Shown here piece by piece: positions 1 to 64,000 of a stretch of 64,000 nt of DNA. Made by a program: the position numbers and the translations under genes. Numbering within the stretch: the first letter of the stretch is position 1; the number at the start of each line of letters is the position of its first letter. The stretch lies in IMG/VR virus record IMGVR_UViG_3300045993_000425, positions 1 to 64,000 of that record, one strand, 5' to 3'. Source of the stretch: a virus. The notes under the pieces were generated by a model. It did no database searches and had not been told where the DNA came from. It saw only the letters and a program-made list of their open reading frames with translations.

Positions 1-2
1 TT

Positions 3-953
3 ATCAGTCCTAACATCGTCCTGGTGGCTTGCGGCTTCTCTGAGCAGGTGCTGGGGACACTCGCTCTGAACTTCCGAGAGGCATCCACCATCAACGTCCT
101 GCCCCTCGTCGCACCTCGCTCGATCTTGCAAAATGGCGAGGCTCACTTCCTAGACGATGTTGCAGCCATCACCGGGTCCGAGGTGCTTGACCCACTCCAG
201 AGGACTTTCGATGTCGCTCGCATCCCTGGAGAGTCTGAATCAGACATCGGTCAGGTTGACGGCTTTGAGATGCTGCGCTTCCGCTCGACCATCTTCGGAT
301 ACGCCGACGAAGACCTCATCGTCGACCGGGCAGAGGTGCTCGAGGGTATGGCCAAGTCTGCCATCTCTGAGCTAGATGGGCGAGCTCTTCGGGAGCGACT
401 TGCTGCTCTGACTGGTGGAATCGCGAAGTTGTGGGTCATCGGCTCAAGTCAGGGTGAACTGCGAGAGCGCAAAGACCGTGCTGATGACGCTGTTCGGGCT
501 GTCCAGGGTGCAATGAAGTCTGGAGTACTGCCTGGTGGAGGATGGACTCTGGTTCGTTTGTATGATGCGCTCAGAACATCATTCACCAAGGGCACCCCCG
601 AGATGGACGTTCTAGGACGCTCACTTATTGAGCCGGTGCGGCTGCTCCTATCGAACACTGGCATGACCTACGACGTGGCTTCTCATATCATCGAGGATAT
701 GCTGGGCGACCAGAATCAGGTCTGGGATGCCGCCAAGAGAATCTGGATCCCGGCTTTCGATGGAGAAATCCTCGACTCCGTTCCTGCCGTTCGCGAGGCT
801 ATCCGAAACAGCATCTCAATCGCCAGCCTTCTTGGGACTCTAGGAGGAGTAGTTGTCTTTGGGCGAGACATCGAACTAGAGCGTCGGGAGGCGCAGCAGA
901 CGAACCAGTACCTCCGCGAAACGAACACGTTCGATGTCAATGAGAGGGCTTGA
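3..953 (+). CDS. groEL: Phage chaperonin GroEL-like (5'-truncated by window edge)
   Basis: LRERLAALTGGIAKLWV..ELRERKDRADDAVRAVQGAMKSGVLPGGG and GEILDSVPAVREAIRNSISIASLL match GroEL C-terminal equatorial motifs; frame is open from position 3. Confidence 0.92.
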   Translation: MSPNIVLVACGFSEQVLGTLALNFREASTINVLPLVAPRSILQNGEAHFLDDVAAITGSEVLDPLQRTFDVARIPGESESDIGQVDGFEMLRFRSTIFGYADEDLIVDRAEVLEGMAKSAISELDGRALRERLAALTGGIAKLWVIGSSQGELRERKDRADDAVRAVQGAMKSGVLPGGGWTLVRLYDALRTSFTKGTPEMDVLGRSLIEPVRLLLSNTGMTYDVASHIIEDMLGDQNQVWDAAKRIWIPAFDGEILDSVPAVREAIRNSISIASLLGTLGGVVVFGRDIELERREAQQTNQYLRETNTFDVNERA

Positions 954-1210
954 TGCCGGTATTTCACTTCCACTGCCCAGAATGCCGTGAGTTCGACAGC
1001 CAACTCCTGACATCCTCTCGCTCAAGAGGTATCATTCGCTGCCGGAAGACACCTGGGTGTGGCGGGCAGCTAGTTAGGCAGCCGGTGCCACCCCAGATGA
1101 TCCACAGCGAGGTCATCGACAACGGCATCATGCAGCGAAGGGTCGAGCGACCCATCGACCAAGAGAAGTTGCTGCATGAGAGAGCCCAGAAAGACTACAA
1201 GGTCCCGTAG
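953..1210 (+). CDS. FmdB-like zinc-ribbon protein
   Basis: MPVFHFHCPEC...RCRKTPGCGGQLVRQ; ATG overlaps the groEL TGA. Confidence 0.65.
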   Translation: MPVFHFHCPECREFDSQLLTSSRSRGIIRCRKTPGCGGQLVRQPVPPQMIHSEVIDNGIMQRRVERPIDQEKLLHERAQKDYKVP

Positions 1211-1449
1211 AGGGTCTTGCAGCCGTACTGGAAGGCCTCCTTCTCCTCCTCGGTGAAGACGCTGAAGTCGGTGGGCTTCGAGTAGTAGGCAAACCCCTTG
1301 AAGAGTTCGACCTGCTTCAGCTGCCAATCGAGAGCCTTCTTGGCATTTCCGACGAGCTCGACCGTCTTGGGCAGCCCCTCGGTGCTGCGAACGATGTGCA
1401 GCTTCCGACCACCACCACGCCAGTTCGTGTCCTCGACCAGGAACTTCAT
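1195..1449 (-). CDS. Hypothetical early protein (84 aa)
   Basis: ATG at 1449 with RBS AAGGGAGG and a near-consensus sigma70 promoter upstream; GC3-rich codons. Confidence 0.75.
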   Translation of the reverse strand: MKFLVEDTNWRGGGRKLHIVRSTEGLPKTVELVGNAKKALDWQLKQVELFKGFAYYSKPTDFSVFTEEEKEAFQYGCKTLYGTL

Positions 1450-1475
1450 GTTGCCTCCCTTGTTGGTGTGAACCG

Positions 1476-1504
1476 ATACTATCAAAGCGACTCGCTGGTG
1501 TCAA
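1476..1504 (-). promoter_or_regulatory. Sigma70-type promoter TTGACA-N17-TAGTAT with TGn extension
   Basis: Reverse strand reads TTGACA ccagcgagtcgctttga TAGTAT. Confidence 0.85.
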
Positions 1505-1506
1505 CG

Positions 1507-1516
1507 CTTTGTGCTT
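1507..1516 (+). promoter_or_regulatory. CTTTGTGCTT box (putative middle promoter), copy 1
   Basis: Identical 10-mer also at 4009 and 14204, each at a gene boundary; ATG at 1526. Confidence 0.6.
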
Positions 1517-1525
1517 ACTGTCAGC

Positions 1526-3697
1526 ATGGCTACACCTACGCTCAAGCTGACCAGCCTCAATCTCCGAAGCTTCCGCAGTTTCGTAGATGAGCAGCAGCTA
1601 GACCTACCCGACAGTGGTCTTCACCTCATCGAGGCCCCATCTGGCAGCGGCAAGTCAGGCCTAGTAGAGGCCATCGCCTATGCTCTTGACTACAGCCAGT
1701 GGCCAGCGACCGAGCATCAGTCGTGGGGGTGGCTGACAGACCAACCGATGGAGGTGCGGCTGGATTTTGAGGTCAAGGGGGAGAAGGCGAAGATCGTCAG
1801 GGGCAAGAGGCCGCTTCTGTCTGTAGGGGATGTGAGCCTGACCAGCGCAAGCACCATCGCCAAGAAACTCCCAGAGGTTCTCGGGTGTCGCCCAGAGGTA
1901 CTGCGAGCCCTTACCTATCGTCCACAGAGGCAAACAGGTCTTTTTCTTAGCTTTTCTGACTCGGAGAAGAAGTCGTTCCTGACCGAACTCCTGAGGATGG
2001 GAGATGTCGAGAGGGAGATCGAGGTTCTAGGGAAGACGCTGACGGAGCTGGATAAGAAGCTCGCTGTGTCGAAGGCCAAGCTAGACCAGGCAAGGTCCGC
2101 TCTACCGCTCTCTCCTCCAACTGAACCTAAACCTGCGGATGTTGGCGGATTGCAGCTACGGGTGTCTTCTGCGCTAAAGCTGATCGGCGGACTCACGGTC
2201 GAGGTGTCTACTGTCAGAACCAACATCTTGTCTCTGGAGGAACAGAGGAAAGATAGATTGGTCGAGTGTGAGAAGCTGCTCTTGCCTGCCATCACCGAGG
2301 CTCAGGTCAAGCTGGAGGCTGCCAAGCTGACCTCATTTGAGGCTGACCCTGCTGTGGCTCAGATGGCTGGGGTCATCAAGAAGCGAATTGCGTATATCCA
2401 GTCTGGTATGTCCAAACTCAAGGAGCAGCACCTCTCCAATGTAAAGAGTGCCCAGACCCAGCTGGAGAGCATCAGAAAGGAGGTATGGAAGGCGAACACC
2501 ATCATCAAGGGGCTCCCCACTCTCCAGCAGCAGATGGCTGTCCTAGTCAACGACATCCAGGCCATCGAGACAGCTATCTGCTCCACCTGTCGGCAGACTT
2601 GGGTTGGTCTGGACGCAGAGAGAACCCTCGCTGACAAGAATAGGAAGCTAGAGGTACTCGAGAAGCAGGTAGCCGATGCCGAGAGCCAGAAAGAAGCCGT
2701 AGAGGCTCTCCTGGCCGAGCAGAAGGGGCAAGAAGACCTCCTGAAGGCACTCATGGAGGAAGACCCGATTCCTGAGAAGTTCAAGGTGGGGGAGGCTGAC
2801 CAGCAGCGTCTACTGATGGAGCTTGAGCAGACTCAGAAGTCGGAGCAGAGGGAGTTTGAGGTCACCAAGAAGGCTAACCTTGCGGTGCTAGAGGCGGAAC
2901 TTCAGGCTGCCAAGACCTCCAGGCAGATGCACCTAGCCAAGCTGTCAGTTCAGACTGAGGAGGAGGCAGCGGCAGCTAAGGCATTGGTCGACAAGAGAGC
3001 GGAACTCCAGACTGCGAACTCAGAGCATTCCGCAGCCTTAGCCGAACTGTCCTCGGTTCAACGTCTAGATGAGCAAGCCGCGAAGAGTTACGACGCAAGT
3101 CTCATGTCGTACCTCAAGCTCTCTGCTGCCGTAGACATCGCCAGCGATGAGGTGGGTGCCGTCAAGGTTTCCTATGGCTGGAACGAAGATGCTCATCAGC
3201 TTCTCAAGCAATTCCTCGGACTTGTGTTCGATGAAACGCTCCAACTAATCGCTGCCAGGGCAACAGAGCTTCTCTTTGGCATCCCTAACGTGCAGGGTAT
3301 GACCATCGGGTTCCTTTCTGAGAGGGAAACAAAGTCGGGATCGGTCAAGCAGGAGATCAAGCCTGTCATCAGCAAAGATGGGCACCAAGTATCTTTCCGC
3401 TCTGGGTGCTCTGGAGGGCAGCAGGCTGTCATTGAGCTCGCGGTAGACCTCTCCCTAGCGGAGGTCATCTCTGAGCGCACCGGAATCCTCCCAGGTTGGC
3501 TAGTCCTCGATGAGCCTTTCGATGGGCTGGGGGCGGCTGATAAAGAGGCGGCAATGGCTGTCCTGGCTCGCTCCGCTGCCGACAGGGCCATCTATGTCAT
3601 CGACCACAGCGCGGAGGTAAAGGAGTCCTTCGACTCTGTTCTGACCATCATCCACCAGGACAATAGGTCACACATCAAGTCAGAGAGCCTCCGATGA
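1526..3697 (+). CDS. SbcC/Rad50/T4 gp46-like recombination ATPase
   Basis: LRSFRSF, Walker A APSGSGKS, long coiled coil with CSTC zinc hook, signature SGGQ, Walker B LVLDEPF, IDH. Confidence 0.92.
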   Translation: MATPTLKLTSLNLRSFRSFVDEQQLDLPDSGLHLIEAPSGSGKSGLVEAIAYALDYSQWPATEHQSWGWLTDQPMEVRLDFEVKGEKAKIVRGKRPLLSVGDVSLTSASTIAKKLPEVLGCRPEVLRALTYRPQRQTGLFLSFSDSEKKSFLTELLRMGDVEREIEVLGKTLTELDKKLAVSKAKLDQARSALPLSPPTEPKPADVGGLQLRVSSALKLIGGLTVEVSTVRTNILSLEEQRKDRLVECEKLLLPAITEAQVKLEAAKLTSFEADPAVAQMAGVIKKRIAYIQSGMSKLKEQHLSNVKSAQTQLESIRKEVWKANTIIKGLPTLQQQMAVLVNDIQAIETAICSTCRQTWVGLDAERTLADKNRKLEVLEKQVADAESQKEAVEALLAEQKGQEDLLKALMEEDPIPEKFKVGEADQQRLLMELEQTQKSEQREFEVTKKANLAVLEAELQAAKTSRQMHLAKLSVQTEEEAAAAKALVDKRAELQTANSEHSAALAELSSVQRLDEQAAKSYDASLMSYLKLSAAVDIASDEVGAVKVSYGWNEDAHQLLKQFLGLVFDETLQLIAARATELLFGIPNVQGMTIGFLSERETKSGSVKQEIKPVISKDGHQVSFRSGCSGGQQAVIELAVDLSLAEVISERTGILPGWLVLDEPFDGLGAADKEAAMAVLARSAADRAIYVIDHSAEVKESFDSVLTIIHQDNRSHIKSESLR

Positions 3698-4008
3698 TTG
3701 GCTTGGCTCTCTCCCTTCTAGTCGTGGCTATCGCCAGCGTGGCCGGTTCCAGCATAGCTGTATCTGTCAGAAGTCATGGCTACCCCTGGTGGATGGTTCT
3801 CATCCCGCCTGTCATCTCCTCATGCGCCTGGACCTACATGGTCAACCGACTCAGGAACTACTCTCTTGTGCAACTCAGTGTGGCCTACGATTCAGTCGCT
3901 GGAGCCATCTGGATTTTGGGTCTCCTGTTCCTGTCTGCGGAGCTGTCGTCGAAGGAGATCGTCTCTCTCATCCTCCTACTACTCAGCGTTCTGGTCGTCG
4001 CATTGTGA
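3694..4008 (+). CDS. Small 4-TM membrane protein (SMR/DMT-like size and topology)
   Basis: 104 aa, four hydrophobic segments, ATGA overlap with the upstream gene. Confidence 0.6.
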   Translation: MIGLALSLLVVAIASVAGSSIAVSVRSHGYPWWMVLIPPVISSCAWTYMVNRLRNYSLVQLSVAYDSVAGAIWILGLLFLSAELSSKEIVSLILLLLSVLVVAL

Positions 4009-4018
4009 CTTTGTGCTT
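4009..4018 (+). promoter_or_regulatory. CTTTGTGCTT box, copy 2
   Basis: Immediately after the stop at 4008, upstream of the 4056 gene. Confidence 0.6.
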
Positions 4019-4055
4019 TATCAGTCCCGAACCCCAACCAGCACAAGGACACCAG

Positions 4056-4331
4056 ATGCCCCGTCAATCTGCCAAGGACCCGTTTGAAGCCCTCGACTCC
4101 GACTTCAAGGACACGATCTCTGGTTCCACAGTCGATGAGATCAACGCCCGAATCGCAGAGGTAGCCAAGTCCGAGGAAGAGAACCAGAAGGCCAAGAAGG
4201 ACGACCAAGACCTCGCTGAGAAGAAGGCGCAGGCGACCGAGGCAGGTGCTCAGTACAAGGAGGCCTCGAAGATGAACCGCCTCCGAATCCGCTATGCGAT
4301 GCGAGTACTCGGGGACAAGGGTAGCCAGTAG
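4056..4331 (+). CDS. Hypothetical coiled-coil protein (91 aa)
   Basis: RBS AAGGAC before ATG 4056; charged helical sequence. Confidence 0.7.
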   Translation: MPRQSAKDPFEALDSDFKDTISGSTVDEINARIAEVAKSEEENQKAKKDDQDLAEKKAQATEAGAQYKEASKMNRLRIRYAMRVLGDKGSQ

Positions 4332-4343
4332 CCCAAGCTAGAT

Positions 4344-4988
4344 ATGTCTCGCCACTCAGAGAAAATGAAGTCTTTGTGGGCTGATCCTGAGTGGCGAGCC
4401 AGAGTTTTGCACGCCAGAGGAAACCACTCAGCGTACATTACACGCATGTGGCAAGACCCAGACTTTAGACACAAAGCAATGACGAATAGGAAATCCGTGC
4501 AAGAACTTCAAGTAAAACTCGATGAAGGTGCTGCTACATGCATTAGATGCAACACCAAGAAGTCTCTTTCTGATTTTCCTCACTCCAGGAAGAAAAGGAG
4601 TGGTTTGCCAAGGTACGCATATTGCAAAGTGTGTCATGGCGAGTATCAGAGAGAGCTCAGATATCGAAACTTGTTCAACATCACCGTCGATGAGTATGAC
4701 AAGGTTCTTCAGTTCCAGGATGGAAAGTGCGCTATCTGCTGTCAGCCTCCCAAGAGACTTCGGCTTGCGGTAGACCATGACCACAAGACAGGCCTAATTC
4801 GAGGACTACTGTGTCCTTGGTGTAATAGGGCAATTGGTCAATTCAGAGATGACATGTCTCGTGTTCGTAGAGTCGTGGATTACTTTGAAAAGCCCCCCTT
4901 TAGCCAGGTGCTTGGTCAGCCTAGATTCGGTCTAAAAGGCAGGGTGTCTAACAAGGCAGCAACTCGTCGTCGCCTCAACAAGCAGTAA
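4344..4988 (+). CDS. Endonuclease VII-family (His-Me) nuclease, possibly a free-standing homing endonuclease
   Basis: QDGKCAICC..LAVDHDHKTGLIRGLLCPWCNRAIG; N-terminal CxxC..CxxC and NUMOD-like basic repeats; visibly more AT-rich than neighbours. Confidence 0.85.
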   Translation: MSRHSEKMKSLWADPEWRARVLHARGNHSAYITRMWQDPDFRHKAMTNRKSVQELQVKLDEGAATCIRCNTKKSLSDFPHSRKKRSGLPRYAYCKVCHGEYQRELRYRNLFNITVDEYDKVLQFQDGKCAICCQPPKRLRLAVDHDHKTGLIRGLLCPWCNRAIGQFRDDMSRVRRVVDYFEKPPFSQVLGQPRFGLKGRVSNKAATRRRLNKQ

Positions 4989-5032
4989 TCATCTGTTAGT
5001 TTCTAGTCTTCCCATTATCGGAGTCACTACAC

Positions 5033-7126
5033 ATGACATACGGCCCCACTAGCAAGTTCGCCCGAGACATCGCCAACCAAAAGTACCTACACACGTTGCC
5101 AGATGGCAGCAAGGAATCATGGACCGACCTGGCGAAACGGGTATCGAGCAATGTGCTGGGAGCTGTAGATGCACCAAAGGACATCGTAGGTGAAGTCGAG
5201 AACACAATCCGAAACCGGGAGTTCATGCCTGGTGGGCGATATCTCTACGCCTCTGGCCGTCCTTTCCATCAGACTCAGAATTGCCTTACTGGCGAGACAA
5301 AGTTCCTGACCTCTCAGGGTCTTAGGACGTTCGCTGAGACGGTCGACCGTGATGTCGTCGTTCAGATCGACGGTCGATTCTGGGCAGAGGCCAAGGTCAA
5401 GTCGTTTGGCGTCCAGGAGTTGTACAAGCTGACCCTTTCTCTGCCCGGTTTCGACAACAGGGAGATCTACACAACCATCGGTCACTCCTGGCGTGTCATC
5501 GATGAGACGACAGGTGCTCGCGTCAAGACCACCTTCTCTACCGGCGAGTTGGTTCCAGGTCAGAAGCTGTGGACTGTAGACATCGATTGGCTTGCATGGA
5601 CTGTTGTCTCTGTGGAGCCCACCTCTCGCAAGGAAGTCGTCTACTGTGCAGTGGTTCCAGATGGGAACGAGTTCGTTCTCGAGGGCGACATCCTGACCGG
5701 CAACTGCCTCCTGAAGACCGCAGAGGACAGCCGTGAGGGTTGGGCAGAGCACATGCGTAAGGTGTCTCTAGCCCTCATGACAGGAGCAGGTGTCGGTGTC
5801 GTCTACTCAAACATTCGAGCCAAGGGTCGCCCGATTCGGAAGACGGGTGGAGTAGCTAGTGGACCTACCGCTCTGATGCAGATGACGAATGAGGCTGGCA
5901 GGCACATCCAGCAGGGTGGAAGCCGCCGAGCTGCTCTCTGGGCTGGTCTGCACTGGAACCACCCAGACGTGGGCGAGTTCATTCGTCTAAAGGACTGGTC
6001 CCCTGAGATCCAGGCCATGAAGGCGAAAGACTTCAATGCCTCCGCACCGCTAGACATGACCAACATCTCGGTCATTCTGGACGACCTCTTCTTCCAAGCC
6101 TACCATGACGCAGAGCACCAGCACCACAGCCTCGCGAACACCGTCTACTGGGAGGTTGTTCGCCACATGCTGGAGACAGGCGAGCCAGGCTTCAGTGTAG
6201 ATGTAGGTGTCAATTCCGGCGAACATCTCCGAAATGCATGCACTGAAGTGTCGAGCAAGGATGACGATGACATCTGCAACCTGGGCAGCATCAATCTGGC
6301 CCGAATCAAGAGTCTGGACCATTTCAGGTCTGTCCTAGAGTCCTCTGTCGCCTTCCTCCTGGCTGGAACGGTCTATAGCGATGTCCCGTATGTCGAGGTG
6401 GATCGTACCCGCACCAAGAATCGTCGCCTCGGATTAGGCCTAATGGGTGTCCACGAGTGGCTCCTCCTCCACGGCAAGAGGTACGGTGCCGATGCCGAGC
6501 TTCAGAAGTACCTCGAGGTCTACGAGGAGTCGACCAAGATCGCCGCTAGCTTGGCTGACTCATGGGACCTTAGCCGTCCAGTGAAGACCCGTGCAATCGC
6601 ACCCACCGGCACCATCGGACTCCTGGCTGAGACATCTCAGGGCATTGAGCCCCTCTTCTGCGCTGCCTACAAGCGGCGCTACCTGAAGGGGACTAGCTGG
6701 AACTACCAGTATGTCATCGACCCTACCGCCGCCAAGCTGGTCGAGCAGGGTATCGACCCAGACGACATCGAGGACGCCTACTCGCTTTCCGAGGACACTG
6801 AGCGTCGGGTGTCCACTCAAGCCTGGATGCAGAAGTACGTCGATCACGGCATCTCCAGCACGATCAATCTCCCTCGCTGGGGGTCGGAGCAAAACAACGA
6901 GTCTCTCGTCAAGGCTTTCGGAGACATGCTGATCAGCTACCTGCCTCGTCTGCGTGGAATCACTTGCTACCCGGATGGATCACGCGGGGGCCAGCCGTTG
7001 TCTGCTGTGAAGTTCCGAACAGCCGCCAAACACATCGGTCAGGTCTTCCAAGAGGGTGGAGAGTCGGTGGCTTTTGAAGGTGGAGATGTCTGCTCGATCA
7101 CCAAGGGAGGTAGCTGTGGATCCTAG
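5033..7126 (+). CDS. nrdJ: Class II (B12-dependent) ribonucleotide reductase containing an intein
   Basis: FMPGGRYL, TGEPGF, NACTE, CNLGSINL, RRLGLGLMG, IAPTGT, ISSTINL, C-terminal CxxxxxxxC; no beta subunit nearby. Confidence 0.9.
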   Translation: MTYGPTSKFARDIANQKYLHTLPDGSKESWTDLAKRVSSNVLGAVDAPKDIVGEVENTIRNREFMPGGRYLYASGRPFHQTQNCLTGETKFLTSQGLRTFAETVDRDVVVQIDGRFWAEAKVKSFGVQELYKLTLSLPGFDNREIYTTIGHSWRVIDETTGARVKTTFSTGELVPGQKLWTVDIDWLAWTVVSVEPTSRKEVVYCAVVPDGNEFVLEGDILTGNCLLKTAEDSREGWAEHMRKVSLALMTGAGVGVVYSNIRAKGRPIRKTGGVASGPTALMQMTNEAGRHIQQGGSRRAALWAGLHWNHPDVGEFIRLKDWSPEIQAMKAKDFNASAPLDMTNISVILDDLFFQAYHDAEHQHHSLANTVYWEVVRHMLETGEPGFSVDVGVNSGEHLRNACTEVSSKDDDDICNLGSINLARIKSLDHFRSVLESSVAFLLAGTVYSDVPYVEVDRTRTKNRRLGLGLMGVHEWLLLHGKRYGADAELQKYLEVYEESTKIAASLADSWDLSRPVKTRAIAPTGTIGLLAETSQGIEPLFCAAYKRRYLKGTSWNYQYVIDPTAAKLVEQGIDPDDIEDAYSLSEDTERRVSTQAWMQKYVDHGISSTINLPRWGSEQNNESLVKAFGDMLISYLPRLRGITCYPDGSRGGQPLSAVKFRTAAKHIGQVFQEGGESVAFEGGDVCSITKGGSCGS
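5282..5704 (+). mobile_element. Mini-intein (141 aa, no endonuclease) in nrdJ
   Basis: QN|CLTGETKFLT (block A), TTIGHSW (block B), VYCAVV (block F), ILTGN|C (block G). Confidence 0.9.
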
Positions 7127-7538
7127 CCTGAAAGTTGTTCAGCTTCTGAAGGACGCCAAGGTTCCAGAACGGAAGACATCCGCCTCCGCTGGTCTTGACC
7201 TATGCCCTTATGACAGTGGCACCGTCCTAGCTGGTCAGATGCTTCGTTTCCGTACCGGCTTGGCATTCGAGTTGCCCTTCGGCTCTGTCGGGTACATCAA
7301 AACACGATCAAGTCGTTTCGCGGAAGGATTTCTGATCGAGGGAGTCATCGACTCTGATTACAGAGGCGATGTCTCTCTACAGATTCGCAACGTCTCTGAC
7401 AGGGTTCTGTATGTTCAGGCTGGCGAGCGGTACGCACAGTTGATTGTCGAGCCCTGTCTTCTTCTGAAGCCTGAGACTGTAAACGAACTATCTGAGACAC
7501 AGCGTGGAACTGGTGGCTTTGGGAGTACTGGCAAGTAG
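7116..7538 (+). CDS. dut: Trimeric dUTPase
   Basis: SAGLDL, RSS, GVIDSDYRG, RYAQL, RGTGGFGSTG; GTG start after AAGGGAGG. Confidence 0.95.
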   Translation: MDPSLKVVQLLKDAKVPERKTSASAGLDLCPYDSGTVLAGQMLRFRTGLAFELPFGSVGYIKTRSSRFAEGFLIEGVIDSDYRGDVSLQIRNVSDRVLYVQAGERYAQLIVEPCLLLKPETVNELSETQRGTGGFGSTGK

Positions 7539-7555
7539 TTGTGCTACATCGTGAT

Positions 7556-8305
7556 ATGCCATACAACCCAGAAGAGCTTGGTCAAGAAGTACCTGAAGGC
7601 GGATTGTCGGAGCCATTTGACTTCGCGTCACTTGGCGCATCCGTCTTCAATCGTCAGCCTGTGACTCAGCGTACTCCTGTTTCGACCAGGCAGCCTGTTC
7701 AGCGAACCAAGCCACCCTCCCCTCTCGACGAAATCGAGTACCGGCTGGGGTTGGCTCGCTACTACCGGGCCCTAATAGAGCAGCCTCTCTTCGATGAGGC
7801 AGACCAGCTATCTCAGGTCGTCCAGCATGAGGTCAGCGGCTTCATCATGACCCGTCTTGGTGAGCTCCTCGGCACCAGTCAGCCAAAGACTCCAAAGAGT
7901 GACACCTTCTCCCAGGAGGAGGTAGTTGCCCTGAAGTCATTTGCCAAGCGTCTGCTTTCTCCCTCTGCTGCGCCTCAGGTCGTCGCGCCTCAGGTTGCCT
8001 CGCCGCCCCCAGAGCCGGAACCTGTCGTCCCGTCTGAGCCCAAGGTCCGAGCCTCTAGAAAGCCCCGTAGCCTAGATACGGCAACCGCAAAGGCGCAGGC
8101 ACCCACCAATACCGCCATCCGCCGAAATCGCCGCTCAGAGGCTGCTGACCCCCCTGCCGCTGGCTCTGCCGAGGCTCCAGCGGGTGCTGTTCTACCCATT
8201 CCGATGCCTCGAGGCCAAGCGATGACGATGGCTACCGCTACGCAGGCTAGCCAGGCGATGGAATCAACAAATGCTGACATCTCTCGTCAGCTAGGTCTGA
8301 AGTAA
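7556..8305 (+). CDS. Hypothetical protein, Pro/Ala-rich C-terminus
   Basis: Long ORF; TTGTGCT box directly upstream (7539-7545). Confidence 0.7.
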   Translation: MPYNPEELGQEVPEGGLSEPFDFASLGASVFNRQPVTQRTPVSTRQPVQRTKPPSPLDEIEYRLGLARYYRALIEQPLFDEADQLSQVVQHEVSGFIMTRLGELLGTSQPKTPKSDTFSQEEVVALKSFAKRLLSPSAAPQVVAPQVASPPPEPEPVVPSEPKVRASRKPRSLDTATAKAQAPTNTAIRRNRRSEAADPPAAGSAEAPAGAVLPIPMPRGQAMTMATATQASQAMESTNADISRQLGLK

Positions 8306-8320
8306 CCACCAGGAGACGCA

Positions 8321-8833
8321 ATGAAACTCAAGGACGCGACAAAGAACCTCACCCAGTTCACTGCCAAGCTAGCTCAGGAGGTGCAGGACGAACTGAATAA
8401 CATCAACGCCAAAATCAATCGCATTGAGGCTGTCATTTCAGCCGTAGTGAACGTGATTGGCGAGAGCAGCGTTAACACAGAGCTTGCTGCTTTGCGGGAT
8501 GGCGCAGAGGCCAAGAATGTCGAGAAGCAGACAGCCAACGTAAAGTACCTCATCGACAGCAAGGTACTTCTGCCAATCGACACCGTAGCCATGAACAGCT
8601 TCGTTGTTGGCGTGGAGAAACTGGACGAAGGCAATGTCGAGCACCGGGTGCAGTTTGAAGTCGCTGGTCTGAATCCCGAGGTGTCTACCAAGGTGGTCGG
8701 AAGCAAGGTGGGCGACACCATCAAAAACGCCAAGTCCAGCCTGGTGATCAGGGAGATTTACGATATCGACGCTGCCCAGGCTGAGAAGACCATCAAGCCG
8801 CCTCTCGATGCTGCACCGGCTGCTCAGGCCTAA
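8321..8833 (+). CDS. GreA/Rnk-like transcription factor (divergent)
   Basis: N-terminal coiled coil with GESSVNTELAALR (cf. GDLxENAEYHAAR); C-terminal DTVAMNSFV...VVGSKVGDTI...IREI (cf. Gre/Rnk C-domain). Confidence 0.55.
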   Translation: MKLKDATKNLTQFTAKLAQEVQDELNNINAKINRIEAVISAVVNVIGESSVNTELAALRDGAEAKNVEKQTANVKYLIDSKVLLPIDTVAMNSFVVGVEKLDEGNVEHRVQFEVAGLNPEVSTKVVGSKVGDTIKNAKSSLVIREIYDIDAAQAEKTIKPPLDAAPAAQA

Positions 8834-8835
8834 GT

Positions 8836-10122
8836 ATGTCTAGCCCCCTGACTCGCCAGATCGCTAACTCTATCGCAGAGGCCTGCGTGGCACTTCATGT
8901 GCCTATCAGGTCTCTGACAGCTACTGACTACTGCCAGTGGCTGAAGGCGAACAAGGGCTTAGGGGAAGAAGACCTAAAGCTTGTCAAGCAGCACATGTCT
9001 AGGCTGGGTGGGTTCGTAAAGATTCGCGATGCTTTTTATGTTGCGAGCCCGACAGAGCAGCTGGTCGAGAGTGTAGAGTTGGCGAACCTAGCCAAGCTCA
9101 GTAGGCAGACAGTTACCAGCCTCGCGAACGACGAAATGTTCCTCAGTCGCCTAGATGGACTGCTCCGCAACGTATGGCGAGATGTAGGTTCCTTGCCTAA
9201 GTCCAGTTACATTGGCAAGAAGCAGAGGGCCAAGACCAAGCGAGCCCTGGTTATCGCCCTCTCAGACTTGCACTTCGGTAGCAGCCTAGACCCAAGAGAA
9301 CTTCCCTACAAGTTCGACTTTGAGGAAGAAGCCAGTGCTCTAGCTTATGTCGTCAAGAGCGCATGCGACTTCAAGCTAGACCATCGAGACGAGACAGAAG
9401 CCGTTGTTTGGCTAGGTGGTGACATTATCGCTGGTAAAATCCACGACCGCCAGGCTGGTCGCCCTGTCGCAGAGCAATTCGCTGATGCCGTCCACCTACT
9501 AGTCCATGCGGTCTGGGTGCTAGCTGGGTCATTCAAGAAGGTCACGATCTACTGCTCTACCGGCAATCATGATCGGGACGAGAGCCGCCATGCTGATCGT
9601 GCATTTGATGGCAAGTGGGACTCTCGAGCAACCCAGATTTATTATGCCGTCAAGATGTCTACAAAGCACCTGAGCAATGTCAGTTTCAACATTCCTCGCA
9701 CTCCTCATGTTGAGTGGGAGCTCTTCGGGCATCGCTTCTACGCTACGCATGGTGACACTGGGCTAGCTGTAGGTAATCCCTCCCGGTCCATCAACATCGG
9801 CGGTATCGAGAATCAGATGAGGGCTATCCAGACAGCCGAGGCTCAGGCAGGTCGCAAGCCGTTCTCTGTGTTCCTGAGTGGCCATGTACACCAGGGGCTG
9901 CACCTACCTCTCCCTACCGGCGACCTAGTCATCAACCCAGCCCTCATCCCAAATGATAGTTATGCCCGAGGGGTTGGTTTCGTCCAGAGTCGCCCAGGAC
10001 AGGTCATGTTTGAGGTCACAGCAGAGCATGCTGTGGGTGACCTTCGTTTTCACCATGTAACCGAACAGGTGCTAGCGGACAAGAGTCTGCATCAGCTGAT
10101 CGTGCCCTTCAAGGACTTCTAA
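8836..10122 (+). CDS. Calcineurin-like metallophosphoesterase
   Basis: All five motifs present: SDLHFG, GGDII, GNHDR, THGD, GHVH. Confidence 0.88.
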   Translation: MSSPLTRQIANSIAEACVALHVPIRSLTATDYCQWLKANKGLGEEDLKLVKQHMSRLGGFVKIRDAFYVASPTEQLVESVELANLAKLSRQTVTSLANDEMFLSRLDGLLRNVWRDVGSLPKSSYIGKKQRAKTKRALVIALSDLHFGSSLDPRELPYKFDFEEEASALAYVVKSACDFKLDHRDETEAVVWLGGDIIAGKIHDRQAGRPVAEQFADAVHLLVHAVWVLAGSFKKVTIYCSTGNHDRDESRHADRAFDGKWDSRATQIYYAVKMSTKHLSNVSFNIPRTPHVEWELFGHRFYATHGDTGLAVGNPSRSINIGGIENQMRAIQTAEAQAGRKPFSVFLSGHVHQGLHLPLPTGDLVINPALIPNDSYARGVGFVQSRPGQVMFEVTAEHAVGDLRFHHVTEQVLADKSLHQLIVPFKDF

Positions 10123-10361
10123 TGGCTGACCCACGACTCGAAACAGATCCTGACTTCATTCTCCTCAAGCGGTATGACTACTCGCTGAACAAGCTGCTCG
10201 AAAAGTTCCCGAATGGAGTGCCAGATGAGGTAGCTGGCTCTGCTCTCGGATGTTCAGCGGAGGAGATCGAGGAGATCTACCAGGGCATCGTAGGACGCAT
10301 CAAGAAAGGCGTAGAGAAGGCAGGCCTGAAACGGAGACGTTCTGCTAGTCGTAAGGCATGA
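10122..10361 (+). CDS. Small HTH protein resembling sigma70 region 4
   Basis: GVPDEVAGSALGCSAEEIEEIYQGIVGRIKK pattern; translationally coupled on both sides. Confidence 0.45.
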   Translation: MADPRLETDPDFILLKRYDYSLNKLLEKFPNGVPDEVAGSALGCSAEEIEEIYQGIVGRIKKGVEKAGLKRRRSASRKA

Positions 10362-13300
10362 GAAACTACCCGACTCCGCACTGTCACCCAGGCAGCTTCG
10401 ACTCGGCCAGCATCCCGGTAGCCTTCGCAGAACGCGAGAAGCAGCTAGGCACGGGAACCCTGACTGCGACAGACCACGGCACCCTCTCCAGGTGTCCTGA
10501 GGTCTACAGCCTCGCCAAGAAGGCCAAGCTCACGCCTATCCTGGGCCTAGAGGCCTACGTTCGAGATGACAACGACCCCATCTTGCTTAATGGTGGCATC
10601 AGTCACGACAAAGACGGCTCTTTGTCTAGTTATTTCAAATACTTCCATCTTACCTTACACGCTCTAGACCAAGCTGCCTTCGAGACAATCGGGCGGCTCC
10701 TGAGTCGAGCAGAGGAAACCAGCGAGAGGCATGGGAGCGAGCGAAAGCCCATCTTCGGCTGGAAGGACATCGAGGAACTGGGAGCTCAGAACATCACCTT
10801 CGGGTCTGGGTGCCTCATCGGGATGGTGCAGCGGCACCTGATGGCAAAGAGGCCAGACCTAGCCGTCAAGTACTACGAGAAGCTGCGTAGCCTAGCCAAA
10901 CCAGGGAACTTTTACGTTGAGGTCTTCCCACACCGTTGCACCCATAACTGGCATGAGGGGGTCATCATCCAGTTGGCCGGGCAAGCGATGCCCTTCAAGG
11001 ACTACCCCAAGAAGAGACTGCGGGTTCGACTCGGTGATGTGGATGTCGAGGATGTCGCCTCCGACCTAGTCGTCAAGTGGAAGCAGTTTGTACAAGACGA
11101 ACCCAAAGGAAGGACGTGGCTCCTAGCCGTCAAGCACAAGACCAAGTGGGTCGAGCAGGAACCCGCTGAGATCTTGAACTTCCAGATGGTTTCTGACTTC
11201 GTCCGCAATGAATGCACACCTACTGCTCCAGATGGCGACATCCAGGTGGGTGGCAACCGATTCGTCCAGTTCCTAGCTCGCAAGTACGGTGACCCGATTC
11301 TAATCAGCGACGATAGTCACTTCGCTCTGGCTAGCGACAAGCCGGTACAAGATGTCAAGCTGTGTGCCGGTGGCGGCTCCTGGCGGATGCACAACTCGTA
11401 CCATCGTCAGTCTTCTGAGGAGTCGTTCAAGTACTTCAGCGAATACATGGGAATCGAACAAGACGAGTACGACAGTTGGGTAGACAATTCCTACGAATGG
11501 GCTAGCCGATTCGGTTGGGAGTGGAAGCCGAGGCGAGAACTTCCTGTCAAGTTCTATCCACCTGACACCTTGAAGCACACGATGGATTTGATCAAGCGTG
11601 TAGGCAGGATGCGCTGGGACAATCAGCAGTGGAAGGAACGTCTTGGTGCTGAGATCAAGATGCTCCACCAGAATGGCAGCATCGACCTCCTTCCCTACTT
11701 CTTTCTAGACCAGGAGGTAGTCGAGTACTACGAAAAGCATGGGCAGCTTACAGGAACGGGTCGAGGCAGCGCAGCTGGTATGCTCCTCACCTATCTATTG
11801 GGCATCACCCACGTCGAGCCTCTTCGCTACGGACTATCCAAAGAGAGATTCCTGACGACCTCACGCATCCGCTCAGGCAAGCTACCTGACATTGATCAGG
11901 ATCTCCAGTCTCGTGACCTTCTCCTCGATGTCAATGACCCAACAAAGGGCTTTCTGGGAGAGCGTTTCCCTGGCCATTGGGCCCAGATCAGCAACGACAC
12001 CAGGCTCAGGCTCAAGAGCAGCATCAAGGACGTTCACCGTGTCAAGGACGGGTTCGTCAAGCCGGAGATCGAGGCCATCTGTAAGAAGCTTCCGATGCCA
12101 CCTCAGGGTGTCGATGACCTAGACTTCATCGAGGGTTATGAAGGCCCAGATGGCATGGCTGTCGAGGGTATCGCTACTAGTGACCAGACCCTCGCTGGCT
12201 ACATCGCCACATACCCTACGCACTGGGAATTAGTGAAGAAAACATTAGGTCTGGTCAGGTCCAAAAGCAAACATGCGTGCGGCTTCGTCGTCTCAAACGA
12301 GCCTATCGCCAACTTCCTTCCAACCACAAGGGTAGGAGACGATTCGGTTCCTGTCACCCAGTACACCAAGGACCTAGTCGAGCAGGTAGGTGGTCTGAAG
12401 GTAGATTGGCTGGAGGTTTCTGCCCTCCGCGACATCCAAGGGTGCATACAGGCTGTACAGAAGCGTTTTGACTACACTCCTAAGGACGAGAGAATCAACG
12501 GACTGCGGGTTCCTGGCATCCGCGTTCTGCCGGTTCCCAGCAAGGATGGATTCATCGAGCTGTACGACATCTGGGACCTGCCTCCTGACCAAGATGTCTT
12601 CAGGGAGATCTGCCAAGGCAAGACAGAGACTGTCTTCCAGTTCTCTACTCCAGCTGCGCGCAAATGGCTGGAGTTGTTCATGGTAGATGGCAAGCACACT
12701 CTCAGGAGCGTAGACGACCTGGCAGCCTTCACTGCTCTCGACCGCCCCGGCCCACTAGATGCCAAGATCAAGGCCGGAACAACAGAGAGGAACATGCTCG
12801 AGGAGTTCGCCGCTAGGGCTACCGGAGACAAGTCTGGGGTAGATGGTTCCTTCGCTGGTCTGTTCCCTGAGACGTATGACATCATCGTCTTCCAGGAACA
12901 GGTGCAGAGGGCCTTTGAGGTCATCGGCAAGGCTACGGCAGAGCAAGGTGACGACTTCCGAATCCATGTCAGCAAGAAGAAGATGATGGATGTCGCGAAG
13001 GACAGAGAGATCTTCCTCAAGGGGGCGACTGAGACGCTAGGGAGCCCAGAAGCTGCTGAGAAGGCATGGGCAACACTTCAGACGTTCGTAGGATACGGGT
13101 TCAACAAAAGCCACGCCGTCTGCTATGCCATGACCGGCTATGTCTGCGCCTTCCTAAAACACCACTTTACAACCGAGTACTGGTGCAGCGTTCTACGCAA
13201 TGCAGACCGCTCCAAGATTGAGACGACCTACTGGGAGCACTGTGGTCACATGATCGACCCACCTGACATCATGCTGTCTGGTGACGACTTTGAAGCGGTC

Positions 13301-14203
13301 AATGGTCGCATCCGGGCCCCGCTGCGGCTCCTCAATGGAGTAGGCCCCAAAGCTCACGAGGCTCTAGTGGAGGCTCGCCCCTACCACAGCCTCAAGGACT
13401 TCCTGACGCGCCGTTTCGACATCAGGTTGCAGGCTGGCTCTGTCACTGTCGAGCAGAAGGTCAACAAGAAGACCGGCGAGGTCAAGCAGAAGAAGGTGAC
13501 CAAGCTGGGTAGGGACCAGATCGGAACCAACCAGATGACCAAGATGATCGTCGCTGGGGTCCTAGACAGCATGTTCCCTACTGGGGCCTCGACAGATGAG
13601 AAGCTGAACATCTATGTCCAGACCAAGCAGGAGATCGAAGGCAAGAAGAAGCCAGACGAAATTGACCCGAAGTTCAAGTCGATGACACCTCTCCAGGTCT
13701 TCCAGATGAGGAAGTCGATCCTCCCATCCATCAATGACGACCTGACCCCCCTAGTCGTGACGCAGGTGCCTACTCAGTTTGAGACAGATCAGCACGGTCG
13801 ACCTGTCTGGAAGCTGAAGGAGAAGAACGACTTTGAGGGAGATGACCGTTGTCCTATCGTGTCAGGTCCTGATTTCAAGGATTTAGTCGAGTCTGGCAAG
13901 TCCTTCATCGACGGTCTGGCTCCTAAGTCGATGGTCGGATGCTGCGCCTATGTGACCGCAGTCGACTGGTTCTGGAATGGGCAAGCTGCCAAGCTCACAT
14001 TAGATGTAGCTGGAGCTAGGGTTCAAGTGACCCGCTGGCCCAACCAAAAAGAAAAGAGGAGGAAGTCCGGTGCGGTGCTGCCAGACCGTCTGGTCGGAAG
14101 CGTATGCATCGTCACTGTGTCCCGCTGGAACCTAGAGGGGGCATTCAGTGTCCGAGATGTCCAGGTCGTCGAGCAAGCCCCTCTCTCTGCCGTAGATGAG
14201 TAG
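10358..14203 (+). CDS. dnaE: DNA polymerase III alpha subunit
   Basis: PHP domain (HCH..SFDS, TDHG, LGLEAY, DSH), GRGSAAG, PDIDQD, HACG, FQF, VFQEQV, YGFNKSHA. Confidence 0.95.
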   Translation: MRNYPTPHCHPGSFDSASIPVAFAEREKQLGTGTLTATDHGTLSRCPEVYSLAKKAKLTPILGLEAYVRDDNDPILLNGGISHDKDGSLSSYFKYFHLTLHALDQAAFETIGRLLSRAEETSERHGSERKPIFGWKDIEELGAQNITFGSGCLIGMVQRHLMAKRPDLAVKYYEKLRSLAKPGNFYVEVFPHRCTHNWHEGVIIQLAGQAMPFKDYPKKRLRVRLGDVDVEDVASDLVVKWKQFVQDEPKGRTWLLAVKHKTKWVEQEPAEILNFQMVSDFVRNECTPTAPDGDIQVGGNRFVQFLARKYGDPILISDDSHFALASDKPVQDVKLCAGGGSWRMHNSYHRQSSEESFKYFSEYMGIEQDEYDSWVDNSYEWASRFGWEWKPRRELPVKFYPPDTLKHTMDLIKRVGRMRWDNQQWKERLGAEIKMLHQNGSIDLLPYFFLDQEVVEYYEKHGQLTGTGRGSAAGMLLTYLLGITHVEPLRYGLSKERFLTTSRIRSGKLPDIDQDLQSRDLLLDVNDPTKGFLGERFPGHWAQISNDTRLRLKSSIKDVHRVKDGFVKPEIEAICKKLPMPPQGVDDLDFIEGYEGPDGMAVEGIATSDQTLAGYIATYPTHWELVKKTLGLVRSKSKHACGFVVSNEPIANFLPTTRVGDDSVPVTQYTKDLVEQVGGLKVDWLEVSALRDIQGCIQAVQKRFDYTPKDERINGLRVPGIRVLPVPSKDGFIELYDIWDLPPDQDVFREICQGKTETVFQFSTPAARKWLELFMVDGKHTLRSVDDLAAFTALDRPGPLDAKIKAGTTERNMLEEFAARATGDKSGVDGSFAGLFPETYDIIVFQEQVQRAFEVIGKATAEQGDDFRIHVSKKKMMDVAKDREIFLKGATETLGSPEAAEKAWATLQTFVGYGFNKSHAVCYAMTGYVCAFLKHHFTTEYWCSVLRNADRSKIETTYWEHCGHMIDPPDIMLSGDDFEAVNGRIRAPLRLLNGVGPKAHEALVEARPYHSLKDFLTRRFDIRLQAGSVTVEQKVNKKTGEVKQKKVTKLGRDQIGTNQMTKMIVAGVLDSMFPTGASTDEKLNIYVQTKQEIEGKKKPDEIDPKFKSMTPLQVFQMRKSILPSINDDLTPLVVTQVPTQFETDQHGRPVWKLKEKNDFEGDDRCPIVSGPDFKDLVESGKSFIDGLAPKSMVGCCAYVTAVDWFWNGQAAKLTLDVAGARVQVTRWPNQKEKRRKSGAVLPDRLVGSVCIVTVSRWNLEGAFSVRDVQVVEQAPLSAVDE

Positions 14204-14213
14204 CTTTGTGCTT
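14204..14213 (+). promoter_or_regulatory. CTTTGTGCTT box, copy 3
   Basis: Directly after the dnaE stop, upstream of ATG 14235. Confidence 0.6.
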
Positions 14214-14234
14214 CTAGTTGGGCAAGGAGAGTTC

Positions 14235-15026
14235 ATGGACATCCAGTTCCCGATCATTTCGCAGGTTCTCAAGCTGTACAACGGAGCCAAGGAAGAGGCC
14301 TCCATCAAGCTGGAGGAGGTGGCCGACAACCGAACGCTGCCTGGAATGAAGGCTCGTAAGAACATCGGCGCCTCGATGGTGGAGGAGCTGACCCTCAAGC
14401 TGCGGGAGCTGATCGAAACCGACTCGGTAGCAATCTTCCCTCTCGGCACAGAGGCGAACCAGAAGTCATTCTCCCAGCTCGTTTCAGAGGAAGATGAGAA
14501 CGCAATCACCCTGGACGCTGATACGATGTACAAGGTTCTGGCCTCTGCAATCGAGTCGTTCCTGGGGCCAGAGCGCAAGTTCACCGTCGAGACAGGTCGA
14601 GCCCTACAGGCCTCTCTGAGCAAGATGGCTACCAGCCTTCGCCTGATGTCTTATGTGATGCCTCACGTCCACCAGTTCTACAATCAGTCCATCCCTACTC
14701 TGGATGAACTTACCACGGTGGTCAAGCAGCTAGTTCGTGCTTCCAATGGAGACATCCTGAACGCTGCCTACATCTCCTATCGTGTCTTTGAGAGCATCGT
14801 CTCTAAGGACTACGATGCAAACGTCGTCGCTGTCGTCATTCTCAATGCGTCCGAGGAAGAAGCCAAGGGTGACCTGGCTGTCAAAATCTTCGGCGGTCGT
14901 TCAGTTGCTGTAGATGTCAAGAAGAAGCCGGACCACGACATGGTCGTCTCCATCGCTAAGAAGATCCGGCCGCTCTACCAACGAGTCGCACCAATCATCG
15001 CTGAGTTCAACAAAACCAAGAGCTAA
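14235..15026 (+). CDS. Hypothetical protein
   Basis: RBS AAGGAG before ATG 14235; long ORF. Confidence 0.75.
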   Translation: MDIQFPIISQVLKLYNGAKEEASIKLEEVADNRTLPGMKARKNIGASMVEELTLKLRELIETDSVAIFPLGTEANQKSFSQLVSEEDENAITLDADTMYKVLASAIESFLGPERKFTVETGRALQASLSKMATSLRLMSYVMPHVHQFYNQSIPTLDELTTVVKQLVRASNGDILNAAYISYRVFESIVSKDYDANVVAVVILNASEEEAKGDLAVKIFGGRSVAVDVKKKPDHDMVVSIAKKIRPLYQRVAPIIAEFNKTKS

Positions 15027-15053
15027 CGCTCAAAACCCAAGACAAGGAAACAA

Positions 15054-16157
15054 ATGGCTACCTTCGGAACACCCAAGTACGGCAGCAGCAAAGGCACCTA
15101 CCCTCGCAGCTTGGACTGCAAGGATGGAAAGGTCGTTACTGTCCGCATCCTCCCTCCCCTCGGCAAGTGCGCCCCTACCGGCGAGTGGTTCGTCTCACAC
15201 GCCCAGCACTACGGCTACGCTGTCAAGGGTGGCGAGCGCATCACCTACTGCAACTTCTACTGCCTAGAGAAGTCGATGTGGAAGAATGACGTTCGCGTCA
15301 TTACGCAGCGGTGCCCCGAGTGCGACGAGATCGCCAAGCGCAAGGCGAAGCACGATGCCGACAAGGCCATCGCTGTCGGCCAGGGACTGACGCAGACTGA
15401 GATCCGAGAGAAGTTCGAGAAGGCTGCGGAGTGGGTTAAGGCGCACAACCGAGCCTTCCAGTTCTATGTCAACGTGAAGGACTCCTCAGGCGAGTTCTAC
15501 ACCCTCAAGCTTCCTGTCACGGTGAAGAAGGCTATCGAGGCGATCTGCGAGAAGTACCGCAACCGCAAGCCGTCCTACGATGCCATCGACGCAGATGGAG
15601 GCCTCTGGTTCGCCATCTCCGCTTCTGGCAAGGGTCTCCAGCGGGAGTACCACGTCGAGGAGGTCAAGGAGGGGGTCGAGATCGACGGTCAGACCCTGGA
15701 GCGTCCCAAGAAGGCTCCCCTGACCGAGGCTGACGGGCTCCAAGCTCTCGCATCCTGCTGCTACCTGCACGAGGTAGGCATCCGAACGCTGTCGCCAGAG
15801 AAGATCCAGGCCCTAGTGGACAGCCACGGTGACTCCGATACCATCTCCGACATCTGGGGGCTCTCTGACCGGGAGCCTGTCGAGACTGAGTCCTCTGAGC
15901 CACCCCCGCCGCCCGTCAAGGCTGCTCCCCCTCCCCAGCCGGTCAAGCCACCGCCTGTCAAGGAACCTCCCGCTCCCGTCAAGACCGTGGAGCCTGAGCC
16001 CTTCGATGAGGAGGACGATGTCGCGAAGGCCATGAAAGCCCTAGCCGAGGCTCAGGCCAAGAAGAAGGCGAAGCAGGCACCTGTGGCGAAGCCTGCGCCA
16101 AAGTCCGAGACGACTGAGGACGAAGAGGCCGACTTCATGAAGCAGTTTGCACCGTAG
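15054..16157 (+). CDS. T4 gp32-like single-stranded DNA-binding protein
   Basis: VRILPP, WF..HAQHY, CPECD, FYVNV, Pro-rich linker and acidic C-terminal tail EDEEADFMKQF. Confidence 0.8.
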   Translation: MATFGTPKYGSSKGTYPRSLDCKDGKVVTVRILPPLGKCAPTGEWFVSHAQHYGYAVKGGERITYCNFYCLEKSMWKNDVRVITQRCPECDEIAKRKAKHDADKAIAVGQGLTQTEIREKFEKAAEWVKAHNRAFQFYVNVKDSSGEFYTLKLPVTVKKAIEAICEKYRNRKPSYDAIDADGGLWFAISASGKGLQREYHVEEVKEGVEIDGQTLERPKKAPLTEADGLQALASCCYLHEVGIRTLSPEKIQALVDSHGDSDTISDIWGLSDREPVETESSEPPPPPVKAAPPPQPVKPPPVKEPPAPVKTVEPEPFDEEDDVAKAMKALAEAQAKKKAKQAPVAKPAPKSETTEDEEADFMKQFAP

Positions 16158-16180
16158 TAGTTGTACTCGGGCTGTACTTC

Positions 16181-16218
16181 GGGCCCCGGTGGCGATTGCT
16201 GCCGGGGCTCTTTTCTTT
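16181..16218 (+). terminator. Intrinsic terminator after ssb
   Basis: GGGCCCCGGTGGC-GATT-GCTGCCGGGGCTC followed by TTTTCTTT. Confidence 0.8.
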
Positions 16219-16228
16219 GGAGAATATC

Positions 16229-16885
16229 GTGAACTTTGAAACCACCAAGCTGTCCATCTCTAGACCTCAGGCAGGTCTAGCTCCCCTAGAAATCGACCTT
16301 ACTCTCGCCCGCAAGGCAGAAGCTAGCTTGAGGGAGATCGCTGCCGCCAATTCCTCCTCCTCTCTCAGCTTGGCGAGCACTTTCAGCGTGGCCTATGACA
16401 GCCTTGCGAGGGCTTATGGCGCACTCTACGCCGAGGCTAGCCTAGCTACCATCGCCTCCCGCAAACGTCGCTCTGTGGTACTCCTTGACCTCGCAGCGGG
16501 CATTGCCCAGGCTAAGGGGTTGGCGAGCTCTAGAAGCCCTACCGGCTCCGAGGATGTGCGAGAGGCTATCTGCTACGCCGATGACGAGTTCACGGCAATC
16601 GAAACATACCGGGCTGGCATCGAGGCAGCCAAGGAGCTGGTCTACATGAAGATGCAGGCCATTCGGATGGGGTTCGATGCTGTCAGAGCCATCCTGAAGG
16701 CAAATGATGGAGCCCCAGGCAGCAGAGTCAGCGACCTATCGGCTCCCAGCGAAAGCGTTCTGCTAGAGAGTGCTGAACAGATGATCGAGCAGTCCGAGAA
16801 GTTACCACCCGCCTTGACGATCACGACCGAGGCGTCGAAGTCCACACCAACCAGCGTTTTTGGTCGTCCCTCATACAGTCGTTAG
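16229..16885 (+). CDS. Putative UvsY-like recombination mediator
   Basis: Helical protein; EDVREAICYADDEF...KMQAIRMGFDAVR resembles the UvsY C-terminus; lies between SSB and RecA. Confidence 0.45.
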   Translation: MNFETTKLSISRPQAGLAPLEIDLTLARKAEASLREIAAANSSSSLSLASTFSVAYDSLARAYGALYAEASLATIASRKRRSVVLLDLAAGIAQAKGLASSRSPTGSEDVREAICYADDEFTAIETYRAGIEAAKELVYMKMQAIRMGFDAVRAILKANDGAPGSRVSDLSAPSESVLLESAEQMIEQSEKLPPALTITTEASKSTPTSVFGRPSYSR

Positions 16886-16898
16886 GAGAAGCGAAAAC

Positions 16899-18107
16899 AT
16901 GGCATTCACCAAAGAGCAGCAGAAACTGATGTCCAGCCTTCTCGAGATGGAAGGTGCCGTCGTCCATGAGGATGGCGATGTCTTCTCGTCTGGGCTCGAG
17001 TCTCCCAGTCCTAGCTTCAACTACTGCTTCGACAACTCCTGGTGTCTACCCAATGGGTACACCCTTCTCCTGGGTGGTCAGCCCAAGGGTGGCAAGTCCC
17101 TCCTGGTGAGTGCCATGTTCGGGATGCTTCACCGCACCGACCCAGATGCGGTCGTCATGAAGTACAATACGGAAGGCCGAGAGAAGGCCCAGGTGACTCT
17201 GGCGCAGCTTGCTCTCTGGGGCATCGACCCAAACCGCTATCGAGCCTACGACACCAACCTGCCTGAGCACATCTTCGACGCTATCGAGCAGGTTGTCCCC
17301 AAGATGCTGGAATCCGGCATCAAGGTGCGAGCCATCGCTATCGACTCGATCAATGATATCGTTGGGCGGCGTGCCATGAACTCCGACACCGTCATGAAGC
17401 AGCAGCGTGGAGATGAGGCCTTGACCATTCAGGACGGCCTCAAGCGCATCAAGGGGCTTCTGCGTCGAAACGGCATCAGCCTCATTCTGACCTGTCAGGT
17501 GCGAGCGGAGCAGGACCCCAAGGAGCAGGAGCGTGGCGTCCAGTTCCGCATGGCGGTTCCCTGGTATGTCAAGCACACGGCTGAGTACTTCATGATGGTC
17601 GAGCGGCTCCGCACCAAGGCTGGTCGCACCACTCTTACCGGGCAGACCTTCCGAGACGAGACGGTTTCGGTGGACCTGACCGGCGAAAATCAGTCGGATG
17701 GTGACGAGCTGGGTCACAAGATCCGAGTGACGATGGTGGACAGCAGCCTCGGTCGCCCAGGTCGCAAAGGTGTCTTCACCCTCGACCATGACCGTGGCAT
17801 CATCAATACCCACGAGGAAGTCCTCCTTCTCGGCATGGGCTTCGGAGTCATCCAGGCTGGTGGCGGTGGCATCTACCGGCTAGTTCCTCACCAGGCTCTG
17901 GACACTCGCCTCAAGGGCTACCTGGACCGTAGTTGGAAGGGCAAGGACTCGTTCCTGAATGTCATCTCTGGCGACAAGGAGGTCTACCTCGGCATCCTGT
18001 CTACCTGCAAGGCTATCGACCTCGCACGCAAGAACGGGATCGTCTACGATGCCGATGGCAAGCAGGTAGCGATCCCCAAGCAGAGCCTGGCTGTCGCGGG
18101 GATGTAG
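16899..18107 (+). CDS. RecA/UvsX-like recombinase
   Basis: SPSFN, Walker A GQPKGGKS, YNTE, IAIDSI, ILTCQVR. Confidence 0.85.
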   Translation: MAFTKEQQKLMSSLLEMEGAVVHEDGDVFSSGLESPSPSFNYCFDNSWCLPNGYTLLLGGQPKGGKSLLVSAMFGMLHRTDPDAVVMKYNTEGREKAQVTLAQLALWGIDPNRYRAYDTNLPEHIFDAIEQVVPKMLESGIKVRAIAIDSINDIVGRRAMNSDTVMKQQRGDEALTIQDGLKRIKGLLRRNGISLILTCQVRAEQDPKEQERGVQFRMAVPWYVKHTAEYFMMVERLRTKAGRTTLTGQTFRDETVSVDLTGENQSDGDELGHKIRVTMVDSSLGRPGRKGVFTLDHDRGIINTHEEVLLLGMGFGVIQAGGGGIYRLVPHQALDTRLKGYLDRSWKGKDSFLNVISGDKEVYLGILSTCKAIDLARKNGIVYDADGKQVAIPKQSLAVAGM

Positions 18108-19148
18108 TTGGCCTACTCGTCCGTCGACCCTGCCGCTCTCCATGAACTGGTAGAGCGGCACGGGTTCCAGAAGCAGAATAAGCGCAGCTGGTTGCTCGAG
18201 TGTCCTCGGTGCAGCCAGCTTAAGCTTTATGTAGAGAAGTCGACAGGGCGCTCTCGCTGCATGAAGTGCGGCCAGGACTTCTCTGGCAGGGCCGACAAGA
18301 TCTTGGCAGAGGTCTACGGTCTACCTCGCCAGGAGCTAGCCTCCATCCTGTACGATGGAGTCTCGGCTGGCTCCGACATCTCTGACAAGCTAGACTTTGC
18401 TGACCACTGGGACGAATACGAGACAGACGAGATCATCTCCGACATCATCGAGATCCCTCCTGCGATCGATTGGGGTCCAGATGCCCTTGAGCTAGACCAT
18501 AAAGCCGCGCGTGCCGGTCGTGAGTACCTAGCTAAAAGAGGCATCAGTGTCACTCTGGCCTCTGAGTACGGAATCCGGTATGACCCAAGCATCAGGAGGG
18601 TTCTATTTCCCGTCGTCGTTGAGGGACAGGTTCGGGGCTGGCAGGCTAGATCCATCGACCCGACTGAAGTCTTGGTTGGCGAGCGCATCGTCCGCATACC
18701 CAAGATCATCACGACCGGCCAAGTAGGTGGCAAGGCCGTCATGCATCAGGACCGCCTGGTGGGGGCTCGCAAGGCTATCATCGTGGAGGGACCTGTCGAT
18801 GCCATCAAGTGCGACCTGCTCTGGAGGCGAGATGGGGTGGCCGTCACGGCTACGATGGGCAAGAGCATCACCAGTGACCAGATCGATATCTACCGCAGGA
18901 GCAGCGTCAAAGACCTATACCTGGGTCTAGATGATGATGCAGCAGACAAGATCTCCCAGCTCGCCTCCCAGCTCGCTGACCGCTTCACTATTTATCGCCT
19001 TGAGGCCCCTGCCGGTCGGGAAGACCTCGGTGACGCAGAACTGGAGGAAGTTTGGCTTCAGTATCAGGCCACCTCCCCCCTCAGAGTAGGAAGCCCGATC
19101 CTGAGCCGATTCGCTGATCCTTTCGACTACGAACGACAGATCATCTAG
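18108..19148 (+). CDS. DNA primase (Zn finger + TOPRIM)
   Basis: CPRC..CMKC, YLAKRGI, RVLFPV, GWQAR, IIVEGPVD, LGLDDD. Confidence 0.9.
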   Translation: MAYSSVDPAALHELVERHGFQKQNKRSWLLECPRCSQLKLYVEKSTGRSRCMKCGQDFSGRADKILAEVYGLPRQELASILYDGVSAGSDISDKLDFADHWDEYETDEIISDIIEIPPAIDWGPDALELDHKAARAGREYLAKRGISVTLASEYGIRYDPSIRRVLFPVVVEGQVRGWQARSIDPTEVLVGERIVRIPKIITTGQVGGKAVMHQDRLVGARKAIIVEGPVDAIKCDLLWRRDGVAVTATMGKSITSDQIDIYRRSSVKDLYLGLDDDAADKISQLASQLADRFTIYRLEAPAGREDLGDAELEEVWLQYQATSPLRVGSPILSRFADPFDYERQII

Positions 19149-20161
19149 CGCCGCTTGCCTCGAAAGGACAGCCGCTTCTTCTCTTGGGCTGCGGCTTCAG
19201 TCCATGCCTCATCGGCGCACCGGCACGTCTCGCACTTCTGGCAGTGCTCCTTCATCCTGCGCTTGGCCTCATCTTGCGCCTCCTTCGGATGAGAGGTTCC
19301 GTTGATGACACCAGACATCACCTCAACCCATTGATGGTGGGTCATAGAGGACAGAAGCCCCTCCTGCTTCTCGATCTGCTCCACCCTTCTGGAGTTCCTG
19401 TTCTTCTCCTGCGCCACAGCCTCTGCATCGGCAAGCTGGACAGGTGCATGGGCAGGAGGTGTGTAGTTCGGCTCCACCCAGCTATTGCCAGAGGAGATCT
19501 CGGCCCCGCAGACGGGCTTCCCGATGGTTGCGGACAACTCAATACCCTGAGACTCAAAGGAGATATTCCGCAGATATCTTCTAGTGACCGATGCCCAGCG
19601 GGCGAACTCTTGCCTCAAGAAAAGGGTCAGGTTTCCTCCTGACTTGTGGGCGTCCTCGAGGTCGCGATGCCGATTCAGATAGATGGTCAAGTAGACCAGA
19701 GCGATGGACTTCATGTCTCCCTCATCGGAGGAGATCTCGTCCAGGATGTGCCGGTAGCGGTAAGCTGCTCGCCTAGCCTCCCTATTGATGATGGCCATCT
19801 GCTTCTGGATGAGCCAAGCAGGAGGATTGGGAGTCCTCTCAAAAGGAGTGAGCCGCATCGAGGTGGCCTCGTAGTCAGCCACCCTCGCTCGCACAGTGCC
19901 GGTTCCATTGCGGAAACCGTTGGGGCGACCAAACCCCAGCTTCTCGGTCAGCTTCCACATCTCAGAGATAACCTGCTCCACATCCTTGGAGTTAAGCTTC
20001 TTCTCATCCAGCCTGAGGCATCCATCCCTTCCCTTGCCTCCGACCTGAACGAGCTTGTCTTCCACTACTAGAGAGTTAGGAGTGGGTCCGACCTGAACCC
20101 TTAGGCCCCAGCTTTCAGCCCAGCTGTAGGCTACAGTAGTCGCCTTGTAGTCCTGTTCCAC
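19145..20161 (-). CDS. Putative divergent phage sigma factor (domain-2-like) with C-terminal HxxxCxxC
   Basis: LIQKQMAIINREARRAAYRY...DEGDMKSIALVYL...LTLFLRQEFARW resembles sigma regions 2.1-2.4; GTG start after AAAGGAGG. Confidence 0.5.
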   Translation of the reverse strand: MEQDYKATTVAYSWAESWGLRVQVGPTPNSLVVEDKLVQVGGKGRDGCLRLDEKKLNSKDVEQVISEMWKLTEKLGFGRPNGFRNGTGTVRARVADYEATSMRLTPFERTPNPPAWLIQKQMAIINREARRAAYRYRHILDEISSDEGDMKSIALVYLTIYLNRHRDLEDAHKSGGNLTLFLRQEFARWASVTRRYLRNISFESQGIELSATIGKPVCGAEISSGNSWVEPNYTPPAHAPVQLADAEAVAQEKNRNSRRVEQIEKQEGLLSSMTHHQWVEVMSGVINGTSHPKEAQDEAKRRMKEHCQKCETCRCADEAWTEAAAQEKKRLSFRGKRR

Positions 20162-20219
20162 TCGCCCTCCTTTGGTACTGGTTGTCCCGCTCATCACTTT
20201 TCCATCTGCTGACTCACCA

Positions 20220-20248
20220 ATACTAGCTACTCCCTGCTCACCTGTCCA
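20220..20248 (-). promoter_or_regulatory. Sigma70-type promoter TGGACA-N17-TAGTAT driving the sigma-like gene
   Basis: Reverse strand reads TGGACA ggtgagcagggagtagc TAGTAT. Confidence 0.75.
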
Positions 20249-20341
20249 GCGAAAACTATCAGACCAAGCTTAAAATCCTTCCACTCTCGCCGGTCGTTCA
20301 GGTTGCGTTAGAGATCGATCGCACCTCTAGCCAGGAGCCGT

Positions 20342-21829
20342 ATGACAGAGCCACTCTCCGAGAAGATCTCCCTACCGTTCGTGAAAAAGAAGCAGTCGGC
20401 GGCCCTTGGTCACATGCTGCGAGACGACCTTTTCTTCAATCAATGCCGCATCATCGTGCAGCCTGACTGGTTCGGAGATCCTCGGACATCTAAGGTCTGG
20501 CGAGCCGCCATCCAGTTCCATTCCGAACTGGGTCGAAAGCCGACGAAGGTCGAACTCAAGGCCTATCGCGAACTTATCAGGATGGAGACAACTGAAAAGC
20601 ACGAACTCCAGAACTGGGTAGACACCGTCTGGCTCCAGGCGGATGAAATCGGGCTTGACATCATCCGACCAGACCTGACGACTTGGTATCATAGTCGCCT
20701 CTACAAGGAAGGGTATGAAAAGTCTAAGCATAAGTACGACAACGAGCAGTTCCAAGAAGCCTTCGCGATTATGCGCGAGTCGGTTCAGGCGATCGGGAGG
20801 AGCAGCTTTGAGTCAGATGAGGCCGTCACATTCGATGAGGGCAAGTTCCTTTCTCAGGCAGCCCAAAGCTACCAGACAGGGCTGACAACCGGCTTTGACC
20901 TCCTCGACGCCTCAATGAGCCACGACGGGACTCCTCTGGGGCCTCTCTACAAGGGTGATACAACTGTCCTTTTGGCCCCCAGCAACATCGGCAAGACCTC
21001 GACCATGATCACGATCTCGGTCGCCAACATTCTGAAGAAAAAGCACGTTTTGTTCATGACGCACGAGGGTCGGTGTGATGACATCAGGGAGAAGATGCTC
21101 TGCTCTGCTCTGAACGTGGACAAATCCACCCTCTTCAGGATGTACGACGACCTAGACAAAGGTCGTACCCTAATCCAGACAATGTCCAAGTTCCTCGACC
21201 GCTACCTGACCTATATCCCTTACAACAGGGGCGGAATGCAGGTGGAAGAGGTCATCAACGTCATCAAGACGAGGAATGAACAGCTAAAGACTCGGTATGG
21301 ACATGGATTCGACCTAATCGTGGATGACTACCCCGCCAAGCTCTCCACAGAGAGGGCGAAGGGAGGGGCCCTAGCCAAGCGTAATCTGGATGCTATCATC
21401 TATGATTATTTCGTCCAGACTGCCCTTGAACTCAATACCCACTGCCTGGTCGCCATTCAGACCAACCGGCAGGGCAGTCGCGACCACAAAGAAGGCGAAC
21501 GTCTCCTCACGATGGAAGATGTCTCAGAATCCTGGGATGTTATGACGATTGCCACGAACGTCATCACCTTGAACCGTGACGCTCAGGCTAGAGCCAATCG
21601 CCGGATGACCTTCTATGTCGCCAAGTCCAGGTCGAACGATACTGGACGAGCCGTCGTCGCCCGCACCAACTTCCCTGCCTGTCGCACTCATGGCACCAAG
21701 CTGGGTGGCACATGGTATCGAGGCGAGGACACCCTATCAAACCAGATCGACTCCTTCCTTCAGGCACGGGAAGGGCAAGAGATCACTGCAGAAGACATCC
21801 GCAAGGCCTCCACCGAATCTGAGGACTAA
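20342..21829 (+). CDS. Replicative DnaB/gp41-like helicase
   Basis: TTGFDLLD, Walker A APSNIGKT, THE, IVDDY, IQTNR, DVSES, AKSR. Confidence 0.92.
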   Translation: MTEPLSEKISLPFVKKKQSAALGHMLRDDLFFNQCRIIVQPDWFGDPRTSKVWRAAIQFHSELGRKPTKVELKAYRELIRMETTEKHELQNWVDTVWLQADEIGLDIIRPDLTTWYHSRLYKEGYEKSKHKYDNEQFQEAFAIMRESVQAIGRSSFESDEAVTFDEGKFLSQAAQSYQTGLTTGFDLLDASMSHDGTPLGPLYKGDTTVLLAPSNIGKTSTMITISVANILKKKHVLFMTHEGRCDDIREKMLCSALNVDKSTLFRMYDDLDKGRTLIQTMSKFLDRYLTYIPYNRGGMQVEEVINVIKTRNEQLKTRYGHGFDLIVDDYPAKLSTERAKGGALAKRNLDAIIYDYFVQTALELNTHCLVAIQTNRQGSRDHKEGERLLTMEDVSESWDVMTIATNVITLNRDAQARANRRMTFYVAKSRSNDTGRAVVARTNFPACRTHGTKLGGTWYRGEDTLSNQIDSFLQAREGQEITAEDIRKASTESED

Positions 21830-21835
21830 AACATC

Positions 21836-22375
21836 ATGGCAAAGCGACCACGAGAAAAAAGCGAACCCACTACTCTGGTCGTCCCCATCTTCGGTGAGGT
21901 GACGACAGAGCACGTCCAATCGATACACCAGGCGGTCCTCGAGGCCCAGAAGGGAGATTCCCAGCTCAGGGTGTCTATCTGCTCCGTAGGGGGCTCAGTA
22001 GCTGCTGGCGTAGGCATCTATGACCTCCTGCGCTCCTGCGGGAGTCCTGTCAGGACTGAGGTCTGGGGCGAGTGCCTATCTATTGCAGTCCTCATCCTGA
22101 TGGCTGGTGACGTTCGAGCAGCGAGCCGCAACTCCCAGCTCATGCTGCATGATTCTGCTGCGGAGGTCAGCGGCTCCTGCGACACCAATGACGTGAAAAC
22201 CCTGTACCACCGCTTGAAGTCGATTGACCAAGAGTACGACGCCTTGGTTTCCAAGCGGAGCAAGACCCCCATCGAGCAGGTACGCAAGTGGTCGGAGGCT
22301 GAAACCTACTTCTCGGCCTCAGAGGCTCTCAAGTATGGCTTGATCGATGAGATCATCGACGAGTCGGCTCGATGA
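21836..22375 (+). CDS. clpP: ClpP-family protease
   Basis: ICSVGGSVAAGVGIYD, GECLSIA (catalytic Ser), LMLH, ETYFSASEALKYGLIDEI. Confidence 0.9.
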   Translation: MAKRPREKSEPTTLVVPIFGEVTTEHVQSIHQAVLEAQKGDSQLRVSICSVGGSVAAGVGIYDLLRSCGSPVRTEVWGECLSIAVLILMAGDVRAASRNSQLMLHDSAAEVSGSCDTNDVKTLYHRLKSIDQEYDALVSKRSKTPIEQVRKWSEAETYFSASEALKYGLIDEIIDESAR

Positions 22376-22641
22376 AACGAACCATCATCGAGGCTCCACT
22401 AGGACAGGACAGATTCAGAAGCGTCGTTCGTCTAGAGGGTGATGCCTGTGAACCGGACGGTTCCTCTGGTTTCCTTGGGTTGGGAACGTTCCTTCTGACA
22501 CTCATTGAATCGCCAGGAGTAATTCGCCACGCGACAGATTGCCCTGAAGAAATCTCCATCAAGCACAATGGAACAGGCTGGGTTTTGGAGTCGATCAGCT
22601 ACACCGCAAGGAGCCAGAATGAGAATCGTCCAGCATCGTAA
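22372..22641 (+). CDS. Hypothetical protein
   Basis: ATGA overlap with clpP. Confidence 0.6.
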   Translation: MKRTIIEAPLGQDRFRSVVRLEGDACEPDGSSGFLGLGTFLLTLIESPGVIRHATDCPEEISIKHNGTGWVLESISYTARSQNENRPAS

Positions 22642-22915
22642 GTCCCGAAGCGAAAAGGGCAGCAAGAGAGAACTAGCCGAACTTCGCCGCCAGAACAGGC
22701 AATTGCTGGAGAGAAGTAAGAGGCTAGCCGAGCAAGTAGAGGAGAAGCCCAAGAGCAAAAAGCCCACTCCTCGGACACTCAAGATCGCTGACGAACCAAA
22801 ACCTCTCCCAGCCTGCCCTTGCGGAAGCAATGATGTACGCAGCCTGGTCCTGGGCAACCACGGCACCTGGAAGGTCTGTGCTGACTGCAAAGCTAGGTCT
22901 AAGCAGGCAGCGTAG
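22619..22915 (+). CDS. Hypothetical zinc-ribbon protein
   Basis: Coiled coil followed by CPC...CADC. Confidence 0.65.
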   Translation: MRIVQHRKSRSEKGSKRELAELRRQNRQLLERSKRLAEQVEEKPKSKKPTPRTLKIADEPKPLPACPCGSNDVRSLVLGNHGTWKVCADCKARSKQAA

Positions 22916-22950
22916 CAGGGTTCTGCTAGATGGTGGCAGGAGGAAGTACT

Positions 22951-23193
22951 GTGAAAGAACCCAACCGTAACAAGACAGCCAAGAAGAACCGTCAGACCTC
23001 TGCCTCCACCCGCAAGGAGGAGTACGACAAGCTGACACCAGCTCAGAAGGTCGCCAAGCTCATCCCTGGCGGCTCGAGCAAGCAGCGAGCTCGCCTCGCC
23101 AAGATCGACCCGAATTGGGCCGAGGCTCTCAAGAGCGAGACGGAGGTCGAAGCGGCCCCCAAGGCGAAAAAGAAGAAGCCCTCGGCAAAGTAG
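22951..23193 (+). CDS. Hypothetical basic protein
   Basis: RBS AGGAGG before GTG; Lys-rich. Confidence 0.7.
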   Translation: MKEPNRNKTAKKNRQTSASTRKEEYDKLTPAQKVAKLIPGGSSKQRARLAKIDPNWAEALKSETEVEAAPKAKKKKPSAK

Positions 23194-23202
23194 GGGATTC
23201 CC

Positions 23203-24054
23203 ATGCTCGTCCTGGCCGACTGGTCGAATATTGCCAACATCTGCTGGCACCCAGCAGCTAGTGCCTTTCAGGAAGGCCAGGACGAGTTGGATGTGCATCT
23301 CAAGGACTGCCTAGTTTGTAGGGAGCCCGGCTCCACCTGTCGGAACAAGCCAGACCCGATCCCGGTGGAGCAGCTGTACTTCGACAACCTTGGGCTCAAG
23401 CTGGGTGGTCTTGCCAATGTTCTTGGTCTGGGAGCAAACCTTTGGACGTTCTGCCTGGACGGGGTCGCTGAAGAGAAGTTCAAGGCCTACCCAGCCTATA
23501 AGGGCAACAGGGACAAGGGTAGGTTCGACCCCAGACCACTTGGTGAGAGCATCCTGAGAGAGAAGTTGGCTCCCAAGGCTCGCTGGGTCAGAAGCCCCAA
23601 GCATGAAGCCGACGACACCATCGCCACTCTGGCTACTGAAGCTTCTGAGGCTGCACAGGCTTTCGTTGTCCTGTCGAGCGACAAGGACCTCTGGGTACTT
23701 TTGTCCCTACCAGGCTGTCGAGTCTACAGCCCCTCTCACAGGTCTTGGGTGGATTCGGACATGATTGCCAAGGCATTCGATGGGCTCAAGGACCCAAGGT
23801 CGATCACCCTCCACAAGACTCTCTGGGGTGACGCAGGGGACAACATCCCAAATGCCTGCCCCAGGATGCAACGTCAGATGCTTCCCATCATCAAGGCGAG
23901 CGACGGAACCCTGACAGATATGCTTGGAAAGACAGACGTGTTTGACCTATCAGCTAGGTGCATCGAGCTGCTGAATCAGAACATGAGGCAATTGGTCATC
24001 AACTGGCGGCTGGTCAATCTCAAAACCGATGTACCTCTGGAGTGGAACCCATGA
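23203..24054 (+). CDS. 5'-3' exonuclease / flap endonuclease (T4 RNase H-like)
   Basis: YKGNR, EADDTIATLA, SSDKDL, LWGDAGDNIP. Confidence 0.92.
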   Translation: MLVLADWSNIANICWHPAASAFQEGQDELDVHLKDCLVCREPGSTCRNKPDPIPVEQLYFDNLGLKLGGLANVLGLGANLWTFCLDGVAEEKFKAYPAYKGNRDKGRFDPRPLGESILREKLAPKARWVRSPKHEADDTIATLATEASEAAQAFVVLSSDKDLWVLLSLPGCRVYSPSHRSWVDSDMIAKAFDGLKDPRSITLHKTLWGDAGDNIPNACPRMQRQMLPIIKASDGTLTDMLGKTDVFDLSARCIELLNQNMRQLVINWRLVNLKTDVPLEWNP

Positions 24055-24827
24055 TTGTGGCAGTCTCGGCACACGCAGGTGACGGCAAGGATACGATGGC
24101 AGATCGCCTAGTCCAGGCGCATGGCTTCACCAAACTGGCCCTGGCCGACGAGATGAAGAGGTTCTGCCGGGAGGTCTTTGACTTCACTCCCAGCCAGCTA
24201 TGGGGCTCCTCAGACAACCGGAATGCCATCGATGACAGGTATGGTGACGATGTCCGATGGGGAGTCGCCCTCTTCCGCATCGTGACAAATAGTCCCTTCT
24301 TCTGTCGGGCTCTTTTTGCTGATGACCGCTTTGAGGAGGCGAGGTGGAAGCTGGTTAAGTGGATTCATGACCTGCACGATGCCTATGGTCCACTCAACGG
24401 AACCTCGAGGCTGTCCCCCAGAATCGTCCTGCAACTACTCGGGACTGAGTTCGGTCGCGGTATCGACCCCCAGGTCTGGATTCGGCGTGCCGTAGACGAC
24501 GCTCTGATGATTCACTCAGGGGAGGTGTCCTACACCTCAACAAAAGGGCGATTTCCGAATGAGACAGCAGACCTTGGTCCTGGGCTTGTCGTCATCTCTG
24601 ATGTCCGCTTCCTGAATGAAGTACGGGAGATCAGGAAGGCTGGCGGTATCGTAGTAAGGCTGAATCGCCCCTCCAACCCTAAGCGAGTTGGGGTTGCTGG
24701 ACATCAGTCTGAAGTCGCACTGGATAACTGTTCGCCTAGCGAGTTCGATATCAACCTCTTGGTTGCAGAGGGACTCGACAAGTTCTATGAGCAGATCGAC
24801 CAGCTTGTGGCTTCCTGGTCTACTTGA
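24051..24827 (+). CDS. Deoxynucleoside monophosphate kinase
   Basis: AGDGKDT, LADEMK, PRIVLQLLGTEFGR, ISDVRFLNE, HQSE. Confidence 0.92.
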   Translation: MIVAVSAHAGDGKDTMADRLVQAHGFTKLALADEMKRFCREVFDFTPSQLWGSSDNRNAIDDRYGDDVRWGVALFRIVTNSPFFCRALFADDRFEEARWKLVKWIHDLHDAYGPLNGTSRLSPRIVLQLLGTEFGRGIDPQVWIRRAVDDALMIHSGEVSYTSTKGRFPNETADLGPGLVVISDVRFLNEVREIRKAGGIVVRLNRPSNPKRVGVAGHQSEVALDNCSPSEFDINLLVAEGLDKFYEQIDQLVASWST

Positions 24828-25353
24828 CAGGCCAACCTGCCCTCTTGAGCCATCCAGCCAAGAACTTCCTCATGTCTGGCTTGTGCTCCACTAGGCGGAT
24901 GTAGAAGCCAGCCTGAGTGTCGCAGATGGCCTTTAGAGCGACGTTTGGGTCAACCTGACCCAGAGCCTCAAAGCTCTTCGGACCCATCGCTCCGTCAGCC
25001 TGGACGGCCTTCCCGAGGCTCTGTAGAGCTCGCTGGACATTCAGGTGGCTCTGGTGCGGTCCCATGTTGACCGTCATGTCGAAGATCTTGCCAGCCAGAC
25101 GTTGGTCTTGGATCTGCTCATAGCCGTACCGGTCCCAGAAGTACTTGCGGTAGATTTCAGCTGCCTGGTCATGGGTAAGTTGGCGGATGTCGTCGGCGGT
25201 AGGCTTGCCGTCACCATCCAGGTCGATGCCCTCTTGCTGGAGGAATCGCAGGCTGATGCCCATGTTGGTGATGCCACCTGGGTCGTTCTTTACATCGCAG
25301 AGCCCACCCTCATGGTGGAGCAGGTCGGGGAGTGCTAGGTCGAAGGATGCCAT
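24820..25353 (-). CDS. Endolysin, glycoside hydrolase family 108 with peptidoglycan-binding domain
   Basis: HEGG..NDPGGITNMGIS, IFDMTVNMG, ADGAMGPKS, KFLAGWLKR. Confidence 0.92.
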   Translation of the reverse strand: MASFDLALPDLLHHEGGLCDVKNDPGGITNMGISLRFLQQEGIDLDGDGKPTADDIRQLTHDQAAEIYRKYFWDRYGYEQIQDQRLAGKIFDMTVNMGPHQSHLNVQRALQSLGKAVQADGAMGPKSFEALGQVDPNVALKAICDTQAGFYIRLVEHKPDMRKFLAGWLKRAGWPVK

Positions 25354-25397
25354 ATGGACTCCGAGAGTGACTTAGATACAAACTCAGCAGCGGCTGG

Positions 25398-28300
25398 TTA
25401 CACTGGATAAGAAAAGTTCAGATAATAGGTTGCGTTCCCTAGTGCCCCCTTAAGAATGGTGAAATTGCTACCGCTCAGAAGACAGGGCGCCATACCGGAC
25501 GTGTTATCAGACGCAACAACGACACCAACGAATGTGGCTCTTGGCACAGGAAGACATGTCGTGATAACATCGTTATCGGCAAACAGAACTGTTCCTTTGA
25601 TCGCTCCAGTGACATAAGCGATCCCACCTTTGACCATATATTCACACGTTCCAAACACAGTGGCGTGGGCGCCCATGCTAGTCAGACCTGTCCAGCCTAT
25701 GTCACCTGGCTGACTGAACACTGCCCCGGTAGCAATTGTCAGCGTATTACCGCTCGGAACCGTTACGTTGTTGGTGGTGACGGCTGACGTGATCGTACTG
25801 GTTCCGCTGTTCCACGGGACGTTTTCGCTCGCCTGCCCTGTTACGTTGCCAATGAATCCATCGACTGAGGTTGTAGATCCGTTGACCGTTAGATTCCTAA
25901 CCTGTCCAACAACATAGGCACCGATCGTCAAGTTGCCGGTCAGCGTTCCGCCAGCCAGCCTCAGGTCGTCTGACGCATGACCGGTTAGTGTGCCATCGAT
26001 TGTCAGCGTCTTACCGGTCGGAACCGTTACGTTATCGGTCGTCAGTGCGCCGATCAATCCGCCGACAACCGTCAGCCCGTTGTGAGCCGTCAGCAAACCG
26101 GTATTGTCAATCGTAACGTGGTCGGATGAGGACGACGACACCGAACCGGCATGAAATGCCAGATACCCTCTTGCCCCATCGGCCGCTGCCCTGCCACCAG
26201 TGATTCGACCAAACTCATGCTGCGCCTGTGTGGGTCCAGCGGAGTTAGGCCTGAACGTCAATGACACACGATTTGGAGTCGCAACTGCCATGTTGTCGAA
26301 CCCGGTCATTAGCGTCAGAGCTGTCCGATCATCCATGCCTCCAGCCCCGTTGCTGATCGAAACACTTCCGATCGCGTCGGCAGTAAGAGTACTAAGCCCG
26401 TCTCCAACTCCAAGGATAGTGAGCTTGTCTGTTTGGCCGCTCAGACGAGGACCGCTGCTACCGAGCAGGATGCCGCCCTTTGTAGTATCGGCCGCTCCTT
26501 GTACACCAAAATGGTTTGCGACCCCGATGTCATACAGAACTGCGTCATTTCCAATGCTCAGAACCGGTCCACTCGCTCCAGTAGGGGTGGCCCTTAGCAG
26601 CCCAGATACATCAAGCCCACCCAGCACCTGCACGCCGCCAGCGTTCAGGATTCGGACTCGTTCTGTCGGGCCTCCGTATGTGCTCCCTGCTGTCCCAGAT
26701 AACCCAGTAGCAAAGACGATATCTCCTGACGCAGTATCCTGGGCGATGTGCCCCGTGTAATCGGCTGAGACGCGAGTGTAATTCACACCAGCCGTGCCAC
26801 CGTTGAAGTATGTATTGAAGCCGAGGCCAGCCCAGTTAGCGCGAATGATAACTGGATGGACTCCCCCGAACTGAGCTACTGCGTCACCAAGTGCCGTTGC
26901 GAACTGCGTCGGCGGACCAGTGGCAGACCCAAACCTAACGAGTTCAGTGCCATCTGATTTCGCGAATCCAAACACTCCAGTTGTGGGACCTGACTGCTTC
27001 GCTCGGAAGTTCATACCCCAGCTACTGTCCGAGTAGACACTACCCGAGGCGATGGTTCCTCCCCCTCCAACGATGAATTGCCGTGCGGTGGCATCCTGGG
27101 TCACACTCAGAGAACCAGCTACGGTGGTCGTCGCACCTGACTTGCTGATTGACACTCCAGTGTCGTTTGCCCCGTCTCCAATTGTGAGAGCCCCTGTGTA
27201 CCCTGCCCCGTTCGTCATTCCGGTAGCTAGCACCTGACGAGCGAGGTTGGTCATCGGAACTAGTGCATCGACATTGCTGATATTCGCATCAGATGTCCCT
27301 AGCTTAACTGTACCGTATGAGCTAGTAGTAGCGTTCGCCACGCTGGTCGAGTTGCTTCCACTTACCGGAGCGGTCTGTCCATCGACATAGACATCGCTTC
27401 CGACTCGCCAGGCAAAAACACGAATCGCTCCAGGCACGCCGGTCCTCGGGAGAGCCGAGATCTGGCACTTGACCGGAGTCAAGCTACCCTGCGTCACTCT
27501 GCGGTCTAGCTCTACATACAAGCACTCACCGTCTGCGAGGTCGGTCGTTCCAGGCAGAGCTGTCAGGTGGTTAGTCACATAATTACTGACAACTCCGGTT
27601 CCATCTGACGGGAAGATGTAGCGGACGCCTCCCCAGTATAGATTTCCCGTAGCCGAATCCCAGAACCAGTTGGTAGTTCCGGTGTACTTAGCCGAAGGGT
27701 CGAGGGAGAGCTTGATGTCCTGCTGCCCTCCTGGGGAGTACCAATAGGCCCCGCTGCTGCTCTCCCAGAGACGAGTCATGACCAGACCCATCCAATCACG
27801 CAGGCTTGTGATGCCCTTGTCGCCACCTACGAACGGGTCCACTAGGTTGGTCGTAGATGTCACTGCTGGCTCTACTCGGGTCGCCAACTGGGTGAAGGGC
27901 TGTAGAGCCGAGGGACTAGATCCACCAAGGGCGAGCCGGAAGGCCATCGGACGACAGTCGGTCACCGAGGTCACGTTCATCGCTGCGGAGACGAACACCG
28001 AGGCGATAGGCAGAACGGTTGGCTGGCTGCTGAAGCTGGTACTCGAGACGACGATCTTCAGCCCTAGCGTCCTCCCTAGAGGCATCCGCTGCTGGAACTC
28101 TCGTCCTGTTGTGTCTGATAAAAGGACTACCGTATCGGCCGTGGTGGGGTCCGCTGACCTCACCAAGTCAATGCCGATGTAGTTGGTTCCAGGGATGAAA
28201 CTGCCACTTACGTTGGCGTTTGAGGGGTTTAGCTGCTGGGCACTGGCATAACCAGGCATCTGAAAGAGGCTACCGGGCTCTGTAGCCGTTGCATGAATAA

Positions 28301-28511
28301 CGCTTCCACCAGCCACCAAGAGCTTGAGGTTGATTGCTAGTTGCCCGATTCCACCTGGGGCGATGGTGAATCCGCTGACGACGACGGGCTGACCACCAGC
28401 TAGCACCTGACCAGCCAGAAGCTGAAGTTCTGCTGTAACTGCGCTCTCAACCATTCGGAGGTGCGAGACATCAACGCGCATCCCTCCGACCCAGTTCATG
28501 TTTCGTTGCAT
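25398..28511 (-). CDS. Tail fibre / receptor-binding protein
   Basis: Baseplate-anchor-like N-terminus, ATTSSYGTVKL fibre motif, Gly/Thr-rich beta repeats, ERVRI motifs, C-terminal YLNFSYPV. Confidence 0.8.
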   Translation of the reverse strand: MQRNMNWVGGMRVDVSHLRMVESAVTAELQLLAGQVLAGGQPVVVSGFTIAPGGIGQLAINLKLLVAGGSVIHATATEPGSLFQMPGYASAQQLNPSNANVSGSFIPGTNYIGIDLVRSADPTTADTVVLLSDTTGREFQQRMPLGRTLGLKIVVSSTSFSSQPTVLPIASVFVSAAMNVTSVTDCRPMAFRLALGGSSPSALQPFTQLATRVEPAVTSTTNLVDPFVGGDKGITSLRDWMGLVMTRLWESSSGAYWYSPGGQQDIKLSLDPSAKYTGTTNWFWDSATGNLYWGGVRYIFPSDGTGVVSNYVTNHLTALPGTTDLADGECLYVELDRRVTQGSLTPVKCQISALPRTGVPGAIRVFAWRVGSDVYVDGQTAPVSGSNSTSVANATTSSYGTVKLGTSDANISNVDALVPMTNLARQVLATGMTNGAGYTGALTIGDGANDTGVSISKSGATTTVAGSLSVTQDATARQFIVGGGGTIASGSVYSDSSWGMNFRAKQSGPTTGVFGFAKSDGTELVRFGSATGPPTQFATALGDAVAQFGGVHPVIIRANWAGLGFNTYFNGGTAGVNYTRVSADYTGHIAQDTASGDIVFATGLSGTAGSTYGGPTERVRILNAGGVQVLGGLDVSGLLRATPTGASGPVLSIGNDAVLYDIGVANHFGVQGAADTTKGGILLGSSGPRLSGQTDKLTILGVGDGLSTLTADAIGSVSISNGAGGMDDRTALTLMTGFDNMAVATPNRVSLTFRPNSAGPTQAQHEFGRITGGRAAADGARGYLAFHAGSVSSSSSDHVTIDNTGLLTAHNGLTVVGGLIGALTTDNVTVPTGKTLTIDGTLTGHASDDLRLAGGTLTGNLTIGAYVVGQVRNLTVNGSTTSVDGFIGNVTGQASENVPWNSGTSTITSAVTTNNVTVPSGNTLTIATGAVFSQPGDIGWTGLTSMGAHATVFGTCEYMVKGGIAYVTGAIKGTVLFADNDVITTCLPVPRATFVGVVVASDNTSGMAPCLLSGSNFTILKGALGNATYYLNFSYPV
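25735..26039. repeat. 41-bp imperfect direct repeat within the fibre gene (25735-25775 and 25999-26039)
   Basis: attgtcagcgt(a/c)ttaccg(c/g)tcggaaccgttacgtt(g/a)t(t/c)ggt; encodes TxNVTVPxGxTLTI twice. Confidence 0.85.
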
Positions 28512-28550
28512 GGGGCCTCGTCCAGGCGGCAGACGACCGCCTTCAGCTTA

Positions 28551-28557
28551 AGATTGC
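28551..28557 (-). promoter_or_regulatory. AATCT late-promoter motif before the fibre gene
   Basis: gcAATCTtaag in the intergenic gap; one of 8-9 copies. Confidence 0.7.
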
Positions 28558-28982
28558 TATTCTGTCACACCGTCATTCGAGTAGTTAATCGCCTCAAATG
28601 TGAGAGCACCGGTCACCACTCCCTTGGGCGAGATCATCCAAGTCTGGTCCGTAATGGTGCAACCAGTGAACTTGAAGACAATACTATCCGTAATGCGATC
28701 CACTACTTCGATGGTTAGGTACTTCTGCTTCAGCATATCCTTGGCTGCTGCGACCATTCCGAGCCCCTCAGGACCACCTTGAGCTCTACCTCGCACGATC
28801 TGTAGGCTCCCAGAAGCCGAGAAGCCGGTAGGCATCAACTCAAACGTCATCAGGGTGTCGATGCCTTGAGCTTTGCGTACTGGAGTCTGGATTCGTGGCT
28901 GAAAGCCGGTCGCCCATCCCATCAGGCTGCCATTTACATAGATCTTGAGGTGTGCTGCTACTACCGTTTCAGACCGAGGCAT
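28557..28982 (-). CDS. Tail tube-like (tube initiator) protein
   Basis: Paralogous pattern to the 53528 tube gene (LKIYVNG..G, IEVVDR, FTGC). Confidence 0.7.
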   Translation of the reverse strand: MPRSETVVAAHLKIYVNGSLMGWATGFQPRIQTPVRKAQGIDTLMTFELMPTGFSASGSLQIVRGRAQGGPEGLGMVAAAKDMLKQKYLTIEVVDRITDSIVFKFTGCTITDQTWMISPKGVVTGALTFEAINYSNDGVTE

Positions 28983-30874
28983 TAGCTCTCCCTCGCTCGA
29001 GCAAGTTCTTCATCGACAAAATCGCCAGCTAGACAGGTCACGATGTCACTCAGTTGCCCAGACCCCATTGTCGCCCTTCCCTCCCCAGCCAGACCTCTAT
29101 CTCCTGGGTAGGTGATGACATGCCTCTGTTCGATTGCTGTACCCCCCAAGCTCCTGAGTAGCTGACTAGCGGCAATCCTCCCCATCGCACTATTTGTGGT
29201 TCTAAGGCAGCTTGCGGGACTGTTCCTGATTCCGCTGTCCGTCAGAAGGTTCACGCTGCTACCGGCTGGGATCGCCGCCTTGATATGCGCCGATGGGTCA
29301 AGGAGCAGGTGTAGACTGCCTTGGCGTCCGAGGTAGTAAATTGGAGCCGTCTGGTATTCATAGCCATACCCGATGACCAGCCAACCAGCTTGGTCTGGTA
29401 ACTGTGTCGAGTCAGCAACAGGAAGAGAACCGCTCCAACCGACAGACAGGTCAGATGTTGTTAATGTCGTCGAGCTAGTCACCTTCAGACCGCCGGCTGT
29501 CTCTGTCAGAACACATCCGGCTTGCGTACCCCTCGAGACAGAGGAGCACTTGGTTATTGTTGCTCCTGTTGATGAGAGAATAACCGATGCTCCCGTTCCC
29601 GGCAAATCAGAACTGAAGTCAATGTAGTGGAGGATGCCATTGACTGCGGTTACCTGATGGATACCAGAGAACATCCCTACTCCGTCAATCAATACCCAAT
29701 CGCCAACAGAGAACATCCCACTTGAGCTGAAGGGGAGTTGCAGTCTGACGATATCCGAACTCGGGTACAGAACCGCAGTGCTAACACCAGAGGTCAATGC
29801 ATTGTTGGCTAGGTATCCCGCTGTTGTTTCATCTCTGCTCACCACCTGGGTGATGGCTGGCAGGATGATGTCAACTCCATTGCCACTCGGTTTCGTGAAA
29901 GCAGATGACTGCTGCGACAATCTTGCGACGGGCGACCGGAAGAAGTAGATCTGGCTGTTAGGAACCGCCTTTGTTTCAGCTACTCCAATCGGATTGTTGA
30001 GATCGAACGAGTAGACCACTACACTCGGGGATGTGTGCCGTCTGGAGCTGTTGGAAATCGTGAAGCTTCCCCTATTCTGGGTCGAGAACGTCCCTACCAC
30101 TACAGCAGCATCACCATCTCTCATGTTGTTCAAGATCGAATTGTCGGAAGTGGTGACCGAGAACCTTAGCTTGTCGGCCTTTCTAGTAGTGACCCAGGTC
30201 ATCGCTCCAGGGTCACCACCAGCCAGATTGTGGAACCACAGTCTCCTCCATCCGATGCCGCCAGTGAGCTTGATCGATCCACCAAGACCTGCTTGGTTGG
30301 ATAACAGCGACAAGTGCGTCAAGCCCGATTCTGGGTCGGTTACTGGGACGGCTGTTGCTGGTGTCTTACGGATGCCGAACCACCTGTTGATGACAGCAGC
30401 AGCCTCGATTGCAGTCACTGCTGCGATGTCAGCGAAGTCCGCTGTGGAGAAGGTGACTGATGCCCCGTGGCGTCCATCCACCTCGAGGAGCAGTTGGTCA
30501 CCATCCTGAAGGGAGAATGGCTCTGGTAGCGAACTAATCCCAGCGTGCGTCTTCTCGATGCCGTAGAAGGCCTCCAGAGCTAGGTTCAAGCTCTGATTGG
30601 TGGTCTGCGACAGGTTGATGCACCTTAGGATGTCCCTCAGGACGTTGTCTGGAACGCCAGCCCCAATAGGCCTAGAGTATCCCACCTTCGCTGCTAGTCG
30701 GTCTAGGTATCGACCCATCGCAGTAGCATCGAATAGCTGCGCCTCTGCGTTCGCTGTCAGGTCCCAACAGGCCTGCTCAGAGGAGCCGATGACACCCAGC
30801 ATCAGGTCCCATCCAGGCCCACTCATGCTGGTGGAAGGAATCATTCGATGCAGGAATGTCTCAGCTGGTAGCAT
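28982..30874 (-). CDS. Baseplate wedge protein
   Basis: TAMGRYLDRLA..G..RP motif; shares an EPFxL..GD.L.. module with baseplate J. Confidence 0.7.
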   Translation of the reverse strand: MLPAETFLHRMIPSTSMSGPGWDLMLGVIGSSEQACWDLTANAEAQLFDATAMGRYLDRLAAKVGYSRPIGAGVPDNVLRDILRCINLSQTTNQSLNLALEAFYGIEKTHAGISSLPEPFSLQDGDQLLLEVDGRHGASVTFSTADFADIAAVTAIEAAAVINRWFGIRKTPATAVPVTDPESGLTHLSLLSNQAGLGGSIKLTGGIGWRRLWFHNLAGGDPGAMTWVTTRKADKLRFSVTTSDNSILNNMRDGDAAVVVGTFSTQNRGSFTISNSSRRHTSPSVVVYSFDLNNPIGVAETKAVPNSQIYFFRSPVARLSQQSSAFTKPSGNGVDIILPAITQVVSRDETTAGYLANNALTSGVSTAVLYPSSDIVRLQLPFSSSGMFSVGDWVLIDGVGMFSGIHQVTAVNGILHYIDFSSDLPGTGASVILSSTGATITKCSSVSRGTQAGCVLTETAGGLKVTSSTTLTTSDLSVGWSGSLPVADSTQLPDQAGWLVIGYGYEYQTAPIYYLGRQGSLHLLLDPSAHIKAAIPAGSSVNLLTDSGIRNSPASCLRTTNSAMGRIAASQLLRSLGGTAIEQRHVITYPGDRGLAGEGRATMGSGQLSDIVTCLAGDFVDEELARARES

Positions 30875-33800
30875 TTATTGCCCCACGAACACGACCTTGA
30901 CATCCTGGTCGATGTCAAGAATCCTTGGCGATTCGTACTGTTTCACCGGCAGAGTGTCGTTGCTGGAGTTGTACGTTGGCGATAGCATGGAAACGCTAAC
31001 AACTCCGGTCACCCTAGAAGCAGCGTCGATGATGCTGGAGATTGGGATCGACATCCCCTTGGAGCCGTTGATGACCTTGGCGACGGCAGACTGAATCAGT
31101 TGCTTGACGTTGGCTCCAGGCTTGACCCTGACGGACAGTTCGACCCGCACTCGCCGGATCAGGGCTGCATCGATGTCTAGCTTCTGACCAGCCGCGACCA
31201 GACCAGGGTAGGAGGAAGTGTCGTTAACGTCGCCATAGACGACACGGTTCACTTCAGCTAGAAGCCCGGTATTGTAGCTGTACGAGTCCTGACCCACCAG
31301 CAGATCTGTCGGGAAAGCCAGCTTGTCCAAGGGACTCAAGATACAGCCAGCTGCCTGTGTGATTGCATAGGCAGGGAAGTGTACCGGGTTGTCATATTGG
31401 AAGGAGTAATAGCTGAATGTCGGAGGAGTCATCGGAACTAGATACACCGACACCAATGTCGGATCGGTCGGGTCAGGAGCGATCAAGGCTACCTTCATGA
31501 TGACCCTGCCTGGAGACGAAGGAAGCACCTGCACCAGACCGTAACTAGTTCCAAGAGCAATAGATGAGAAGTCACCGATGCCCGAGACTGTCACCTTTGT
31601 TCGGTCGTTGAAGTCGATAGTAGACACAGTGAAGTCGTTCTGGTTGCTTGCTCCCAACTTAGGTGTCGAAACCCTTAGGGTGTCTCCCGGCATCACGCTG
31701 TTGTAGGTGCGGAAAATCATATTCGCCTGGACGTTTTCGTCGACAGACTCGGCGTTCTCAATCCAGATGCAGTGCTGGCTGCTGGACACCACTCGGAATG
31801 TGCCTTGATTTCCAAGGTTTGGGCCAGACTTGGACCGGTCGAATGTCCTCTTCTGGAACGTGATGTCTACTGGAGACACGTCGCTCGGATTCGGAGAAGC
31901 TCCCAGTGCCTGGATGGTTCCATCTTGGTTCGCTAGCACGATGGAGTATGGATTGGTGGCACCTGTCAACATGCTCCATGTTTCTGTCGCTGGGTCGAAT
32001 AGCTCCCCGGCTCCTTTGCTGCCTCCCATGTAAGCCACTTTTCCGTTGGCTAGAAGGAGTGCCGTTCCGTAGGCTTGAGCAAAGTTCAGCTTGCCTGTAG
32101 TCAGCCTAGAGATCTTTGTGGTTGGGTCATAGATCTCTGTTTCGGTCATTGGTACACCAGCAGCGTTGCATCCACCGACCACCAAGATCTTGCCAGACGG
32201 TAGCTGGATGCAGCTATGACCCATCCTTGGCTTCTGGAGGCTTCCAGCCGCTGTCCACTTGCGTCCTAGCGAGATCGAGGAGGTAAGTACATCTCCAACG
32301 ACACCCGTCGCACCAAAAGAATACCCACCGATTACATACAGTTGGTCTAGACCTACTTGGATTGTCTGATGATCTCTGGTGCCCGGTGTCAACTGCTGTG
32401 TAGCCTGACAGTAAGACCAGCTCGAACCCTGGTAGATCTCCCAGTATGTGTAGTCAGCCATAAACAGCGCGATTACGTTGCTGTCATGACCCCCGAGTGC
32501 CATGATGTCGCCATTCCACAGCGTTGTCAGGGTGTGCCTAGCCCTCGGCCCTTGCATATCGGGAGCAGAGGCCCATTTTGTACCGATGGCATTCGGGTTG
32601 TAGATATAGGTATGGGCGGTTGCGGTGCTACCATTGATACCTCCGCTAACCATCACCCTACCATCCAGCATCAAGGTGGCTGCTGCCCAAGCCACAGTGA
32701 TCGGGTAAGCCTCTGTCGCAGTCAGTTGCTTCGTTGCTGGGTCATATATGTCGACATTGCTGTACTGAACCGGGACGGCACCTTCTGGGGCAGCCGAGGT
32801 GAACCGTCGAGCCCCTCCGACGATCATCACCTTACCATCCGCCATCCGAACCACTGCGGCACCGAACCTGGCGATAGAGCCAGACACGGCAGTAGCTTGG
32901 GTCGTCCACTGCCCATCGCTAGGTAGAACAGTAAGCCAGTCGCCAGTCGGAATAGTTGTCACGTCAGAAGGAGAAGAGAAGCCCAGAGTGGTTCTCTCTA
33001 CATCGGTCAGGCAGGTGAAATTGCCAACCTTCTCAAAGTACAGCTGCATCCCAAAGTCTGGGACATGACTGTTCCTACCACCACTCGCGCTCCATAGTGA
33101 CTGACTAGAGGTGACTTGACCGGCACTAGCGGCAAGAGTCGTGCCACTCGTCCAGCCTGTGCTCTTCGGGAGAGAAATGGTGCTATTGATCGCTACCGGC
33201 ATTCCCTGCGACAGGCCTTCGTCTAGGTCCTGACCAGCAGGGCAGCTAATCAGTGCCTTGTAGTCGATGGGGCCCCACACAATCTGGGCAGAGCCTTTTA
33301 CAGGTAGGTTGAGTTCGTTCGCTGTTCCTCCAGTGACCTGGATAGCACCAGAGGAACCGGCCGCCTCAGACCCGATCTGGAGCTTTCCGGCCTGATTCGC
33401 TGCGGCTACATTGCCCCCAGCCAGAGATAGGCCAGTGACGCTAGGAACAGACAAGAAATCAACAATGTTCTTGGTTGTGGTCGGAACCAAGCGGTACTGT
33501 TCGTTGGCCCAATCCTGAACACTTGAAGATACTGGATATTTCGTCGTTAGCGTGTAGTTGCTTCCATCGTAGGTGCTACTCGAGATATGAAGCACTCCCT
33601 CGAGCAGCTGGCAGGTCTGAGCAAGAGAAACCTCGTCTGACTGCTCCACCTGGAAAGCTTGGTCAGTCCCGACTAGCGTTCCTGAGATTGGTGAACCGGT
33701 AAGCGCATTCACCTGCGACACGAGGGTTGACCTATTGATGGGGTTGGCCTGGACGACAGATAGAGATGAAGCAATGGGAGCGGCCCAAGAACTGCCTCCT

Positions 33801-36800
33801 GTGCTGGTGTCTACTAGGTTGTCTCCGGTGTGCCTCGCCAGTGTCATACTCAAGTTGCTCGCTGCTGTGACCCTTCTCGCCCCAGAAACACCCGGCACCA
33901 GCTGGTCGCAGATGGCAAGCCACCGACCAGAAGGGCCCACCGTGCTGCTGTGGGTCAGGTCGAACGAACCAGACGATAGGGTGAGAAATGCGCTAGCATC
34001 GGTTACCGCTGCGATAGCTGTTGTTGAGCTATCGACCCAGGTGACCACATTGCCTGCGACAGAATCAATCACTTGGGCGCCGGCAGTGAAGCCGTATCCT
34101 GATGGAGGAGATAGGTAAATCGTCTGTCCGACGATGAGCCCGTGTCCTGTGATACCCGATGGGTAGCTGTTGAAGGTACAGGTTACGATACCTGTCGTGA
34201 CAGCTCGACTCAAGGTCATGCTGTTCAGGCCGACCATCAGGAGGATCGAGGTCGGTGTCTGATGTACCCGAACCATTGAGCCGATGTTGAGGCTGTAGGT
34301 AACCCCAGTGGTAGGTGTCAGGATTGTTACATCGTAGGGTGCCACGATAGACACGGCTGTCGCCTGTCCCGCTGTCGCCTGTGAGGAATACCTGACTACT
34401 CCAGCCTCGCCATTCCAGAACTTATTGGTGCGCCAGACGACTCCATCTAGCTGACAGCGAGGTCTTGAGAGCAGCATGAAGTTGCTGAAGTCGAAGGTGC
34501 TTCCGAAAGCCATCCCGAGAGACTGCGGATTCCCGATACTGTCCAGGTTGTCCGCATCTAGCATCTTCAGGGTCGAACCGTAGGTGACAGCCGGATCTGG
34601 AACCAATCGCCGGAACATGTTGATCTGGAAGCTTCCCTGCTGGGCGTTCTTGTCCAGTGTGAGGGACAGCCTGCTCTCGGGACCTAGCCGGAATCCGCCA
34701 GCGGGAAAGAGTCTTGAGGTGCTGGTGCTGGTGCTTCCAGGAAGTAGACCCTCGCGAAGGTGCTGAAAGGAGGTAGTTGTCGTTCCAGACAAGGAGCTGA
34801 TGCCGCTCAACTGTGTCTTGTCCTTTACGTTGCTCCCGAGTCTGTCGAAGTACTCCCTGGCCCACACGAGGCCCGCGTGGTCCCCCTGCCGAAGGTAGGG
34901 CCAACCCATGAGCCCAGCGAGGGTTACTCCACCGTCTAGGATGACATCGGTCATCACATTAGGTGTCCCAATGTCGCTGTTGCCTGATGTGACAGAAGGC
35001 GTATGGATGTGGTCGTTGCTAGCCACTCCGATGCTCAAGCCGAAGGTTTGGCTGCCGACGATAGCCAGAAGGGAAATCGCCCCCTCTGAGGAGTGACTAT
35101 TGGTGCCTACACGATACCTGGACTCGCGATAGGTCGTCGCCCAGCCACCAGAGAGCTGCCCAGAGATGGAATCACAGATGTCCTGGGGTGAGTAGGTGCC
35201 TGCCGGAATGACTACCGTCTGAGGCTGAGAGGTCAGGCGATAGATACTGATGTACCGATAGGCTGTTCCGACGTTGGCCGGGGTGATTGTAGATCCATTG
35301 ATCGGGGTCAGGTCGAACTCAAGCCACTGCCCGAGTGGGTCCACAGCGGAGACTCGCCAGCAACCAGTGCGATGGGAGGTCGTCAGGTCGGTGCTGAAGA
35401 GGTCGGATGTCACGAACATCCAATCACCTACCTGCACCGATCCGAACGGGTACGCTGCTGTCGCACCTAGTGTCATTGTCGCAGTAATGCGCCTGGCATT
35501 GCTTGTTCCTGCGTTCAGAGTCAGGGTGTGAGTCCCATCAAGGGAGGTGGAGATACTCTTCGTTGTCCCGTCCAGAGCGAAATAGAACGTGGTCGAGGAA
35601 CCAGCAACGATGGTGGTGATGTCAGAGCTCTCCAGGTAAGCTCGGGTGTAGGATGAGCCACAGGTTAGCCGGTCCCCTACTGCCAGAGCTGTGGATAGCT
35701 CGATGATCCCCTGCTGCCGATCTAGAACGTAATCAGATCCCATACCCAGAGACACCAGCGAACTCTGACTGAACATCCCCTTGGTCACCAGGCTGCTCGA
35801 GGAGTCGATGCTAATGGCTGCTCGGTCGCTCCTGCCGAGGTTAGAAGAGATAGTCAGGCTCGCCCCCTCGACGCGAGCTGTGCAACCAGCCACCTTGTTG
35901 TTCAGAACCGCTGCCCATACAGAAAGAGGGGCAAAGGTGTTCACGGTTGGGTATGTCGAGGAAACAGCAGCGAAGTCCTTATCCAGAAACTGATACGTCT
36001 TCTGATCGGTTCCATCTACGGAGATCGTCAGTGTGTCGCCAGTGTGGATACCGGCCCACTCAGACTGATGGAGGCTAGTCAACTTGGCAGCGGCTCCATC
36101 CTTGAAGAGTAGCTTGTCGTTTAGGTACAGACGCAGGGTATCGTAGCGCCCCCCAGGAAGCCCCAGGACGCTCGCTGCATCGACCCCTAAGGGTTGGGTC
36201 AACTCTAGGTCGTCATTCGCCTCCTGACGGGCCTGGAGCCCTAATCCGGTGCCTCCACCGATAGTGCGAGCCGAGAAGCCCACAGTCGGATTGGCGTTGA
36301 TGCTGGCCACGACCTCGTAGGCAGTAGCGGCTGTGATGTCCTGGAAGTCCTGAGCTACAAATGTATGTTCGTATCTGACACCACCCACCAGAATCGCCAG
36401 CTGGTTCCCCTCGGCTAGCCGATAGGGAGGCTGGTTGCTGGACTTCAAGGTCGCCTTAGCTGTCGGACGACCGTAGGCCAAATGGAATGTGGTTTCACCC
36501 CCATCGGCTTGGTCGACTAGCACCTCTTGGTCGACCCCAGCATCCTTTGGCTCGTATGCGGACCCGTCGTCAATATACAGTGTCGTTGTACTGCCTGGTC
36601 TTTCGACCAACCGGGCCGAGGCGACGACTGAATCCTCGGAGGATGACTTGACACCGTACAGGTTCGCTAGAAGAGCACCAGGAGTGGCCTTCGACCTGTT
36701 CCCACGAATCGCCTTGATGCGGTCGCGATAGTGGTCGTCGCTCTCGATTGCCGTCCCGTTGTTGACAGGGAGAGGGTTGGTACAGGTCATCCCGATGAAT

Positions 36801-37570
36801 GGCGGGCTGACGACATACCGGATGGCCCCTGCGTTCACATTTCCCACGGCTCCCGACACCTGTGCGGTCACGGGAACATTCGACACCTCAACATCACCAT
36901 CGAGGATGACAGCGGGCTGGCTAACGCGGTACAGGGCGGAATCGGTTTTGTTGCCTTGGGGGGTCCCGATGACTTGTCCGGCCAGAATCTGTCTGTCTCC
37001 ACCCTGCGCCAGCACAACAGCATCTCCAACCTGATGCTGCTTGGTCGTCCCTGCGGGGATGGTCAAGGCCCAGCTGCCATCACTTTTTTGCGTTCGGCTC
37101 GTGTAGGCCAGAGGCCCCTCGAGGCGAGTGCTGCCACGTCCCAGATAGACACTACCGGAGTTCGGGAATGCCGATGCGTCCGAAAGATAAATCGTCGTCG
37201 AGCCAGATACAGATGTCCCATTTCCAGAATAGATACGGTTCGATACCTTGGTGTATCGTGAGTCAGAGATGGTGATTCGTCCTGTGGCGTATGTCTCCCC
37301 CAGACGGTTGATCCCCTCCTGGCGGCCGATGCGGTCGAGAAATGCCCCCTTCGCCTTGTCGATATTGGAAGCATCGACCAAGTTCATGATATCCATGCTG
37401 TTCTTGGCTTGGCTCTGGGCTACAGCCTCGAGTAGAGCCAGGACGCTGGAGCCAGGCTTGAGGCTTGTCACCCCTGGAGCCAGCCCGCTGGTGTCCAACC
37501 GGGCAAGGTAGTCGTCCACCATGCCGCCAAGAATGTTAGGAAGTGCGCGTGGTTGCGGGATAGAGGCCAT
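30875..37570 (-). CDS. Giant baseplate J/gp6-like protein with Kelch-repeat beta-propeller
   Basis: AKGAFLDRIG, G.VGNV.AGAI, NGTAIESDDHYRDRI; Kelch repeats DGKVMIVGG, DGRVMVSGG, SGKILVVGG, EIYDP. Confidence 0.88.
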   Translation of the reverse strand: MASIPQPRALPNILGGMVDDYLARLDTSGLAPGVTSLKPGSSVLALLEAVAQSQAKNSMDIMNLVDASNIDKAKGAFLDRIGRQEGINRLGETYATGRITISDSRYTKVSNRIYSGNGTSVSGSTTIYLSDASAFPNSGSVYLGRGSTRLEGPLAYTSRTQKSDGSWALTIPAGTTKQHQVGDAVVLAQGGDRQILAGQVIGTPQGNKTDSALYRVSQPAVILDGDVEVSNVPVTAQVSGAVGNVNAGAIRYVVSPPFIGMTCTNPLPVNNGTAIESDDHYRDRIKAIRGNRSKATPGALLANLYGVKSSSEDSVVASARLVERPGSTTTLYIDDGSAYEPKDAGVDQEVLVDQADGGETTFHLAYGRPTAKATLKSSNQPPYRLAEGNQLAILVGGVRYEHTFVAQDFQDITAATAYEVVASINANPTVGFSARTIGGGTGLGLQARQEANDDLELTQPLGVDAASVLGLPGGRYDTLRLYLNDKLLFKDGAAAKLTSLHQSEWAGIHTGDTLTISVDGTDQKTYQFLDKDFAAVSSTYPTVNTFAPLSVWAAVLNNKVAGCTARVEGASLTISSNLGRSDRAAISIDSSSSLVTKGMFSQSSLVSLGMGSDYVLDRQQGIIELSTALAVGDRLTCGSSYTRAYLESSDITTIVAGSSTTFYFALDGTTKSISTSLDGTHTLTLNAGTSNARRITATMTLGATAAYPFGSVQVGDWMFVTSDLFSTDLTTSHRTGCWRVSAVDPLGQWLEFDLTPINGSTITPANVGTAYRYISIYRLTSQPQTVVIPAGTYSPQDICDSISGQLSGGWATTYRESRYRVGTNSHSSEGAISLLAIVGSQTFGLSIGVASNDHIHTPSVTSGNSDIGTPNVMTDVILDGGVTLAGLMGWPYLRQGDHAGLVWAREYFDRLGSNVKDKTQLSGISSLSGTTTTSFQHLREGLLPGSTSTSTSRLFPAGGFRLGPESRLSLTLDKNAQQGSFQINMFRRLVPDPAVTYGSTLKMLDADNLDSIGNPQSLGMAFGSTFDFSNFMLLSRPRCQLDGVVWRTNKFWNGEAGVVRYSSQATAGQATAVSIVAPYDVTILTPTTGVTYSLNIGSMVRVHQTPTSILLMVGLNSMTLSRAVTTGIVTCTFNSYPSGITGHGLIVGQTIYLSPPSGYGFTAGAQVIDSVAGNVVTWVDSSTTAIAAVTDASAFLTLSSGSFDLTHSSTVGPSGRWLAICDQLVPGVSGARRVTAASNLSMTLARHTGDNLVDTSTGGSSWAAPIASSLSVVQANPINRSTLVSQVNALTGSPISGTLVGTDQAFQVEQSDEVSLAQTCQLLEGVLHISSSTYDGSNYTLTTKYPVSSSVQDWANEQYRLVPTTTKNIVDFLSVPSVTGLSLAGGNVAAANQAGKLQIGSEAAGSSGAIQVTGGTANELNLPVKGSAQIVWGPIDYKALISCPAGQDLDEGLSQGMPVAINSTISLPKSTGWTSGTTLAASAGQVTSSQSLWSASGGRNSHVPDFGMQLYFEKVGNFTCLTDVERTTLGFSSPSDVTTIPTGDWLTVLPSDGQWTTQATAVSGSIARFGAAVVRMADGKVMIVGGARRFTSAAPEGAVPVQYSNVDIYDPATKQLTATEAYPITVAWAAATLMLDGRVMVSGGINGSTATAHTYIYNPNAIGTKWASAPDMQGPRARHTLTTLWNGDIMALGGHDSNVIALFMADYTYWEIYQGSSWSYCQATQQLTPGTRDHQTIQVGLDQLYVIGGYSFGATGVVGDVLTSSISLGRKWTAAGSLQKPRMGHSCIQLPSGKILVVGGCNAAGVPMTETEIYDPTTKISRLTTGKLNFAQAYGTALLLANGKVAYMGGSKGAGELFDPATETWSMLTGATNPYSIVLANQDGTIQALGASPNPSDVSPVDITFQKRTFDRSKSGPNLGNQGTFRVVSSSQHCIWIENAESVDENVQANMIFRTYNSVMPGDTLRVSTPKLGASNQNDFTVSTIDFNDRTKVTVSGIGDFSSIALGTSYGLVQVLPSSPGRVIMKVALIAPDPTDPTLVSVYLVPMTPPTFSYYSFQYDNPVHFPAYAITQAAGCILSPLDKLAFPTDLLVGQDSYSYNTGLLAEVNRVVYGDVNDTSSYPGLVAAGQKLDIDAALIRRVRVELSVRVKPGANVKQLIQSAVAKVINGSKGMSIPISSIIDAASRVTGVVSVSMLSPTYNSSNDTLPVKQYESPRILDIDQDVKVVFVGQ

Positions 37571-37631
37571 CTGCCGTCCATTATGTGGCAAGAGAAGGGA
37601 GATCGGGCAGAGCTGACCGATCTTCTCACTT

Positions 37632-37638
37632 AGATTAC
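37632..37638 (-). promoter_or_regulatory. AATCT late-promoter motif before baseplate J
   Basis: gtAATCTAag. Confidence 0.7.
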
Positions 37639-37654
37639 GCTCATCTCACACCTG

Positions 37655-37683
37655 TTGACTAAAGACCACAGTGATGGTATCAA
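37655..37683 (+). promoter_or_regulatory. Sigma70-type promoter TTGACT-N17-TATCAA (TGn extended)
   Basis: ttgact aaagaccacagtgatgg tatcaa. Confidence 0.6.
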
Positions 37684-37702
37684 AGCGTCCACGAGGCAGA
37701 AC

Positions 37703-37996
37703 ATGAAACGACAGACCAGAGTTGCGTGTGTCGGGAAATACCTGGGTGAAGAAATAGTCGTCGATTTGACAGTACGTTTCGGCCAACTGATGTCTCTGTC
37801 GGTCGAACTAGCTGACGACAGAGCCAGAGTCGACGCCACCCTCACCGGCCAAGAAAGCAAGAGCTCACTGGTGACAGATTGTGTCGGTCACTTTGAGATG
37901 CAGTACGAGGAACAACAAGGAGAGCCCCCGACAGAGTTAAGGACTGAAGCCTGGCACCAGTTGTTCCAAGAAGCCTGGTCTAAGGTGCTGCTATAA
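37703..37996 (+). CDS. Hypothetical early protein inserted antisense in the tail module
   Basis: Own promoter and RBS GAGG. Confidence 0.65.
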   Translation: MKRQTRVACVGKYLGEEIVVDLTVRFGQLMSLSVELADDRARVDATLTGQESKSSLVTDCVGHFEMQYEEQQGEPPTELRTEAWHQLFQEAWSKVLL

Positions 37997-40603
37997 CTAC
38001 CGAGACATGTCGAAAGACACCGGAATCAGGACATCTGAGCCTCTGACACCCAGCTCCAGGCCGACCCTAGCAACAGGACCATCTATTTTGACCGAGGCAG
38101 ACCTGATGCCGGTCAAGTTCTTATTCTGGAATGTGCCCCTGAGCCCAGCCATCAGGTCTTTGGCCGACACATCTGCCAAGCTAGAACCAACCGGAAGGTC
38201 GACACCGAAGCCAGGATGCAGCATCATGGCCCCTCTGGGAGTCGAGAGGGCAATCCTAGTCCACTGGATCAGCGACTCTAGGCCGTAGCAGAACGGCCAG
38301 TTACCATCCGGCTGAATTGCGATGTCGCCACGCTCTGTGAGTGCTCCATCGATGTCCCCAGCCTCGAGGATTTTGGCTAGGTCGGACTCATTCGGGCTAT
38401 AGGGCTGGTTGATCTGGCTAGTGTCGTCGCTAGGGATATAGAGAACCTGCCCAGAGTGGACGGTGTGAGGTGCCCACCACCTTGCTTTGGCGTTCTCTGT
38501 GACCTTCCAGAGGTCCAAGTCAGCGTCCCCATCCAGCGTGACCATCCACATCGAGGGTCCATCCTGGCGAACATTTCTGACAGTCCGCACCTCGACACGC
38601 CTGATGTCCGAGAAGATATGGATCGACTGCCCCAGGACGAGGCTGGAAGCGTCAGCTAGAGCGATCTGATTCCCTCTGCCGTTGATCAGGAGCGAGGCTG
38701 TGGTGCCTGTCTCGTCGATGTAGGGCTGGCGAAGGTCGTTCAGAGCGGCGATCTCAAACCACCTCTGGCTATCTCCCAGGTACTGCTGCGCCATTCGCTC
38801 GAGGGAGCCCCCGTAGGTGTAAGGAACCGCGAACTTGGACTTGGGAACCCTCATGGCGATCTGCGCTTGGTTGGCTACGCCTGCAACGTAGTCAATGGTC
38901 AACTTGGGTGGATTCCTGACTGTCTGGGCTAGGGTAGCCATCTGACCCATGACCTGAGCAGCCTCCATGAGAGCCGCAAGAACCTCTAGGTCTTCGTCCA
39001 TCGGCTCCCTTTGCTGGACGACGGTCGTGGTGGTGGTTGTGTTCGTACCGCTGACGATGGTGTCTCCATGCTGACCCTTGTCCTGGCTAGCTGGTTCGGC
39101 ACCAGGCGACCTCATGCAGGTATTGAAGGTGTCGCTACCGAGCCCCACCTTGGCTGCGTACTTCGCCAGTGTGTCTAAGATCTGCTGCTGGAACTTCCTG
39201 AAGTCCGCAGCTGTCAGCTTACGAACCTCCTTGAGCTCCTCCTCGATCATCTTCTTGACTTTGCTGTTCTGGGGAGCGGTCCTGGCATCGATCATGCTAT
39301 TGATGGCATCCCTGGTAGCTGGGTTCATATTCGCCATGATCTCAGCCGCTGTCGCGCTACCGTTGCCCGCATCATTCCTGGCCTGATCGAGGTCTTCGTT
39401 GATGCTCTGGTCGGTTCCGGTGGTTCCACGCAGGACATCTGGAGGTCCCAGCCCTGGCGGATTGGGCCCAAGCTGACCGAAGTTCTGGTTGCTGGGGGCT
39501 GTTGAGTCCTTCCTGAGGATGGCGGCGAGGCTGTTGGCTGAGTCACCGAAGGAATTGATTCCTTTGTACCATTCCTGCTGAATGACGTTCTTGAAGTCAC
39601 TCAGGGTGGTGACGAAGCCGCCGACATCTTTGATCAGCAAGCCAACCTCTCGGATCGGACCCATTACAGTGCTGTCAAAATCCTGCTCGATGCCTGTGAT
39701 GATGCTGCTCAGGCCCTGAAGGGTGTTATGCAGAGCATTCAGCCGTCCCATGATCTGGCTGAAGATGGATGCATCTCGAGGTTTGGCAGAGCGCCAAGCT
39801 AGTTCTTGTGGCTCCACAGCTCCGATCTTTGAGGGATCGATCCTCTTCCATGCTTGGAATTGTAGCGAGTATCGGTACTCGAAAGGGCTCCCAGCGGACC
39901 TGCTCACTCGAAAAGCCTGAGGGGTCACAAGATAGGCTGCTTGTTCCTTCCAGATCAGCAGAGCGAGGCGTAGATCTCGCCCAGAGGTGGTCTTCTTGAC
40001 TTCAGCGTAGGACTCTAGGTATCGCTGAAGGATGCGGAATTGGGCATAGCCTGATTCTCGCGGGTCGATCTCATTGTCTACGTTGACCTTGAACTCTGGT
40101 CCTAAGACAACCTGACGAGCCGATGCAATGGTTCTGGTGACGGCAGAGATTGTTCCACCAAATAGCCCGCCTAGTTCATGCAGAAGCCCGCCTTGAAGTG
40201 ACTCGCCGCTCTTGCGGAGTGGATGCACACCGAATGTTCCCGAGAATGATATTTGCCTGAATGGGGCTCCTCCGTTTTGTTCAACCACTCCGTCTAGAGT
40301 AGCCGCAACAGAGGAGGCGAACGGCATCGCATTGCTTAGTTCCTCGGGGTTGATCGGGAGCGAAAAGATCGAATCGCTGAATACCGAGTATGAGCCGGGT
40401 CCAGCTTGAAGAACCACTAGTTCATAAGGATAGGACGAGGACCAGTTTCTGAACCCGATGTCTGATGAGACATCATAGCGGGCAGTAGCGGGCACCTTGC
40501 TAGCTAGGTCCGCTAGATTTTGCTCAACGTACCGACTGCTCAACAGTTCGGTCTTACCGTCAGCTGGACCACCCAGAATGTTCGCAATGCCGAGGACGTT
40601 CAT
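37997..40603 (-). CDS. Baseplate protein with LysM-like and gp25-like domains
   Basis: FSLPINPEEL; GSLERMAQQYLGDSQRWFEIAALNDL (LysM); LESLIQWTRIALSTPRGAMMLHPGFG (gp25/W). Confidence 0.8.
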   Translation of the reverse strand: MNVLGIANILGGPADGKTELLSSRYVEQNLADLASKVPATARYDVSSDIGFRNWSSSYPYELVVLQAGPGSYSVFSDSIFSLPINPEELSNAMPFASSVAATLDGVVEQNGGAPFRQISFSGTFGVHPLRKSGESLQGGLLHELGGLFGGTISAVTRTIASARQVVLGPEFKVNVDNEIDPRESGYAQFRILQRYLESYAEVKKTTSGRDLRLALLIWKEQAAYLVTPQAFRVSRSAGSPFEYRYSLQFQAWKRIDPSKIGAVEPQELAWRSAKPRDASIFSQIMGRLNALHNTLQGLSSIITGIEQDFDSTVMGPIREVGLLIKDVGGFVTTLSDFKNVIQQEWYKGINSFGDSANSLAAILRKDSTAPSNQNFGQLGPNPPGLGPPDVLRGTTGTDQSINEDLDQARNDAGNGSATAAEIMANMNPATRDAINSMIDARTAPQNSKVKKMIEEELKEVRKLTAADFRKFQQQILDTLAKYAAKVGLGSDTFNTCMRSPGAEPASQDKGQHGDTIVSGTNTTTTTTVVQQREPMDEDLEVLAALMEAAQVMGQMATLAQTVRNPPKLTIDYVAGVANQAQIAMRVPKSKFAVPYTYGGSLERMAQQYLGDSQRWFEIAALNDLRQPYIDETGTTASLLINGRGNQIALADASSLVLGQSIHIFSDIRRVEVRTVRNVRQDGPSMWMVTLDGDADLDLWKVTENAKARWWAPHTVHSGQVLYIPSDDTSQINQPYSPNESDLAKILEAGDIDGALTERGDIAIQPDGNWPFCYGLESLIQWTRIALSTPRGAMMLHPGFGVDLPVGSSLADVSAKDLMAGLRGTFQNKNLTGIRSASVKIDGPVARVGLELGVRGSDVLIPVSFDMSR

Positions 40604-40612
40604 ATTTCCTCA

Positions 40613-40828
40613 CTAAGCAATCTTGCCTGGTGCGGTCGTTGCGCCATCTTGGGCAGCTGCGGTTCCAGTGGTTTTGACGGTAATCCCTGGCAGAACCTGG
40701 GCATTCTTGACGATGTGCGCCACGATAGCGTTAGCTAGAGCCTCAAAGGCCTTCCTTCTGTCGTCATTGGGCTGTCCTCCAATGGCTGCCAGCATCTCTT
40801 GGGCTAGCAACTGTGGGTTCATCGGCAT
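40613..40828 (-). CDS. Small baseplate-associated protein
   Basis: LANAIVAHIVKNAQV; position after the spike gene; RBS GGAG. Confidence 0.6.
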   Translation of the reverse strand: MPMNPQLLAQEMLAAIGGQPNDDRRKAFEALANAIVAHIVKNAQVLPGITVKTTGTAAAQDGATTAPGKIA

Positions 40829-40837
40829 GGTAGGCTC

Positions 40838-41689
40838 CTACTTGTTCGCCATTACGGTCTGGGATGCGTTCCCGAGGGCACCATAAGGCGTCCCTGTGAA
40901 CGTATCGATGCCGGATGCTAGGACTACACCACCCTGCATAGGCTGTAGATTGTCGGCGCCCAGCTGCACCTTGCCTGCCTCGACCAAGACAGAGGTCGCC
41001 TTGACGGTTACATTCTTTGCGGTCACCACGATTGAGTTGCTAGCTGGGCTGATGAGGATACTGTCGCCATTTTGGTCATCGACCTTGATATCCCCGCTGG
41101 CATCCAGGGTGACCGTGCTGCCCTTGTTGGTCGCCTTGCGCTTACTGTCTGGGGAGCCGTCCAGATTGGTGGCACCTGGGACCTTCAGAACCAATGTCCC
41201 GTTGTCATCGATGTCAACATGGACTCCGTTGAACTCAAAGCTCAGGAATCTTTTCTTGGCCGGATCTGCGGTTGTGACAGCAGGGTGACGGACCCCAGAG
41301 ATAATCACACCTCTGTGCGTCTCTCCATTGACGCAGGCGAACAGGACCATTGAGCCGTCGCCAACAACCTCCTGAGTTGTTGGTGGGATTACCTGAGCTC
41401 GGAGGCTATACCTCATGTAGTCTGCCTGACCACCGAACCAATCTGCTAGGACACACCTATACAAAGTCGAACACTCGATCCCGCGCCGATCTCGGTGGGT
41501 GGCTCTAACCAAGTACTCGTTCTGCGTCTTCGATTCGTTGGTGCTGTCTGTCGGATAGTCTATTCGCTCGATCTCACCAAGGCGCAGCGAGTCATCACCA
41601 GACATGGAAGTATATCCGCTAGTCACCCTGGAGGTGTCGCAAACGCCAAACATTGAGGCAAGAACCGTCCCGTTACTTAGTCTTGTCAT
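40838..41689 (-). CDS. Baseplate central spike (gpV/gp5-like)
   Basis: OB-fold-like N-terminus (GSMVLFACVNG..GVIISG) and beta-helix-like C-terminus; synteny. Confidence 0.7.
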   Translation of the reverse strand: MTRLSNGTVLASMFGVCDTSRVTSGYTSMSGDDSLRLGEIERIDYPTDSTNESKTQNEYLVRATHRDRRGIECSTLYRCVLADWFGGQADYMRYSLRAQVIPPTTQEVVGDGSMVLFACVNGETHRGVIISGVRHPAVTTADPAKKRFLSFEFNGVHVDIDDNGTLVLKVPGATNLDGSPDSKRKATNKGSTVTLDASGDIKVDDQNGDSILISPASNSIVVTAKNVTVKATSVLVEAGKVQLGADNLQPMQGGVVLASGIDTFTGTPYGALGNASQTVMANK

Positions 41690-41692
41690 TTG

Positions 41693-43519
41693 TTAGTCTC
41701 CGGTCACGTCAGGGATGACTACTTTGGTCGGGTCCAGAGCGGCGAATATGTCGGCTCGGTTGGTCGATGATTGAGGTGGAACCGACACACCATGACTTAA
41801 CTGCAAGGTCGTGCGGAATGATCTTCGACCATCGGGGTTGCATACAGCTTGGTGTGTCACTTGCTCGATGTGAAATACGATGTCGTCAAACTCTAGGTTG
41901 TCGCCAGGTGCGACAGGAGCCTGCAACCCAATACATTCTATCGTTCCGTTAAGCCATAGTTGCTGACCCATAACTAGGTCGCACATCAGGTCGCGCCAGA
42001 CGGTAGGCCCTTTCTGCGCCTCTGCCAGAAGACAATTGATGCTTCTGATGTACGGTCGGATACCATGCCTCTTGACATCAAGGGTGTCGATAATAGGAGG
42101 AGCCCTGACGAAGCTGTTGTAGTCATCCCTAGCCCACAGTCCCTGTGCCGAGATGTAGACCATATTGAATCTGGCTGCATCGCTGCGCCCTATATCGAGT
42201 CCATAGACCATGTCGACAGACAGTTTCCATCTCGGAAGTTCAAGGAAACGGGTCGCGTCAGCATTGGTTGCCGACCTGCCAAAATTGATCTGGTTCTGTG
42301 TAGGGCCGTACATGCTGCTGTTTCCGGTGCCTCCGAATTGCTCCATCGTTTTTGCATCCTGCTGCGCCGCTTTCTGACCTTCGTCTTGGTTGATGTCCAG
42401 CAAGCTCTGAACCATGTCTGAGCTGTATGGTGTCTGTCGCACGACAAAGCTGGGCAGCAACCGACCTGTCTTAGGCTCAGACCGGATGGCTACATACATC
42501 TCATTGATCGGAGGGTTGCAGTACGTTGACAGAGTGTTCCAGACAGTCTGATTGGGCGCCGGAGCGGCCAGCTTAAATTGCCCAATCATATCGGTCAACT
42601 CTGGCTCAAACAGCACCTCGGGGGTGCCCTTAGTCGATTGTTCGTCGCCTCCTGCTTGATTCTGATAGTGCTGGAGCCCGACCTTAACCGACAGCATATC
42701 GGCCCATGTGGGACTCACATTAGTCGGCGTCACACCTAGCCACTTAGCAACATCCTCATGAATCAGGTATCTGGTGTTTGCCGTAGCGGTTACGGTTACG
42801 GACGGCAGCTTGGTCGGCTGTGCCTTCGCCCAAGCCCCATCTCCGAAGATGCATCCAATCAAGGCAGGCAGCACCTTGTTGATGTCGATCCCCGACCCAT
42901 TGGTACTACTCGACCCATTGGTGATTTTCTCGATCTCCAGCCCGAAGTCCTTCAGGTTGGCTAGTTCTACCATCCCTTTCTGCAACTGCGGGTGGTAGTA
43001 CAACAGCGAATCAAACTCTCCAAAGCCGACCGCCTGCATCGAAAACGATGTCGATCTGGTCCCATCTGCCTGCACATGAATGCTCTTACGGAACGAAGAT
43101 ACCTTGCCGATGAACTTTAGGCCTCGGTTGAACTGATTGATCGGTCGCCAGTTCAGCATATCGTCCTCAAGTTGCTTGCCTTCCTGCTCATTGTTGACAA
43201 TACAAGCGACAACCCAATCACCAGGCATGATGAGAGGCAGGTAGTCGATATATGGCACGAGAACAGCCTGAAGATTGGTGACGTGACTATCCTTGGCTGC
43301 CGCTACGGTCAACTGTACGATCTGCTGGCTCAGGATTAGCATGTTTCTGGACTTCATCGCATCCGCATCGTTTGTTGATACTGAGTTGATTTCATCCTTG
43401 GTCTTCGGATCGAATGTCACCTGATTGTCAAAGCGGGCAATTCCGACCACCCAGTAAGGTGACTGATCGATTAGGTCATCGGAAGGGAAGTCGGTTCTGA
43501 GGTTGTAGGTCGGGGCCAT
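41693..43519 (-). CDS. Baseplate hub (gp27/gpD-like)
   Basis: Follows the tape measure; LNGTIECIG..PGDNL..FHIEQVTH..TTLQLSHG. Confidence 0.75.
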   Translation of the reverse strand: MAPTYNLRTDFPSDDLIDQSPYWVVGIARFDNQVTFDPKTKDEINSVSTNDADAMKSRNMLILSQQIVQLTVAAAKDSHVTNLQAVLVPYIDYLPLIMPGDWVVACIVNNEQEGKQLEDDMLNWRPINQFNRGLKFIGKVSSFRKSIHVQADGTRSTSFSMQAVGFGEFDSLLYYHPQLQKGMVELANLKDFGLEIEKITNGSSSTNGSGIDINKVLPALIGCIFGDGAWAKAQPTKLPSVTVTATANTRYLIHEDVAKWLGVTPTNVSPTWADMLSVKVGLQHYQNQAGGDEQSTKGTPEVLFEPELTDMIGQFKLAAPAPNQTVWNTLSTYCNPPINEMYVAIRSEPKTGRLLPSFVVRQTPYSSDMVQSLLDINQDEGQKAAQQDAKTMEQFGGTGNSSMYGPTQNQINFGRSATNADATRFLELPRWKLSVDMVYGLDIGRSDAARFNMVYISAQGLWARDDYNSFVRAPPIIDTLDVKRHGIRPYIRSINCLLAEAQKGPTVWRDLMCDLVMGQQLWLNGTIECIGLQAPVAPGDNLEFDDIVFHIEQVTHQAVCNPDGRRSFRTTLQLSHGVSVPPQSSTNRADIFAALDPTKVVIPDVTGD

Positions 43520-43522
43520 GAT

Positions 43523-46270
43523 TTAGTGTGCCAGGTCTTCTTTAGGCAGACCGGCCTGTTCGTTGGTTGGTGACTTGTGCGCGTCTCTGTCGAGTGGCAT
43601 TGATGGACCCTTTTCATCAGGTGTAAGGTCCGGCTTCTTGAGCCCCATCATGATGAGGAACATTTCATTGACCTTGGATCCACTTGTGGTCAGCTGTTCC
43701 ATCAACTCCCTGAACTTCTCCCCTTGCTTAAACATAGCCTTGGAGAACACATCTTTCTGGTCGCCACCTCCCCCACCTGTGGCCTTCCGACTCGCCTCTC
43801 CAGAGCCGTCTCCCATTGACCTGACTTGTCCGGTTGCTGCTTCTGCGCTTCCGAATGTTTCTGGATCGATCTGGTATTCTAGGTTTGCCAGCACCCTGAA
43901 GTTGTCTTCGCTTGCCCCAAGTCCGTCCTTCCTGGACTTGTCGTTTCTCCACTTCAAGACATCGCCCTTATACTCATCACCCAGAATCAGGTTGGCGAGC
44001 TTTGTCGCCTGCGTACCGGCTCCGGATGTTCCCCCGATGTAAGTGCCTAGAGCCCTGGTCGCACTGAACCTGACTTTATCTTCGATGTTCTTTCGTGTGA
44101 TACCCATAGAACTGAACTCAATTGGGATATCTTTGGTTAGGTAGTTGCCATTCTTGTCTTTCCTCAATAGACTCATGGCTGTGGCATAATCGAGGTTCGC
44201 CAACATGTTCTGACCTAGCAAGTTGTTGCCAGGCATGACCTTCACCGCATCTGCTAGGTTGACAGAGCGCCGCCAGTCGGTAGCTCCTTTCAATAGGTTG
44301 TCCCCTACCTGCAATCCCATTTGGTTCTGCTGCAACATCCGAAGCTGCTCTGGGCTCTTCATCTTGTTGGGGTCAATGCCGCTCGAGAGCATGCCGACTA
44401 GGCCATCCATAGACCCAATGGTGCGGTTAGGACCCATCAATGCAGCCACGGCACTGCCGAGAGTCTCCTGTACCACCGTTTGGTCAAGACCCGTGTGGCG
44501 CAGTGTTTTCAGTAAGTCCCCGCCACCAAGTGCTCCAATGGCTGCGATAGTCGCCGCTGCCCCACCAGACATGCCTCCAGACACTGATGTTATTGCAGAA
44601 CCATACAACCCTTTGGTCTTTAGTACCCCTCTCCCGCCAGCACCGACTAATGCCTCTAGCAAACCTTGTTGCTGCTCTGGTGTCATCCCAGACTTGTAGG
44701 CATTTCGCGTTGCTAGCTCGATGGACGATGCTGACAACCCGATGCGATTCGATGTAGCGACCAATCCTTGTGCTCGACTTAGAGCTGTGCTAATGGCTGC
44801 GTTCTCTCTCGTCTGCGAGGCTTTCTTTCTGGCGACTGAATCCGCCTCTTGTTCGTTCAGCATAGCGTTGACGTTTGCGTCTGCGTTGGCTAGCTCAGCT
44901 TGCCGAATATTTGGATGTAGGATGTTTCGTGCTGTATTATCCAGATATCCCCAGATTGTCTTCTGTCTCTCTCCTAGATCGTAGGCAGCGGCTCGAGACT
45001 TCCCGAAGCTTGCGGCTGAACCGTCGTCATCGCTAACGGTGCCGATTCTTCTGCTATCAATGATCTGCTGACGGGCATATTCCGTAATCAAGTCACCGTG
45101 CTGGATACTTGCCTGCATCTGCCCTACGCTCTGTCCTGACCTCGCTGCGATGCCCATCTGCATATCAGCAGCTTGCTGTCGTAGTTCAAGCGTATCTCTC
45201 TGGTATCCATGCACAAACTGCCCAGCCTTAACGCCGGCGTAGATTCCAGCGAGTCCTAGCCCGAGAGCCCCTGCTCCACCAGCAATAAACGCTAGCCTGC
45301 CTCCAGCTAGTGTGTTAGCCAATCCTCCAGCACCGGGAATTGAGCCAAGAGCCCCCGCCAGCATTCCAAAGCGATCACTTCCCTCCTCGCCATATCCTGC
45401 CTGCTGATCTAGAAGGGACTTGTGATTGGCCGAAACACTAGCAAGTCGTCTACCGGCTGTCGCCATGCGCTCGTTCGCTGCGATTCGCTCTTTAGAAGAG
45501 GCCGCGCTCTCTGCCTTATCCTTCCACTTGGCGTAGCTATCCGACAGCCCGTTGATGATTCGCTTGGACTTCTCCAGCTTCTTGTCTAGGTCTTCTACCG
45601 ACCTCCCGAGCACCTCCTTCAGGACCCGTCCCGTCTTGCCGGCCTCCCCACCGAGTTCCTTGATGAGAGCCTTGTCCTTCAGGATGGCATTGGACAAACC
45701 GCCACGCTGCTCTGGTGACATCAGCTGCTTTTCATGCAGACGCTTGGGCTTCTCATCTGGAGCAACCAACGTCCTCTCGCTACCCAGCTCCCCCTGCTTG
45801 ACATACAGCTTCGATACAATGCGATTCACTTGTTCGTTTTTCTTTACAAGCTTGGGCACTTGACTAGGGTTGACCTCCCTCGCAAGGTCTAGAGCTGCTT
45901 GGGTGCCCTCCTTCAACGCCAAAGCCTTCTGGAGCCTAGAGGTTGTCTTAGAGATTCGACTGTCCACTTGCGCCAGTGACTGACTCAGCACCTGCTTGAG
46001 AACACGGTCGAGGGTCTTCGCTTGGTCCCCTAGTTCCGCGAACCCCCTCTTACGCTCTAGGAGGAACTTCGCGAAAGCTCCCTGCGCCAGATTCTGCTGC
46101 TGGGCAGACATAGGTCTGCTACCGGCACCACCAGCCCCACCCTGCCCAATTGCGCTGAAGACCTTGCTAGCCTGACCACCCTGGCTGATGATCTGCTGGA
46201 GTACCTGAAGGATCTGCCTACCACCGCTGGCATCACCTTTGATCGCAATACGCAAGTTGGTATCGGCCAC
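43523..46270 (-). CDS. Tape measure protein
   Basis: 915 aa, helical, Ala/Gly-rich, directly after two chaperone ORFs. Confidence 0.75.
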   Translation of the reverse strand: MADTNLRIAIKGDASGGRQILQVLQQIISQGGQASKVFSAIGQGGAGGAGSRPMSAQQQNLAQGAFAKFLLERKRGFAELGDQAKTLDRVLKQVLSQSLAQVDSRISKTTSRLQKALALKEGTQAALDLAREVNPSQVPKLVKKNEQVNRIVSKLYVKQGELGSERTLVAPDEKPKRLHEKQLMSPEQRGGLSNAILKDKALIKELGGEAGKTGRVLKEVLGRSVEDLDKKLEKSKRIINGLSDSYAKWKDKAESAASSKERIAANERMATAGRRLASVSANHKSLLDQQAGYGEEGSDRFGMLAGALGSIPGAGGLANTLAGGRLAFIAGGAGALGLGLAGIYAGVKAGQFVHGYQRDTLELRQQAADMQMGIAARSGQSVGQMQASIQHGDLITEYARQQIIDSRRIGTVSDDDGSAASFGKSRAAAYDLGERQKTIWGYLDNTARNILHPNIRQAELANADANVNAMLNEQEADSVARKKASQTRENAAISTALSRAQGLVATSNRIGLSASSIELATRNAYKSGMTPEQQQGLLEALVGAGGRGVLKTKGLYGSAITSVSGGMSGGAAATIAAIGALGGGDLLKTLRHTGLDQTVVQETLGSAVAALMGPNRTIGSMDGLVGMLSSGIDPNKMKSPEQLRMLQQNQMGLQVGDNLLKGATDWRRSVNLADAVKVMPGNNLLGQNMLANLDYATAMSLLRKDKNGNYLTKDIPIEFSSMGITRKNIEDKVRFSATRALGTYIGGTSGAGTQATKLANLILGDEYKGDVLKWRNDKSRKDGLGASEDNFRVLANLEYQIDPETFGSAEAATGQVRSMGDGSGEASRKATGGGGGDQKDVFSKAMFKQGEKFRELMEQLTTSGSKVNEMFLIMMGLKKPDLTPDEKGPSMPLDRDAHKSPTNEQAGLPKEDLAH

Positions 46271-46272
46271 GA

Positions 46273-46767
46273 CTATGCCTTTCGGATCATGGGTCCGAGC
46301 GGGTCTGAGCTCAGGAACCTGTCATCTTTTAGATTGCGACCGAACTGCATATCGATTAGGTTTTCTTCATTCTCGGGCAGGACCAATTTGGGCTTCTTCG
46401 ATTTGTCGGCACCTGCCTTCAGCTTTGCCGACTTCTCTTTGTCTGCCTTCACGTCTTTGTTCAGCTGCTCGAGGAAGCGGTCGTCGGCTTCTTCTGCTGC
46501 CTTCTCTGCTGCCAGACGCTTCTCTCGCTCTTCTTCGCTCTCTGAGAGCACCTCTGCGTACTCAGACCTCTGCTGCTCAGGCATCTCATCGAAGATGTGC
46601 TCAAACCAGGCTTGCAGAACCTGCTCGACAGGAAGTTCGGAGACTACATGTAGGGGTGTGTGAAACGTGACACTGTACTGCCTGCAAACGTGACGCAGCC
46701 ATGCTTGACGGTCGGGATTAAGGACCGCCAGCATGGCTCGACACTCGATCGCCCGATCGAGGTCCAA
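46273..46767 (-). CDS. Tail assembly chaperone (downstream part)
   Basis: RQYSVTFHTPLHVVSELP motif; synteny; start codon uncertain. Confidence 0.6.
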   Translation of the reverse strand: MDLDRAIECRAMLAVLNPDRQAWLRHVCRQYSVTFHTPLHVVSELPVEQVLQAWFEHIFDEMPEQQRSEYAEVLSESEEEREKRLAAEKAAEEADDRFLEQLNKDVKADKEKSAKLKAGADKSKKPKLVLPENEENLIDMQFGRNLKDDRFLSSDPLGPMIRKA

Positions 46768-46770
46768 GGC

Positions 46771-47166
46771 TTACTTCGACTCAAGCTCTCGGAGCTTCTT
46801 TTGGGCCTCTTCACCCTGCTTCTTGACTTCATCTGCGTGCTGGTCGCGAACCTTGCGTACCTGCTCATAGACTGCCATCAGGAGGTTGGTGTCAGAGTGC
46901 CCTACACCACCAGCCCACCACTCTGGCGACTCGGTCAGGCGCACCTGTAGTTCGGCTAGGATGCTCGCTGCTGCCAGGGCCTCAGGGTCGACAGAGTCGT
47001 AGGGGCCTGGACCCAGGAGATCTCGCCGGATACGGTCGATCCGAAGCTGGTCGCCAAAGCTGAGAACTTCCTTCGACCGGAAATCTCCGTCCCAGGTTTT
47101 CCCTGTGACATCACCTCGGTCGACGTGGACGTTGAACTTGACACCTTCGTATTGCTTGATTGCCAT
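46771..47166 (-). CDS. Tail assembly chaperone
   Basis: LAELQVRLTESPEWW; synteny upstream of the tape measure. Confidence 0.65.
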   Translation of the reverse strand: MAIKQYEGVKFNVHVDRGDVTGKTWDGDFRSKEVLSFGDQLRIDRIRRDLLGPGPYDSVDPEALAAASILAELQVRLTESPEWWAGGVGHSDTNLLMAVYEQVRKVRDQHADEVKKQGEEAQKKLRELESK

Positions 47167-47241
47167 TTTTGTCCCTTCAGTTAGTTCCTATGAGGGAAGT
47201 AACAGAAAGCAGTGATCTGCGGGGCTGGGTGGTTGACTTGT

Positions 47242-47248
47242 AGATTGC
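47242..47248 (-). promoter_or_regulatory. AATCT late-promoter motif before the chaperone/tape-measure operon
   Basis: gcAATCTAca. Confidence 0.7.
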
Positions 47249-47399
47249 CACCGTGCTAGAGGGTTCCAATGATGATGTAGTGTCTTTCCATGAGTTAGGC
47301 TCAGAATAGGGAGGGGTCGTGCCACAAGCTGTGGGTTCGGTCGATGGTTCGCAGTTGGTGGAAGTCTTCTGGTTGCTAGACTTCTGCTACTGAGCCACC

Positions 47400-47924
47400 A
47401 TGCCTACCATCATCAATCGCACCTCTGTCTCCGACGACAAGCTGGCTCGCATCGTTCGCTTTCTTGGACGACGCCTCCCTGCGGTCACAGAGACAGCTAT
47501 CGTCTTTGAGACAACAGACCCCAAGGCTCCAGGGGCTGCTTGGATGACCGGTGAGGCCCATCCCGGTGGCGGCTGGTTCGCAGGACACCGCCAGAGGCAC
47601 TCCAGCGTGATCTACATCCCTACGCTAGAGCGCCCCTACCCTGTCACGATCCAGAATCCTGCGGCGGATGGTAGGTGCCCTTGGGAGACCCTGACCGATT
47701 GGGAGGAGGAGCTCCTGCTCGTCCTCGCCCATGAGTTGACTCATGTCGCCCAGTACGAAATGGCTGGAGCCAATCTCCTTGATGTCGTTCACGACGTTGA
47801 CGATGAGTACGAGCTGGAGGCCGCACAAGTCGCCAGCAAGATGCTCAGTGAGTGGCGCACCCGCGAGAGTGGGCAGCACAAGAAGATCAGGAAGGCAGAT
47901 AACGTCTATGAAACTGTGGCTTGA
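47400..47924 (+). CDS. Zincin-like metallopeptidase domain protein
   Basis: LAHELTHVAQ (HExxH) and downstream ELEA. Confidence 0.7.
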   Translation: MPTIINRTSVSDDKLARIVRFLGRRLPAVTETAIVFETTDPKAPGAAWMTGEAHPGGGWFAGHRQRHSSVIYIPTLERPYPVTIQNPAADGRCPWETLTDWEEELLLVLAHELTHVAQYEMAGANLLDVVHDVDDEYELEAAQVASKMLSEWRTRESGQHKKIRKADNVYETVA

Positions 47925-48321
47925 TGACAACAGACCTGCGCCTCATGGCTGGACCCCAGCTAGGACCGGCGAACAGGCCTCTCTACACCTCTTGACGCAT
48001 CCGGTCGATGAGATGAGCCTAGACTATGACCTCGACGAGCCAGATTGCTCTACATGTAGACAGCAGTGTGGTCTGCGTGAGCCTGGCGGCTGTCGAGTGA
48101 AGTGCGGCTGCCATTCCGGCTCAACCAACGGAATGGAGCTCTTGAAATGGATGCGATCACGAAACATCTGGCCAAGGACTCAGCCAGAGGTCCACTCAGC
48201 AAACAAGCACTGGGCTCCCAAGATGGTCGAGTTCATCCGAAGCAATTACCCAGGCGCACTCTCAAGGTCATCACCCAACCACCAACCTCAGGAACCTGCG
48301 GACCAGCCTCCATCGCCATGA
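47908..48321 (+). CDS. Cyclic-phosphate-processing receiver-domain protein
   Basis: MKLWLDDNRPAP.GW, SLDYDL, NGMELLKW, VHSAN. Confidence 0.8.
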   Translation: MKLWLDDNRPAPHGWTPARTGEQASLHLLTHPVDEMSLDYDLDEPDCSTCRQQCGLREPGGCRVKCGCHSGSTNGMELLKWMRSRNIWPRTQPEVHSANKHWAPKMVEFIRSNYPGALSRSSPNHQPQEPADQPPSP

Positions 48322-48701
48322 TCTCAGGGTGTTCCCTAGATCAGGCGATAGCTGCGATGGGAACCTCGTCCTCGAGTACTGCTGGGGCCTCAGATAGGGA
48401 CATGAGGACGGCTCTGGTCCGGTTGGGAATCAAGGTGGCACCTTGGCTCAAGGCTGCTCGACGGGTCCACATCCCTGACTTCTGCCTAGCGACCATCGAG
48501 GATAGTCGGGTAAGAAGCTTCGGTCATGCAGTGGCTATCCTCGATGGGCTCGTCTATGACCCCGGTGTCGGATGGCCTATGCCTCTGCGGGTCTATGAGG
48601 ACCACCTGATGCCTACCTATGGGCACAAATCTCACGTTTCATGGGATCGCTTCCTGCCGATCCTCTCAGAGCCGCCTTCAGCAGACCGCTGGCCATTTTA
48701 G
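48147..48701 (+). CDS. Papain-like C39-type peptidase domain (start uncertain)
   Basis: ITQPPTSGTCGPASIAM, GHAVA, VYDP. Confidence 0.65.
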   Translation: MDAITKHLAKDSARGPLSKQALGSQDGRVHPKQLPRRTLKVITQPPTSGTCGPASIAMISGCSLDQAIAAMGTSSSSTAGASDRDMRTALVRLGIKVAPWLKAARRVHIPDFCLATIEDSRVRSFGHAVAILDGLVYDPGVGWPMPLRVYEDHLMPTYGHKSHVSWDRFLPILSEPPSADRWPF

Positions 48702-48703
48702 GC

Positions 48704-48732
48704 TTGCCATCTGATAGTCTCTCTGATACCTT
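48704..48732 (+). promoter_or_regulatory. Sigma70-type promoter TTGCCA-N17-TACCTT (leaderless)
   Basis: ATG 48739 lies 7 nt after the -10 hexamer; no RBS. Confidence 0.75.
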
Positions 48733-48738
48733 CGCCGC

Positions 48739-48960
48739 ATGGCAAAGTGGATCGTGGAGGTCAAGAGAGGCGAGGTGATGATGTCCTACTATCGTGGGTG
48801 TCACGTCACCGACTGGTCTGGAGAGGACTGCGGGAAGGGGAGGCTTGACCAATTGCCTGACTTGGTCAGCTTTGTCACTCAGAAGGCTGAACCCTGCGAC
48901 CGACTGTCTCTCCCATCAGGCGAGTACTACATCCAGTCGGCACCCTTCGCGAGGGCATAA
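48739..48960 (+). CDS. Hypothetical early protein
   Basis: Directly behind the promoter. Confidence 0.65.
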   Translation: MAKWIVEVKRGEVMMSYYRGCHVTDWSGEDCGKGRLDQLPDLVSFVTQKAEPCDRLSLPSGEYYIQSAPFARA

Positions 48961-49070
48961 TGAACATTTTCGGGGTACACATCTGCGCCGATGAGGTCAA
49001 CCAAGTCCTCTCACTCTGGGGCAACTTCGGGTGGTTCATCAGCTATCTGTTTCGTCGGTTCAAACCATGA
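48960..49070 (+). CDS. Small hypothetical protein (36 aa; not in the ORF track)
   Basis: TAATG coupling; MNIFGVHICADEVNQVLSLWGNFGWFISYLFRRFKP fills the gap exactly. Confidence 0.55.
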   Translation: MNIFGVHICADEVNQVLSLWGNFGWFISYLFRRFKP

Positions 49071-49081
49071 CAGGAGGCAAC

Positions 49082-49339
49082 ATGTACGAGATGGACATGT
49101 CGTCAAGGGAGCGGCTCGATGTTCTGGAGGTCGAGTTGGACTGGCTCCGCAGAATCGAAACGGTCGGAGCCAGCTATGTCGACCGGGAGCGAGCCGTAGA
49201 GGACCGCAGGCGACTGATGCCTGAGGTAGCCATCCTGCGTAAGAAGGTCGAGTGGGAGAACGCAAAGGCAGGAAAGGCGGTAGCGGCGATCTTCGCCTCT
49301 CTCGCCTTCGTTGCCTGGTTCGCTTGGCTAGTTCGCTGA
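49082..49339 (+). CDS. Hypothetical protein with C-terminal TM anchor
   Basis: RBS AGGAGG; hydrophobic C-terminus. Confidence 0.7.
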   Translation: MYEMDMSSRERLDVLEVELDWLRRIETVGASYVDRERAVEDRRRLMPEVAILRKKVEWENAKAGKAVAAIFASLAFVAWFAWLVR

Positions 49340-49341
49340 TG

Positions 49342-49701
49342 CTACCAGAAGGTGGGTAGCTTCGGAACCACCCCACCCTGCGGGAGGTCGAAGATCATCT
49401 GCGTGGGGACGTTGATTGCCGCACCTAGAGCAACGGTGTAGGCACTCAGGTCTGCTGGCTGACCAGCCACATTCTTGGTCGTCCGACCATCTGCTGAGAC
49501 ACCCTCAGAGGGGGCTAGACCGACCTGAATGTGAGTAGTATCGGTCAGTTTGAGCACAATAACTGCGACTCCAGGGAGCCCTGTGCCCTCAACGTAGGCC
49601 TTGGCTCCAGGCCAAAAGGCGCGGGAGGCGGCGACCTGGATGACTCCACCCTTGGTGCCGGTTGCTGCGAACGCTTCTTTGTAGGCATCAATCTGAATCA
49701 T
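49342..49701 (-). CDS. Probable small virion protein (late gene within the early island)
   Basis: MIQIDAYKEAF start after GAGGG; AATCTA motif at 49727-49731. Confidence 0.65.
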   Translation of the reverse strand: MIQIDAYKEAFAATGTKGGVIQVAASRAFWPGAKAYVEGTGLPGVAVIVLKLTDTTHIQVGLAPSEGVSADGRTTKNVAGQPADLSAYTVALGAAINVPTQMIFDLPQGGVVPKLPTFW

Positions 49702-49756
49702 TTCGCCCTCATGGGTATCATCTGGTAGATTGCTGCCCGCGTTCTGATAGTTTTGC

Positions 49757-49785
49757 TTGACGTTCTGAGAGTGCAGTGGTAGAAC
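49757..49785 (+). promoter_or_regulatory. Sigma70-type promoter TTGACG-N17-TAGAAC (leaderless)
   Basis: TG-extended -10; ATG 49793 follows 8 nt later. Confidence 0.7.
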
Positions 49786-49792
49786 CTGATTC

Positions 49793-51193
49793 ATGGACAA
49801 CGCAAACACCGCCGCCGCCGAAGTCGAGAAGGTCTACACCGTCGCCGCCGCCGGTCTGTCTCGGCTCGCGGCTGTCATCGAGAAGCTCAACAAGCGGGCA
49901 GTCAAGCTGGGCTGCGCCCCCATCGCCTTCGAGCAGGTGGGCGAGGTCTACTCCAAGACCATTCGCGACCCGCTCACCCACATCGAGATGGTCGTGCGGC
50001 TGGTCGATGTCCTCCTCTGCGGCAAGCAGCCCGGTGTCAACGGATGGCAGCTGGTCGCGACCATCGCCCCGGTCAAGGCGGATGACGGGTCGGTCGCCAA
50101 CATCGTCAACGTCGTCCCCGGCTTTCAGGGCATCCCGGTCGAGTACCGGACGGTCAAGATGACCTGCCAGCACTGCAACACCCTCCGCTACCGCAACGAC
50201 GTTGCCCTCCTTCAGGAGATCTCGACCGGCACCTACAAGCAGATCGGTCGGAACTGCCTCGCTGACTTCCTCCGGTCGGGTGACGCAGACGCTCTCCTCG
50301 GCTACGCCGACATCATCGAGTCCGCTCGCAATGCTTTCGATGAGGAATCGGGCGGCTTGGGCTCCGCTTCCGCCGATGCAGTCAAGCTGGTCGAACTGCT
50401 GACCTGGACCTGCTCCATCGTCGCCAAGGTTGGAGCCTACGTCTCCAAGAAGAAGGCCGACATCGAGGGGATCATGCCGACCAGCTTCATCGCTCGCGAG
50501 GTCATCATCGGTCGCGGCAAGGAGGCTGACAAGGCTCGCGTGGAGTTCCAGCCCACCGAGGCCAACGTCGAGAAGGCGAAGCTGGTCATCGACTGGTGCC
50601 GCAATGTCCTGCCGGGGCTGGTCGAGCAGGATGAGGCGAACGACTACCTCTACAACCTCAAGATCTCGACCGCCAACTCTGAGTGCCTCATCAAGCTGAT
50701 CGGGGTCGCCGCCTCTGCCGTTTCCGCCTATGACCGGCACATCTCCCAGAAGGCGGAAGCCGCCAACAAGGTCATCAGCAAGCACTTCGGGGTGGTTGGG
50801 GAGCGCATCAACTTCCTGAAGGTGACCGTCCTCCGCATCACCTCCTTCGACGGCTTCTACGGCACCTCCTACGCCTCCACCCTCCTCACCGAGGACGGCA
50901 ACGTCGCTGTCTGGCTGGGCTCCTCCCCCATCCAGAGCCACGTCGAGTCTGTCAAGGCTGACGGCACCGTGACCTACACCGCCGGAACCGCCAACGTGGG
51001 CGACAAGGTGGTCATCTCTGCCACCGTCAAGGCTCACGACAACTACAAGGGTGCCTGCCAGACGAAGCTGTCTCGCTGCCAGACCTGGACCCCTGCGGGC
51101 ATCGAGGCTGAACTCGCCAAGCAGGCGAAGAAGGTGGCTCGCGAGGCGAAGAAGGCCTCCAAGGCGACCAAGGCTGCGGCTCAGGCGGCCTAG
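49793..51193 (+). CDS. Hypothetical early protein with Zn-binding motif and C-terminal OB-like fold
   Basis: CQHC..R.R, IGRNC; ISATVKAHDNYKG..QTKLSRC; extreme GC3 codon bias. Confidence 0.85.
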   Translation: MDNANTAAAEVEKVYTVAAAGLSRLAAVIEKLNKRAVKLGCAPIAFEQVGEVYSKTIRDPLTHIEMVVRLVDVLLCGKQPGVNGWQLVATIAPVKADDGSVANIVNVVPGFQGIPVEYRTVKMTCQHCNTLRYRNDVALLQEISTGTYKQIGRNCLADFLRSGDADALLGYADIIESARNAFDEESGGLGSASADAVKLVELLTWTCSIVAKVGAYVSKKKADIEGIMPTSFIAREVIIGRGKEADKARVEFQPTEANVEKAKLVIDWCRNVLPGLVEQDEANDYLYNLKISTANSECLIKLIGVAASAVSAYDRHISQKAEAANKVISKHFGVVGERINFLKVTVLRITSFDGFYGTSYASTLLTEDGNVAVWLGSSPIQSHVESVKADGTVTYTAGTANVGDKVVISATVKAHDNYKGACQTKLSRCQTWTPAGIEAELAKQAKKVAREAKKASKATKAAAQAA

Positions 51194-51222
51194 TCGTCTG
51201 CTTGGTAGTGCTATAGGATGGC

Positions 51223-51705
51223 ATGACCAAAACACCCCCCAAGAAGACAGAGAAGCCGCAATCCCAGATCTGCCTTTCCGAGGTACTCAAGGAGCGATCA
51301 GAGAAGACATGTGGAGGTGAGTGTGAGAACTGCACCTGCGATGCCGACGAAAATCTGCTCGTTCTAGCCGATAAGCAGCGAGAGGCACTAGAGCTGATGC
51401 AGCATCTCGTGACGCTGGTGAGTGACGACAAGCCGCTGGTCGATGCCGTCGTTGCGGCTCGCGCCAGGACCGTCGTTCACTACATCATCTTGTCCATGTA
51501 CGACGGTCTCCCGTACAACCTGGATGACTATGAGGTTGCGGTAGGATCTTTCATCGACACTCTCAAGTACCTTGCAGAAGAATCAGACGACAAGGTTGTC
51601 CGCTATATCGCAACCTACGGAAAGTGGGACGTGATCGTCGATGACGAGGAAGCCGTCTCAGTAGACTACAAGGGTGTCTCTGAGAAAGCCCCCAAGGACA
51701 TCTAG
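51223..51705 (+). CDS. Hypothetical protein
   Basis: Cys cluster CGGECENCTC; TGC-TATAGG-N5-ATG upstream. Confidence 0.7.
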   Translation: MTKTPPKKTEKPQSQICLSEVLKERSEKTCGGECENCTCDADENLLVLADKQREALELMQHLVTLVSDDKPLVDAVVAARARTVVHYIILSMYDGLPYNLDDYEVAVGSFIDTLKYLAEESDDKVVRYIATYGKWDVIVDDEEAVSVDYKGVSEKAPKDI

Positions 51706-52779
51706 ATGGGCAAGTTCCAGGTGCTGGTAGTCGAGGTCGGAGCCATCAAGCCGCATGCTCAAGCAGATCGCCTTAGCTGGGTAACCATCCAAGAGGCAGG
51801 GAATGTTCCTGTCGTATTTCGGACGGGTGACCTAGTAGAGGGGCAGCTAGCTGTCTACTTCCCAATCGACTCTGTCATCCCTGAGAGTGTGCCTGGCACT
51901 AGCTTCCTTGGTTCGCACAGGCGAATCAGGGCAATGCGACTCAGGGGAATGTACAGTGAGGGGCTCATCCTGCCAGCCCAGAACGTCCTCGACAAGCCGG
52001 TGAAGGGGCAGGATGTATCCTCCTTCCTTGGGGTCAAGAAGCACGAAGATCCGATCCCGGTCAAGATGGGAGGCGAGCAGGTAGCCAATCCAGGCTTGCC
52101 CACCTACGAGGTCGAGTCTCTAGGTGGGTTCCCATGCATCCTTTCTGAGGATGAAGATGTAGTCATCACAGAGAAATTGCATGGAACCAACGCTCGCTTC
52201 GCTCTCGTCGATGGACGGTTCTACGCTGGTAGTCATCACTGCTTCTGGCGAGACATGAGGAGCGGCTGGCGGGAGTGGAAGCGTTGGGGCGAGAACCTGC
52301 TTCGACGCCTGAAGAAGGAGACACCTCGCCCTCCCCCACTCGACAATGTCTACTGGCAGATCGCCAGGAAGCACGACCTCGAGGAGAAGATGTATCGGGA
52401 GGGGTACTATGACTTTTCTATCTATGGCGAAATCTTCGGGGATATCCAAGACCTGAAGTACGGCCACGGCAAAGGCGAGATCAGCTTCTATGTCTTCGAT
52501 GTATGGGACAGTCAGAAGAAGGGCTGGCTGGGCTGGGACGACACTGTCGAGGTGGCTCGCAGGATGGGTCTAGCTGTCGTTCCTGTCCTCTACCGGGGTG
52601 CCTACCATGACGGCCTCCTCAAGAAGCTGGTCGACGGAGATAGCATCCTGGCGAGCCACATCCGAGAGGGCATCGTCCTCAAGACCACAGCAGAGAGCGA
52701 GCCGGGAGTGGGGCGTTTCATCATCAAGATGGTCAGCCAGCAGTACAAACTACGCAACAATCCGAGCGAACTGAAATGA
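51706..52779 (+). CDS. RNA ligase (DRB0094/Rnl5-like, N-terminal OB domain)
   Basis: HAQADRL, IRAMRLRGMYSEGL, motif I EKLHGTN, YGEIFG, FDVW, REGIVLK, IKMVS. Confidence 0.92.
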   Translation: MGKFQVLVVEVGAIKPHAQADRLSWVTIQEAGNVPVVFRTGDLVEGQLAVYFPIDSVIPESVPGTSFLGSHRRIRAMRLRGMYSEGLILPAQNVLDKPVKGQDVSSFLGVKKHEDPIPVKMGGEQVANPGLPTYEVESLGGFPCILSEDEDVVITEKLHGTNARFALVDGRFYAGSHHCFWRDMRSGWREWKRWGENLLRRLKKETPRPPPLDNVYWQIARKHDLEEKMYREGYYDFSIYGEIFGDIQDLKYGHGKGEISFYVFDVWDSQKKGWLGWDDTVEVARRMGLAVVPVLYRGAYHDGLLKKLVDGDSILASHIREGIVLKTTAESEPGVGRFIIKMVSQQYKLRNNPSELK

Positions 52780-52982
52780 GCGACCTCTCATGGAAGGTAG
52801 GTGGGTACACCTCGGTCGCCTACCTGCCTCCTCTGACTCTCATCACCTGGAGGTCGCAAGACAACCAGTGGCTCTGGATGATCGTGGGGGCTTTCAACCA
52901 AATCCTCAGGCATGGGCACTCACCAGACGAGGAAACGGCTCGCCAGACGGCCCAGGAGCACGCAGGAGCAACGAAGCCATGA
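52776..52982 (+). CDS. Hypothetical protein
   Basis: ATGA coupling on both sides. Confidence 0.6.
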   Translation: MSDLSWKVGGYTSVAYLPPLTLITWRSQDNQWLWMIVGAFNQILRHGHSPDEETARQTAQEHAGATKP

Positions 52983-53470
52983 CCCGCCGACGAATACTCA
53001 TCCTGATACCAGACTCACGTCCTGACAGCTCTGGAGAGGTTTGGGAGGGTGCCGACATCCAGCTCCCAACTGGTCTAGTGCCAGTGGCCATCGACAGTCG
53101 GCTCGATGACCCCCTAGCACAGGTCGGAAACGCTACCGTAGTCAAGTCTCCAGATGGTCTGATTTATGCAGATGTCGCCTTCAGCGGGAACGCCGGTAGA
53201 CCCTGCTTCCACTATGTCCTAAAGCAGATGCGAGCCTACATCATCGGAGACATCAATGGGCTCGAGCAGAGAGGGCACCATCGCCTGATTAGGAAGGCCG
53301 TCGTAAAGGCTATCGGGTTCACGATGGGGCTCAACGCAGACCGCAGAATCCCGACACTCTCTGCCCAGGGATTCTGGCCAGATATCCCCAACCCTCCTGC
53401 GGTCAAGAGAGGGCTACGCCTAGTCAGGGATGAGCCAGCCAGCGACCCAGATGCACCTCGCTCTGCCTAG
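52979..53470 (+). CDS. Hypothetical protein, possibly a degenerate HK97-type prohead-protease fold
   Basis: RBS AGGAG; D..GE....VPV....VG....DGL...R.I pattern without clear catalytic His/Ser. Confidence 0.5.
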   Translation: MTRRRILILIPDSRPDSSGEVWEGADIQLPTGLVPVAIDSRLDDPLAQVGNATVVKSPDGLIYADVAFSGNAGRPCFHYVLKQMRAYIIGDINGLEQRGHHRLIRKAVVKAIGFTMGLNADRRIPTLSAQGFWPDIPNPPAVKRGLRLVRDEPASDPDAPRSA

Positions 53471-53499
53471 AAAGCAAAAGGGCCGGTTTCCCAGCCCTT
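53471..53499 (-). terminator. Intrinsic terminator after the tail tube gene
   Basis: Reverse strand reads AAGGGCTGG-GAAA-CCGGCCCTT TTGCTTT. Confidence 0.8.
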
Positions 53500-53527
53500 A
53501 GTGCGTTCAGACTGTGGAAACAGTCAG

Positions 53528-54028
53528 CTAGCCACCGGATGCATGAACCGCAAGGTCCATCGAGTCGGTTGGTTCTTCGTTCGTATCCGCCGTCTCGTCG
53601 GTGTAGACAAGACCCTGGAACGTCACGGTGAACTCCTGAAGCGACCGAGGAGACACCTGGCTCGAGAAGCCGGTCGCCTTGCAGTTGCTGACCTTCATGA
53701 TAGTAGCCTTTGCAGGATCAGCAGCGGAACGGTCTGTCAGCTCGATGGAAATGTCCTCGTAGGTGAGCATCTCAGTCAGCTTCGGAATCAGCTGCACGCC
53801 GGAAGTGCTGCCAAACGCTCCCTGGTCCATGATGCGGAAGCCGGCTGCTGTAACGCTGACTACCTCGGCTCCGGTATAGACGAGTTCGGCAGCCGAAAGA
53901 CGACCGATGATGTAGACTGGGGCGACATCGAGGTTCACGTTCCAGCTGCAATTGGCGAAGAAGCCGACCTTCTTGCCGGAAACCGACAGGATGGCTCGTG
54001 CGCCATGAATGACTTTAGAAGCTGCCAT
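53528..54028 (-). CDS. Tail tube protein
   Basis: Directly after the sheath; IHGARA..GKKVG, IIGRLSAAEL. Confidence 0.85.
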   Translation of the reverse strand: MAASKVIHGARAILSVSGKKVGFFANCSWNVNLDVAPVYIIGRLSAAELVYTGAEVVSVTAAGFRIMDQGAFGSTSGVQLIPKLTEMLTYEDISIELTDRSAADPAKATIMKVSNCKATGFSSQVSPRSLQEFTVTFQGLVYTDETADTNEEPTDSMDLAVHASGG

Positions 54029-54047
54029 CTATCTATCCTCTTCTTTC

Positions 54048-55841
54048 TTACGCGGACTGAGTCGGCTGCGTGAGCAGGAACCGAATCGGGATGAAGTAAA
54101 CGCCGGTCCCAGGCTTGATTTCAGCCGACACCAGCATCGCTGGGGGGCTGATCTGCACGCTGGCGTTCTTGTAGCCACCAGGCGCGTCGTCGCTAGAAAC
54201 CATCAGCTTGAGCCGGTAGAGCTCGCTCAGAATGCTCTTGAGGTAGCTCAGAGCGATTGCGGCAGACACATCTGCGAAGTTCTGGCCGATGAAGGCCTTC
54301 TCCATCTTGTCCGAAACCGTCATGGCGATGGTGTCAGCGGTGTAGACGGCCTGGATGCTGTTGTAGACGAAGTTGTTGTCATATCCGTAGGTTGTCTGGT
54401 CAGAGACGAATGACATGACACCATCAGACATCCGAGGAGCCAGGATGAGGAGGCCATTTCGGATGGCATCCTCGAGTGCATCCTGGTTCTCGACTACGAA
54501 GTCGCTCTTGGGGGCGCGGCTGCCGTAGACGTTGAGAGCCTTGTTGAAGATCGGGCGGTAGCCTGCGCTGGCCTGCATCGCTGCCGCGACGACTGCACAA
54601 GCCCACGGCTGGAACCAAGTCAAGGTGCCGCTAGCGTTCGGCTGTAGAGTATCGAGGTAGCTGAGAGCCATCCGAGCCGAGCCCATCTGCTGCGCCTTTG
54701 CCTTTGCGTTGGCGTAGGTGTCGCTGACACTCGGGAAGCCCTGACGCGGCTTGCGCTGCTTGAACTGCGAGCAGTAGCTCAGGTGCGTCGAGAGGGCCGC
54801 ATTGACACCAGCGATGGTGTAGGTCGAGGAGGAGTCGGTAGCTCCGATAGCAATGTCACCGGTTGTCGCAGTGGTCGCATCCTGGCTGAAGAGAGTAACG
54901 ATAAAGTTCGCCCGGAGACGAGCCGCCTGGTCAAGAGCGGCGATGACGTTGGAATCGTAGGTGTGGCCGAGGGCCCCACCATTCAGGAAGGTGATGGTTT
55001 GTGAAGCCGGAAGACCGGTGTTCGGGAAGATCGTCGAATCGACCGAAACCAGACGGCTGGTAGCAATCGCCTGCATGAAGTCGAAGGCATCCTTCTTGAC
55101 ACTGAAGCCACCACCAGAGACATCGGCTCCGCTGACCTCATCTAGAACGAACGGAGAAAGCTGCGAGTAGACAGGAGTAACAGTCGCAGACCAGCCCTTG
55201 GAGGTGATGAAGGCAGCTAGGTCGCCTAGAGTCTTGAAGTCGGAAAGACCAGCCGTCCAAGCAGAAACTCCGTTGCTGTAACCAGTGATGGATGTCGCAC
55301 CGATAGTCATAGTAGGTACGGTTGCACCGCTAGATACCAGCATAGCAACCGACCCACCAACAACGAACTGCTCAGAAATGTTGTCATTCTTGCGAGCGAT
55401 TGTGATGGTCGATGAGCCGCTTGAGGTAGCTACAGTGACAGAGATGAGGTTGCCATTCTTTCCGGCTGACTTTGCATCCAGCTTGGCGTAGCCGCCGGTA
55501 AGGGTTGTCGACGCCTTGGTGCCCTGGTTCGTCTTGATGAGGACGATCTGGGTAGGGCTGCCCTTGACCTGTGGGTCCTTGGAAGGAGCGCAGGCGAGGA
55601 GGTACGCATCGACTAGGCGACCCGACCCGAACTTGGCAACTACATCAGCCTTCTGGGAGGGACCATAGACGCTAGTCGAGGTTACATCCTCATCGAGATA
55701 GCTGGGACCATCAGAGGCCTCACCGACGAGGACAACGACACCGGTAGTCGAGGTGCCAGACGTGCTGGGAGCCACGTCCCACTTAGCTGGTGCGCTCGGA
55801 ATGTAGAGCGTGCCGTCTGTAGTAGTGTACGAAAGAGCCAT
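54048..55841 (-). CDS. Contractile tail sheath protein
   Basis: YIPSA, VVVLVGEASDGP, FGSGRLVDA, GKNGNLISV, AIRNGLL, DQTTY, KAFIG. Confidence 0.92.
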   Translation of the reverse strand: MALSYTTTDGTLYIPSAPAKWDVAPSTSGTSTTGVVVLVGEASDGPSYLDEDVTSTSVYGPSQKADVVAKFGSGRLVDAYLLACAPSKDPQVKGSPTQIVLIKTNQGTKASTTLTGGYAKLDAKSAGKNGNLISVTVATSSGSSTITIARKNDNISEQFVVGGSVAMLVSSGATVPTMTIGATSITGYSNGVSAWTAGLSDFKTLGDLAAFITSKGWSATVTPVYSQLSPFVLDEVSGADVSGGGFSVKKDAFDFMQAIATSRLVSVDSTIFPNTGLPASQTITFLNGGALGHTYDSNVIAALDQAARLRANFIVTLFSQDATTATTGDIAIGATDSSSTYTIAGVNAALSTHLSYCSQFKQRKPRQGFPSVSDTYANAKAKAQQMGSARMALSYLDTLQPNASGTLTWFQPWACAVVAAAMQASAGYRPIFNKALNVYGSRAPKSDFVVENQDALEDAIRNGLLILAPRMSDGVMSFVSDQTTYGYDNNFVYNSIQAVYTADTIAMTVSDKMEKAFIGQNFADVSAAIALSYLKSILSELYRLKLMVSSDDAPGGYKNASVQISPPAMLVSAEIKPGTGVYFIPIRFLLTQPTQSA

Positions 55842-55862
55842 CTGAGTCTCCTATCGACAGTT

Positions 55863-55869
55863 AGATTAC
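55863..55869 (-). promoter_or_regulatory. AATCT late-promoter motif before the sheath
   Basis: gtAATCTAac. Confidence 0.7.
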
Positions 55870-55881
55870 TGTCAAGACTGC

Positions 55882-57507
55882 TTACAGCCCAGCGGCGCCA
55901 GGCGCCTTGGGTGGCTTGGGAGCCGGTGGTGTAGGGGTTGGGGGCTTCGGGGATGCAGAGGGCGGCTTGCTGGTGTTTGGTCCCTTGGGAAGGGCGGCTG
56001 GAGGCTTAGGAGCCATGCCTGGGGCTTTTGGAGCCATACCTGGGGCCTTGGGCTTGGAGCCAGGAAGCTCAAGCTTGGCAAGGAGCTTACCCTTGGCGAT
56101 TTGCCCGCCAGAGCCAGGAGCCTTGTGAGTCTTGATCTCACTGGCCTTCTCAGGTACTCCCTTACCTTCGCACTTGCAGTCTTCACAGCCACAGGTCTTG
56201 CAGCAGGAGGACTTCTTCAGGGTCGAGATGATCTGCTTCTCAGCCTTGCCGAGCCGACGCAGTGAGCCGCCATTGTTCTTGGTCGCGCTCCACCTCTTGG
56301 CAGCCTTCTCATTCGGCTCCATAGCCGATTTCTCGGTAGGGGCGATGGCTGACTTCTCCATCGAGAACTTGCTGCACTTCTCATTGTGCTTCCCATTGCC
56401 GCTGCACTCAGCGCACTTCTCTTCCTTGTGGATCTTGGAGTCGAGCCCGTGCTCCTTCACTGGTGCTGGCTTTACATTGCCATGCTGACCTGGGAGCTTG
56501 CCGTAGCTACCATGTTTGACCGGCTTTTCCTTGATAGGCTCGATCCCCTGGTGGGCTGGCTTCTCGGACTGCATCAACGGCTGCGTTCCACGCTTCCCAG
56601 CACAGTGGCGACAGGAGGGGGTCTGACAAGTCCAGCTAGCACTGCCAGAGCATCCCTGCTGGTGCTGGCCACGAAGCCCACAGCTCACACACTCTCGGTC
56701 AGCTAGAGGAACCTTACCGAGGATCTCATGCGGATGGAATGGATACGGACTGCCTACTGGAGCAGCCTCTACCTGCTGCTTGATCAACTTGAACATCTGT
56801 CCGCTACCCATGTTCTTCTCCAGACGGCCTGATTTAGCCAGTTCACGCTGTCGGAGTCCCAACAGCAGCTGGTGATATGTTTCCACGACTGACTTGAGAA
56901 CCTGCTGCGCCGCCCCAGCTGGGCTGACATCAGTCAAATGCTTGCCTAGTTCCTCTAGAGGGATGGCTGGGTTCTCAAAGTCGATATTGTACTTGAAGAA
57001 ACCATTGACACCAGCACTAGGTGGCATGACCGTGTAGTAGTCTTGAGGCTCGGTGTCGAACTTCTCGATGCCTTCAATGGGTGGAGTGCAGTGATTCTTC
57101 GCTGGGCCGTTCGTAAACACTAGGAAGTTCTTGCCATTCATGCGAACAGCAACCGACTCCTGGCCGAAACGCTCCCCAATTCTAGCGAGCTGCTCAATGC
57201 TAGCCCCATGCACGATCCAAGACTGCTCCGGTTTACCGTACTTGCCCCGAGTTGGCTCAATTTCAGTCAAACCCTCCTGAAGGAGAGCTCGACCCATAGC
57301 CTCATGGCCTGACTCAATCGGAGCCTGGGAACTAATAGGGTTCTCACCACTCAGAATCCCAACAGGACCAGGACCAAATACCCGAAAAGGATGATCCGAC
57401 TGACTAAATGGCTTGGCTACCGCTCCAGGCTCCTGGGGCGTCCCCTGCTCCTGACTAGGAGGAGGGAGAGTGTTCGGATGAAACGACTGAGTAGCGGAGT
57501 CGGCCAT
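55882..57507 (-). CDS. Probable internal virion protein with DUF3293-like N-terminal domain and repeated LxK(S/A) sites
   Basis: ILSGENP..GKYGKPEQSW..IGERFGQESV; VLKS, LAKS, MEKS, LGKA, LKKS; AATCTA at 57515-57519 supports ATG 57507. Confidence 0.65.
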   Translation of the reverse strand: MADSATQSFHPNTLPPPSQEQGTPQEPGAVAKPFSQSDHPFRVFGPGPVGILSGENPISSQAPIESGHEAMGRALLQEGLTEIEPTRGKYGKPEQSWIVHGASIEQLARIGERFGQESVAVRMNGKNFLVFTNGPAKNHCTPPIEGIEKFDTEPQDYYTVMPPSAGVNGFFKYNIDFENPAIPLEELGKHLTDVSPAGAAQQVLKSVVETYHQLLLGLRQRELAKSGRLEKNMGSGQMFKLIKQQVEAAPVGSPYPFHPHEILGKVPLADRECVSCGLRGQHQQGCSGSASWTCQTPSCRHCAGKRGTQPLMQSEKPAHQGIEPIKEKPVKHGSYGKLPGQHGNVKPAPVKEHGLDSKIHKEEKCAECSGNGKHNEKCSKFSMEKSAIAPTEKSAMEPNEKAAKRWSATKNNGGSLRRLGKAEKQIISTLKKSSCCKTCGCEDCKCEGKGVPEKASEIKTHKAPGSGGQIAKGKLLAKLELPGSKPKAPGMAPKAPGMAPKPPAALPKGPNTSKPPSASPKPPTPTPPAPKPPKAPGAAGL

Positions 57508-57526
57508 GTTTGGTAGATTACCGGCG

Positions 57527-58270
57527 TTAGAGGACGCCACTGAGGATGTCTTTGTTCATTAGCGTAGCGATGTCAGAGATCTGCGAGATGACTTGTTTGT
57601 TGGGTGCTGTCATAACAACCGCAGAAGGAGGCATATTGGCAATGATCTCGCTTGCTGTGCCCGATTTATCCAGAGCGTCATACCAAGTATGCCGCACCTT
57701 CCCTGTCAGGTTGAGAGAGCGAGTGTAAACCTGCTCCATCTCTACCCCTTCTACCTGAGTCAGGGGTCCCACTTGGAACGAACTCACCATGAATCCTCTC
57801 TGGTCCAAGTAGCGGAACTTCACTTGCATTAGGGAGTACATCATGATGCTGTACAGGAAGAGGCAGTACTCTACCTCGGAGTGGACAAAGCAGGCGATGG
57901 TGTACTGCTCGTTAGCTGTTACGCCGAACTTAGGCCTGAAACTGTTTGGGTCTACGATATCTGCCTGACTGATGCTGTCCCAATCGATGTCGCTTAGGGT
58001 TGACTCGCCTTCTGGAGCGGACCCGAGAGCGATGGCAATGCATGGCAGGTCTGCCTGTCCTACCTGTAGGCCTAGCCTGACCGAGATCTTGGTCTTGGTG
58101 AACCAATCCTTGCACTGCTTTAGGGTCTTGTCCCCATACTTGTCCTGCGTCAGAGGGTCGGATAGCAGCTCCTCGAGCATATTGTCGATCAAGTCTGGGT
58201 TTGACCTGACCTCGAGGAGCCCAGCTCGCACAGCTTCTCGAATAAGTAGGTCACTCTGGACGATTCCCAC
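57527..58270 (-). CDS. Neck / tail-completion protein
   Basis: LPCIAIAL..E, YTIACF, YTRSL; located upstream of the sheath. Confidence 0.6.
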   Translation of the reverse strand: MGIVQSDLLIREAVRAGLLEVRSNPDLIDNMLEELLSDPLTQDKYGDKTLKQCKDWFTKTKISVRLGLQVGQADLPCIAIALGSAPEGESTLSDIDWDSISQADIVDPNSFRPKFGVTANEQYTIACFVHSEVEYCLFLYSIMMYSLMQVKFRYLDQRGFMVSSFQVGPLTQVEGVEMEQVYTRSLNLTGKVRHTWYDALDKSGTASEIIANMPPSAVVMTAPNKQVISQISDIATLMNKDILSGVL

Positions 58271-58278
58271 AATGTCTC

Positions 58279-58593
58279 CTAAGCGTGGTCGACAACTTGA
58301 AGGTTGAAGATGTAGGTGTAAGCATCCTGAGTCGCAACATTCGCGACTCTCATGGCACCAAACAACAGCCCAGCAGAGGCGATGGTGTTCGATGGCAGAT
58401 GGACGACCGCATAGGTGGTGTCAGGCTGGGCGACTTGACCTGTAAGCTCAAGAACCGGTGTGACATCCGATACCTGCTGCCGTAGGGTGAGGGTCACGGT
58501 GAAGCCAGTTAGGGACAAGAAGGTTCCCCCGAGTACTCTGACTCGCATCCTGAATGTTCTACTGTCGTTTTTTGGCAGCTTTACTGTTGTCAT
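58279..58593 (-). CDS. Small Ig/BppU-like virion protein
   Basis: KNDSRTFR...LTGFTVTLTLR beta-rich pattern; AATCTA at 58602-58606. Confidence 0.55.
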   Translation of the reverse strand: MTTVKLPKNDSRTFRMRVRVLGGTFLSLTGFTVTLTLRQQVSDVTPVLELTGQVAQPDTTYAVVHLPSNTIASAGLLFGAMRVANVATQDAYTYIFNLQVVDHA

Positions 58594-58610
58594 AGGTTCC
58601 TAGATTGCCT

Positions 58611-61600
58611 TTAGCAGCCCTGGTTTGGGTCTTGCTTTACCTGCCAGACATCGTCATCCAGCTGCCTAATGAACGACTCATCTAGTAGGTCGAAGAGAAG
58701 CTCCTCGGTCCATCCAGAAGCAATGAAGAGAACATCCGTAGGCCTCCAAGGCTGCTGGTAGACCTGTAGGTCGGTGCGGCTAGCCCTCCCCATCGTCCCG
58801 ACAAACTGGACAAGTGCGCTGCCGCTACCGGATCGTCCAGAGAATCCGAATCCTCGGGGCTCAATAATGCCCGAGCGACCAGCAAAACTGCCCTGGAGGA
58901 TCGGCAAGCTGGGTAGAGTGGTCGAAGACCTAGCCGCCAGGGCATTCCCTACCAGACCCGATGCGGTAGTAGAGCGCACCTGCGTGCTGTAAGCCTCGAG
59001 TACAGTGGAGCCTGACCGACCCTGCTTGCCTGCAACCTGGGGCACGGCAATGGTGGACCTACCAGATGTCCTACTCAGGTTGACAGTCGTCGAGCTAGAC
59101 CTGAAGGAAGCGGTCGAGGCTCCAGGGAGCACTCGACCAGACCTGGCGGCTGTCCCTAGTAGTTGATCAATTGTGTGAGGTAACGTCACACCAGAGCGAC
59201 CAGAAATGGTTGGTTTGTCGACGTTCGCGATTCGCGAACTGCGAACGGCACCCTCAACGGCCTGGAGAACCGTTCCAGACCGACCAGCTAGCCGGATCGC
59301 ATCAGGAAGGACTGTTCCAGAGCGTGGATAGACCCCAGTGGCTTGTGGCTGGGTCGTGGAAGCTCGACGCAGGCTGGCTAGGTTCAGGAGAGAGGCTAGA
59401 CCAGAGCGGCCAGCCATCTTGACTGCCGTGGCCAGAGCGGAGGAGCTACGGCCAGCCATCTGGGTTGCGATCAGATTCGCTGTCCCAGACCTGCCTGGGG
59501 CACCTGATAGGTCTGGCAGAGCTCCACCAGACCGGCCCGACATCAAAACCTTCTGGAGCGATGAGGTAGCCGAGCGTGCGGTGGTCTGGGAGTGCCAAGG
59601 CAAGGCAGAGGCGAACCCGGCTCGACCGGAGATCTTTGTGGCCTCAGGAGTGACAGCCGCAGACCTGAGGGAGCTAGCTAACCTCTCTGGCGGGATGCCA
59701 GCCTCGACCTTACCAGACCGTGCATTCTGCCTCTGGGTGGCGATATTGATCCACTCAGACGTGGTCACCCCTCCAGCCTCGGCCTGGATCAGCATTCGAG
59801 AGGTGGTCTGAGCTGAAGCGGACCTCCTCGAGCCATAGCTAGTCGTCAGGTAGAGCTGAATGGTTGCGCTACCGAGCTGGGTCGTTGGGCCTTCACTGGT
59901 TGCCAGCAGGATGAAGCCTTGACGCAGAGCGGCAGAACCAGAGCGACCACCTAGAGTGATAGCCAGACCAGAGTCTAGGCCTACTACTGTGGCTACCGCT
60001 GGTACTGCACCGACCTCCTGCCGAAGAACCGTATCACTGGAAGAGATGGTTGCGGTGGCTGCAACGACACCCTGCTCTGGCTTGGTGATGGTGTCGGAGG
60101 CGATTGCAGTAGCGGTTGCGGGGGTCGAACCGAACTCCCCCAGCACCAGACCATCGCTACCTGCGACCTGGGGAACCCCTACAGCAGAGACGAGGTCAAC
60201 GAAGTGTCCTACATCGGTGCTGTTGACTACTGCCTGAGCTGCTACGGTCAGGGTGTCGCCAACGATCTTGTCGTCTACTCCGACGATAGTCGCAGTAGAT
60301 GAAGCACTCTCTGCACCAGCTAGGATAGCTAGGTCGACCCCAGTGGCCAGAGCGTCTACCGCGATGTAGTTTCGTTCGTTCCTGGTGACCTGCTCGACGA
60401 CCGAGATGTTCGCTGCTGCTCCGACCGTCTCAGAGCCTGAAAGGGTTGCGACCTCGGCGTTGCTGACACCTACCGTCGCTGCGTTGGTCGCTGTCTCTGC
60501 TTCAGAAAGAGCGTCGAGCGAAGCGGTGGCAGCCTGGGCACCAACCGCTCCAGCCTCGCCTAGAATCCGACTGTCGACCCCAGCGACCGAAACAGACGCG
60601 GCTTCTGTTCCAGAGTCTACAAAGTTGCCTACATCTAAGGCGACAGCGGTGAAGGTAGGAGCGGCTGAAGCGTGCTCGCCATAGCCGACGCTGCTGAAGT
60701 CATCAGCTACGGCCAGGAACGAGGCAGCATTGGTCCCGAACTCGTGCTCATCTAGCCTGTCGGGACCAGAAACTGAGGCCTGACCAGAGACAGTGCCCGA
60801 CTCAGCCCCAGAAATGGCCTCCAGGCCCACCAGACTGAACGTAGCGGCTGTGGTGCCTGTCTCGGTCAGGGCCGTCTGATCGATGCCGCTAGAGGCTCCT
60901 GAAGCCCCTACAGACCCAACATCGACTCCGACTAGGATATCTGACCCGGTCGGAGAGGTTGACGCAGCTACAGATGCCGTCTCGCCTCGCTGGCTGGCAT
61001 CGCTGGCTGCCTGGGATGAGACGGCAGAAACAGTTCCCGTCTCGATGAATCCCTTGATGTCCGTCGCAGAGACAGCAAAGGTAGCTGCGTCGGTGCCTGT
61101 TTCAGCCAGAGTCGTGGCATCTACAGCCGTCTGGTTCGAGGAGGCTGCTACCGATGCCGGCTCGGAGGAAACCTGCGCGTCCGTAGCTGCTGCTGTAGCT
61201 ACAGCCGAAACCGTTCCCGACTCAGGCAGGACCCTGTTATCGGTCGCTGCAATGGTGGCGGTCGCTGCGTCAGTTCCCGACTCGACCAGAGCTAGAGCGT
61301 CGGCAGCTGAAGTGGCCCCAGAGGCCGGTCCAGTTCCTGATTCTCCACCCACACCAGCGTCGGTCGCTGCCGTTGAGCCAGAAGCTGCTACCGTTCCCGA
61401 CTCACCCAGTACTCTAGAGTCAACTCCCGCTACCGAGACGGTTGCGGCATTAGTGCCGGTTTCGTTCTCGAGGTAGCTGTCAGAGGCGACCACAGCGACA
61501 GAGGCGGCATTGGTTCCAACTTCCACCTGAACAACTGCATCGACTCCAGTGACTACACCACCAGAGGCGAGAACCGTGCCGGTTTCGTTGAAGACCCCAG

Positions 61601-63569
61601 AGGTCGACTTGACATCAGTGCCTAGAGCCGTGACATCAGCAGCCTCTGTCCCGGCCTCGACCAGGGTCAGGCTGTCGGCCCCCGCGATAGACCCAGTGGC
61701 CCCATTTGTCCCAGTCTCTGGGAAGGTTCCCTGCTCACTCGTGGTGCTAGAGGCGACGGCTGCAACAGTTCCTGCCTCGGTCAGGACAAGCTGGTCGGAC
61801 GAGGAGGTCGCTGAAGTCCCAGATACTATCCCCGACTCAACAGAGACGAGAGCATCGGCTGTCGCCTGGCTGCTTGTCGCTGCTGTCGACCCTGACTCAG
61901 CAGCCACCAGGGCATCGGACCCTGAGATAGCCCCAGAGGCAGAGACCGTTCCAGCCTCGACAGCTACCAGGACATCTGTTCCAGAGACTACGCCACCAGA
62001 AGCAAGTACCGTACCTACTTCGTTGAATGCCCCAGCGGTAGATTTGGTGTCGGTCCCGAGAGCCGTGACATCAGCAGCCTCGGTCCCGGTTTCAGTCAGA
62101 ACCTCTGCATCGCTCGAGGAGATAGCTCCAGATGCCGAAATCGTCCCAGACTCAGAGAGCAGGAGAGTGTCGGATGAAGTGGTAGCTCCAGTAGCTGAAA
62201 CCGTCCCAGATTCAGGTAGAAGGAGGCTGTCAGCGGCTGATACAGTTCCAGAAGCAGCCGTGGTTCCTGTTTCGCCCTCGAGGACCGAGTCTAGGGTCGC
62301 TTGAGTAGAACTGGCTCCTGTGGATCCTGACTCTGCTGCCTGACCGGCATCGCTACCGGCTGTAGTCCAGGCAGCCGACACAGTGCCAGAATCAGCCCAA
62401 GCCAGAGCTTCAGCACCAGCTACGGCACCAGAGGCTGCTACTGTGCCTGTTTCGTTCTCGGTTAGGCTCTCAGATGACGCTACCGCAACTGTCGCGGCTG
62501 TAGTCCCTGACTCGGCACCCTGAAGGGCATCCGAGCCTACACCTGTCCCATCAGCTAGGACAGTGCCGGTTTCGTTGAAGACACCTCCCGCAGTCTTGGT
62601 GTCAGTTGCTCCAGGTGTCCCTACGCTTGCTGCTACGGTTCCTGTTTCCGCGTATGCAGAGGCATCGGTGCCAGCCGAGGAGGCAGAGCCACCTACAGTA
62701 GAGGTTTCTGCTCCGACCTGGGCATCGCTAGCTGCCGTCGCCCCAGAAGCGGCAACCGTCTCAGTTCCAGCATTGGCTGCTGCGTCAGTTGCGGCAGAGC
62801 TCGAGGAACCACCAACCGTTCCGCTTTCACCTTGCTGGCCTGCGTCCGAACTGGTTCCCGTATTGCTCGCAGCAACTGTCCCTGACTCGCCCCAGTTTGT
62901 TGAGTCAGAAGAAGCGGTTGCTGCTGTAGCTGAATCGGTTCCTGACTCAACGACAAGGAACGAGTCGCTACCGGCTACCGCACCAGTGGCGGCTGTTGTT
63001 CCTGACTCAGCCCACTGCAAGGCTTCAGAGCCGACAATGGTCGCAGAAGCCCCTACAGTTCCTGATTCTACCCGTAATGTGGCATCGTTGGCTGCTACCG
63101 TCGCGGCTGCTGCGACAGTCCCCGTCTCGACCTCTACGAAGATGTCTGTGGCCGCCACCGTAGCTGCGCCAGGGACTGTTCCTGACTCAGCGTCTAGGAT
63201 GGCATCGAGAGCACTAGCCGCAAAAGCTGCGCCAGTACTACCTGAATCTGACCCAACTAAGGCACCTGAGTCGGTGATCCCTGCTGTTGCGGCTACGGTC
63301 CCAGACTCGCCCCTTACAGAGGCATCGGTTCCAGCCGATGAGGCGGAACCAGCTACAGTCCCAGACTCAGCAATGATGAATTGGTCGCTACCTGCTACGG
63401 AAGCCGCTGCTGATGCGCTACCTGATTCGCCATAGACAACGGCATCAGACGCTGCAACAGAAGCTGTCGCCGCTACTGAGCCTGGCTCTGAGTAGTTAAC
63501 GCCACCGCCAGCTGTACCAGCTAGGATGACAGCGGTAAATATGCCGCTTCTTTTAGGAAAGAAAGCCAA
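58611..63569 (-). CDS. 1652-aa repetitive virion filament/fibre protein
   Basis: About 60 acidic 20-aa E(S/T)GT..A....(S/T)D repeats, then about 20 basic RSG/RSS repeats; TTG start after GAGGAGG; AATCT at 63588-63592. Confidence 0.8.
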   Translation of the reverse strand: MAFFPKRSGIFTAVILAGTAGGGVNYSEPGSVAATASVAASDAVVYGESGSASAAASVAGSDQFIIAESGTVAGSASSAGTDASVRGESGTVAATAGITDSGALVGSDSGSTGAAFAASALDAILDAESGTVPGAATVAATDIFVEVETGTVAAAATVAANDATLRVESGTVGASATIVGSEALQWAESGTTAATGAVAGSDSFLVVESGTDSATAATASSDSTNWGESGTVAASNTGTSSDAGQQGESGTVGGSSSSAATDAAANAGTETVAASGATAASDAQVGAETSTVGGSASSAGTDASAYAETGTVAASVGTPGATDTKTAGGVFNETGTVLADGTGVGSDALQGAESGTTAATVAVASSESLTENETGTVAASGAVAGAEALAWADSGTVSAAWTTAGSDAGQAAESGSTGASSTQATLDSVLEGETGTTAASGTVSAADSLLLPESGTVSATGATTSSDTLLLSESGTISASGAISSSDAEVLTETGTEAADVTALGTDTKSTAGAFNEVGTVLASGGVVSGTDVLVAVEAGTVSASGAISGSDALVAAESGSTAATSSQATADALVSVESGIVSGTSATSSSDQLVLTEAGTVAAVASSTTSEQGTFPETGTNGATGSIAGADSLTLVEAGTEAADVTALGTDVKSTSGVFNETGTVLASGGVVTGVDAVVQVEVGTNAASVAVVASDSYLENETGTNAATVSVAGVDSRVLGESGTVAASGSTAATDAGVGGESGTGPASGATSAADALALVESGTDAATATIAATDNRVLPESGTVSAVATAAATDAQVSSEPASVAASSNQTAVDATTLAETGTDAATFAVSATDIKGFIETGTVSAVSSQAASDASQRGETASVAASTSPTGSDILVGVDVGSVGASGASSGIDQTALTETGTTAATFSLVGLEAISGAESGTVSGQASVSGPDRLDEHEFGTNAASFLAVADDFSSVGYGEHASAAPTFTAVALDVGNFVDSGTEAASVSVAGVDSRILGEAGAVGAQAATASLDALSEAETATNAATVGVSNAEVATLSGSETVGAAANISVVEQVTRNERNYIAVDALATGVDLAILAGAESASSTATIVGVDDKIVGDTLTVAAQAVVNSTDVGHFVDLVSAVGVPQVAGSDGLVLGEFGSTPATATAIASDTITKPEQGVVAATATISSSDTVLRQEVGAVPAVATVVGLDSGLAITLGGRSGSAALRQGFILLATSEGPTTQLGSATIQLYLTTSYGSRRSASAQTTSRMLIQAEAGGVTTSEWINIATQRQNARSGKVEAGIPPERLASSLRSAAVTPEATKISGRAGFASALPWHSQTTARSATSSLQKVLMSGRSGGALPDLSGAPGRSGTANLIATQMAGRSSSALATAVKMAGRSGLASLLNLASLRRASTTQPQATGVYPRSGTVLPDAIRLAGRSGTVLQAVEGAVRSSRIANVDKPTISGRSGVTLPHTIDQLLGTAARSGRVLPGASTASFRSSSTTVNLSRTSGRSTIAVPQVAGKQGRSGSTVLEAYSTQVRSTTASGLVGNALAARSSTTLPSLPILQGSFAGRSGIIEPRGFGFSGRSGSGSALVQFVGTMGRASRTDLQVYQQPWRPTDVLFIASGWTEELLFDLLDESFIRQLDDDVWQVKQDPNQGC

Positions 63570-63599
63570 CCGTGCCTCCTCTCCGAAAGATTAGGCTGC

Positions 63600-63998
63600 T
63601 TACGGACCTGCTTTAATCTCAATGGCTACCGTAGCCCACGGGTTCGTCGTGGGTGCTGACAATCCGCCGACGACCGTACCTGCGCTGGTAGCGGGGGTTG
63701 TGACTGTTTCGCAGGCATACGTCCACTGACCCGTGTCTTGGTCGGTCACCAGCAGGGTATTGCTCGATTCCGCAGTAGGAGGAGCACCTGCGTTGTGGTA
63801 TTTTGTGACCGTCAAAACGACAGATCCCGCCGCACTGACCGGCGTAGATAGCGACATGGTTCCCGTGGTGCCATTCGCGGAGTTATAGTTACCAAGAGAT
63901 GTGCTTGCGTTGTCGAAGATGTAGACTGATCCTTCACCCTTGAATGAGCTTCCGAATGTGACAACTTCTGCCGTTAGCGGCGAGCCGCCTACTAGCGC
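63600..63998 (-). CDS. Virion-associated beta-rich protein (5'-truncated by window edge)
   Basis: Frame open to the window end; ends WATVAIEIKAGP. Confidence 0.65.
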   Translation of the reverse strand, partial: ALVGGSPLTAEVVTFGSSFKGEGSVYIFDNASTSLGNYNSANGTTGTMSLSTPVSAAGSVVLTVTKYHNAGAPPTAESSNTLLVTDQDTGQWTYACETVTTPATSAGTVVGGLSAPTTNPWATVAIEIKAGP

Positions 63999-64000
63999 GG

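What the first reader, a model, noticed from the sequence alone, without database searches (positions are those of the whole stretch)
1..64000. Three-tier phage transcription programme readable from sequence: sigma70 promoters, a TGTGCT box, and AATCT, with candidate trans-factors
Seen: three distinct upstream motifs partition by gene class (early island, replication genes, structural genes). Seen: three ORFs resemble RNAP-binding factors (Gre-like 8321, sigma4-like 10122, sigma2-like plus HxxxCxxC 19145), and no phage RNAP subunit is in the window. Established: T4 and SPO1 remodel host RNAP in comparable cascades. Inference: a lineage-specific host-RNAP take-over system whose late motif differs from T4 (TATAAATA) and phiKZ (TATG). 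I do not know it to be described, but could not search.
Basis: partly seen in the sequence, partly recalled or inferred. Interest (0 to 1): 0.85.

Follow-up and report, generated by a model that had tools for sequence, protein, structure and literature searches.

The report
Promoter classes of an Mx1-like myxophage
A 167-kb relative of Myxococcus phage Mx1 carries three kinds of promoter-like signal, and its late signal (GYAATCT) is most likely read by host RNA polymerase carrying a phage-encoded, truncated sigma factor whose gene lies outside the window.

Summary
The window is the first 64 kb of a complete 166.8-kb myovirus genome. Its closest isolate is Myxococcus phage Mx1 (DnaE 45% identical).

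The motifs are real:
- G(C/T)AATCT lies 5-80 nt upstream of late and structural gene starts (25 of 88 copies, 3.9 expected, P 5e-14). It is also enriched in Mx1 (P 7e-9) and recurs at late gene heads in metagenomic relatives of 39-68% GC.
- TGTGCT(A/T) precedes replication genes (9 of 28 copies, P 1e-8). It is a lineage-specific form of a -35-less extended -10 box; relatives carry other variants at the same gene heads.
- Full TTGACA-N17-TGnTAGTAT promoters exist, but only one lies in the window.
- Both phage-specific classes include starts at leaderless spacing.

No phage RNA polymerase was found anywhere in the genome. Its profile matches RpoD at E 3e-9, its fold matches SigA, and it lacks the region 4.2 helix-turn-helix.

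The three in-window ORFs:
- 8321: a coiled coil plus an FKBP/Gre-CTD-like domain (weak).
- 10122: a small helix-turn-helix protein with sigma-region-4 leads only.
- 19145: a conserved HxxxCxxC motif, but no sigma region 2 signal.

This is a new variant of phage-sigma-driven late transcription. Other first-stage notes on this genome had also flagged the motif.

The parts
1476..1504 (-). Full sigma70-type promoter TTGACA-N17-TGATAGTAT ahead of the small ORF 1195-1449. It is the only full-consensus early-type promoter in the window.
1510..1516 (+). TGTGCTT box 10 nt before the ATG of the SbcC-like gene (1526-3697), at leaderless spacing. It sits back to back with the early promoter.
4012..4018 (+). 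TGTGCTT box 38 nt before ORF 4056-4331.
7540..7546 (+). TGTGCTA box 10 nt before an in-frame ATG at 7556 of the unknown gene ending at 8305, at leaderless spacing.
14207..14213 (+). TGTGCTT box 22 nt before ORF 14235-15026 (the gene after DnaE), which has a Shine-Dalgarno sequence.
4992..5002 (+). TCTGTTAGTTT, a -35-less extended -10-like box ahead of the class II ribonucleotide reductase gene.
47382..47394 (+). TTCTGCTACTGAG, an extended -10-like box ending 5 nt before the ATG of ORF 47400-47924. This is the head of the plus-strand island.
48710..48720 (+). TCTGATAGTCT, an extended -10 box ahead of ORF 48739-48960.
51209..51217 (+). TGCTATAGG box 5 nt before the ATG of ORF 51223-51705, at leaderless spacing.
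28551..28556 (-). Late motif agCAATCTt ahead of the 1033-aa tail gene 25398-28499.
37632..37637 (-). Late motif cgTAATCTa ahead of the 2231-aa baseplate-J/Kelch gene.
46331..46336 (-). Late motif cgCAATCTa ahead of the 915-aa gene 43523-46270.
47242..47247 (-). Late motif ggCAATCTa ahead of gene 46771-47166. Its Mx1 orthologue also carries AATCT upstream.
55863..55868 (-). Late motif agTAATCTa ahead of the tail sheath gene 54048-55841.
58602..58607 (-). Late motif ggCAATCTa 8 nt before the ATG of ORF 58279-58593, at leaderless spacing.
63588..63593 (-). Late motif ccTAATCTt ahead of the 1652-aa gene 58611-63569.
8321..8833 (+). 170-aa protein with a helical hairpin (residues 2-79) and an FKBP/Gre-CTD-like beta domain (83-149). 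It is conserved next to the SbcD-like gene in all relatives.
10122..10361 (+). 79-aa conserved helix-turn-helix-like protein whose stop overlaps the DnaE start. It is 53% identical to an unannotated Mx1 ORF.
19145..20161 (-). 338-aa protein with invariant H275, H306 and C310 and nearly invariant C313 (HxxxCxxC) at its C-terminus. It has its own TGATAGTTT/TAGTAT boxes upstream.

Best explanation
The phage has no polymerase of its own and runs on host RNA polymerase, using three promoter-like signal classes.

(1) Full host-type promoters (TTGACA, 17 nt, TGnTAGTAT) drive the small-gene blocks. One lies in the window and about 16 lie elsewhere.

(2) Extended -10 boxes without a -35 element head the replication genes and the helicase-sigma operon. 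In this lineage they read TGTG-C-T(A/T), with relatives such as TCTGnTAG. They often sit so close to the ATG that the mRNA would be leaderless. Host sigma-A holoenzyme could use them without a -35 contact.

(3) A single -10-like element, G(C/T)AATCT(A/T), heads the tail, baseplate, head and packaging operons. It keeps the A at -11 and the T at -7. I infer that it is read by host core polymerase carrying the phage sigma70-family factor encoded at 161,891-163,003. That factor has regions 1.2 to 4.1 but no region 4.2 helix-turn-helix, so it cannot read a -35 element.

Shown here: the motifs, their positions and their conservation; the identity and truncation of the sigma; the absence of detectable polymerase genes. 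Inferred: the timing of the classes, which holoenzyme reads which class, and any role for ORFs 8321, 10122 and 19145.
For: Motif statistics in this genome: YAATCT P 5e-14, GYAATCT P 2e-17, TGTGCTW P 1e-8.

Spacing fits -10 elements. Five late sites have the ATG 7-8 nt after AATCT, and six TGTGCT sites have it 10-11 nt after. Mx1 shows the same 6-7 nt cluster.

Conservation: in Mx1, 17 of 56 YAATCTW copies lie upstream of starts (3.2 expected, P 7e-9). The reverse-complement control is not significant. The sites include the portal, sheath, baseplate and tailspike genes. The same GCAATCT or TAATCT occurs at gene heads in metagenomic relatives of 39-68% GC whose sigma is only 31-57% identical. 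The extended -10 boxes at the same replication-gene heads differ by lineage (TGTTTTAGTAGTGC, TGATATAGTA, TTCGCTATAG).

Sigma: the family has more than 150 members, and JGI names several of them sigma. Its profile hits RpoD/SigA at E 3e-9 across regions 2-4.1. The AF2 model has pLDDT 84.6, and all 34 Foldseek hits at E <= 0.001 are sigma chains of RNA polymerase holoenzyme entries. The only PF04542 signal in the genome lies in this gene. Family members end 3-11 residues after the LLRLKGV motif. In the alignment, the positions of sigma70 W433, W434, Q437 and T440 are replaced.

The helicase-sigma operon has a TTCTGCTACTAGT box upstream.

No polymerase: PF00562 and PF00623 are absent, no DxDGD motif lies in any large ORF, and the giant ORFs carry unrelated domains.
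Against: - No transcript data exist. The temporal order and the sigma-to-motif assignment are inferences from co-occurrence.
- In relatives, AATCT also precedes the ribonucleotide reductase gene and the ORF 8321 homologue, so the motif is not strictly 'structural'.
- The sigma scores below Pfam thresholds (11.7 bits).
- The phage sigma could instead read the extended -10 class.
- Two giant ORFs (1130 and 1320 aa) and the 1652-aa window ORF have no domain hits, so a very divergent polymerase is not strictly excluded.
- The PF00940 search had no positive control.
Confidence: 0.6

Rival explanations
1. The phage sigma reads the lineage-specific extended -10 class (TGTGCTW and its variants). AATCT is read by host polymerase redirected by another factor: a host alternative sigma, or a phage adaptor such as ORF 19145 or ORF 10122.
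For: The extended -10 boxes vary between lineages, as a co-evolving phage factor would predict. The sigma keeps a region 3 that could contact a TG extension. ORF 19145 and ORF 10122 are conserved across the family and unexplained.
Against: The invariant AATCT fits an invariant phage-encoded reader better. The sigma's -10 recognition residues are invariant within the family and differ from sigma70. The helicase-sigma operon itself carries an extended -10 box in most relatives, so a sigma that read that class would be needed for its own first expression.
Confidence: 0.2
2. AATCT is not a promoter element. It is an RNA-level or protein-binding signal at operon heads, such as a processing site, an anti-termination site, or an operator for a late regulator.
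For: The motif is short. No -35 partner or transcript evidence exists. At the sheath gene the motif sits inside an inverted repeat.
Against: The motif has a fixed orientation. Its spacing to the ATG falls into two groups, a 7-8 nt cluster with no room for a ribosome site and a 17-75 nt group. It resembles a -10 hexamer, with A at position 2 and T at position 6.
Confidence: 0.08
3. A highly divergent phage RNA polymerase, hidden among the unannotated giant proteins, transcribes the AATCT class.
For: ORFs of 1652, 1320, 1130, 1037 and 915 aa have no family hits. Short single-element late promoters are typical of phage polymerases such as those of phiKZ and AR9.
Against: No DxDGD motif lies in any large ORF. 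There are no beta or beta-prime hits. The giant ORFs with hits are virion polyproteins carrying enzymes unrelated to transcription. A genuine sigma factor is present.
Confidence: 0.05

Closest known systems
Bacillus phage SPO1 cascade (host sigma-A, then gp28, then gp33/gp34)
   Same: No phage polymerase. Host-type early promoters are followed by phage-encoded sigma-family factors with their own promoter consensus (established knowledge; PMC13401047 abstract).
   Different: Only one sigma-family gene was detected here. It is a long sigma with regions 1.2 to 4.1, and its putative promoter is a single -10-like element. No homology to gp28 or gp34 was tested.
T4 late transcription (gp55, gp33, gp45 clamp; TATAAATA at -10)
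   Same: Late promoters consist of a -10-like element only, read by a sigma-family protein that lacks the -35-reading region 4 (established knowledge; PMC2988021).
   Different: The motif is GYAATCTW, not TATAAATA. The sigma is about 360 aa with regions 1.2, 2, 3 and 4.1, whereas gp55 is minimal. No gp33 or clamp coupling was identified. The polymerase is of the DnaE type.
phiEco32 / 7-11 phage sigma (gp36)
   Same: A phage-encoded sigma-like protein switches host polymerase to middle and late promoters (PMC8948821 abstract).
   Different: Those phages are small podoviruses, and their consensus is different. The relationship to this sigma family was not tested.
Extended -10 (TGn) promoters of bacterial sigma-70/sigma-A
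   Same: The TGTG-C-T(A/T) and TCTGnTAG boxes have a TG one base upstream of a T(A/T)-initiated hexamer and no -35 element. Relatives show near-consensus TGnTATAGT.
   Different: In this phage only the first two hexamer positions are conserved. Whether host sigma-A alone suffices is unknown.
Myxococcus phage Mx1 (OR576727.2)
   Same: About 58 shared, syntenic genes. Mx1 has the same sigma gene after the helicase, the same late motif, and homologues of all three window ORFs.
   Different: Protein identities are only 22-55%. Mx1 lacks the TGTGCT box (0 of 27 copies upstream of starts). The genome announcement reports no promoter or transcription analysis (PMC10720576).

Membership tests
sigma70-family sigma factor (gene at 161,891-163,003, outside the window) | Region 2 (core binding and -10 recognition) detectable by sequence | tested here: met
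   The family profile matches RpoD/SigA chains at E 3e-9 across regions 2 to 4.1. Three sigma PHROGs hit the same residues weakly. Pfam PF04542 alone scores only 11.7 bits, below its cut-off.
sigma70-family sigma factor (gene at 161,891-163,003, outside the window) | Sigma fold over the whole length | tested here: met
   The AF2 model has pLDDT 84.6. All 34 Foldseek PDB hits at E <= 0.001 are sigma chains of RNA polymerase holoenzyme entries (best E 1.8e-5, about 350 aligned columns).
sigma70-family sigma factor (gene at 161,891-163,003, outside the window) | Region 4.2 helix-turn-helix that reads the -35 element | tested here: not met
   The proteins end 3-11 residues after the LLRLKGV motif, which aligns with sigma70 VLRMRFGI. 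PF04545 gives no hit anywhere in the genome. The protein is therefore a truncated member.
sigma70-family sigma factor (gene at 161,891-163,003, outside the window) | Binds core RNA polymerase and directs initiation | not testable with these tools
   Needs biochemistry.
Gre factors (GreA/GreB/Gfh1), for ORF 8321-8833 | N-terminal antiparallel coiled coil followed by a C-terminal globular domain, about 160 aa in all | tested here: met
   AF2 model at pLDDT 80.5: helices 2-46 and 48-79, then a beta domain at 83-149.
Gre factors (GreA/GreB/Gfh1), for ORF 8321-8833 | C-terminal domain specifically of the Gre type | tested here: inconclusive
   VIA-align gives GreA 1grj Z 8.0 (rmsd 2.7, 62 aligned), Gfh1 Z 7.2 and GreB Z 6.9. 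The trigger-factor PPIase domain scores higher (Z 9.2), and SlyD/FKBP domains score 7-8. Foldseek gives GreA E 0.02.
Gre factors (GreA/GreB/Gfh1), for ORF 8321-8833 | Sequence membership (Pfam GreA_GreB; profile against solved Gre structures) | tested here: not met
   PF01272 gives no hit in the genome. There are no Pfam or PHROG hits. The 8-sequence profile finds no Gre chain at E <= 10.
Gre factors (GreA/GreB/Gfh1), for ORF 8321-8833 | Conserved acidic residues at the coiled-coil tip | tested here: inconclusive
   G47 is invariant at the hairpin tip and is followed by one or two D/E residues in every homologue, but at shifting positions.
sigma region 4 domain (PF04545), for ORF 10122-10361 | Region 4 helix-turn-helix detectable by profile | tested here: inconclusive
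   Pfam Sigma70_r4 hits 1 of 7 homologues at E 0.046. The profile finds no sigma chain in the PDB at E <= 10. Atlas features place it near viral 74-aa clusters in which 83% of members carry PF04545 (score 0.93, 179 shared features). A structure row gives TM 0.53, but the Atlas model of this protein is poor, at pLDDT 0.50.
sigma region 2, for ORF 19145-20161 | Region 2 detectable by profile | tested here: not met
   hhalign against the phage sigma family gives probability 0.1%. PF04542 hits only the other gene. The 35-sequence profile finds no sigma in the PDB. The only lead is an Atlas cluster in which 15% of members carry PF04542, sharing 129 features, which is low.
zinc-binding anti-sigma (ZAS, zf-HC2 PF13490), for ORF 19145-20161 | HxxxCxxC with an upstream fourth ligand | tested here: met
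   H275, H306 and C310 are invariant and C313 is at least 90% conserved in 35 homologues.
zinc-binding anti-sigma (ZAS, zf-HC2 PF13490), for ORF 19145-20161 | Pfam membership above threshold, and the anti-sigma domain at the N-terminus | tested here: not met
   zf-HC2 scores 15.7-17 bits against a cut-off of 22.2, in a few homologues only, and not in this protein. The motif is C-terminal here.
zinc-binding anti-sigma (ZAS, zf-HC2 PF13490), for ORF 19145-20161 | Binds a sigma factor | not testable with these tools
   Needs a pull-down or a two-hybrid test.
phage multisubunit or single-subunit RNA polymerase | Beta/beta-prime domains, the DxDGD metal motif, or a T7-like domain | tested here: not met
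   PF00562 and PF00623 give no hit at E <= 10, with controls positive. No DxDGD lies in a large ORF. PF00940 gives no hit, but its control was silent.

The most novel reading that the evidence does not exclude
The family's sigma is functionally bipartite. The long factor stops exactly at the end of region 4.1. The highly conserved 64-79-aa protein encoded just upstream of DnaE (ORF 10122) begins with the same LLKRFG-type motif and continues as a helix-turn-helix. It would supply a region-4-like module in trans, as a flap-binding or DNA-reading partner. ORF 19145 (zinc HxxxCxxC) and ORF 8321 (Gre-shaped) would be further polymerase-directed factors. Together these would make a multi-protein take-over kit specific to Mx1-like phages.
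Probability: 0.12. Interest if true: 0.75.

Novelty: new variant of a known kind. Interest (0 to 1): 0.5.

Why it matters
[quoted passage not shown] The papers I could search hold no promoter or transcription analysis for it.

This work gives a concrete, testable regulatory map for the whole group:
- a conserved late element, GYAATCTW;
- a truncated sigma that probably reads it;
- lineage-specific extended -10 boxes;
- frequent leaderless starts.

The map would help annotate operons in these 160-180-kb phages. It could supply orthogonal promoter/sigma pairs for myxobacterial genetics. It also adds a sigma that ends at region 4.1 to the known range of phage-encoded sigma factors.

Tried and rejected
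- Megablast of 14 kb against phage records found no match. The relative Mx1 was found only by protein search.
- Single-protein scans of viral contigs with the SbcD-like protein and with the sigma found nothing.
- A word-based homologue search for ORF 8321 found only itself. Homologues were obtained through synteny instead.
- BLASTP of ORF 19145 against the Mx1 annotated sigma showed no similarity. The Mx1 sigma matches a different gene, outside the window.
- The profile of ORF 8321 against the PDB found nothing significant.
- The profile of ORF 19145 against the PDB returned only a spurious hit to alpha-haemoglobin stabilising protein.
- The profile of ORF 10122 against the PDB returned designed repeat proteins and SANT/Myb domains at non-significant E-values.
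- hhalign of ORF 10122 and of ORF 19145 against the sigma family found no relationship.
- The one complex-prediction job, phage sigma with ORF 19145, returned 'no answer' (score 0.00, controls not run). It says nothing either way.
- A permissive count of motifs followed by any long open frame was uninformative, because internal ATG codons were counted as starts. It was replaced by a codon-usage gene map.
- ATCTA repeats upstream of the sigma genes in relatives lie inside the helicase coding sequence. I dismissed them as promoter evidence.
Full report
**What the window is.** The window is bases 1-64,000 of a 166,843-bp virus record that CheckV rates as complete. Its GC content is 56.6%.
- It encodes a contractile tail: a sheath gene at 54048-55841 and a 2231-aa baseplate-J/Kelch protein at 30875-37570.
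- It also encodes a replication and recombination block on the plus strand: an SbcC-like protein, a class II ribonucleotide reductase, an SbcD-like protein, a DnaE-type polymerase, a RecA-like protein, a primase and a DnaB helicase.
- There is no nucleotide-level relative among phage records.
- By protein search, the only close isolate is Myxococcus phage Mx1. Its DnaE is 45% identical over the full length. About 58 ORFs are shared in conserved order.
- The record is linearised inside the GroEL gene.

**The late motif.** An unbiased k-mer count on the 60 nt upstream of ORFs puts AATCT first among 5-mers (21 vs 5.4 expected) and GCAATCT first among 7-mers (11 vs 0.8). I then built a codon-usage gene map.
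- On that map, 25 of the 88 YAATCT copies in the genome lie 5-80 nt upstream of a start on the same strand. The expected number is 3.9 (P 5e-14). For GYAATCT the count is 19 of 34 (P 2e-17).
- The seven window sites all face minus-strand tail and baseplate genes.
- Distances to the start codon fall into two groups. One is a tight cluster at 7-8 nt, which leaves no room for a ribosome-binding site. The other spans 17-75 nt and usually includes a GGAG-type site. This is what a -10 hexamer that sometimes gives leaderless mRNA would look like.
- C/TAATCT keeps the A at position 2 and the T at position 6 of TATAAT.

**Conservation of the late motif.** In Mx1, proteins are only 22-55% identical to this phage's.
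- There, 17 of 56 YAATCTW copies lie upstream of starts (3.2 expected, P 7e-9). They show the same 6-7 nt cluster. The reverse-complement control is not significant.
- The Mx1 sites include the portal, sheath, baseplate, Kelch fibre and tailspike genes.
- In ten metagenomic loci from relatives, the same GCAATCT or TAATCT recurs at gene heads. This includes a relative of 39% GC whose sigma is 31% identical.
- In several relatives the motif also precedes the ribonucleotide reductase gene and the ORF 8321 homologue. It is therefore not strictly a structural-gene mark.

**The TGTGCT box.** TGTGCT is not over-represented in the genome as a whole (74 copies). However, 9 of the 28 TGTGCT(A/T) copies lie just upstream of starts (0.7 expected, P 1e-8).
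- The window sites precede the SbcC-like gene, ORF 4056, the unknown gene at 7556 and the gene after DnaE.
- Six sites genome-wide have the ATG exactly 10-11 nt after the box.
- Read as TGTG-C-T(A/T)NNNN, the box is an extended -10 element with no -35 partner.
- At the same gene heads, relatives carry other extended -10 variants: TGTTTTAGTAGTGC, TGCTATAGTAGTGC, TGATATAGTA, TTCGCTATAG and TGTTCTT. Only one relative shares TGTGCTA. Mx1 has no enrichment.
- So the position of the box is conserved while its sequence drifts.
- Other window genes use sibling boxes: TCTGTTAGTTT (reductase), TTCTGCTACTGAG (ORF 47400), TGCTATAGG (ORF 51223) and TCTGATAGTCT (ORF 48739).

**Host-type promoters.** Seventeen sites match TTGAC(A/G/C)-N17-TG(A/G/C)TAGTAT or TGATAGTCT. 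They are concentrated at 84-107 kb and 140-146 kb. Only one lies in the window, at 1476-1504 on the minus strand, back to back with the SbcC TGTGCT box. The window's plus-strand island (47.4-53.5 kb) carries -35-less boxes, and a generic sigma70 scan there is at chance level.

**Trans-factors: the sigma.**
- No beta or beta-prime domains occur anywhere in the genome, with controls positive.
- No DxDGD motif lies in any large ORF.
- No T7-like domain was found, but that control was silent.
- The giant ORFs carry NUDIX/GNAT, radical SAM/DnaJ zinc-finger and kinase-like domains, and one is a portal with an intein.
- Mx1 annotates a 'putative sigma factor' after its helicase. The homologue here lies at 161,891-163,003, outside the window. 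It is not ORF 19145.
- This protein belongs to a family of more than 150 proteins, found on contigs of up to 181 kb.
- The family profile matches RpoD/SigA at E 3e-9 from region 2 through region 4.1.
- The AF2 model has pLDDT 84.6, and all 34 Foldseek hits at E <= 0.001 are sigma chains of RNA polymerase holoenzyme entries.
- The genome's only PF04542 signal is in this gene.
- Nearly all family members end 3-11 residues after LLRLKGV, which aligns with VLRMRFGI of sigma70. The region 4.2 helix-turn-helix is therefore missing.
- In the same alignment, the positions of sigma70 W433, W434, Q437 and T440 hold other residues, while F200 and R201 are nearly invariant in the family.
- A sigma with no -35 reader and altered -10 contacts fits a single-element promoter with an unusual hexamer. 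This link is an inference from co-occurrence and was not shown.
- The helicase-sigma operon is preceded by an extended -10 type box here and in most relatives. This fits host polymerase making the sigma first.

**ORF 8321.** This 170-aa ORF has no family hits. A word search finds only itself.
- Synteny next to the SbcD-like gene gave seven homologues.
- The model (pLDDT 80.5) is a helical hairpin plus a beta domain. That is the Gre shape.
- However, the C-terminal domain matches the trigger-factor PPIase domain (Z 9.2) at least as well as GreA (Z 8.0), Gfh1 or GreB.
- The best whole-protein matches are uncharacterised viral proteins.

**ORF 10122.** This 79-aa ORF is one of the best-conserved proteins in the family: 53% identity to an unannotated Mx1 ORF. 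Its stop overlaps the DnaE start.
- Profile searches find nothing significant.
- Language-model features and a low-confidence Atlas model place it near small viral proteins that carry Sigma70_r4.
- It is a helix-turn-helix protein. A replisome role is as likely as a transcription role.

**ORF 19145.** This 338-aa ORF has 114 homologues. H275, H306 and C310 are invariant, and C313 is nearly so.
- zf-HC2 hits are below threshold and occur only in a few homologues.
- No sigma region 2 signal was found.

**Literature and prior notes.** The Mx1 genome announcement contains nothing on promoters or transcription. A 2026 preprint on myxobacterial viruses does not treat promoters. Other first-stage notes on this genome had independently flagged GCAATCT, the leaderless spacing and the extended -10 boxes. 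I checked these claims myself.

**Verdict.** It is wrong, or at best unproven, about which proteins do the work. The mechanism belongs to a known kind, phage-sigma-directed late transcription as in SPO1, T4 and phiEco32. It differs in having a new consensus and a sigma truncated at region 4.1.

Noticed in passing
record 85,871-86,210 and 86,380-86,464; 91,255-91,340; 96,173-96,267 (L007 1871-2210, 2380-2464, 7255-7340, 12173-12267): The phage carries a tmRNA gene (tag peptide VNSVSTRGA) and three tRNA genes (Tyr-GTA, Leu-CAA, Ala-TGC). All lie outside the window, and the window itself has no tRNA.
   Followed up: partly
record 149,197-153,984 (L010 5197-9984, minus) and 158,380-161,595 (L011 2380-5595, minus): The portal gene holds an intein with a LAGLIDADG domain. 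A 1071-aa C5 cytosine methylase also carries Hint/intein-splicing signatures.
   Followed up: no
record 116,203-128,422 (L024 7703-19922, minus): Two giant late ORFs (1317 and 2797 aa) combine NUDIX, GNAT, radical SAM and DnaJ-type zinc-finger domains. They look like virion polyproteins carrying enzymes.
   Followed up: no
record 164,750-164,930 (L011 8750-8930): An AT-rich stretch with tandem and palindromic AGATCT/TAGATC units, flanked by G- and C-runs. It lies between the helicase-sigma operon and the HTH gene and may be an origin or packaging region. GATC-containing words are also the most enriched upstream k-mers in Mx1.
   Followed up: no
window 24-953 and record 166,088-166,843: The record starts inside the GroEL-like gene. 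Its N-terminal part lies at the other end of the record, so the sequence is circularly permuted or was cut there. Relatives have GroEL intact next to the helicase-sigma operon.
   Followed up: partly
window 55,850-55,881: At the sheath gene the late motif sits inside an inverted repeat (GACAGT-AATCTA-ACTGTC), with a TTGACA just upstream. It may be a regulatory hairpin or operator.
   Followed up: no
L017 12050-16970: In one relative the DnaE gene is split into 735-aa and 689-aa ORFs with a 108-aa ORF between them. This suggests an intron or a homing-endonuclease insertion.
   Followed up: no
L014-L019 (e.g. L015 11283-11675), compared with window 10122: The metagenomic relatives L014-L019 and Mx1 have an extra 108-145-aa ORF between the SbcD-like gene and the ORF 10122 homologue. 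It is missing in this genome.
   Followed up: no

Follow-up and report, generated by a model that had tools for sequence, protein, structure and literature searches.

At extended -10 promoters (TGnTATAAT), which are independent of a -35 box, region 3 of primary sigma factors contacts the TG. The middle and late promoters of Thermus phage P23-45 also lack the -35 box; at these, phage proteins block the reading of -35 and the host sigma A stays in use. The middle and late promoters of SPO1 have both -35 and -10 boxes, and gp55, the sigma of T4 late genes, is a small protein that has only a region-2-like part. In T4 late transcription gp55 works with the co-activator gp33 and the clamp gp45 at TATAAATA, located at -10 (PMC2988020; structure PMC7892883), and systems of this kind are well known (PMC2988020, PMC7892883). 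Phage-encoded factors of the sigma70 family have also been described in the Bacillus phage SPO1, namely gp28 and gp33/34 (PMC13401047). Here we analyzed a short word, YAATCTW, which resembles the T4 late element in that it is one short box at a putative -10, lacks a -35 box and stands before the virion genes of a large myovirus. We consider it probable that the word is a -10-only late promoter of a myovirus related to Myxococcus phage Mx1, that it is read by a phage sigma factor on the host core polymerase, and that the resulting messages are often leaderless.

The DNA analyzed, hereafter the window, comprises positions 1-64,000 of a virus contig of 166,843 bp with a GC content of 56.6% (IMGVR_UViG_3300045993_000425). 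The genome encodes a contractile-tailed phage, with a tail sheath, a baseplate J protein carrying Kelch repeats, a baseplate/lysozyme-like protein and an endolysin. Its replication set includes a Pol III alpha-type polymerase, a DnaB-type helicase, a Toprim primase, a class II ribonucleotide reductase, an RNA ligase, an SbcC-like protein and a GroEL-like chaperonin. ARAGORN found no tRNA or tmRNA in the window. Our own gene calls, which are biased against starts without a Shine-Dalgarno (SD) sequence, gave 185 genes in the whole genome and left 5.8% of it intergenic. Among the relatives just one has a name, Myxococcus phage Mx1 (OR576727.2, 169,621 bp), and the two sheath proteins share 42% identity. 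The sheath region had no match among phage records by megablast, and the sheath protein by itself had none when IMG/VR was scanned with it; relatives surfaced only by tblastn (Mx1) and through an alignment of the sigma factor described below (IMG/VR loci).

An earlier note on this DNA had listed eight YAATCTW sites in short gaps before late genes and one variant before the endolysin gene. All of them were found on the minus strand and co-oriented with the gene that follows, the hexamer lying 6-74 nt from the start. The variant, TATCTA at 25373-25378, lies 19 nt upstream of the endolysin ATG (25353) with GGAG in between, and it is the weakest of the listed sites, TATCTW being enriched just 1.8-2.0-fold across the family. 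The site atAGCAATCTT (28550-28560) abuts the stop codon of the preceding gene, 38 nt upstream of the ATG at 28511 of a 1037-aa virion-type protein. It has the highest weight-matrix score in the window (16.0), although the 15-column matrix separates real sites poorly from copies in coding regions since the core dominates the score. GAGCGTAATCTA (37631-37641) precedes a baseplate-J/Kelch protein of 2231-2238 aa, by 39 nt if the start is TTG or by 60 nt if it is ATG. The minus-strand operon that runs from 47166 to 37997 is headed by GGTGGCAATCTA (47241-47251), 74 nt from the start and back-to-back with a plus-strand GTGCTA box at 47253; this gap is divergent and must therefore hold a promoter. 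The earlier note had also stated that the word marks even a lone minus-strand gene within a block of early genes. The site concerned, GGCAGCAATCTA (49726-49736), does lie 24 nt before the ATG at 49701 of a 119-aa gene with a GAGGG ribosome site, whose neighbours are on the plus strand, but it is intergenic only if that ATG is the true start.

Further along, GACAGTAATCTA (55862-55872) stands 20 nt before the tail-sheath ATG (55841), with AGGAG in between. A hairpin followed by a T-run, resembling an intrinsic terminator (53478-53499, minus strand), lies 3' of the gene that follows the sheath gene and is likely the end of the unit begun at 55867. GCCGGTAATCTA (57514-57524) is found 6 nt before an in-frame ATG at 57507 (541 aa) and AAAGGCAATCTA (58601-58611) 7 nt before the ATG at 58593 (104 aa), in both cases without an SD sequence, so that leaderless mRNAs are predicted there. 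The last site, AGCCTAATCTT (63587-63597), is 17 nt before the TTG at 63569 of a 1652-aa protein, with GGAGAGGAGG in between. A possible internal copy, GTCGCAATCTA (46330-46340, minus strand; matrix score 12.6), lies within the 3' end of gene 46273-46734, 59 nt from the start of gene 43523-46270, and matches the consensus at G-14 and C-13; we list it as a putative site of uncertain function.

The number of YAATCTW copies in the window is that expected by chance (17 versus 15.2 in shuffled sequences), and their placement is skewed: seven of the 17 fall in intergenic DNA, which makes up 4.6% of the window (p = 5.8e-6), and the minus strand carries 14. The signal is thus one of location and not of number, a small correction to the earlier reading. 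The word is present in eight of the 12 called gaps of at least 10 nt ahead of minus-strand late genes, and at least two of the four gaps without it vanish when a longer in-frame start is chosen. YAATCTW occurs 39 times in the whole 167-kb genome, and 19 of these copies fall in the intergenic 5.8% (p = 6e-14). These further copies precede, among others, the portal gene (154017), a 1590-aa gene at 135946-140718 (site 140762) and a 1320-aa late protein (115928), and a variant, GCTATCTT, stands ahead of the capsid operon (134589-134594). The head genes, to which the earlier note had looked for a decision, are thus preceded by the word or its variant. The sites at 98856, 134613 and 144737 lie ahead of genes with a non-structural function or with none assigned, and a few good matches occur inside genes or in antisense (13219, 14432).

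Alignment of the sites extends the consensus beyond the version proposed earlier to GnnG(C/T)AATCT(T/A), that is, R at -17, G at -14, Y at -13, then AATCT, and W at -7. Nothing is conserved further upstream in the aligned sites and the information content is flat upstream of about -18. A -35 element was not found, nor a TTGACA-like box 16-18 nt upstream of the word, in agreement with the earlier statement that no -35 is shared. Anchoring the sites with W at -7 makes A-11 invariant by construction; position -7 itself is T (74%) or A. Any change at -11 lowers the enrichment to 0.3-1.3-fold for AATCTT and to 0.7-1.7-fold for the weaker AATCTA. The gap between AATCTW and the ATG peaks sharply at 6-8 nt (34 sites); a second, broad group, in which ribosome sites are present, spans 14-36 nt. 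Placing W at -7 puts +1 on the first base of the ATG, and this is the same geometry as in the TAGTAT promoters of the phage: the gap of 6-8 nt to ATGs without an SD sequence equals the TAGTAT+6+ATG gap of its own sigma70-type early promoters. When leaderless sites are removed, 78% of the predicted +1 positions are purines, a modest preference compared with 51% at -1 and 70% at +2.

The early-type promoters, about 20 of the form gTTGAC-N17-TGaTAGTATc, are clustered among small genes, in the stretches 95-107 kb and 141-146 kb, and two of them are exactly 6 nt from an ATG. Between 46.5 and 64 kb canonical sigma70 promoters are not above chance (3 versus 4.6 expected). A third word, GTGCTAT, behaves like an extended -10 with the ATG 9-10 nt downstream, and it is often back-to-back with AATCT in divergent gaps, where AATCTA and GTGCTA are each about 7-10 nt from their own ATG. 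The 35-bp gap at 78917-78951, for example, contains only AATCTA in one direction and GTGCTA in the other between two diverging ATGs. We also considered TAGCAC as the upstream half of the AATCT promoter. Its spacing varies from 6 to 18 nt and it is the reverse complement of the GTGCTA box; since it is the GTGCTA box of the divergent plus-strand gene, the idea of a sigma54-like or two-part promoter was dropped. Likewise GATCT, considered as the Mx1 version of the word, proved to be a separate element within or beside the early promoters of Mx1.

A candidate for the reader of the word is encoded at 161891-162976 on the minus strand, adjoining the helicase gene. The protein of about 350 aa is 37% identical to its Mx1 counterpart WNM70309.1, which is annotated as a 'putative RNA polymerase sigma factor' and likewise adjoins the helicase. 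By itself the sequence barely reaches Sigma70_r2, with weak PHROG matches to 'RNA polymerase sigma factor' families. A profile of 46 sequences searched against the PDB matched sigma factors (E = 7e-8) over regions 2 and 3 and into the beginning of region 4. The AlphaFold model (pLDDT 86) gave a Foldseek probability of 1.0 to primary sigmas, and VIA-align placed model residues 11-357 on about 93-569 of E. coli sigma70 (Z about 13). As modelled, the protein spans regions 1.2 to 4.1 and stops about 45 residues short of the end of sigma70. The missing tail is presumably region 4.2, the helix-turn-helix that reads the -35 box; its absence from the sigma agrees with the lack of a -35 box at the sites. 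All 46 members of the family alignment end at the same place, and Sigma70_r4 had no match in six frames of the whole genome. The possibility of a split sigma was examined as well, but Sigma70_r4 did not match the small gene after the sigma gene, which encodes 67 aa here and 154 aa in Mx1. The conserved aromatics of region 2.3/2.4 could not be placed by eye against the E. coli sequence, and this region appears very diverged.

The sigma family (P0001) comprises 95 homolog clusters, including, among the closest, a protein with 57% identity (P0002) on a 175-kb contig; the Mx1-like phages account for at least 150 IMG/VR contigs. Among the 80 loci that we compared, all of which were selected by the presence of the sigma and therefore contain it, the 400 nt ahead of the sigma gene are free of the word in every case, and copies cluster 5-6 kb downstream; this arrangement would suit a cascade that begins with synthesis of the sigma. 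As for a polymerase of the phage's own, PF00940, PF00562 and PF04997 were unmatched in six frames, where diverged phiKZ-type subunits could escape and where PF00940 had no match in any control genome either.

From the computed placement, conservation and spacing of the word and the computed domain make-up of the sigma, we infer the start sites, the late timing and the role of the sigma as the reader as follows. GnnG(C/T)AATCT(T/A) would be a single recognition element, in which AATCTW occupies -12 to -7 (A-11, T-10, T/A-7) and G-14 takes the position of the G of extended -10 promoters. The phage sigma70-family protein (WNM70309.1 in Mx1) would direct the host core RNA polymerase to it, and as the protein ends before region 4.2 a -35 box would be neither read nor needed. 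Transcription would start about 7 nt past W, often on the A of the ATG, yielding leaderless mRNAs. The sigma gene, being without the word, would be expressed earlier and then activate the structural and lysis genes. The earlier interpretation of the word as a late-promoter element that lacks a -35 box and marks structural units is supported, late timing and start sites being predictions from the sequence.

In this form the system resembles T4 further in that a phage-made factor of sigma type would act on the host core polymerase, but the word is GYAATCTW and not TATAAATA; words like TATAAATA are absent from the enriched upstream k-mers. The sigma also appears to differ from gp55, being about 350 aa long and spanning regions 1.2 to 4.1, and, unlike T4, this phage has a Pol III alpha-type replicase and many of its transcripts would be leaderless. 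By analogy with T4 gp55 the sigma may need a partner at the polymerase flap that replaces region 4.2. With extended -10 promoters the word shares the independence of -35, G-14, A-11, T-7 and a predicted discriminator of 6-7 nt before +1, and the phage sigma keeps region 3. On the other hand, AATCTW matches TATAAT at three of six positions, T at -15 is not conserved, and the reader proposed here is without region 4.2 altogether rather than leaving this region unused. As in SPO1, a phage sigma would replace the host sigma for a later class of genes, but here with one box and a factor that lacks the -35-reading domain. Unlike P23-45, the phage would supply its own truncated sigma.

The word is conserved beyond this genome. 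Although the Mx1 orthologs are only about 37-42% identical at the protein level, it still precedes the genes for the sheath (as GTAGCAATCTA), the baseplate, baseplate-J, Kelch, tailspike and kinase proteins and other plus-strand late genes of Mx1, several times in the form AATCTW-N6-ATG. This N6 spacing is dominant in Mx1 and in a further complete genome (G002), in which 41 of 44 copies are intergenic. In that genome and three other complete ones (GC 42-63%) the intergenic enrichment reaches p values of 2e-8 to 6e-34. The control with the reversed word was flat in three of the four and weak in the remaining one (G001; 12 versus 5.6 expected, p = 0.01). In the 80 IMG/VR loci, which were reached via the sigma and range from 34 to 69% GC, CAATCTT is the top oriented upstream 7-mer, above the Shine-Dalgarno words, with 62 copies against 3.6 expected, in 53 loci. 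AATCTT is enriched 6.5-fold, with 106 copies in sense and 17 in antisense orientation. Single-base variants stay at about 1-fold save AATCTA (2.7-fold) and TATCTW (about 2-fold), and TAATCT and AATCTT are the top two among 60 composition-matched permutations. The flanks of 130 non-redundant sites near starts show A-18, G/A-17, G-14 and C/T-13, whereas those of 123 intergenic copies distant from any co-oriented start are flat. Conservation at orthologous positions rests on few genes, most downstream genes of the relatives having no match here by BLASTP at 1e-5.

The pairing of sigma and word, as proposed here, rests on their co-occurrence in these genomes. The word might then be a -10-type element with a different reader, that is, an alternative sigma of the host, its primary sigma after remodelling by a phage protein, as in Thermus phage P23-45, or the protein of gene 19145-20197. 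We think this unlikely. The early-type -10 word varies from genome to genome (TAGTAT, TCGATAGA, TATACT, GATATA) and AATCTT stays constant over relatives of 34-69% GC, which argues against a host sigma and points to a reader carried by the phage. Gene 19145-20197 stands behind a promoter of the early type (TGGACA-N17-TAGTAT at 20220), and Mx1 has a syntenic counterpart of the gene, but its product gave no sigma signal in Pfam, in PHROGs or by hhalign against the sigma family; among the proteins here, only the P0001 family could be confirmed as a sigma. The second -10-only class, GTGCTAT, needs a reader too, so that two factors and two classes would have to be paired.

The word could instead act in RNA, as a processing or cleavage signal by which polycistronic late transcripts are trimmed a few bases before their start codons. 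A fixed distance of 6-8 nt to the ATG would suit a site-specific endonuclease too, and several copies have co-oriented genes on both sides, a setting in which read-through transcription is expected. Nevertheless we give this very little weight, because copies also head divergent units (47246, 78929, 83858, 98856), where no co-oriented upstream transcript is possible and no other promoter-like element is present in the gap. Recognition in the DNA would also fit both the conservation of G-14 and R-17 in the 5' flank and a geometry that matches the sigma70-type promoters of the phage. Within DNA, the word might be bound by a late activator or by some other DNA-binding protein that recruits the polymerase to a separate -10, since activator-dependent late promoters also show short oriented upstream boxes (Mu C, P2 Ogr, T4 MotA box). 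This is just as improbable, because the 6-8 nt left before the ATG in the leaderless cases give no room for a separate -10 and no second conserved element is found upstream or downstream. Chance, or a by-product of the AT-richer composition of intergenic DNA, would account for a window total that equals the shuffled expectation and can safely be dismissed, given the permutation ranking and the orientation bias described above, a reversed-word control raised only weakly and in one of four genomes, and the recurrence of the word in six complete genomes and the 80 loci.

A search of the literature on Mx1 promoters, on the word and on phage sigma late promoters found no description of the motif, and the Mx1 genome announcement and a review of myxophages contain nothing on promoters or sigma-directed transcription. 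Among systems of this well-known kind, what is new is the word itself, the truncated architecture of the sigma, the invariance across the family and the predicted leaderless design. We lean, with some reserve, toward a broader view in which the Mx1-like phages have an undescribed branch of sigma70-type factors that stops after region 4.1, together with an invariant GYAATCTT over 34-69% GC and a largely leaderless late programme. Sigma and word would then form a self-contained transcription module independent of the host. A natural sigma without region 4.2 that reads one short word would be of interest for how promoters are recognized independently of -35, and the pair could become a compact orthogonal part for gene expression. 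With the motif, gene starts can be corrected too: a number of late genes begin at ATGs without an SD sequence that gene callers miss. For this large and barely studied group of phages of about 165-180 kb, whose sole cultured member is Myxococcus phage Mx1, the result is a regulatory map that shows the genes turned on jointly, the probable starts of their messages and the protein that probably acts as the switch, and as Mx1 and its host can be grown, each of these steps is directly testable.

Two words of the late type, whose consensus is G(C/T)AATCT(T/A), lie back-to-back, 19 bp apart, at 134589-134618 of the virus's own genome (L004:10589-10618; L002 to L006 are stretches of this genome beyond the window), with GCTATCTT directed at the capsid operon and GCAATCTT directed at a small gene on the plus strand whose start is 7 nt past the word. 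Within the window, the starts of the genes at 55882-57540 and 49342-49809 need correction; those chosen by the longest ORF or by a Shine-Dalgarno sequence are probably wrong. The position of the promoter word points instead to ATG 57507, which would be leaderless, and to ATG 49701.

Just 3' of two late words we observed G+C-rich hairpins lacking a T-run, GGCGG..CCGCC at 28520-28545 (minus strand, downstream of the word at 28551) and GAGATCGG..CCGATCTC at 37595-37625 (minus strand, downstream of the word at 37632), and these may stabilise the 5' ends of late mRNAs. The sheath unit likely ends at 53478-53499 (minus strand), where the gene next after the sheath gene is followed by a clean hairpin that resembles a terminator and has a T-run. 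Inteins were seen in the portal gene (L005:5197-9984, minus strand), where the intein contains a LAGLIDADG homing endonuclease, and, as a Hint/intein domain, in a C5 cytosine methylase gene (L005:14380-17595, minus strand).

About 20 promoters of the sigma70 type (consensus gTTGAC-N17-TGaTAGTATc) precede small genes of unknown function, at 1476-1481 and 20220-20225 in the window (both minus strand) and, outside it, at 95-107 kb and 140.8-146.2 kb (L002, L003, L004 and L005). Since two of them (98892 and 140812) lie exactly 6 nt from the ATG, early mRNAs can be leaderless too, as predicted for the late ones. A third promoter-like class, (T)GTGCTAT, lies 9-10 nt ahead of ATGs without a Shine-Dalgarno sequence, at 47253-47258 and 51208-51213 in the window (both plus strand) and at 76472, 78936, 83867 and 98210 outside it. 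The word reads like an extended -10 (TG-n-TAT...), and in divergent gaps it is often paired back-to-back with AATCT.

An AT-rich stretch (L006:4790-4870, about 164,790-164,870 of the genome), located upstream of the helicase and sigma genes, carries at least five AGATCT repeats. The stretch is bordered by C runs and has two TAGTAT hexamers on the opposite strand; candidate roles for it are an origin, a genome end and an operator array. In Myxococcus phage Mx1 (L009-L010, 86-121 kb), GGATCT recurs in dozens of early promoters (TTGAC-N17-TAGTAT), both within the spacer and just past the -10. It may serve to switch off early genes, either as an operator or as a methylation site.
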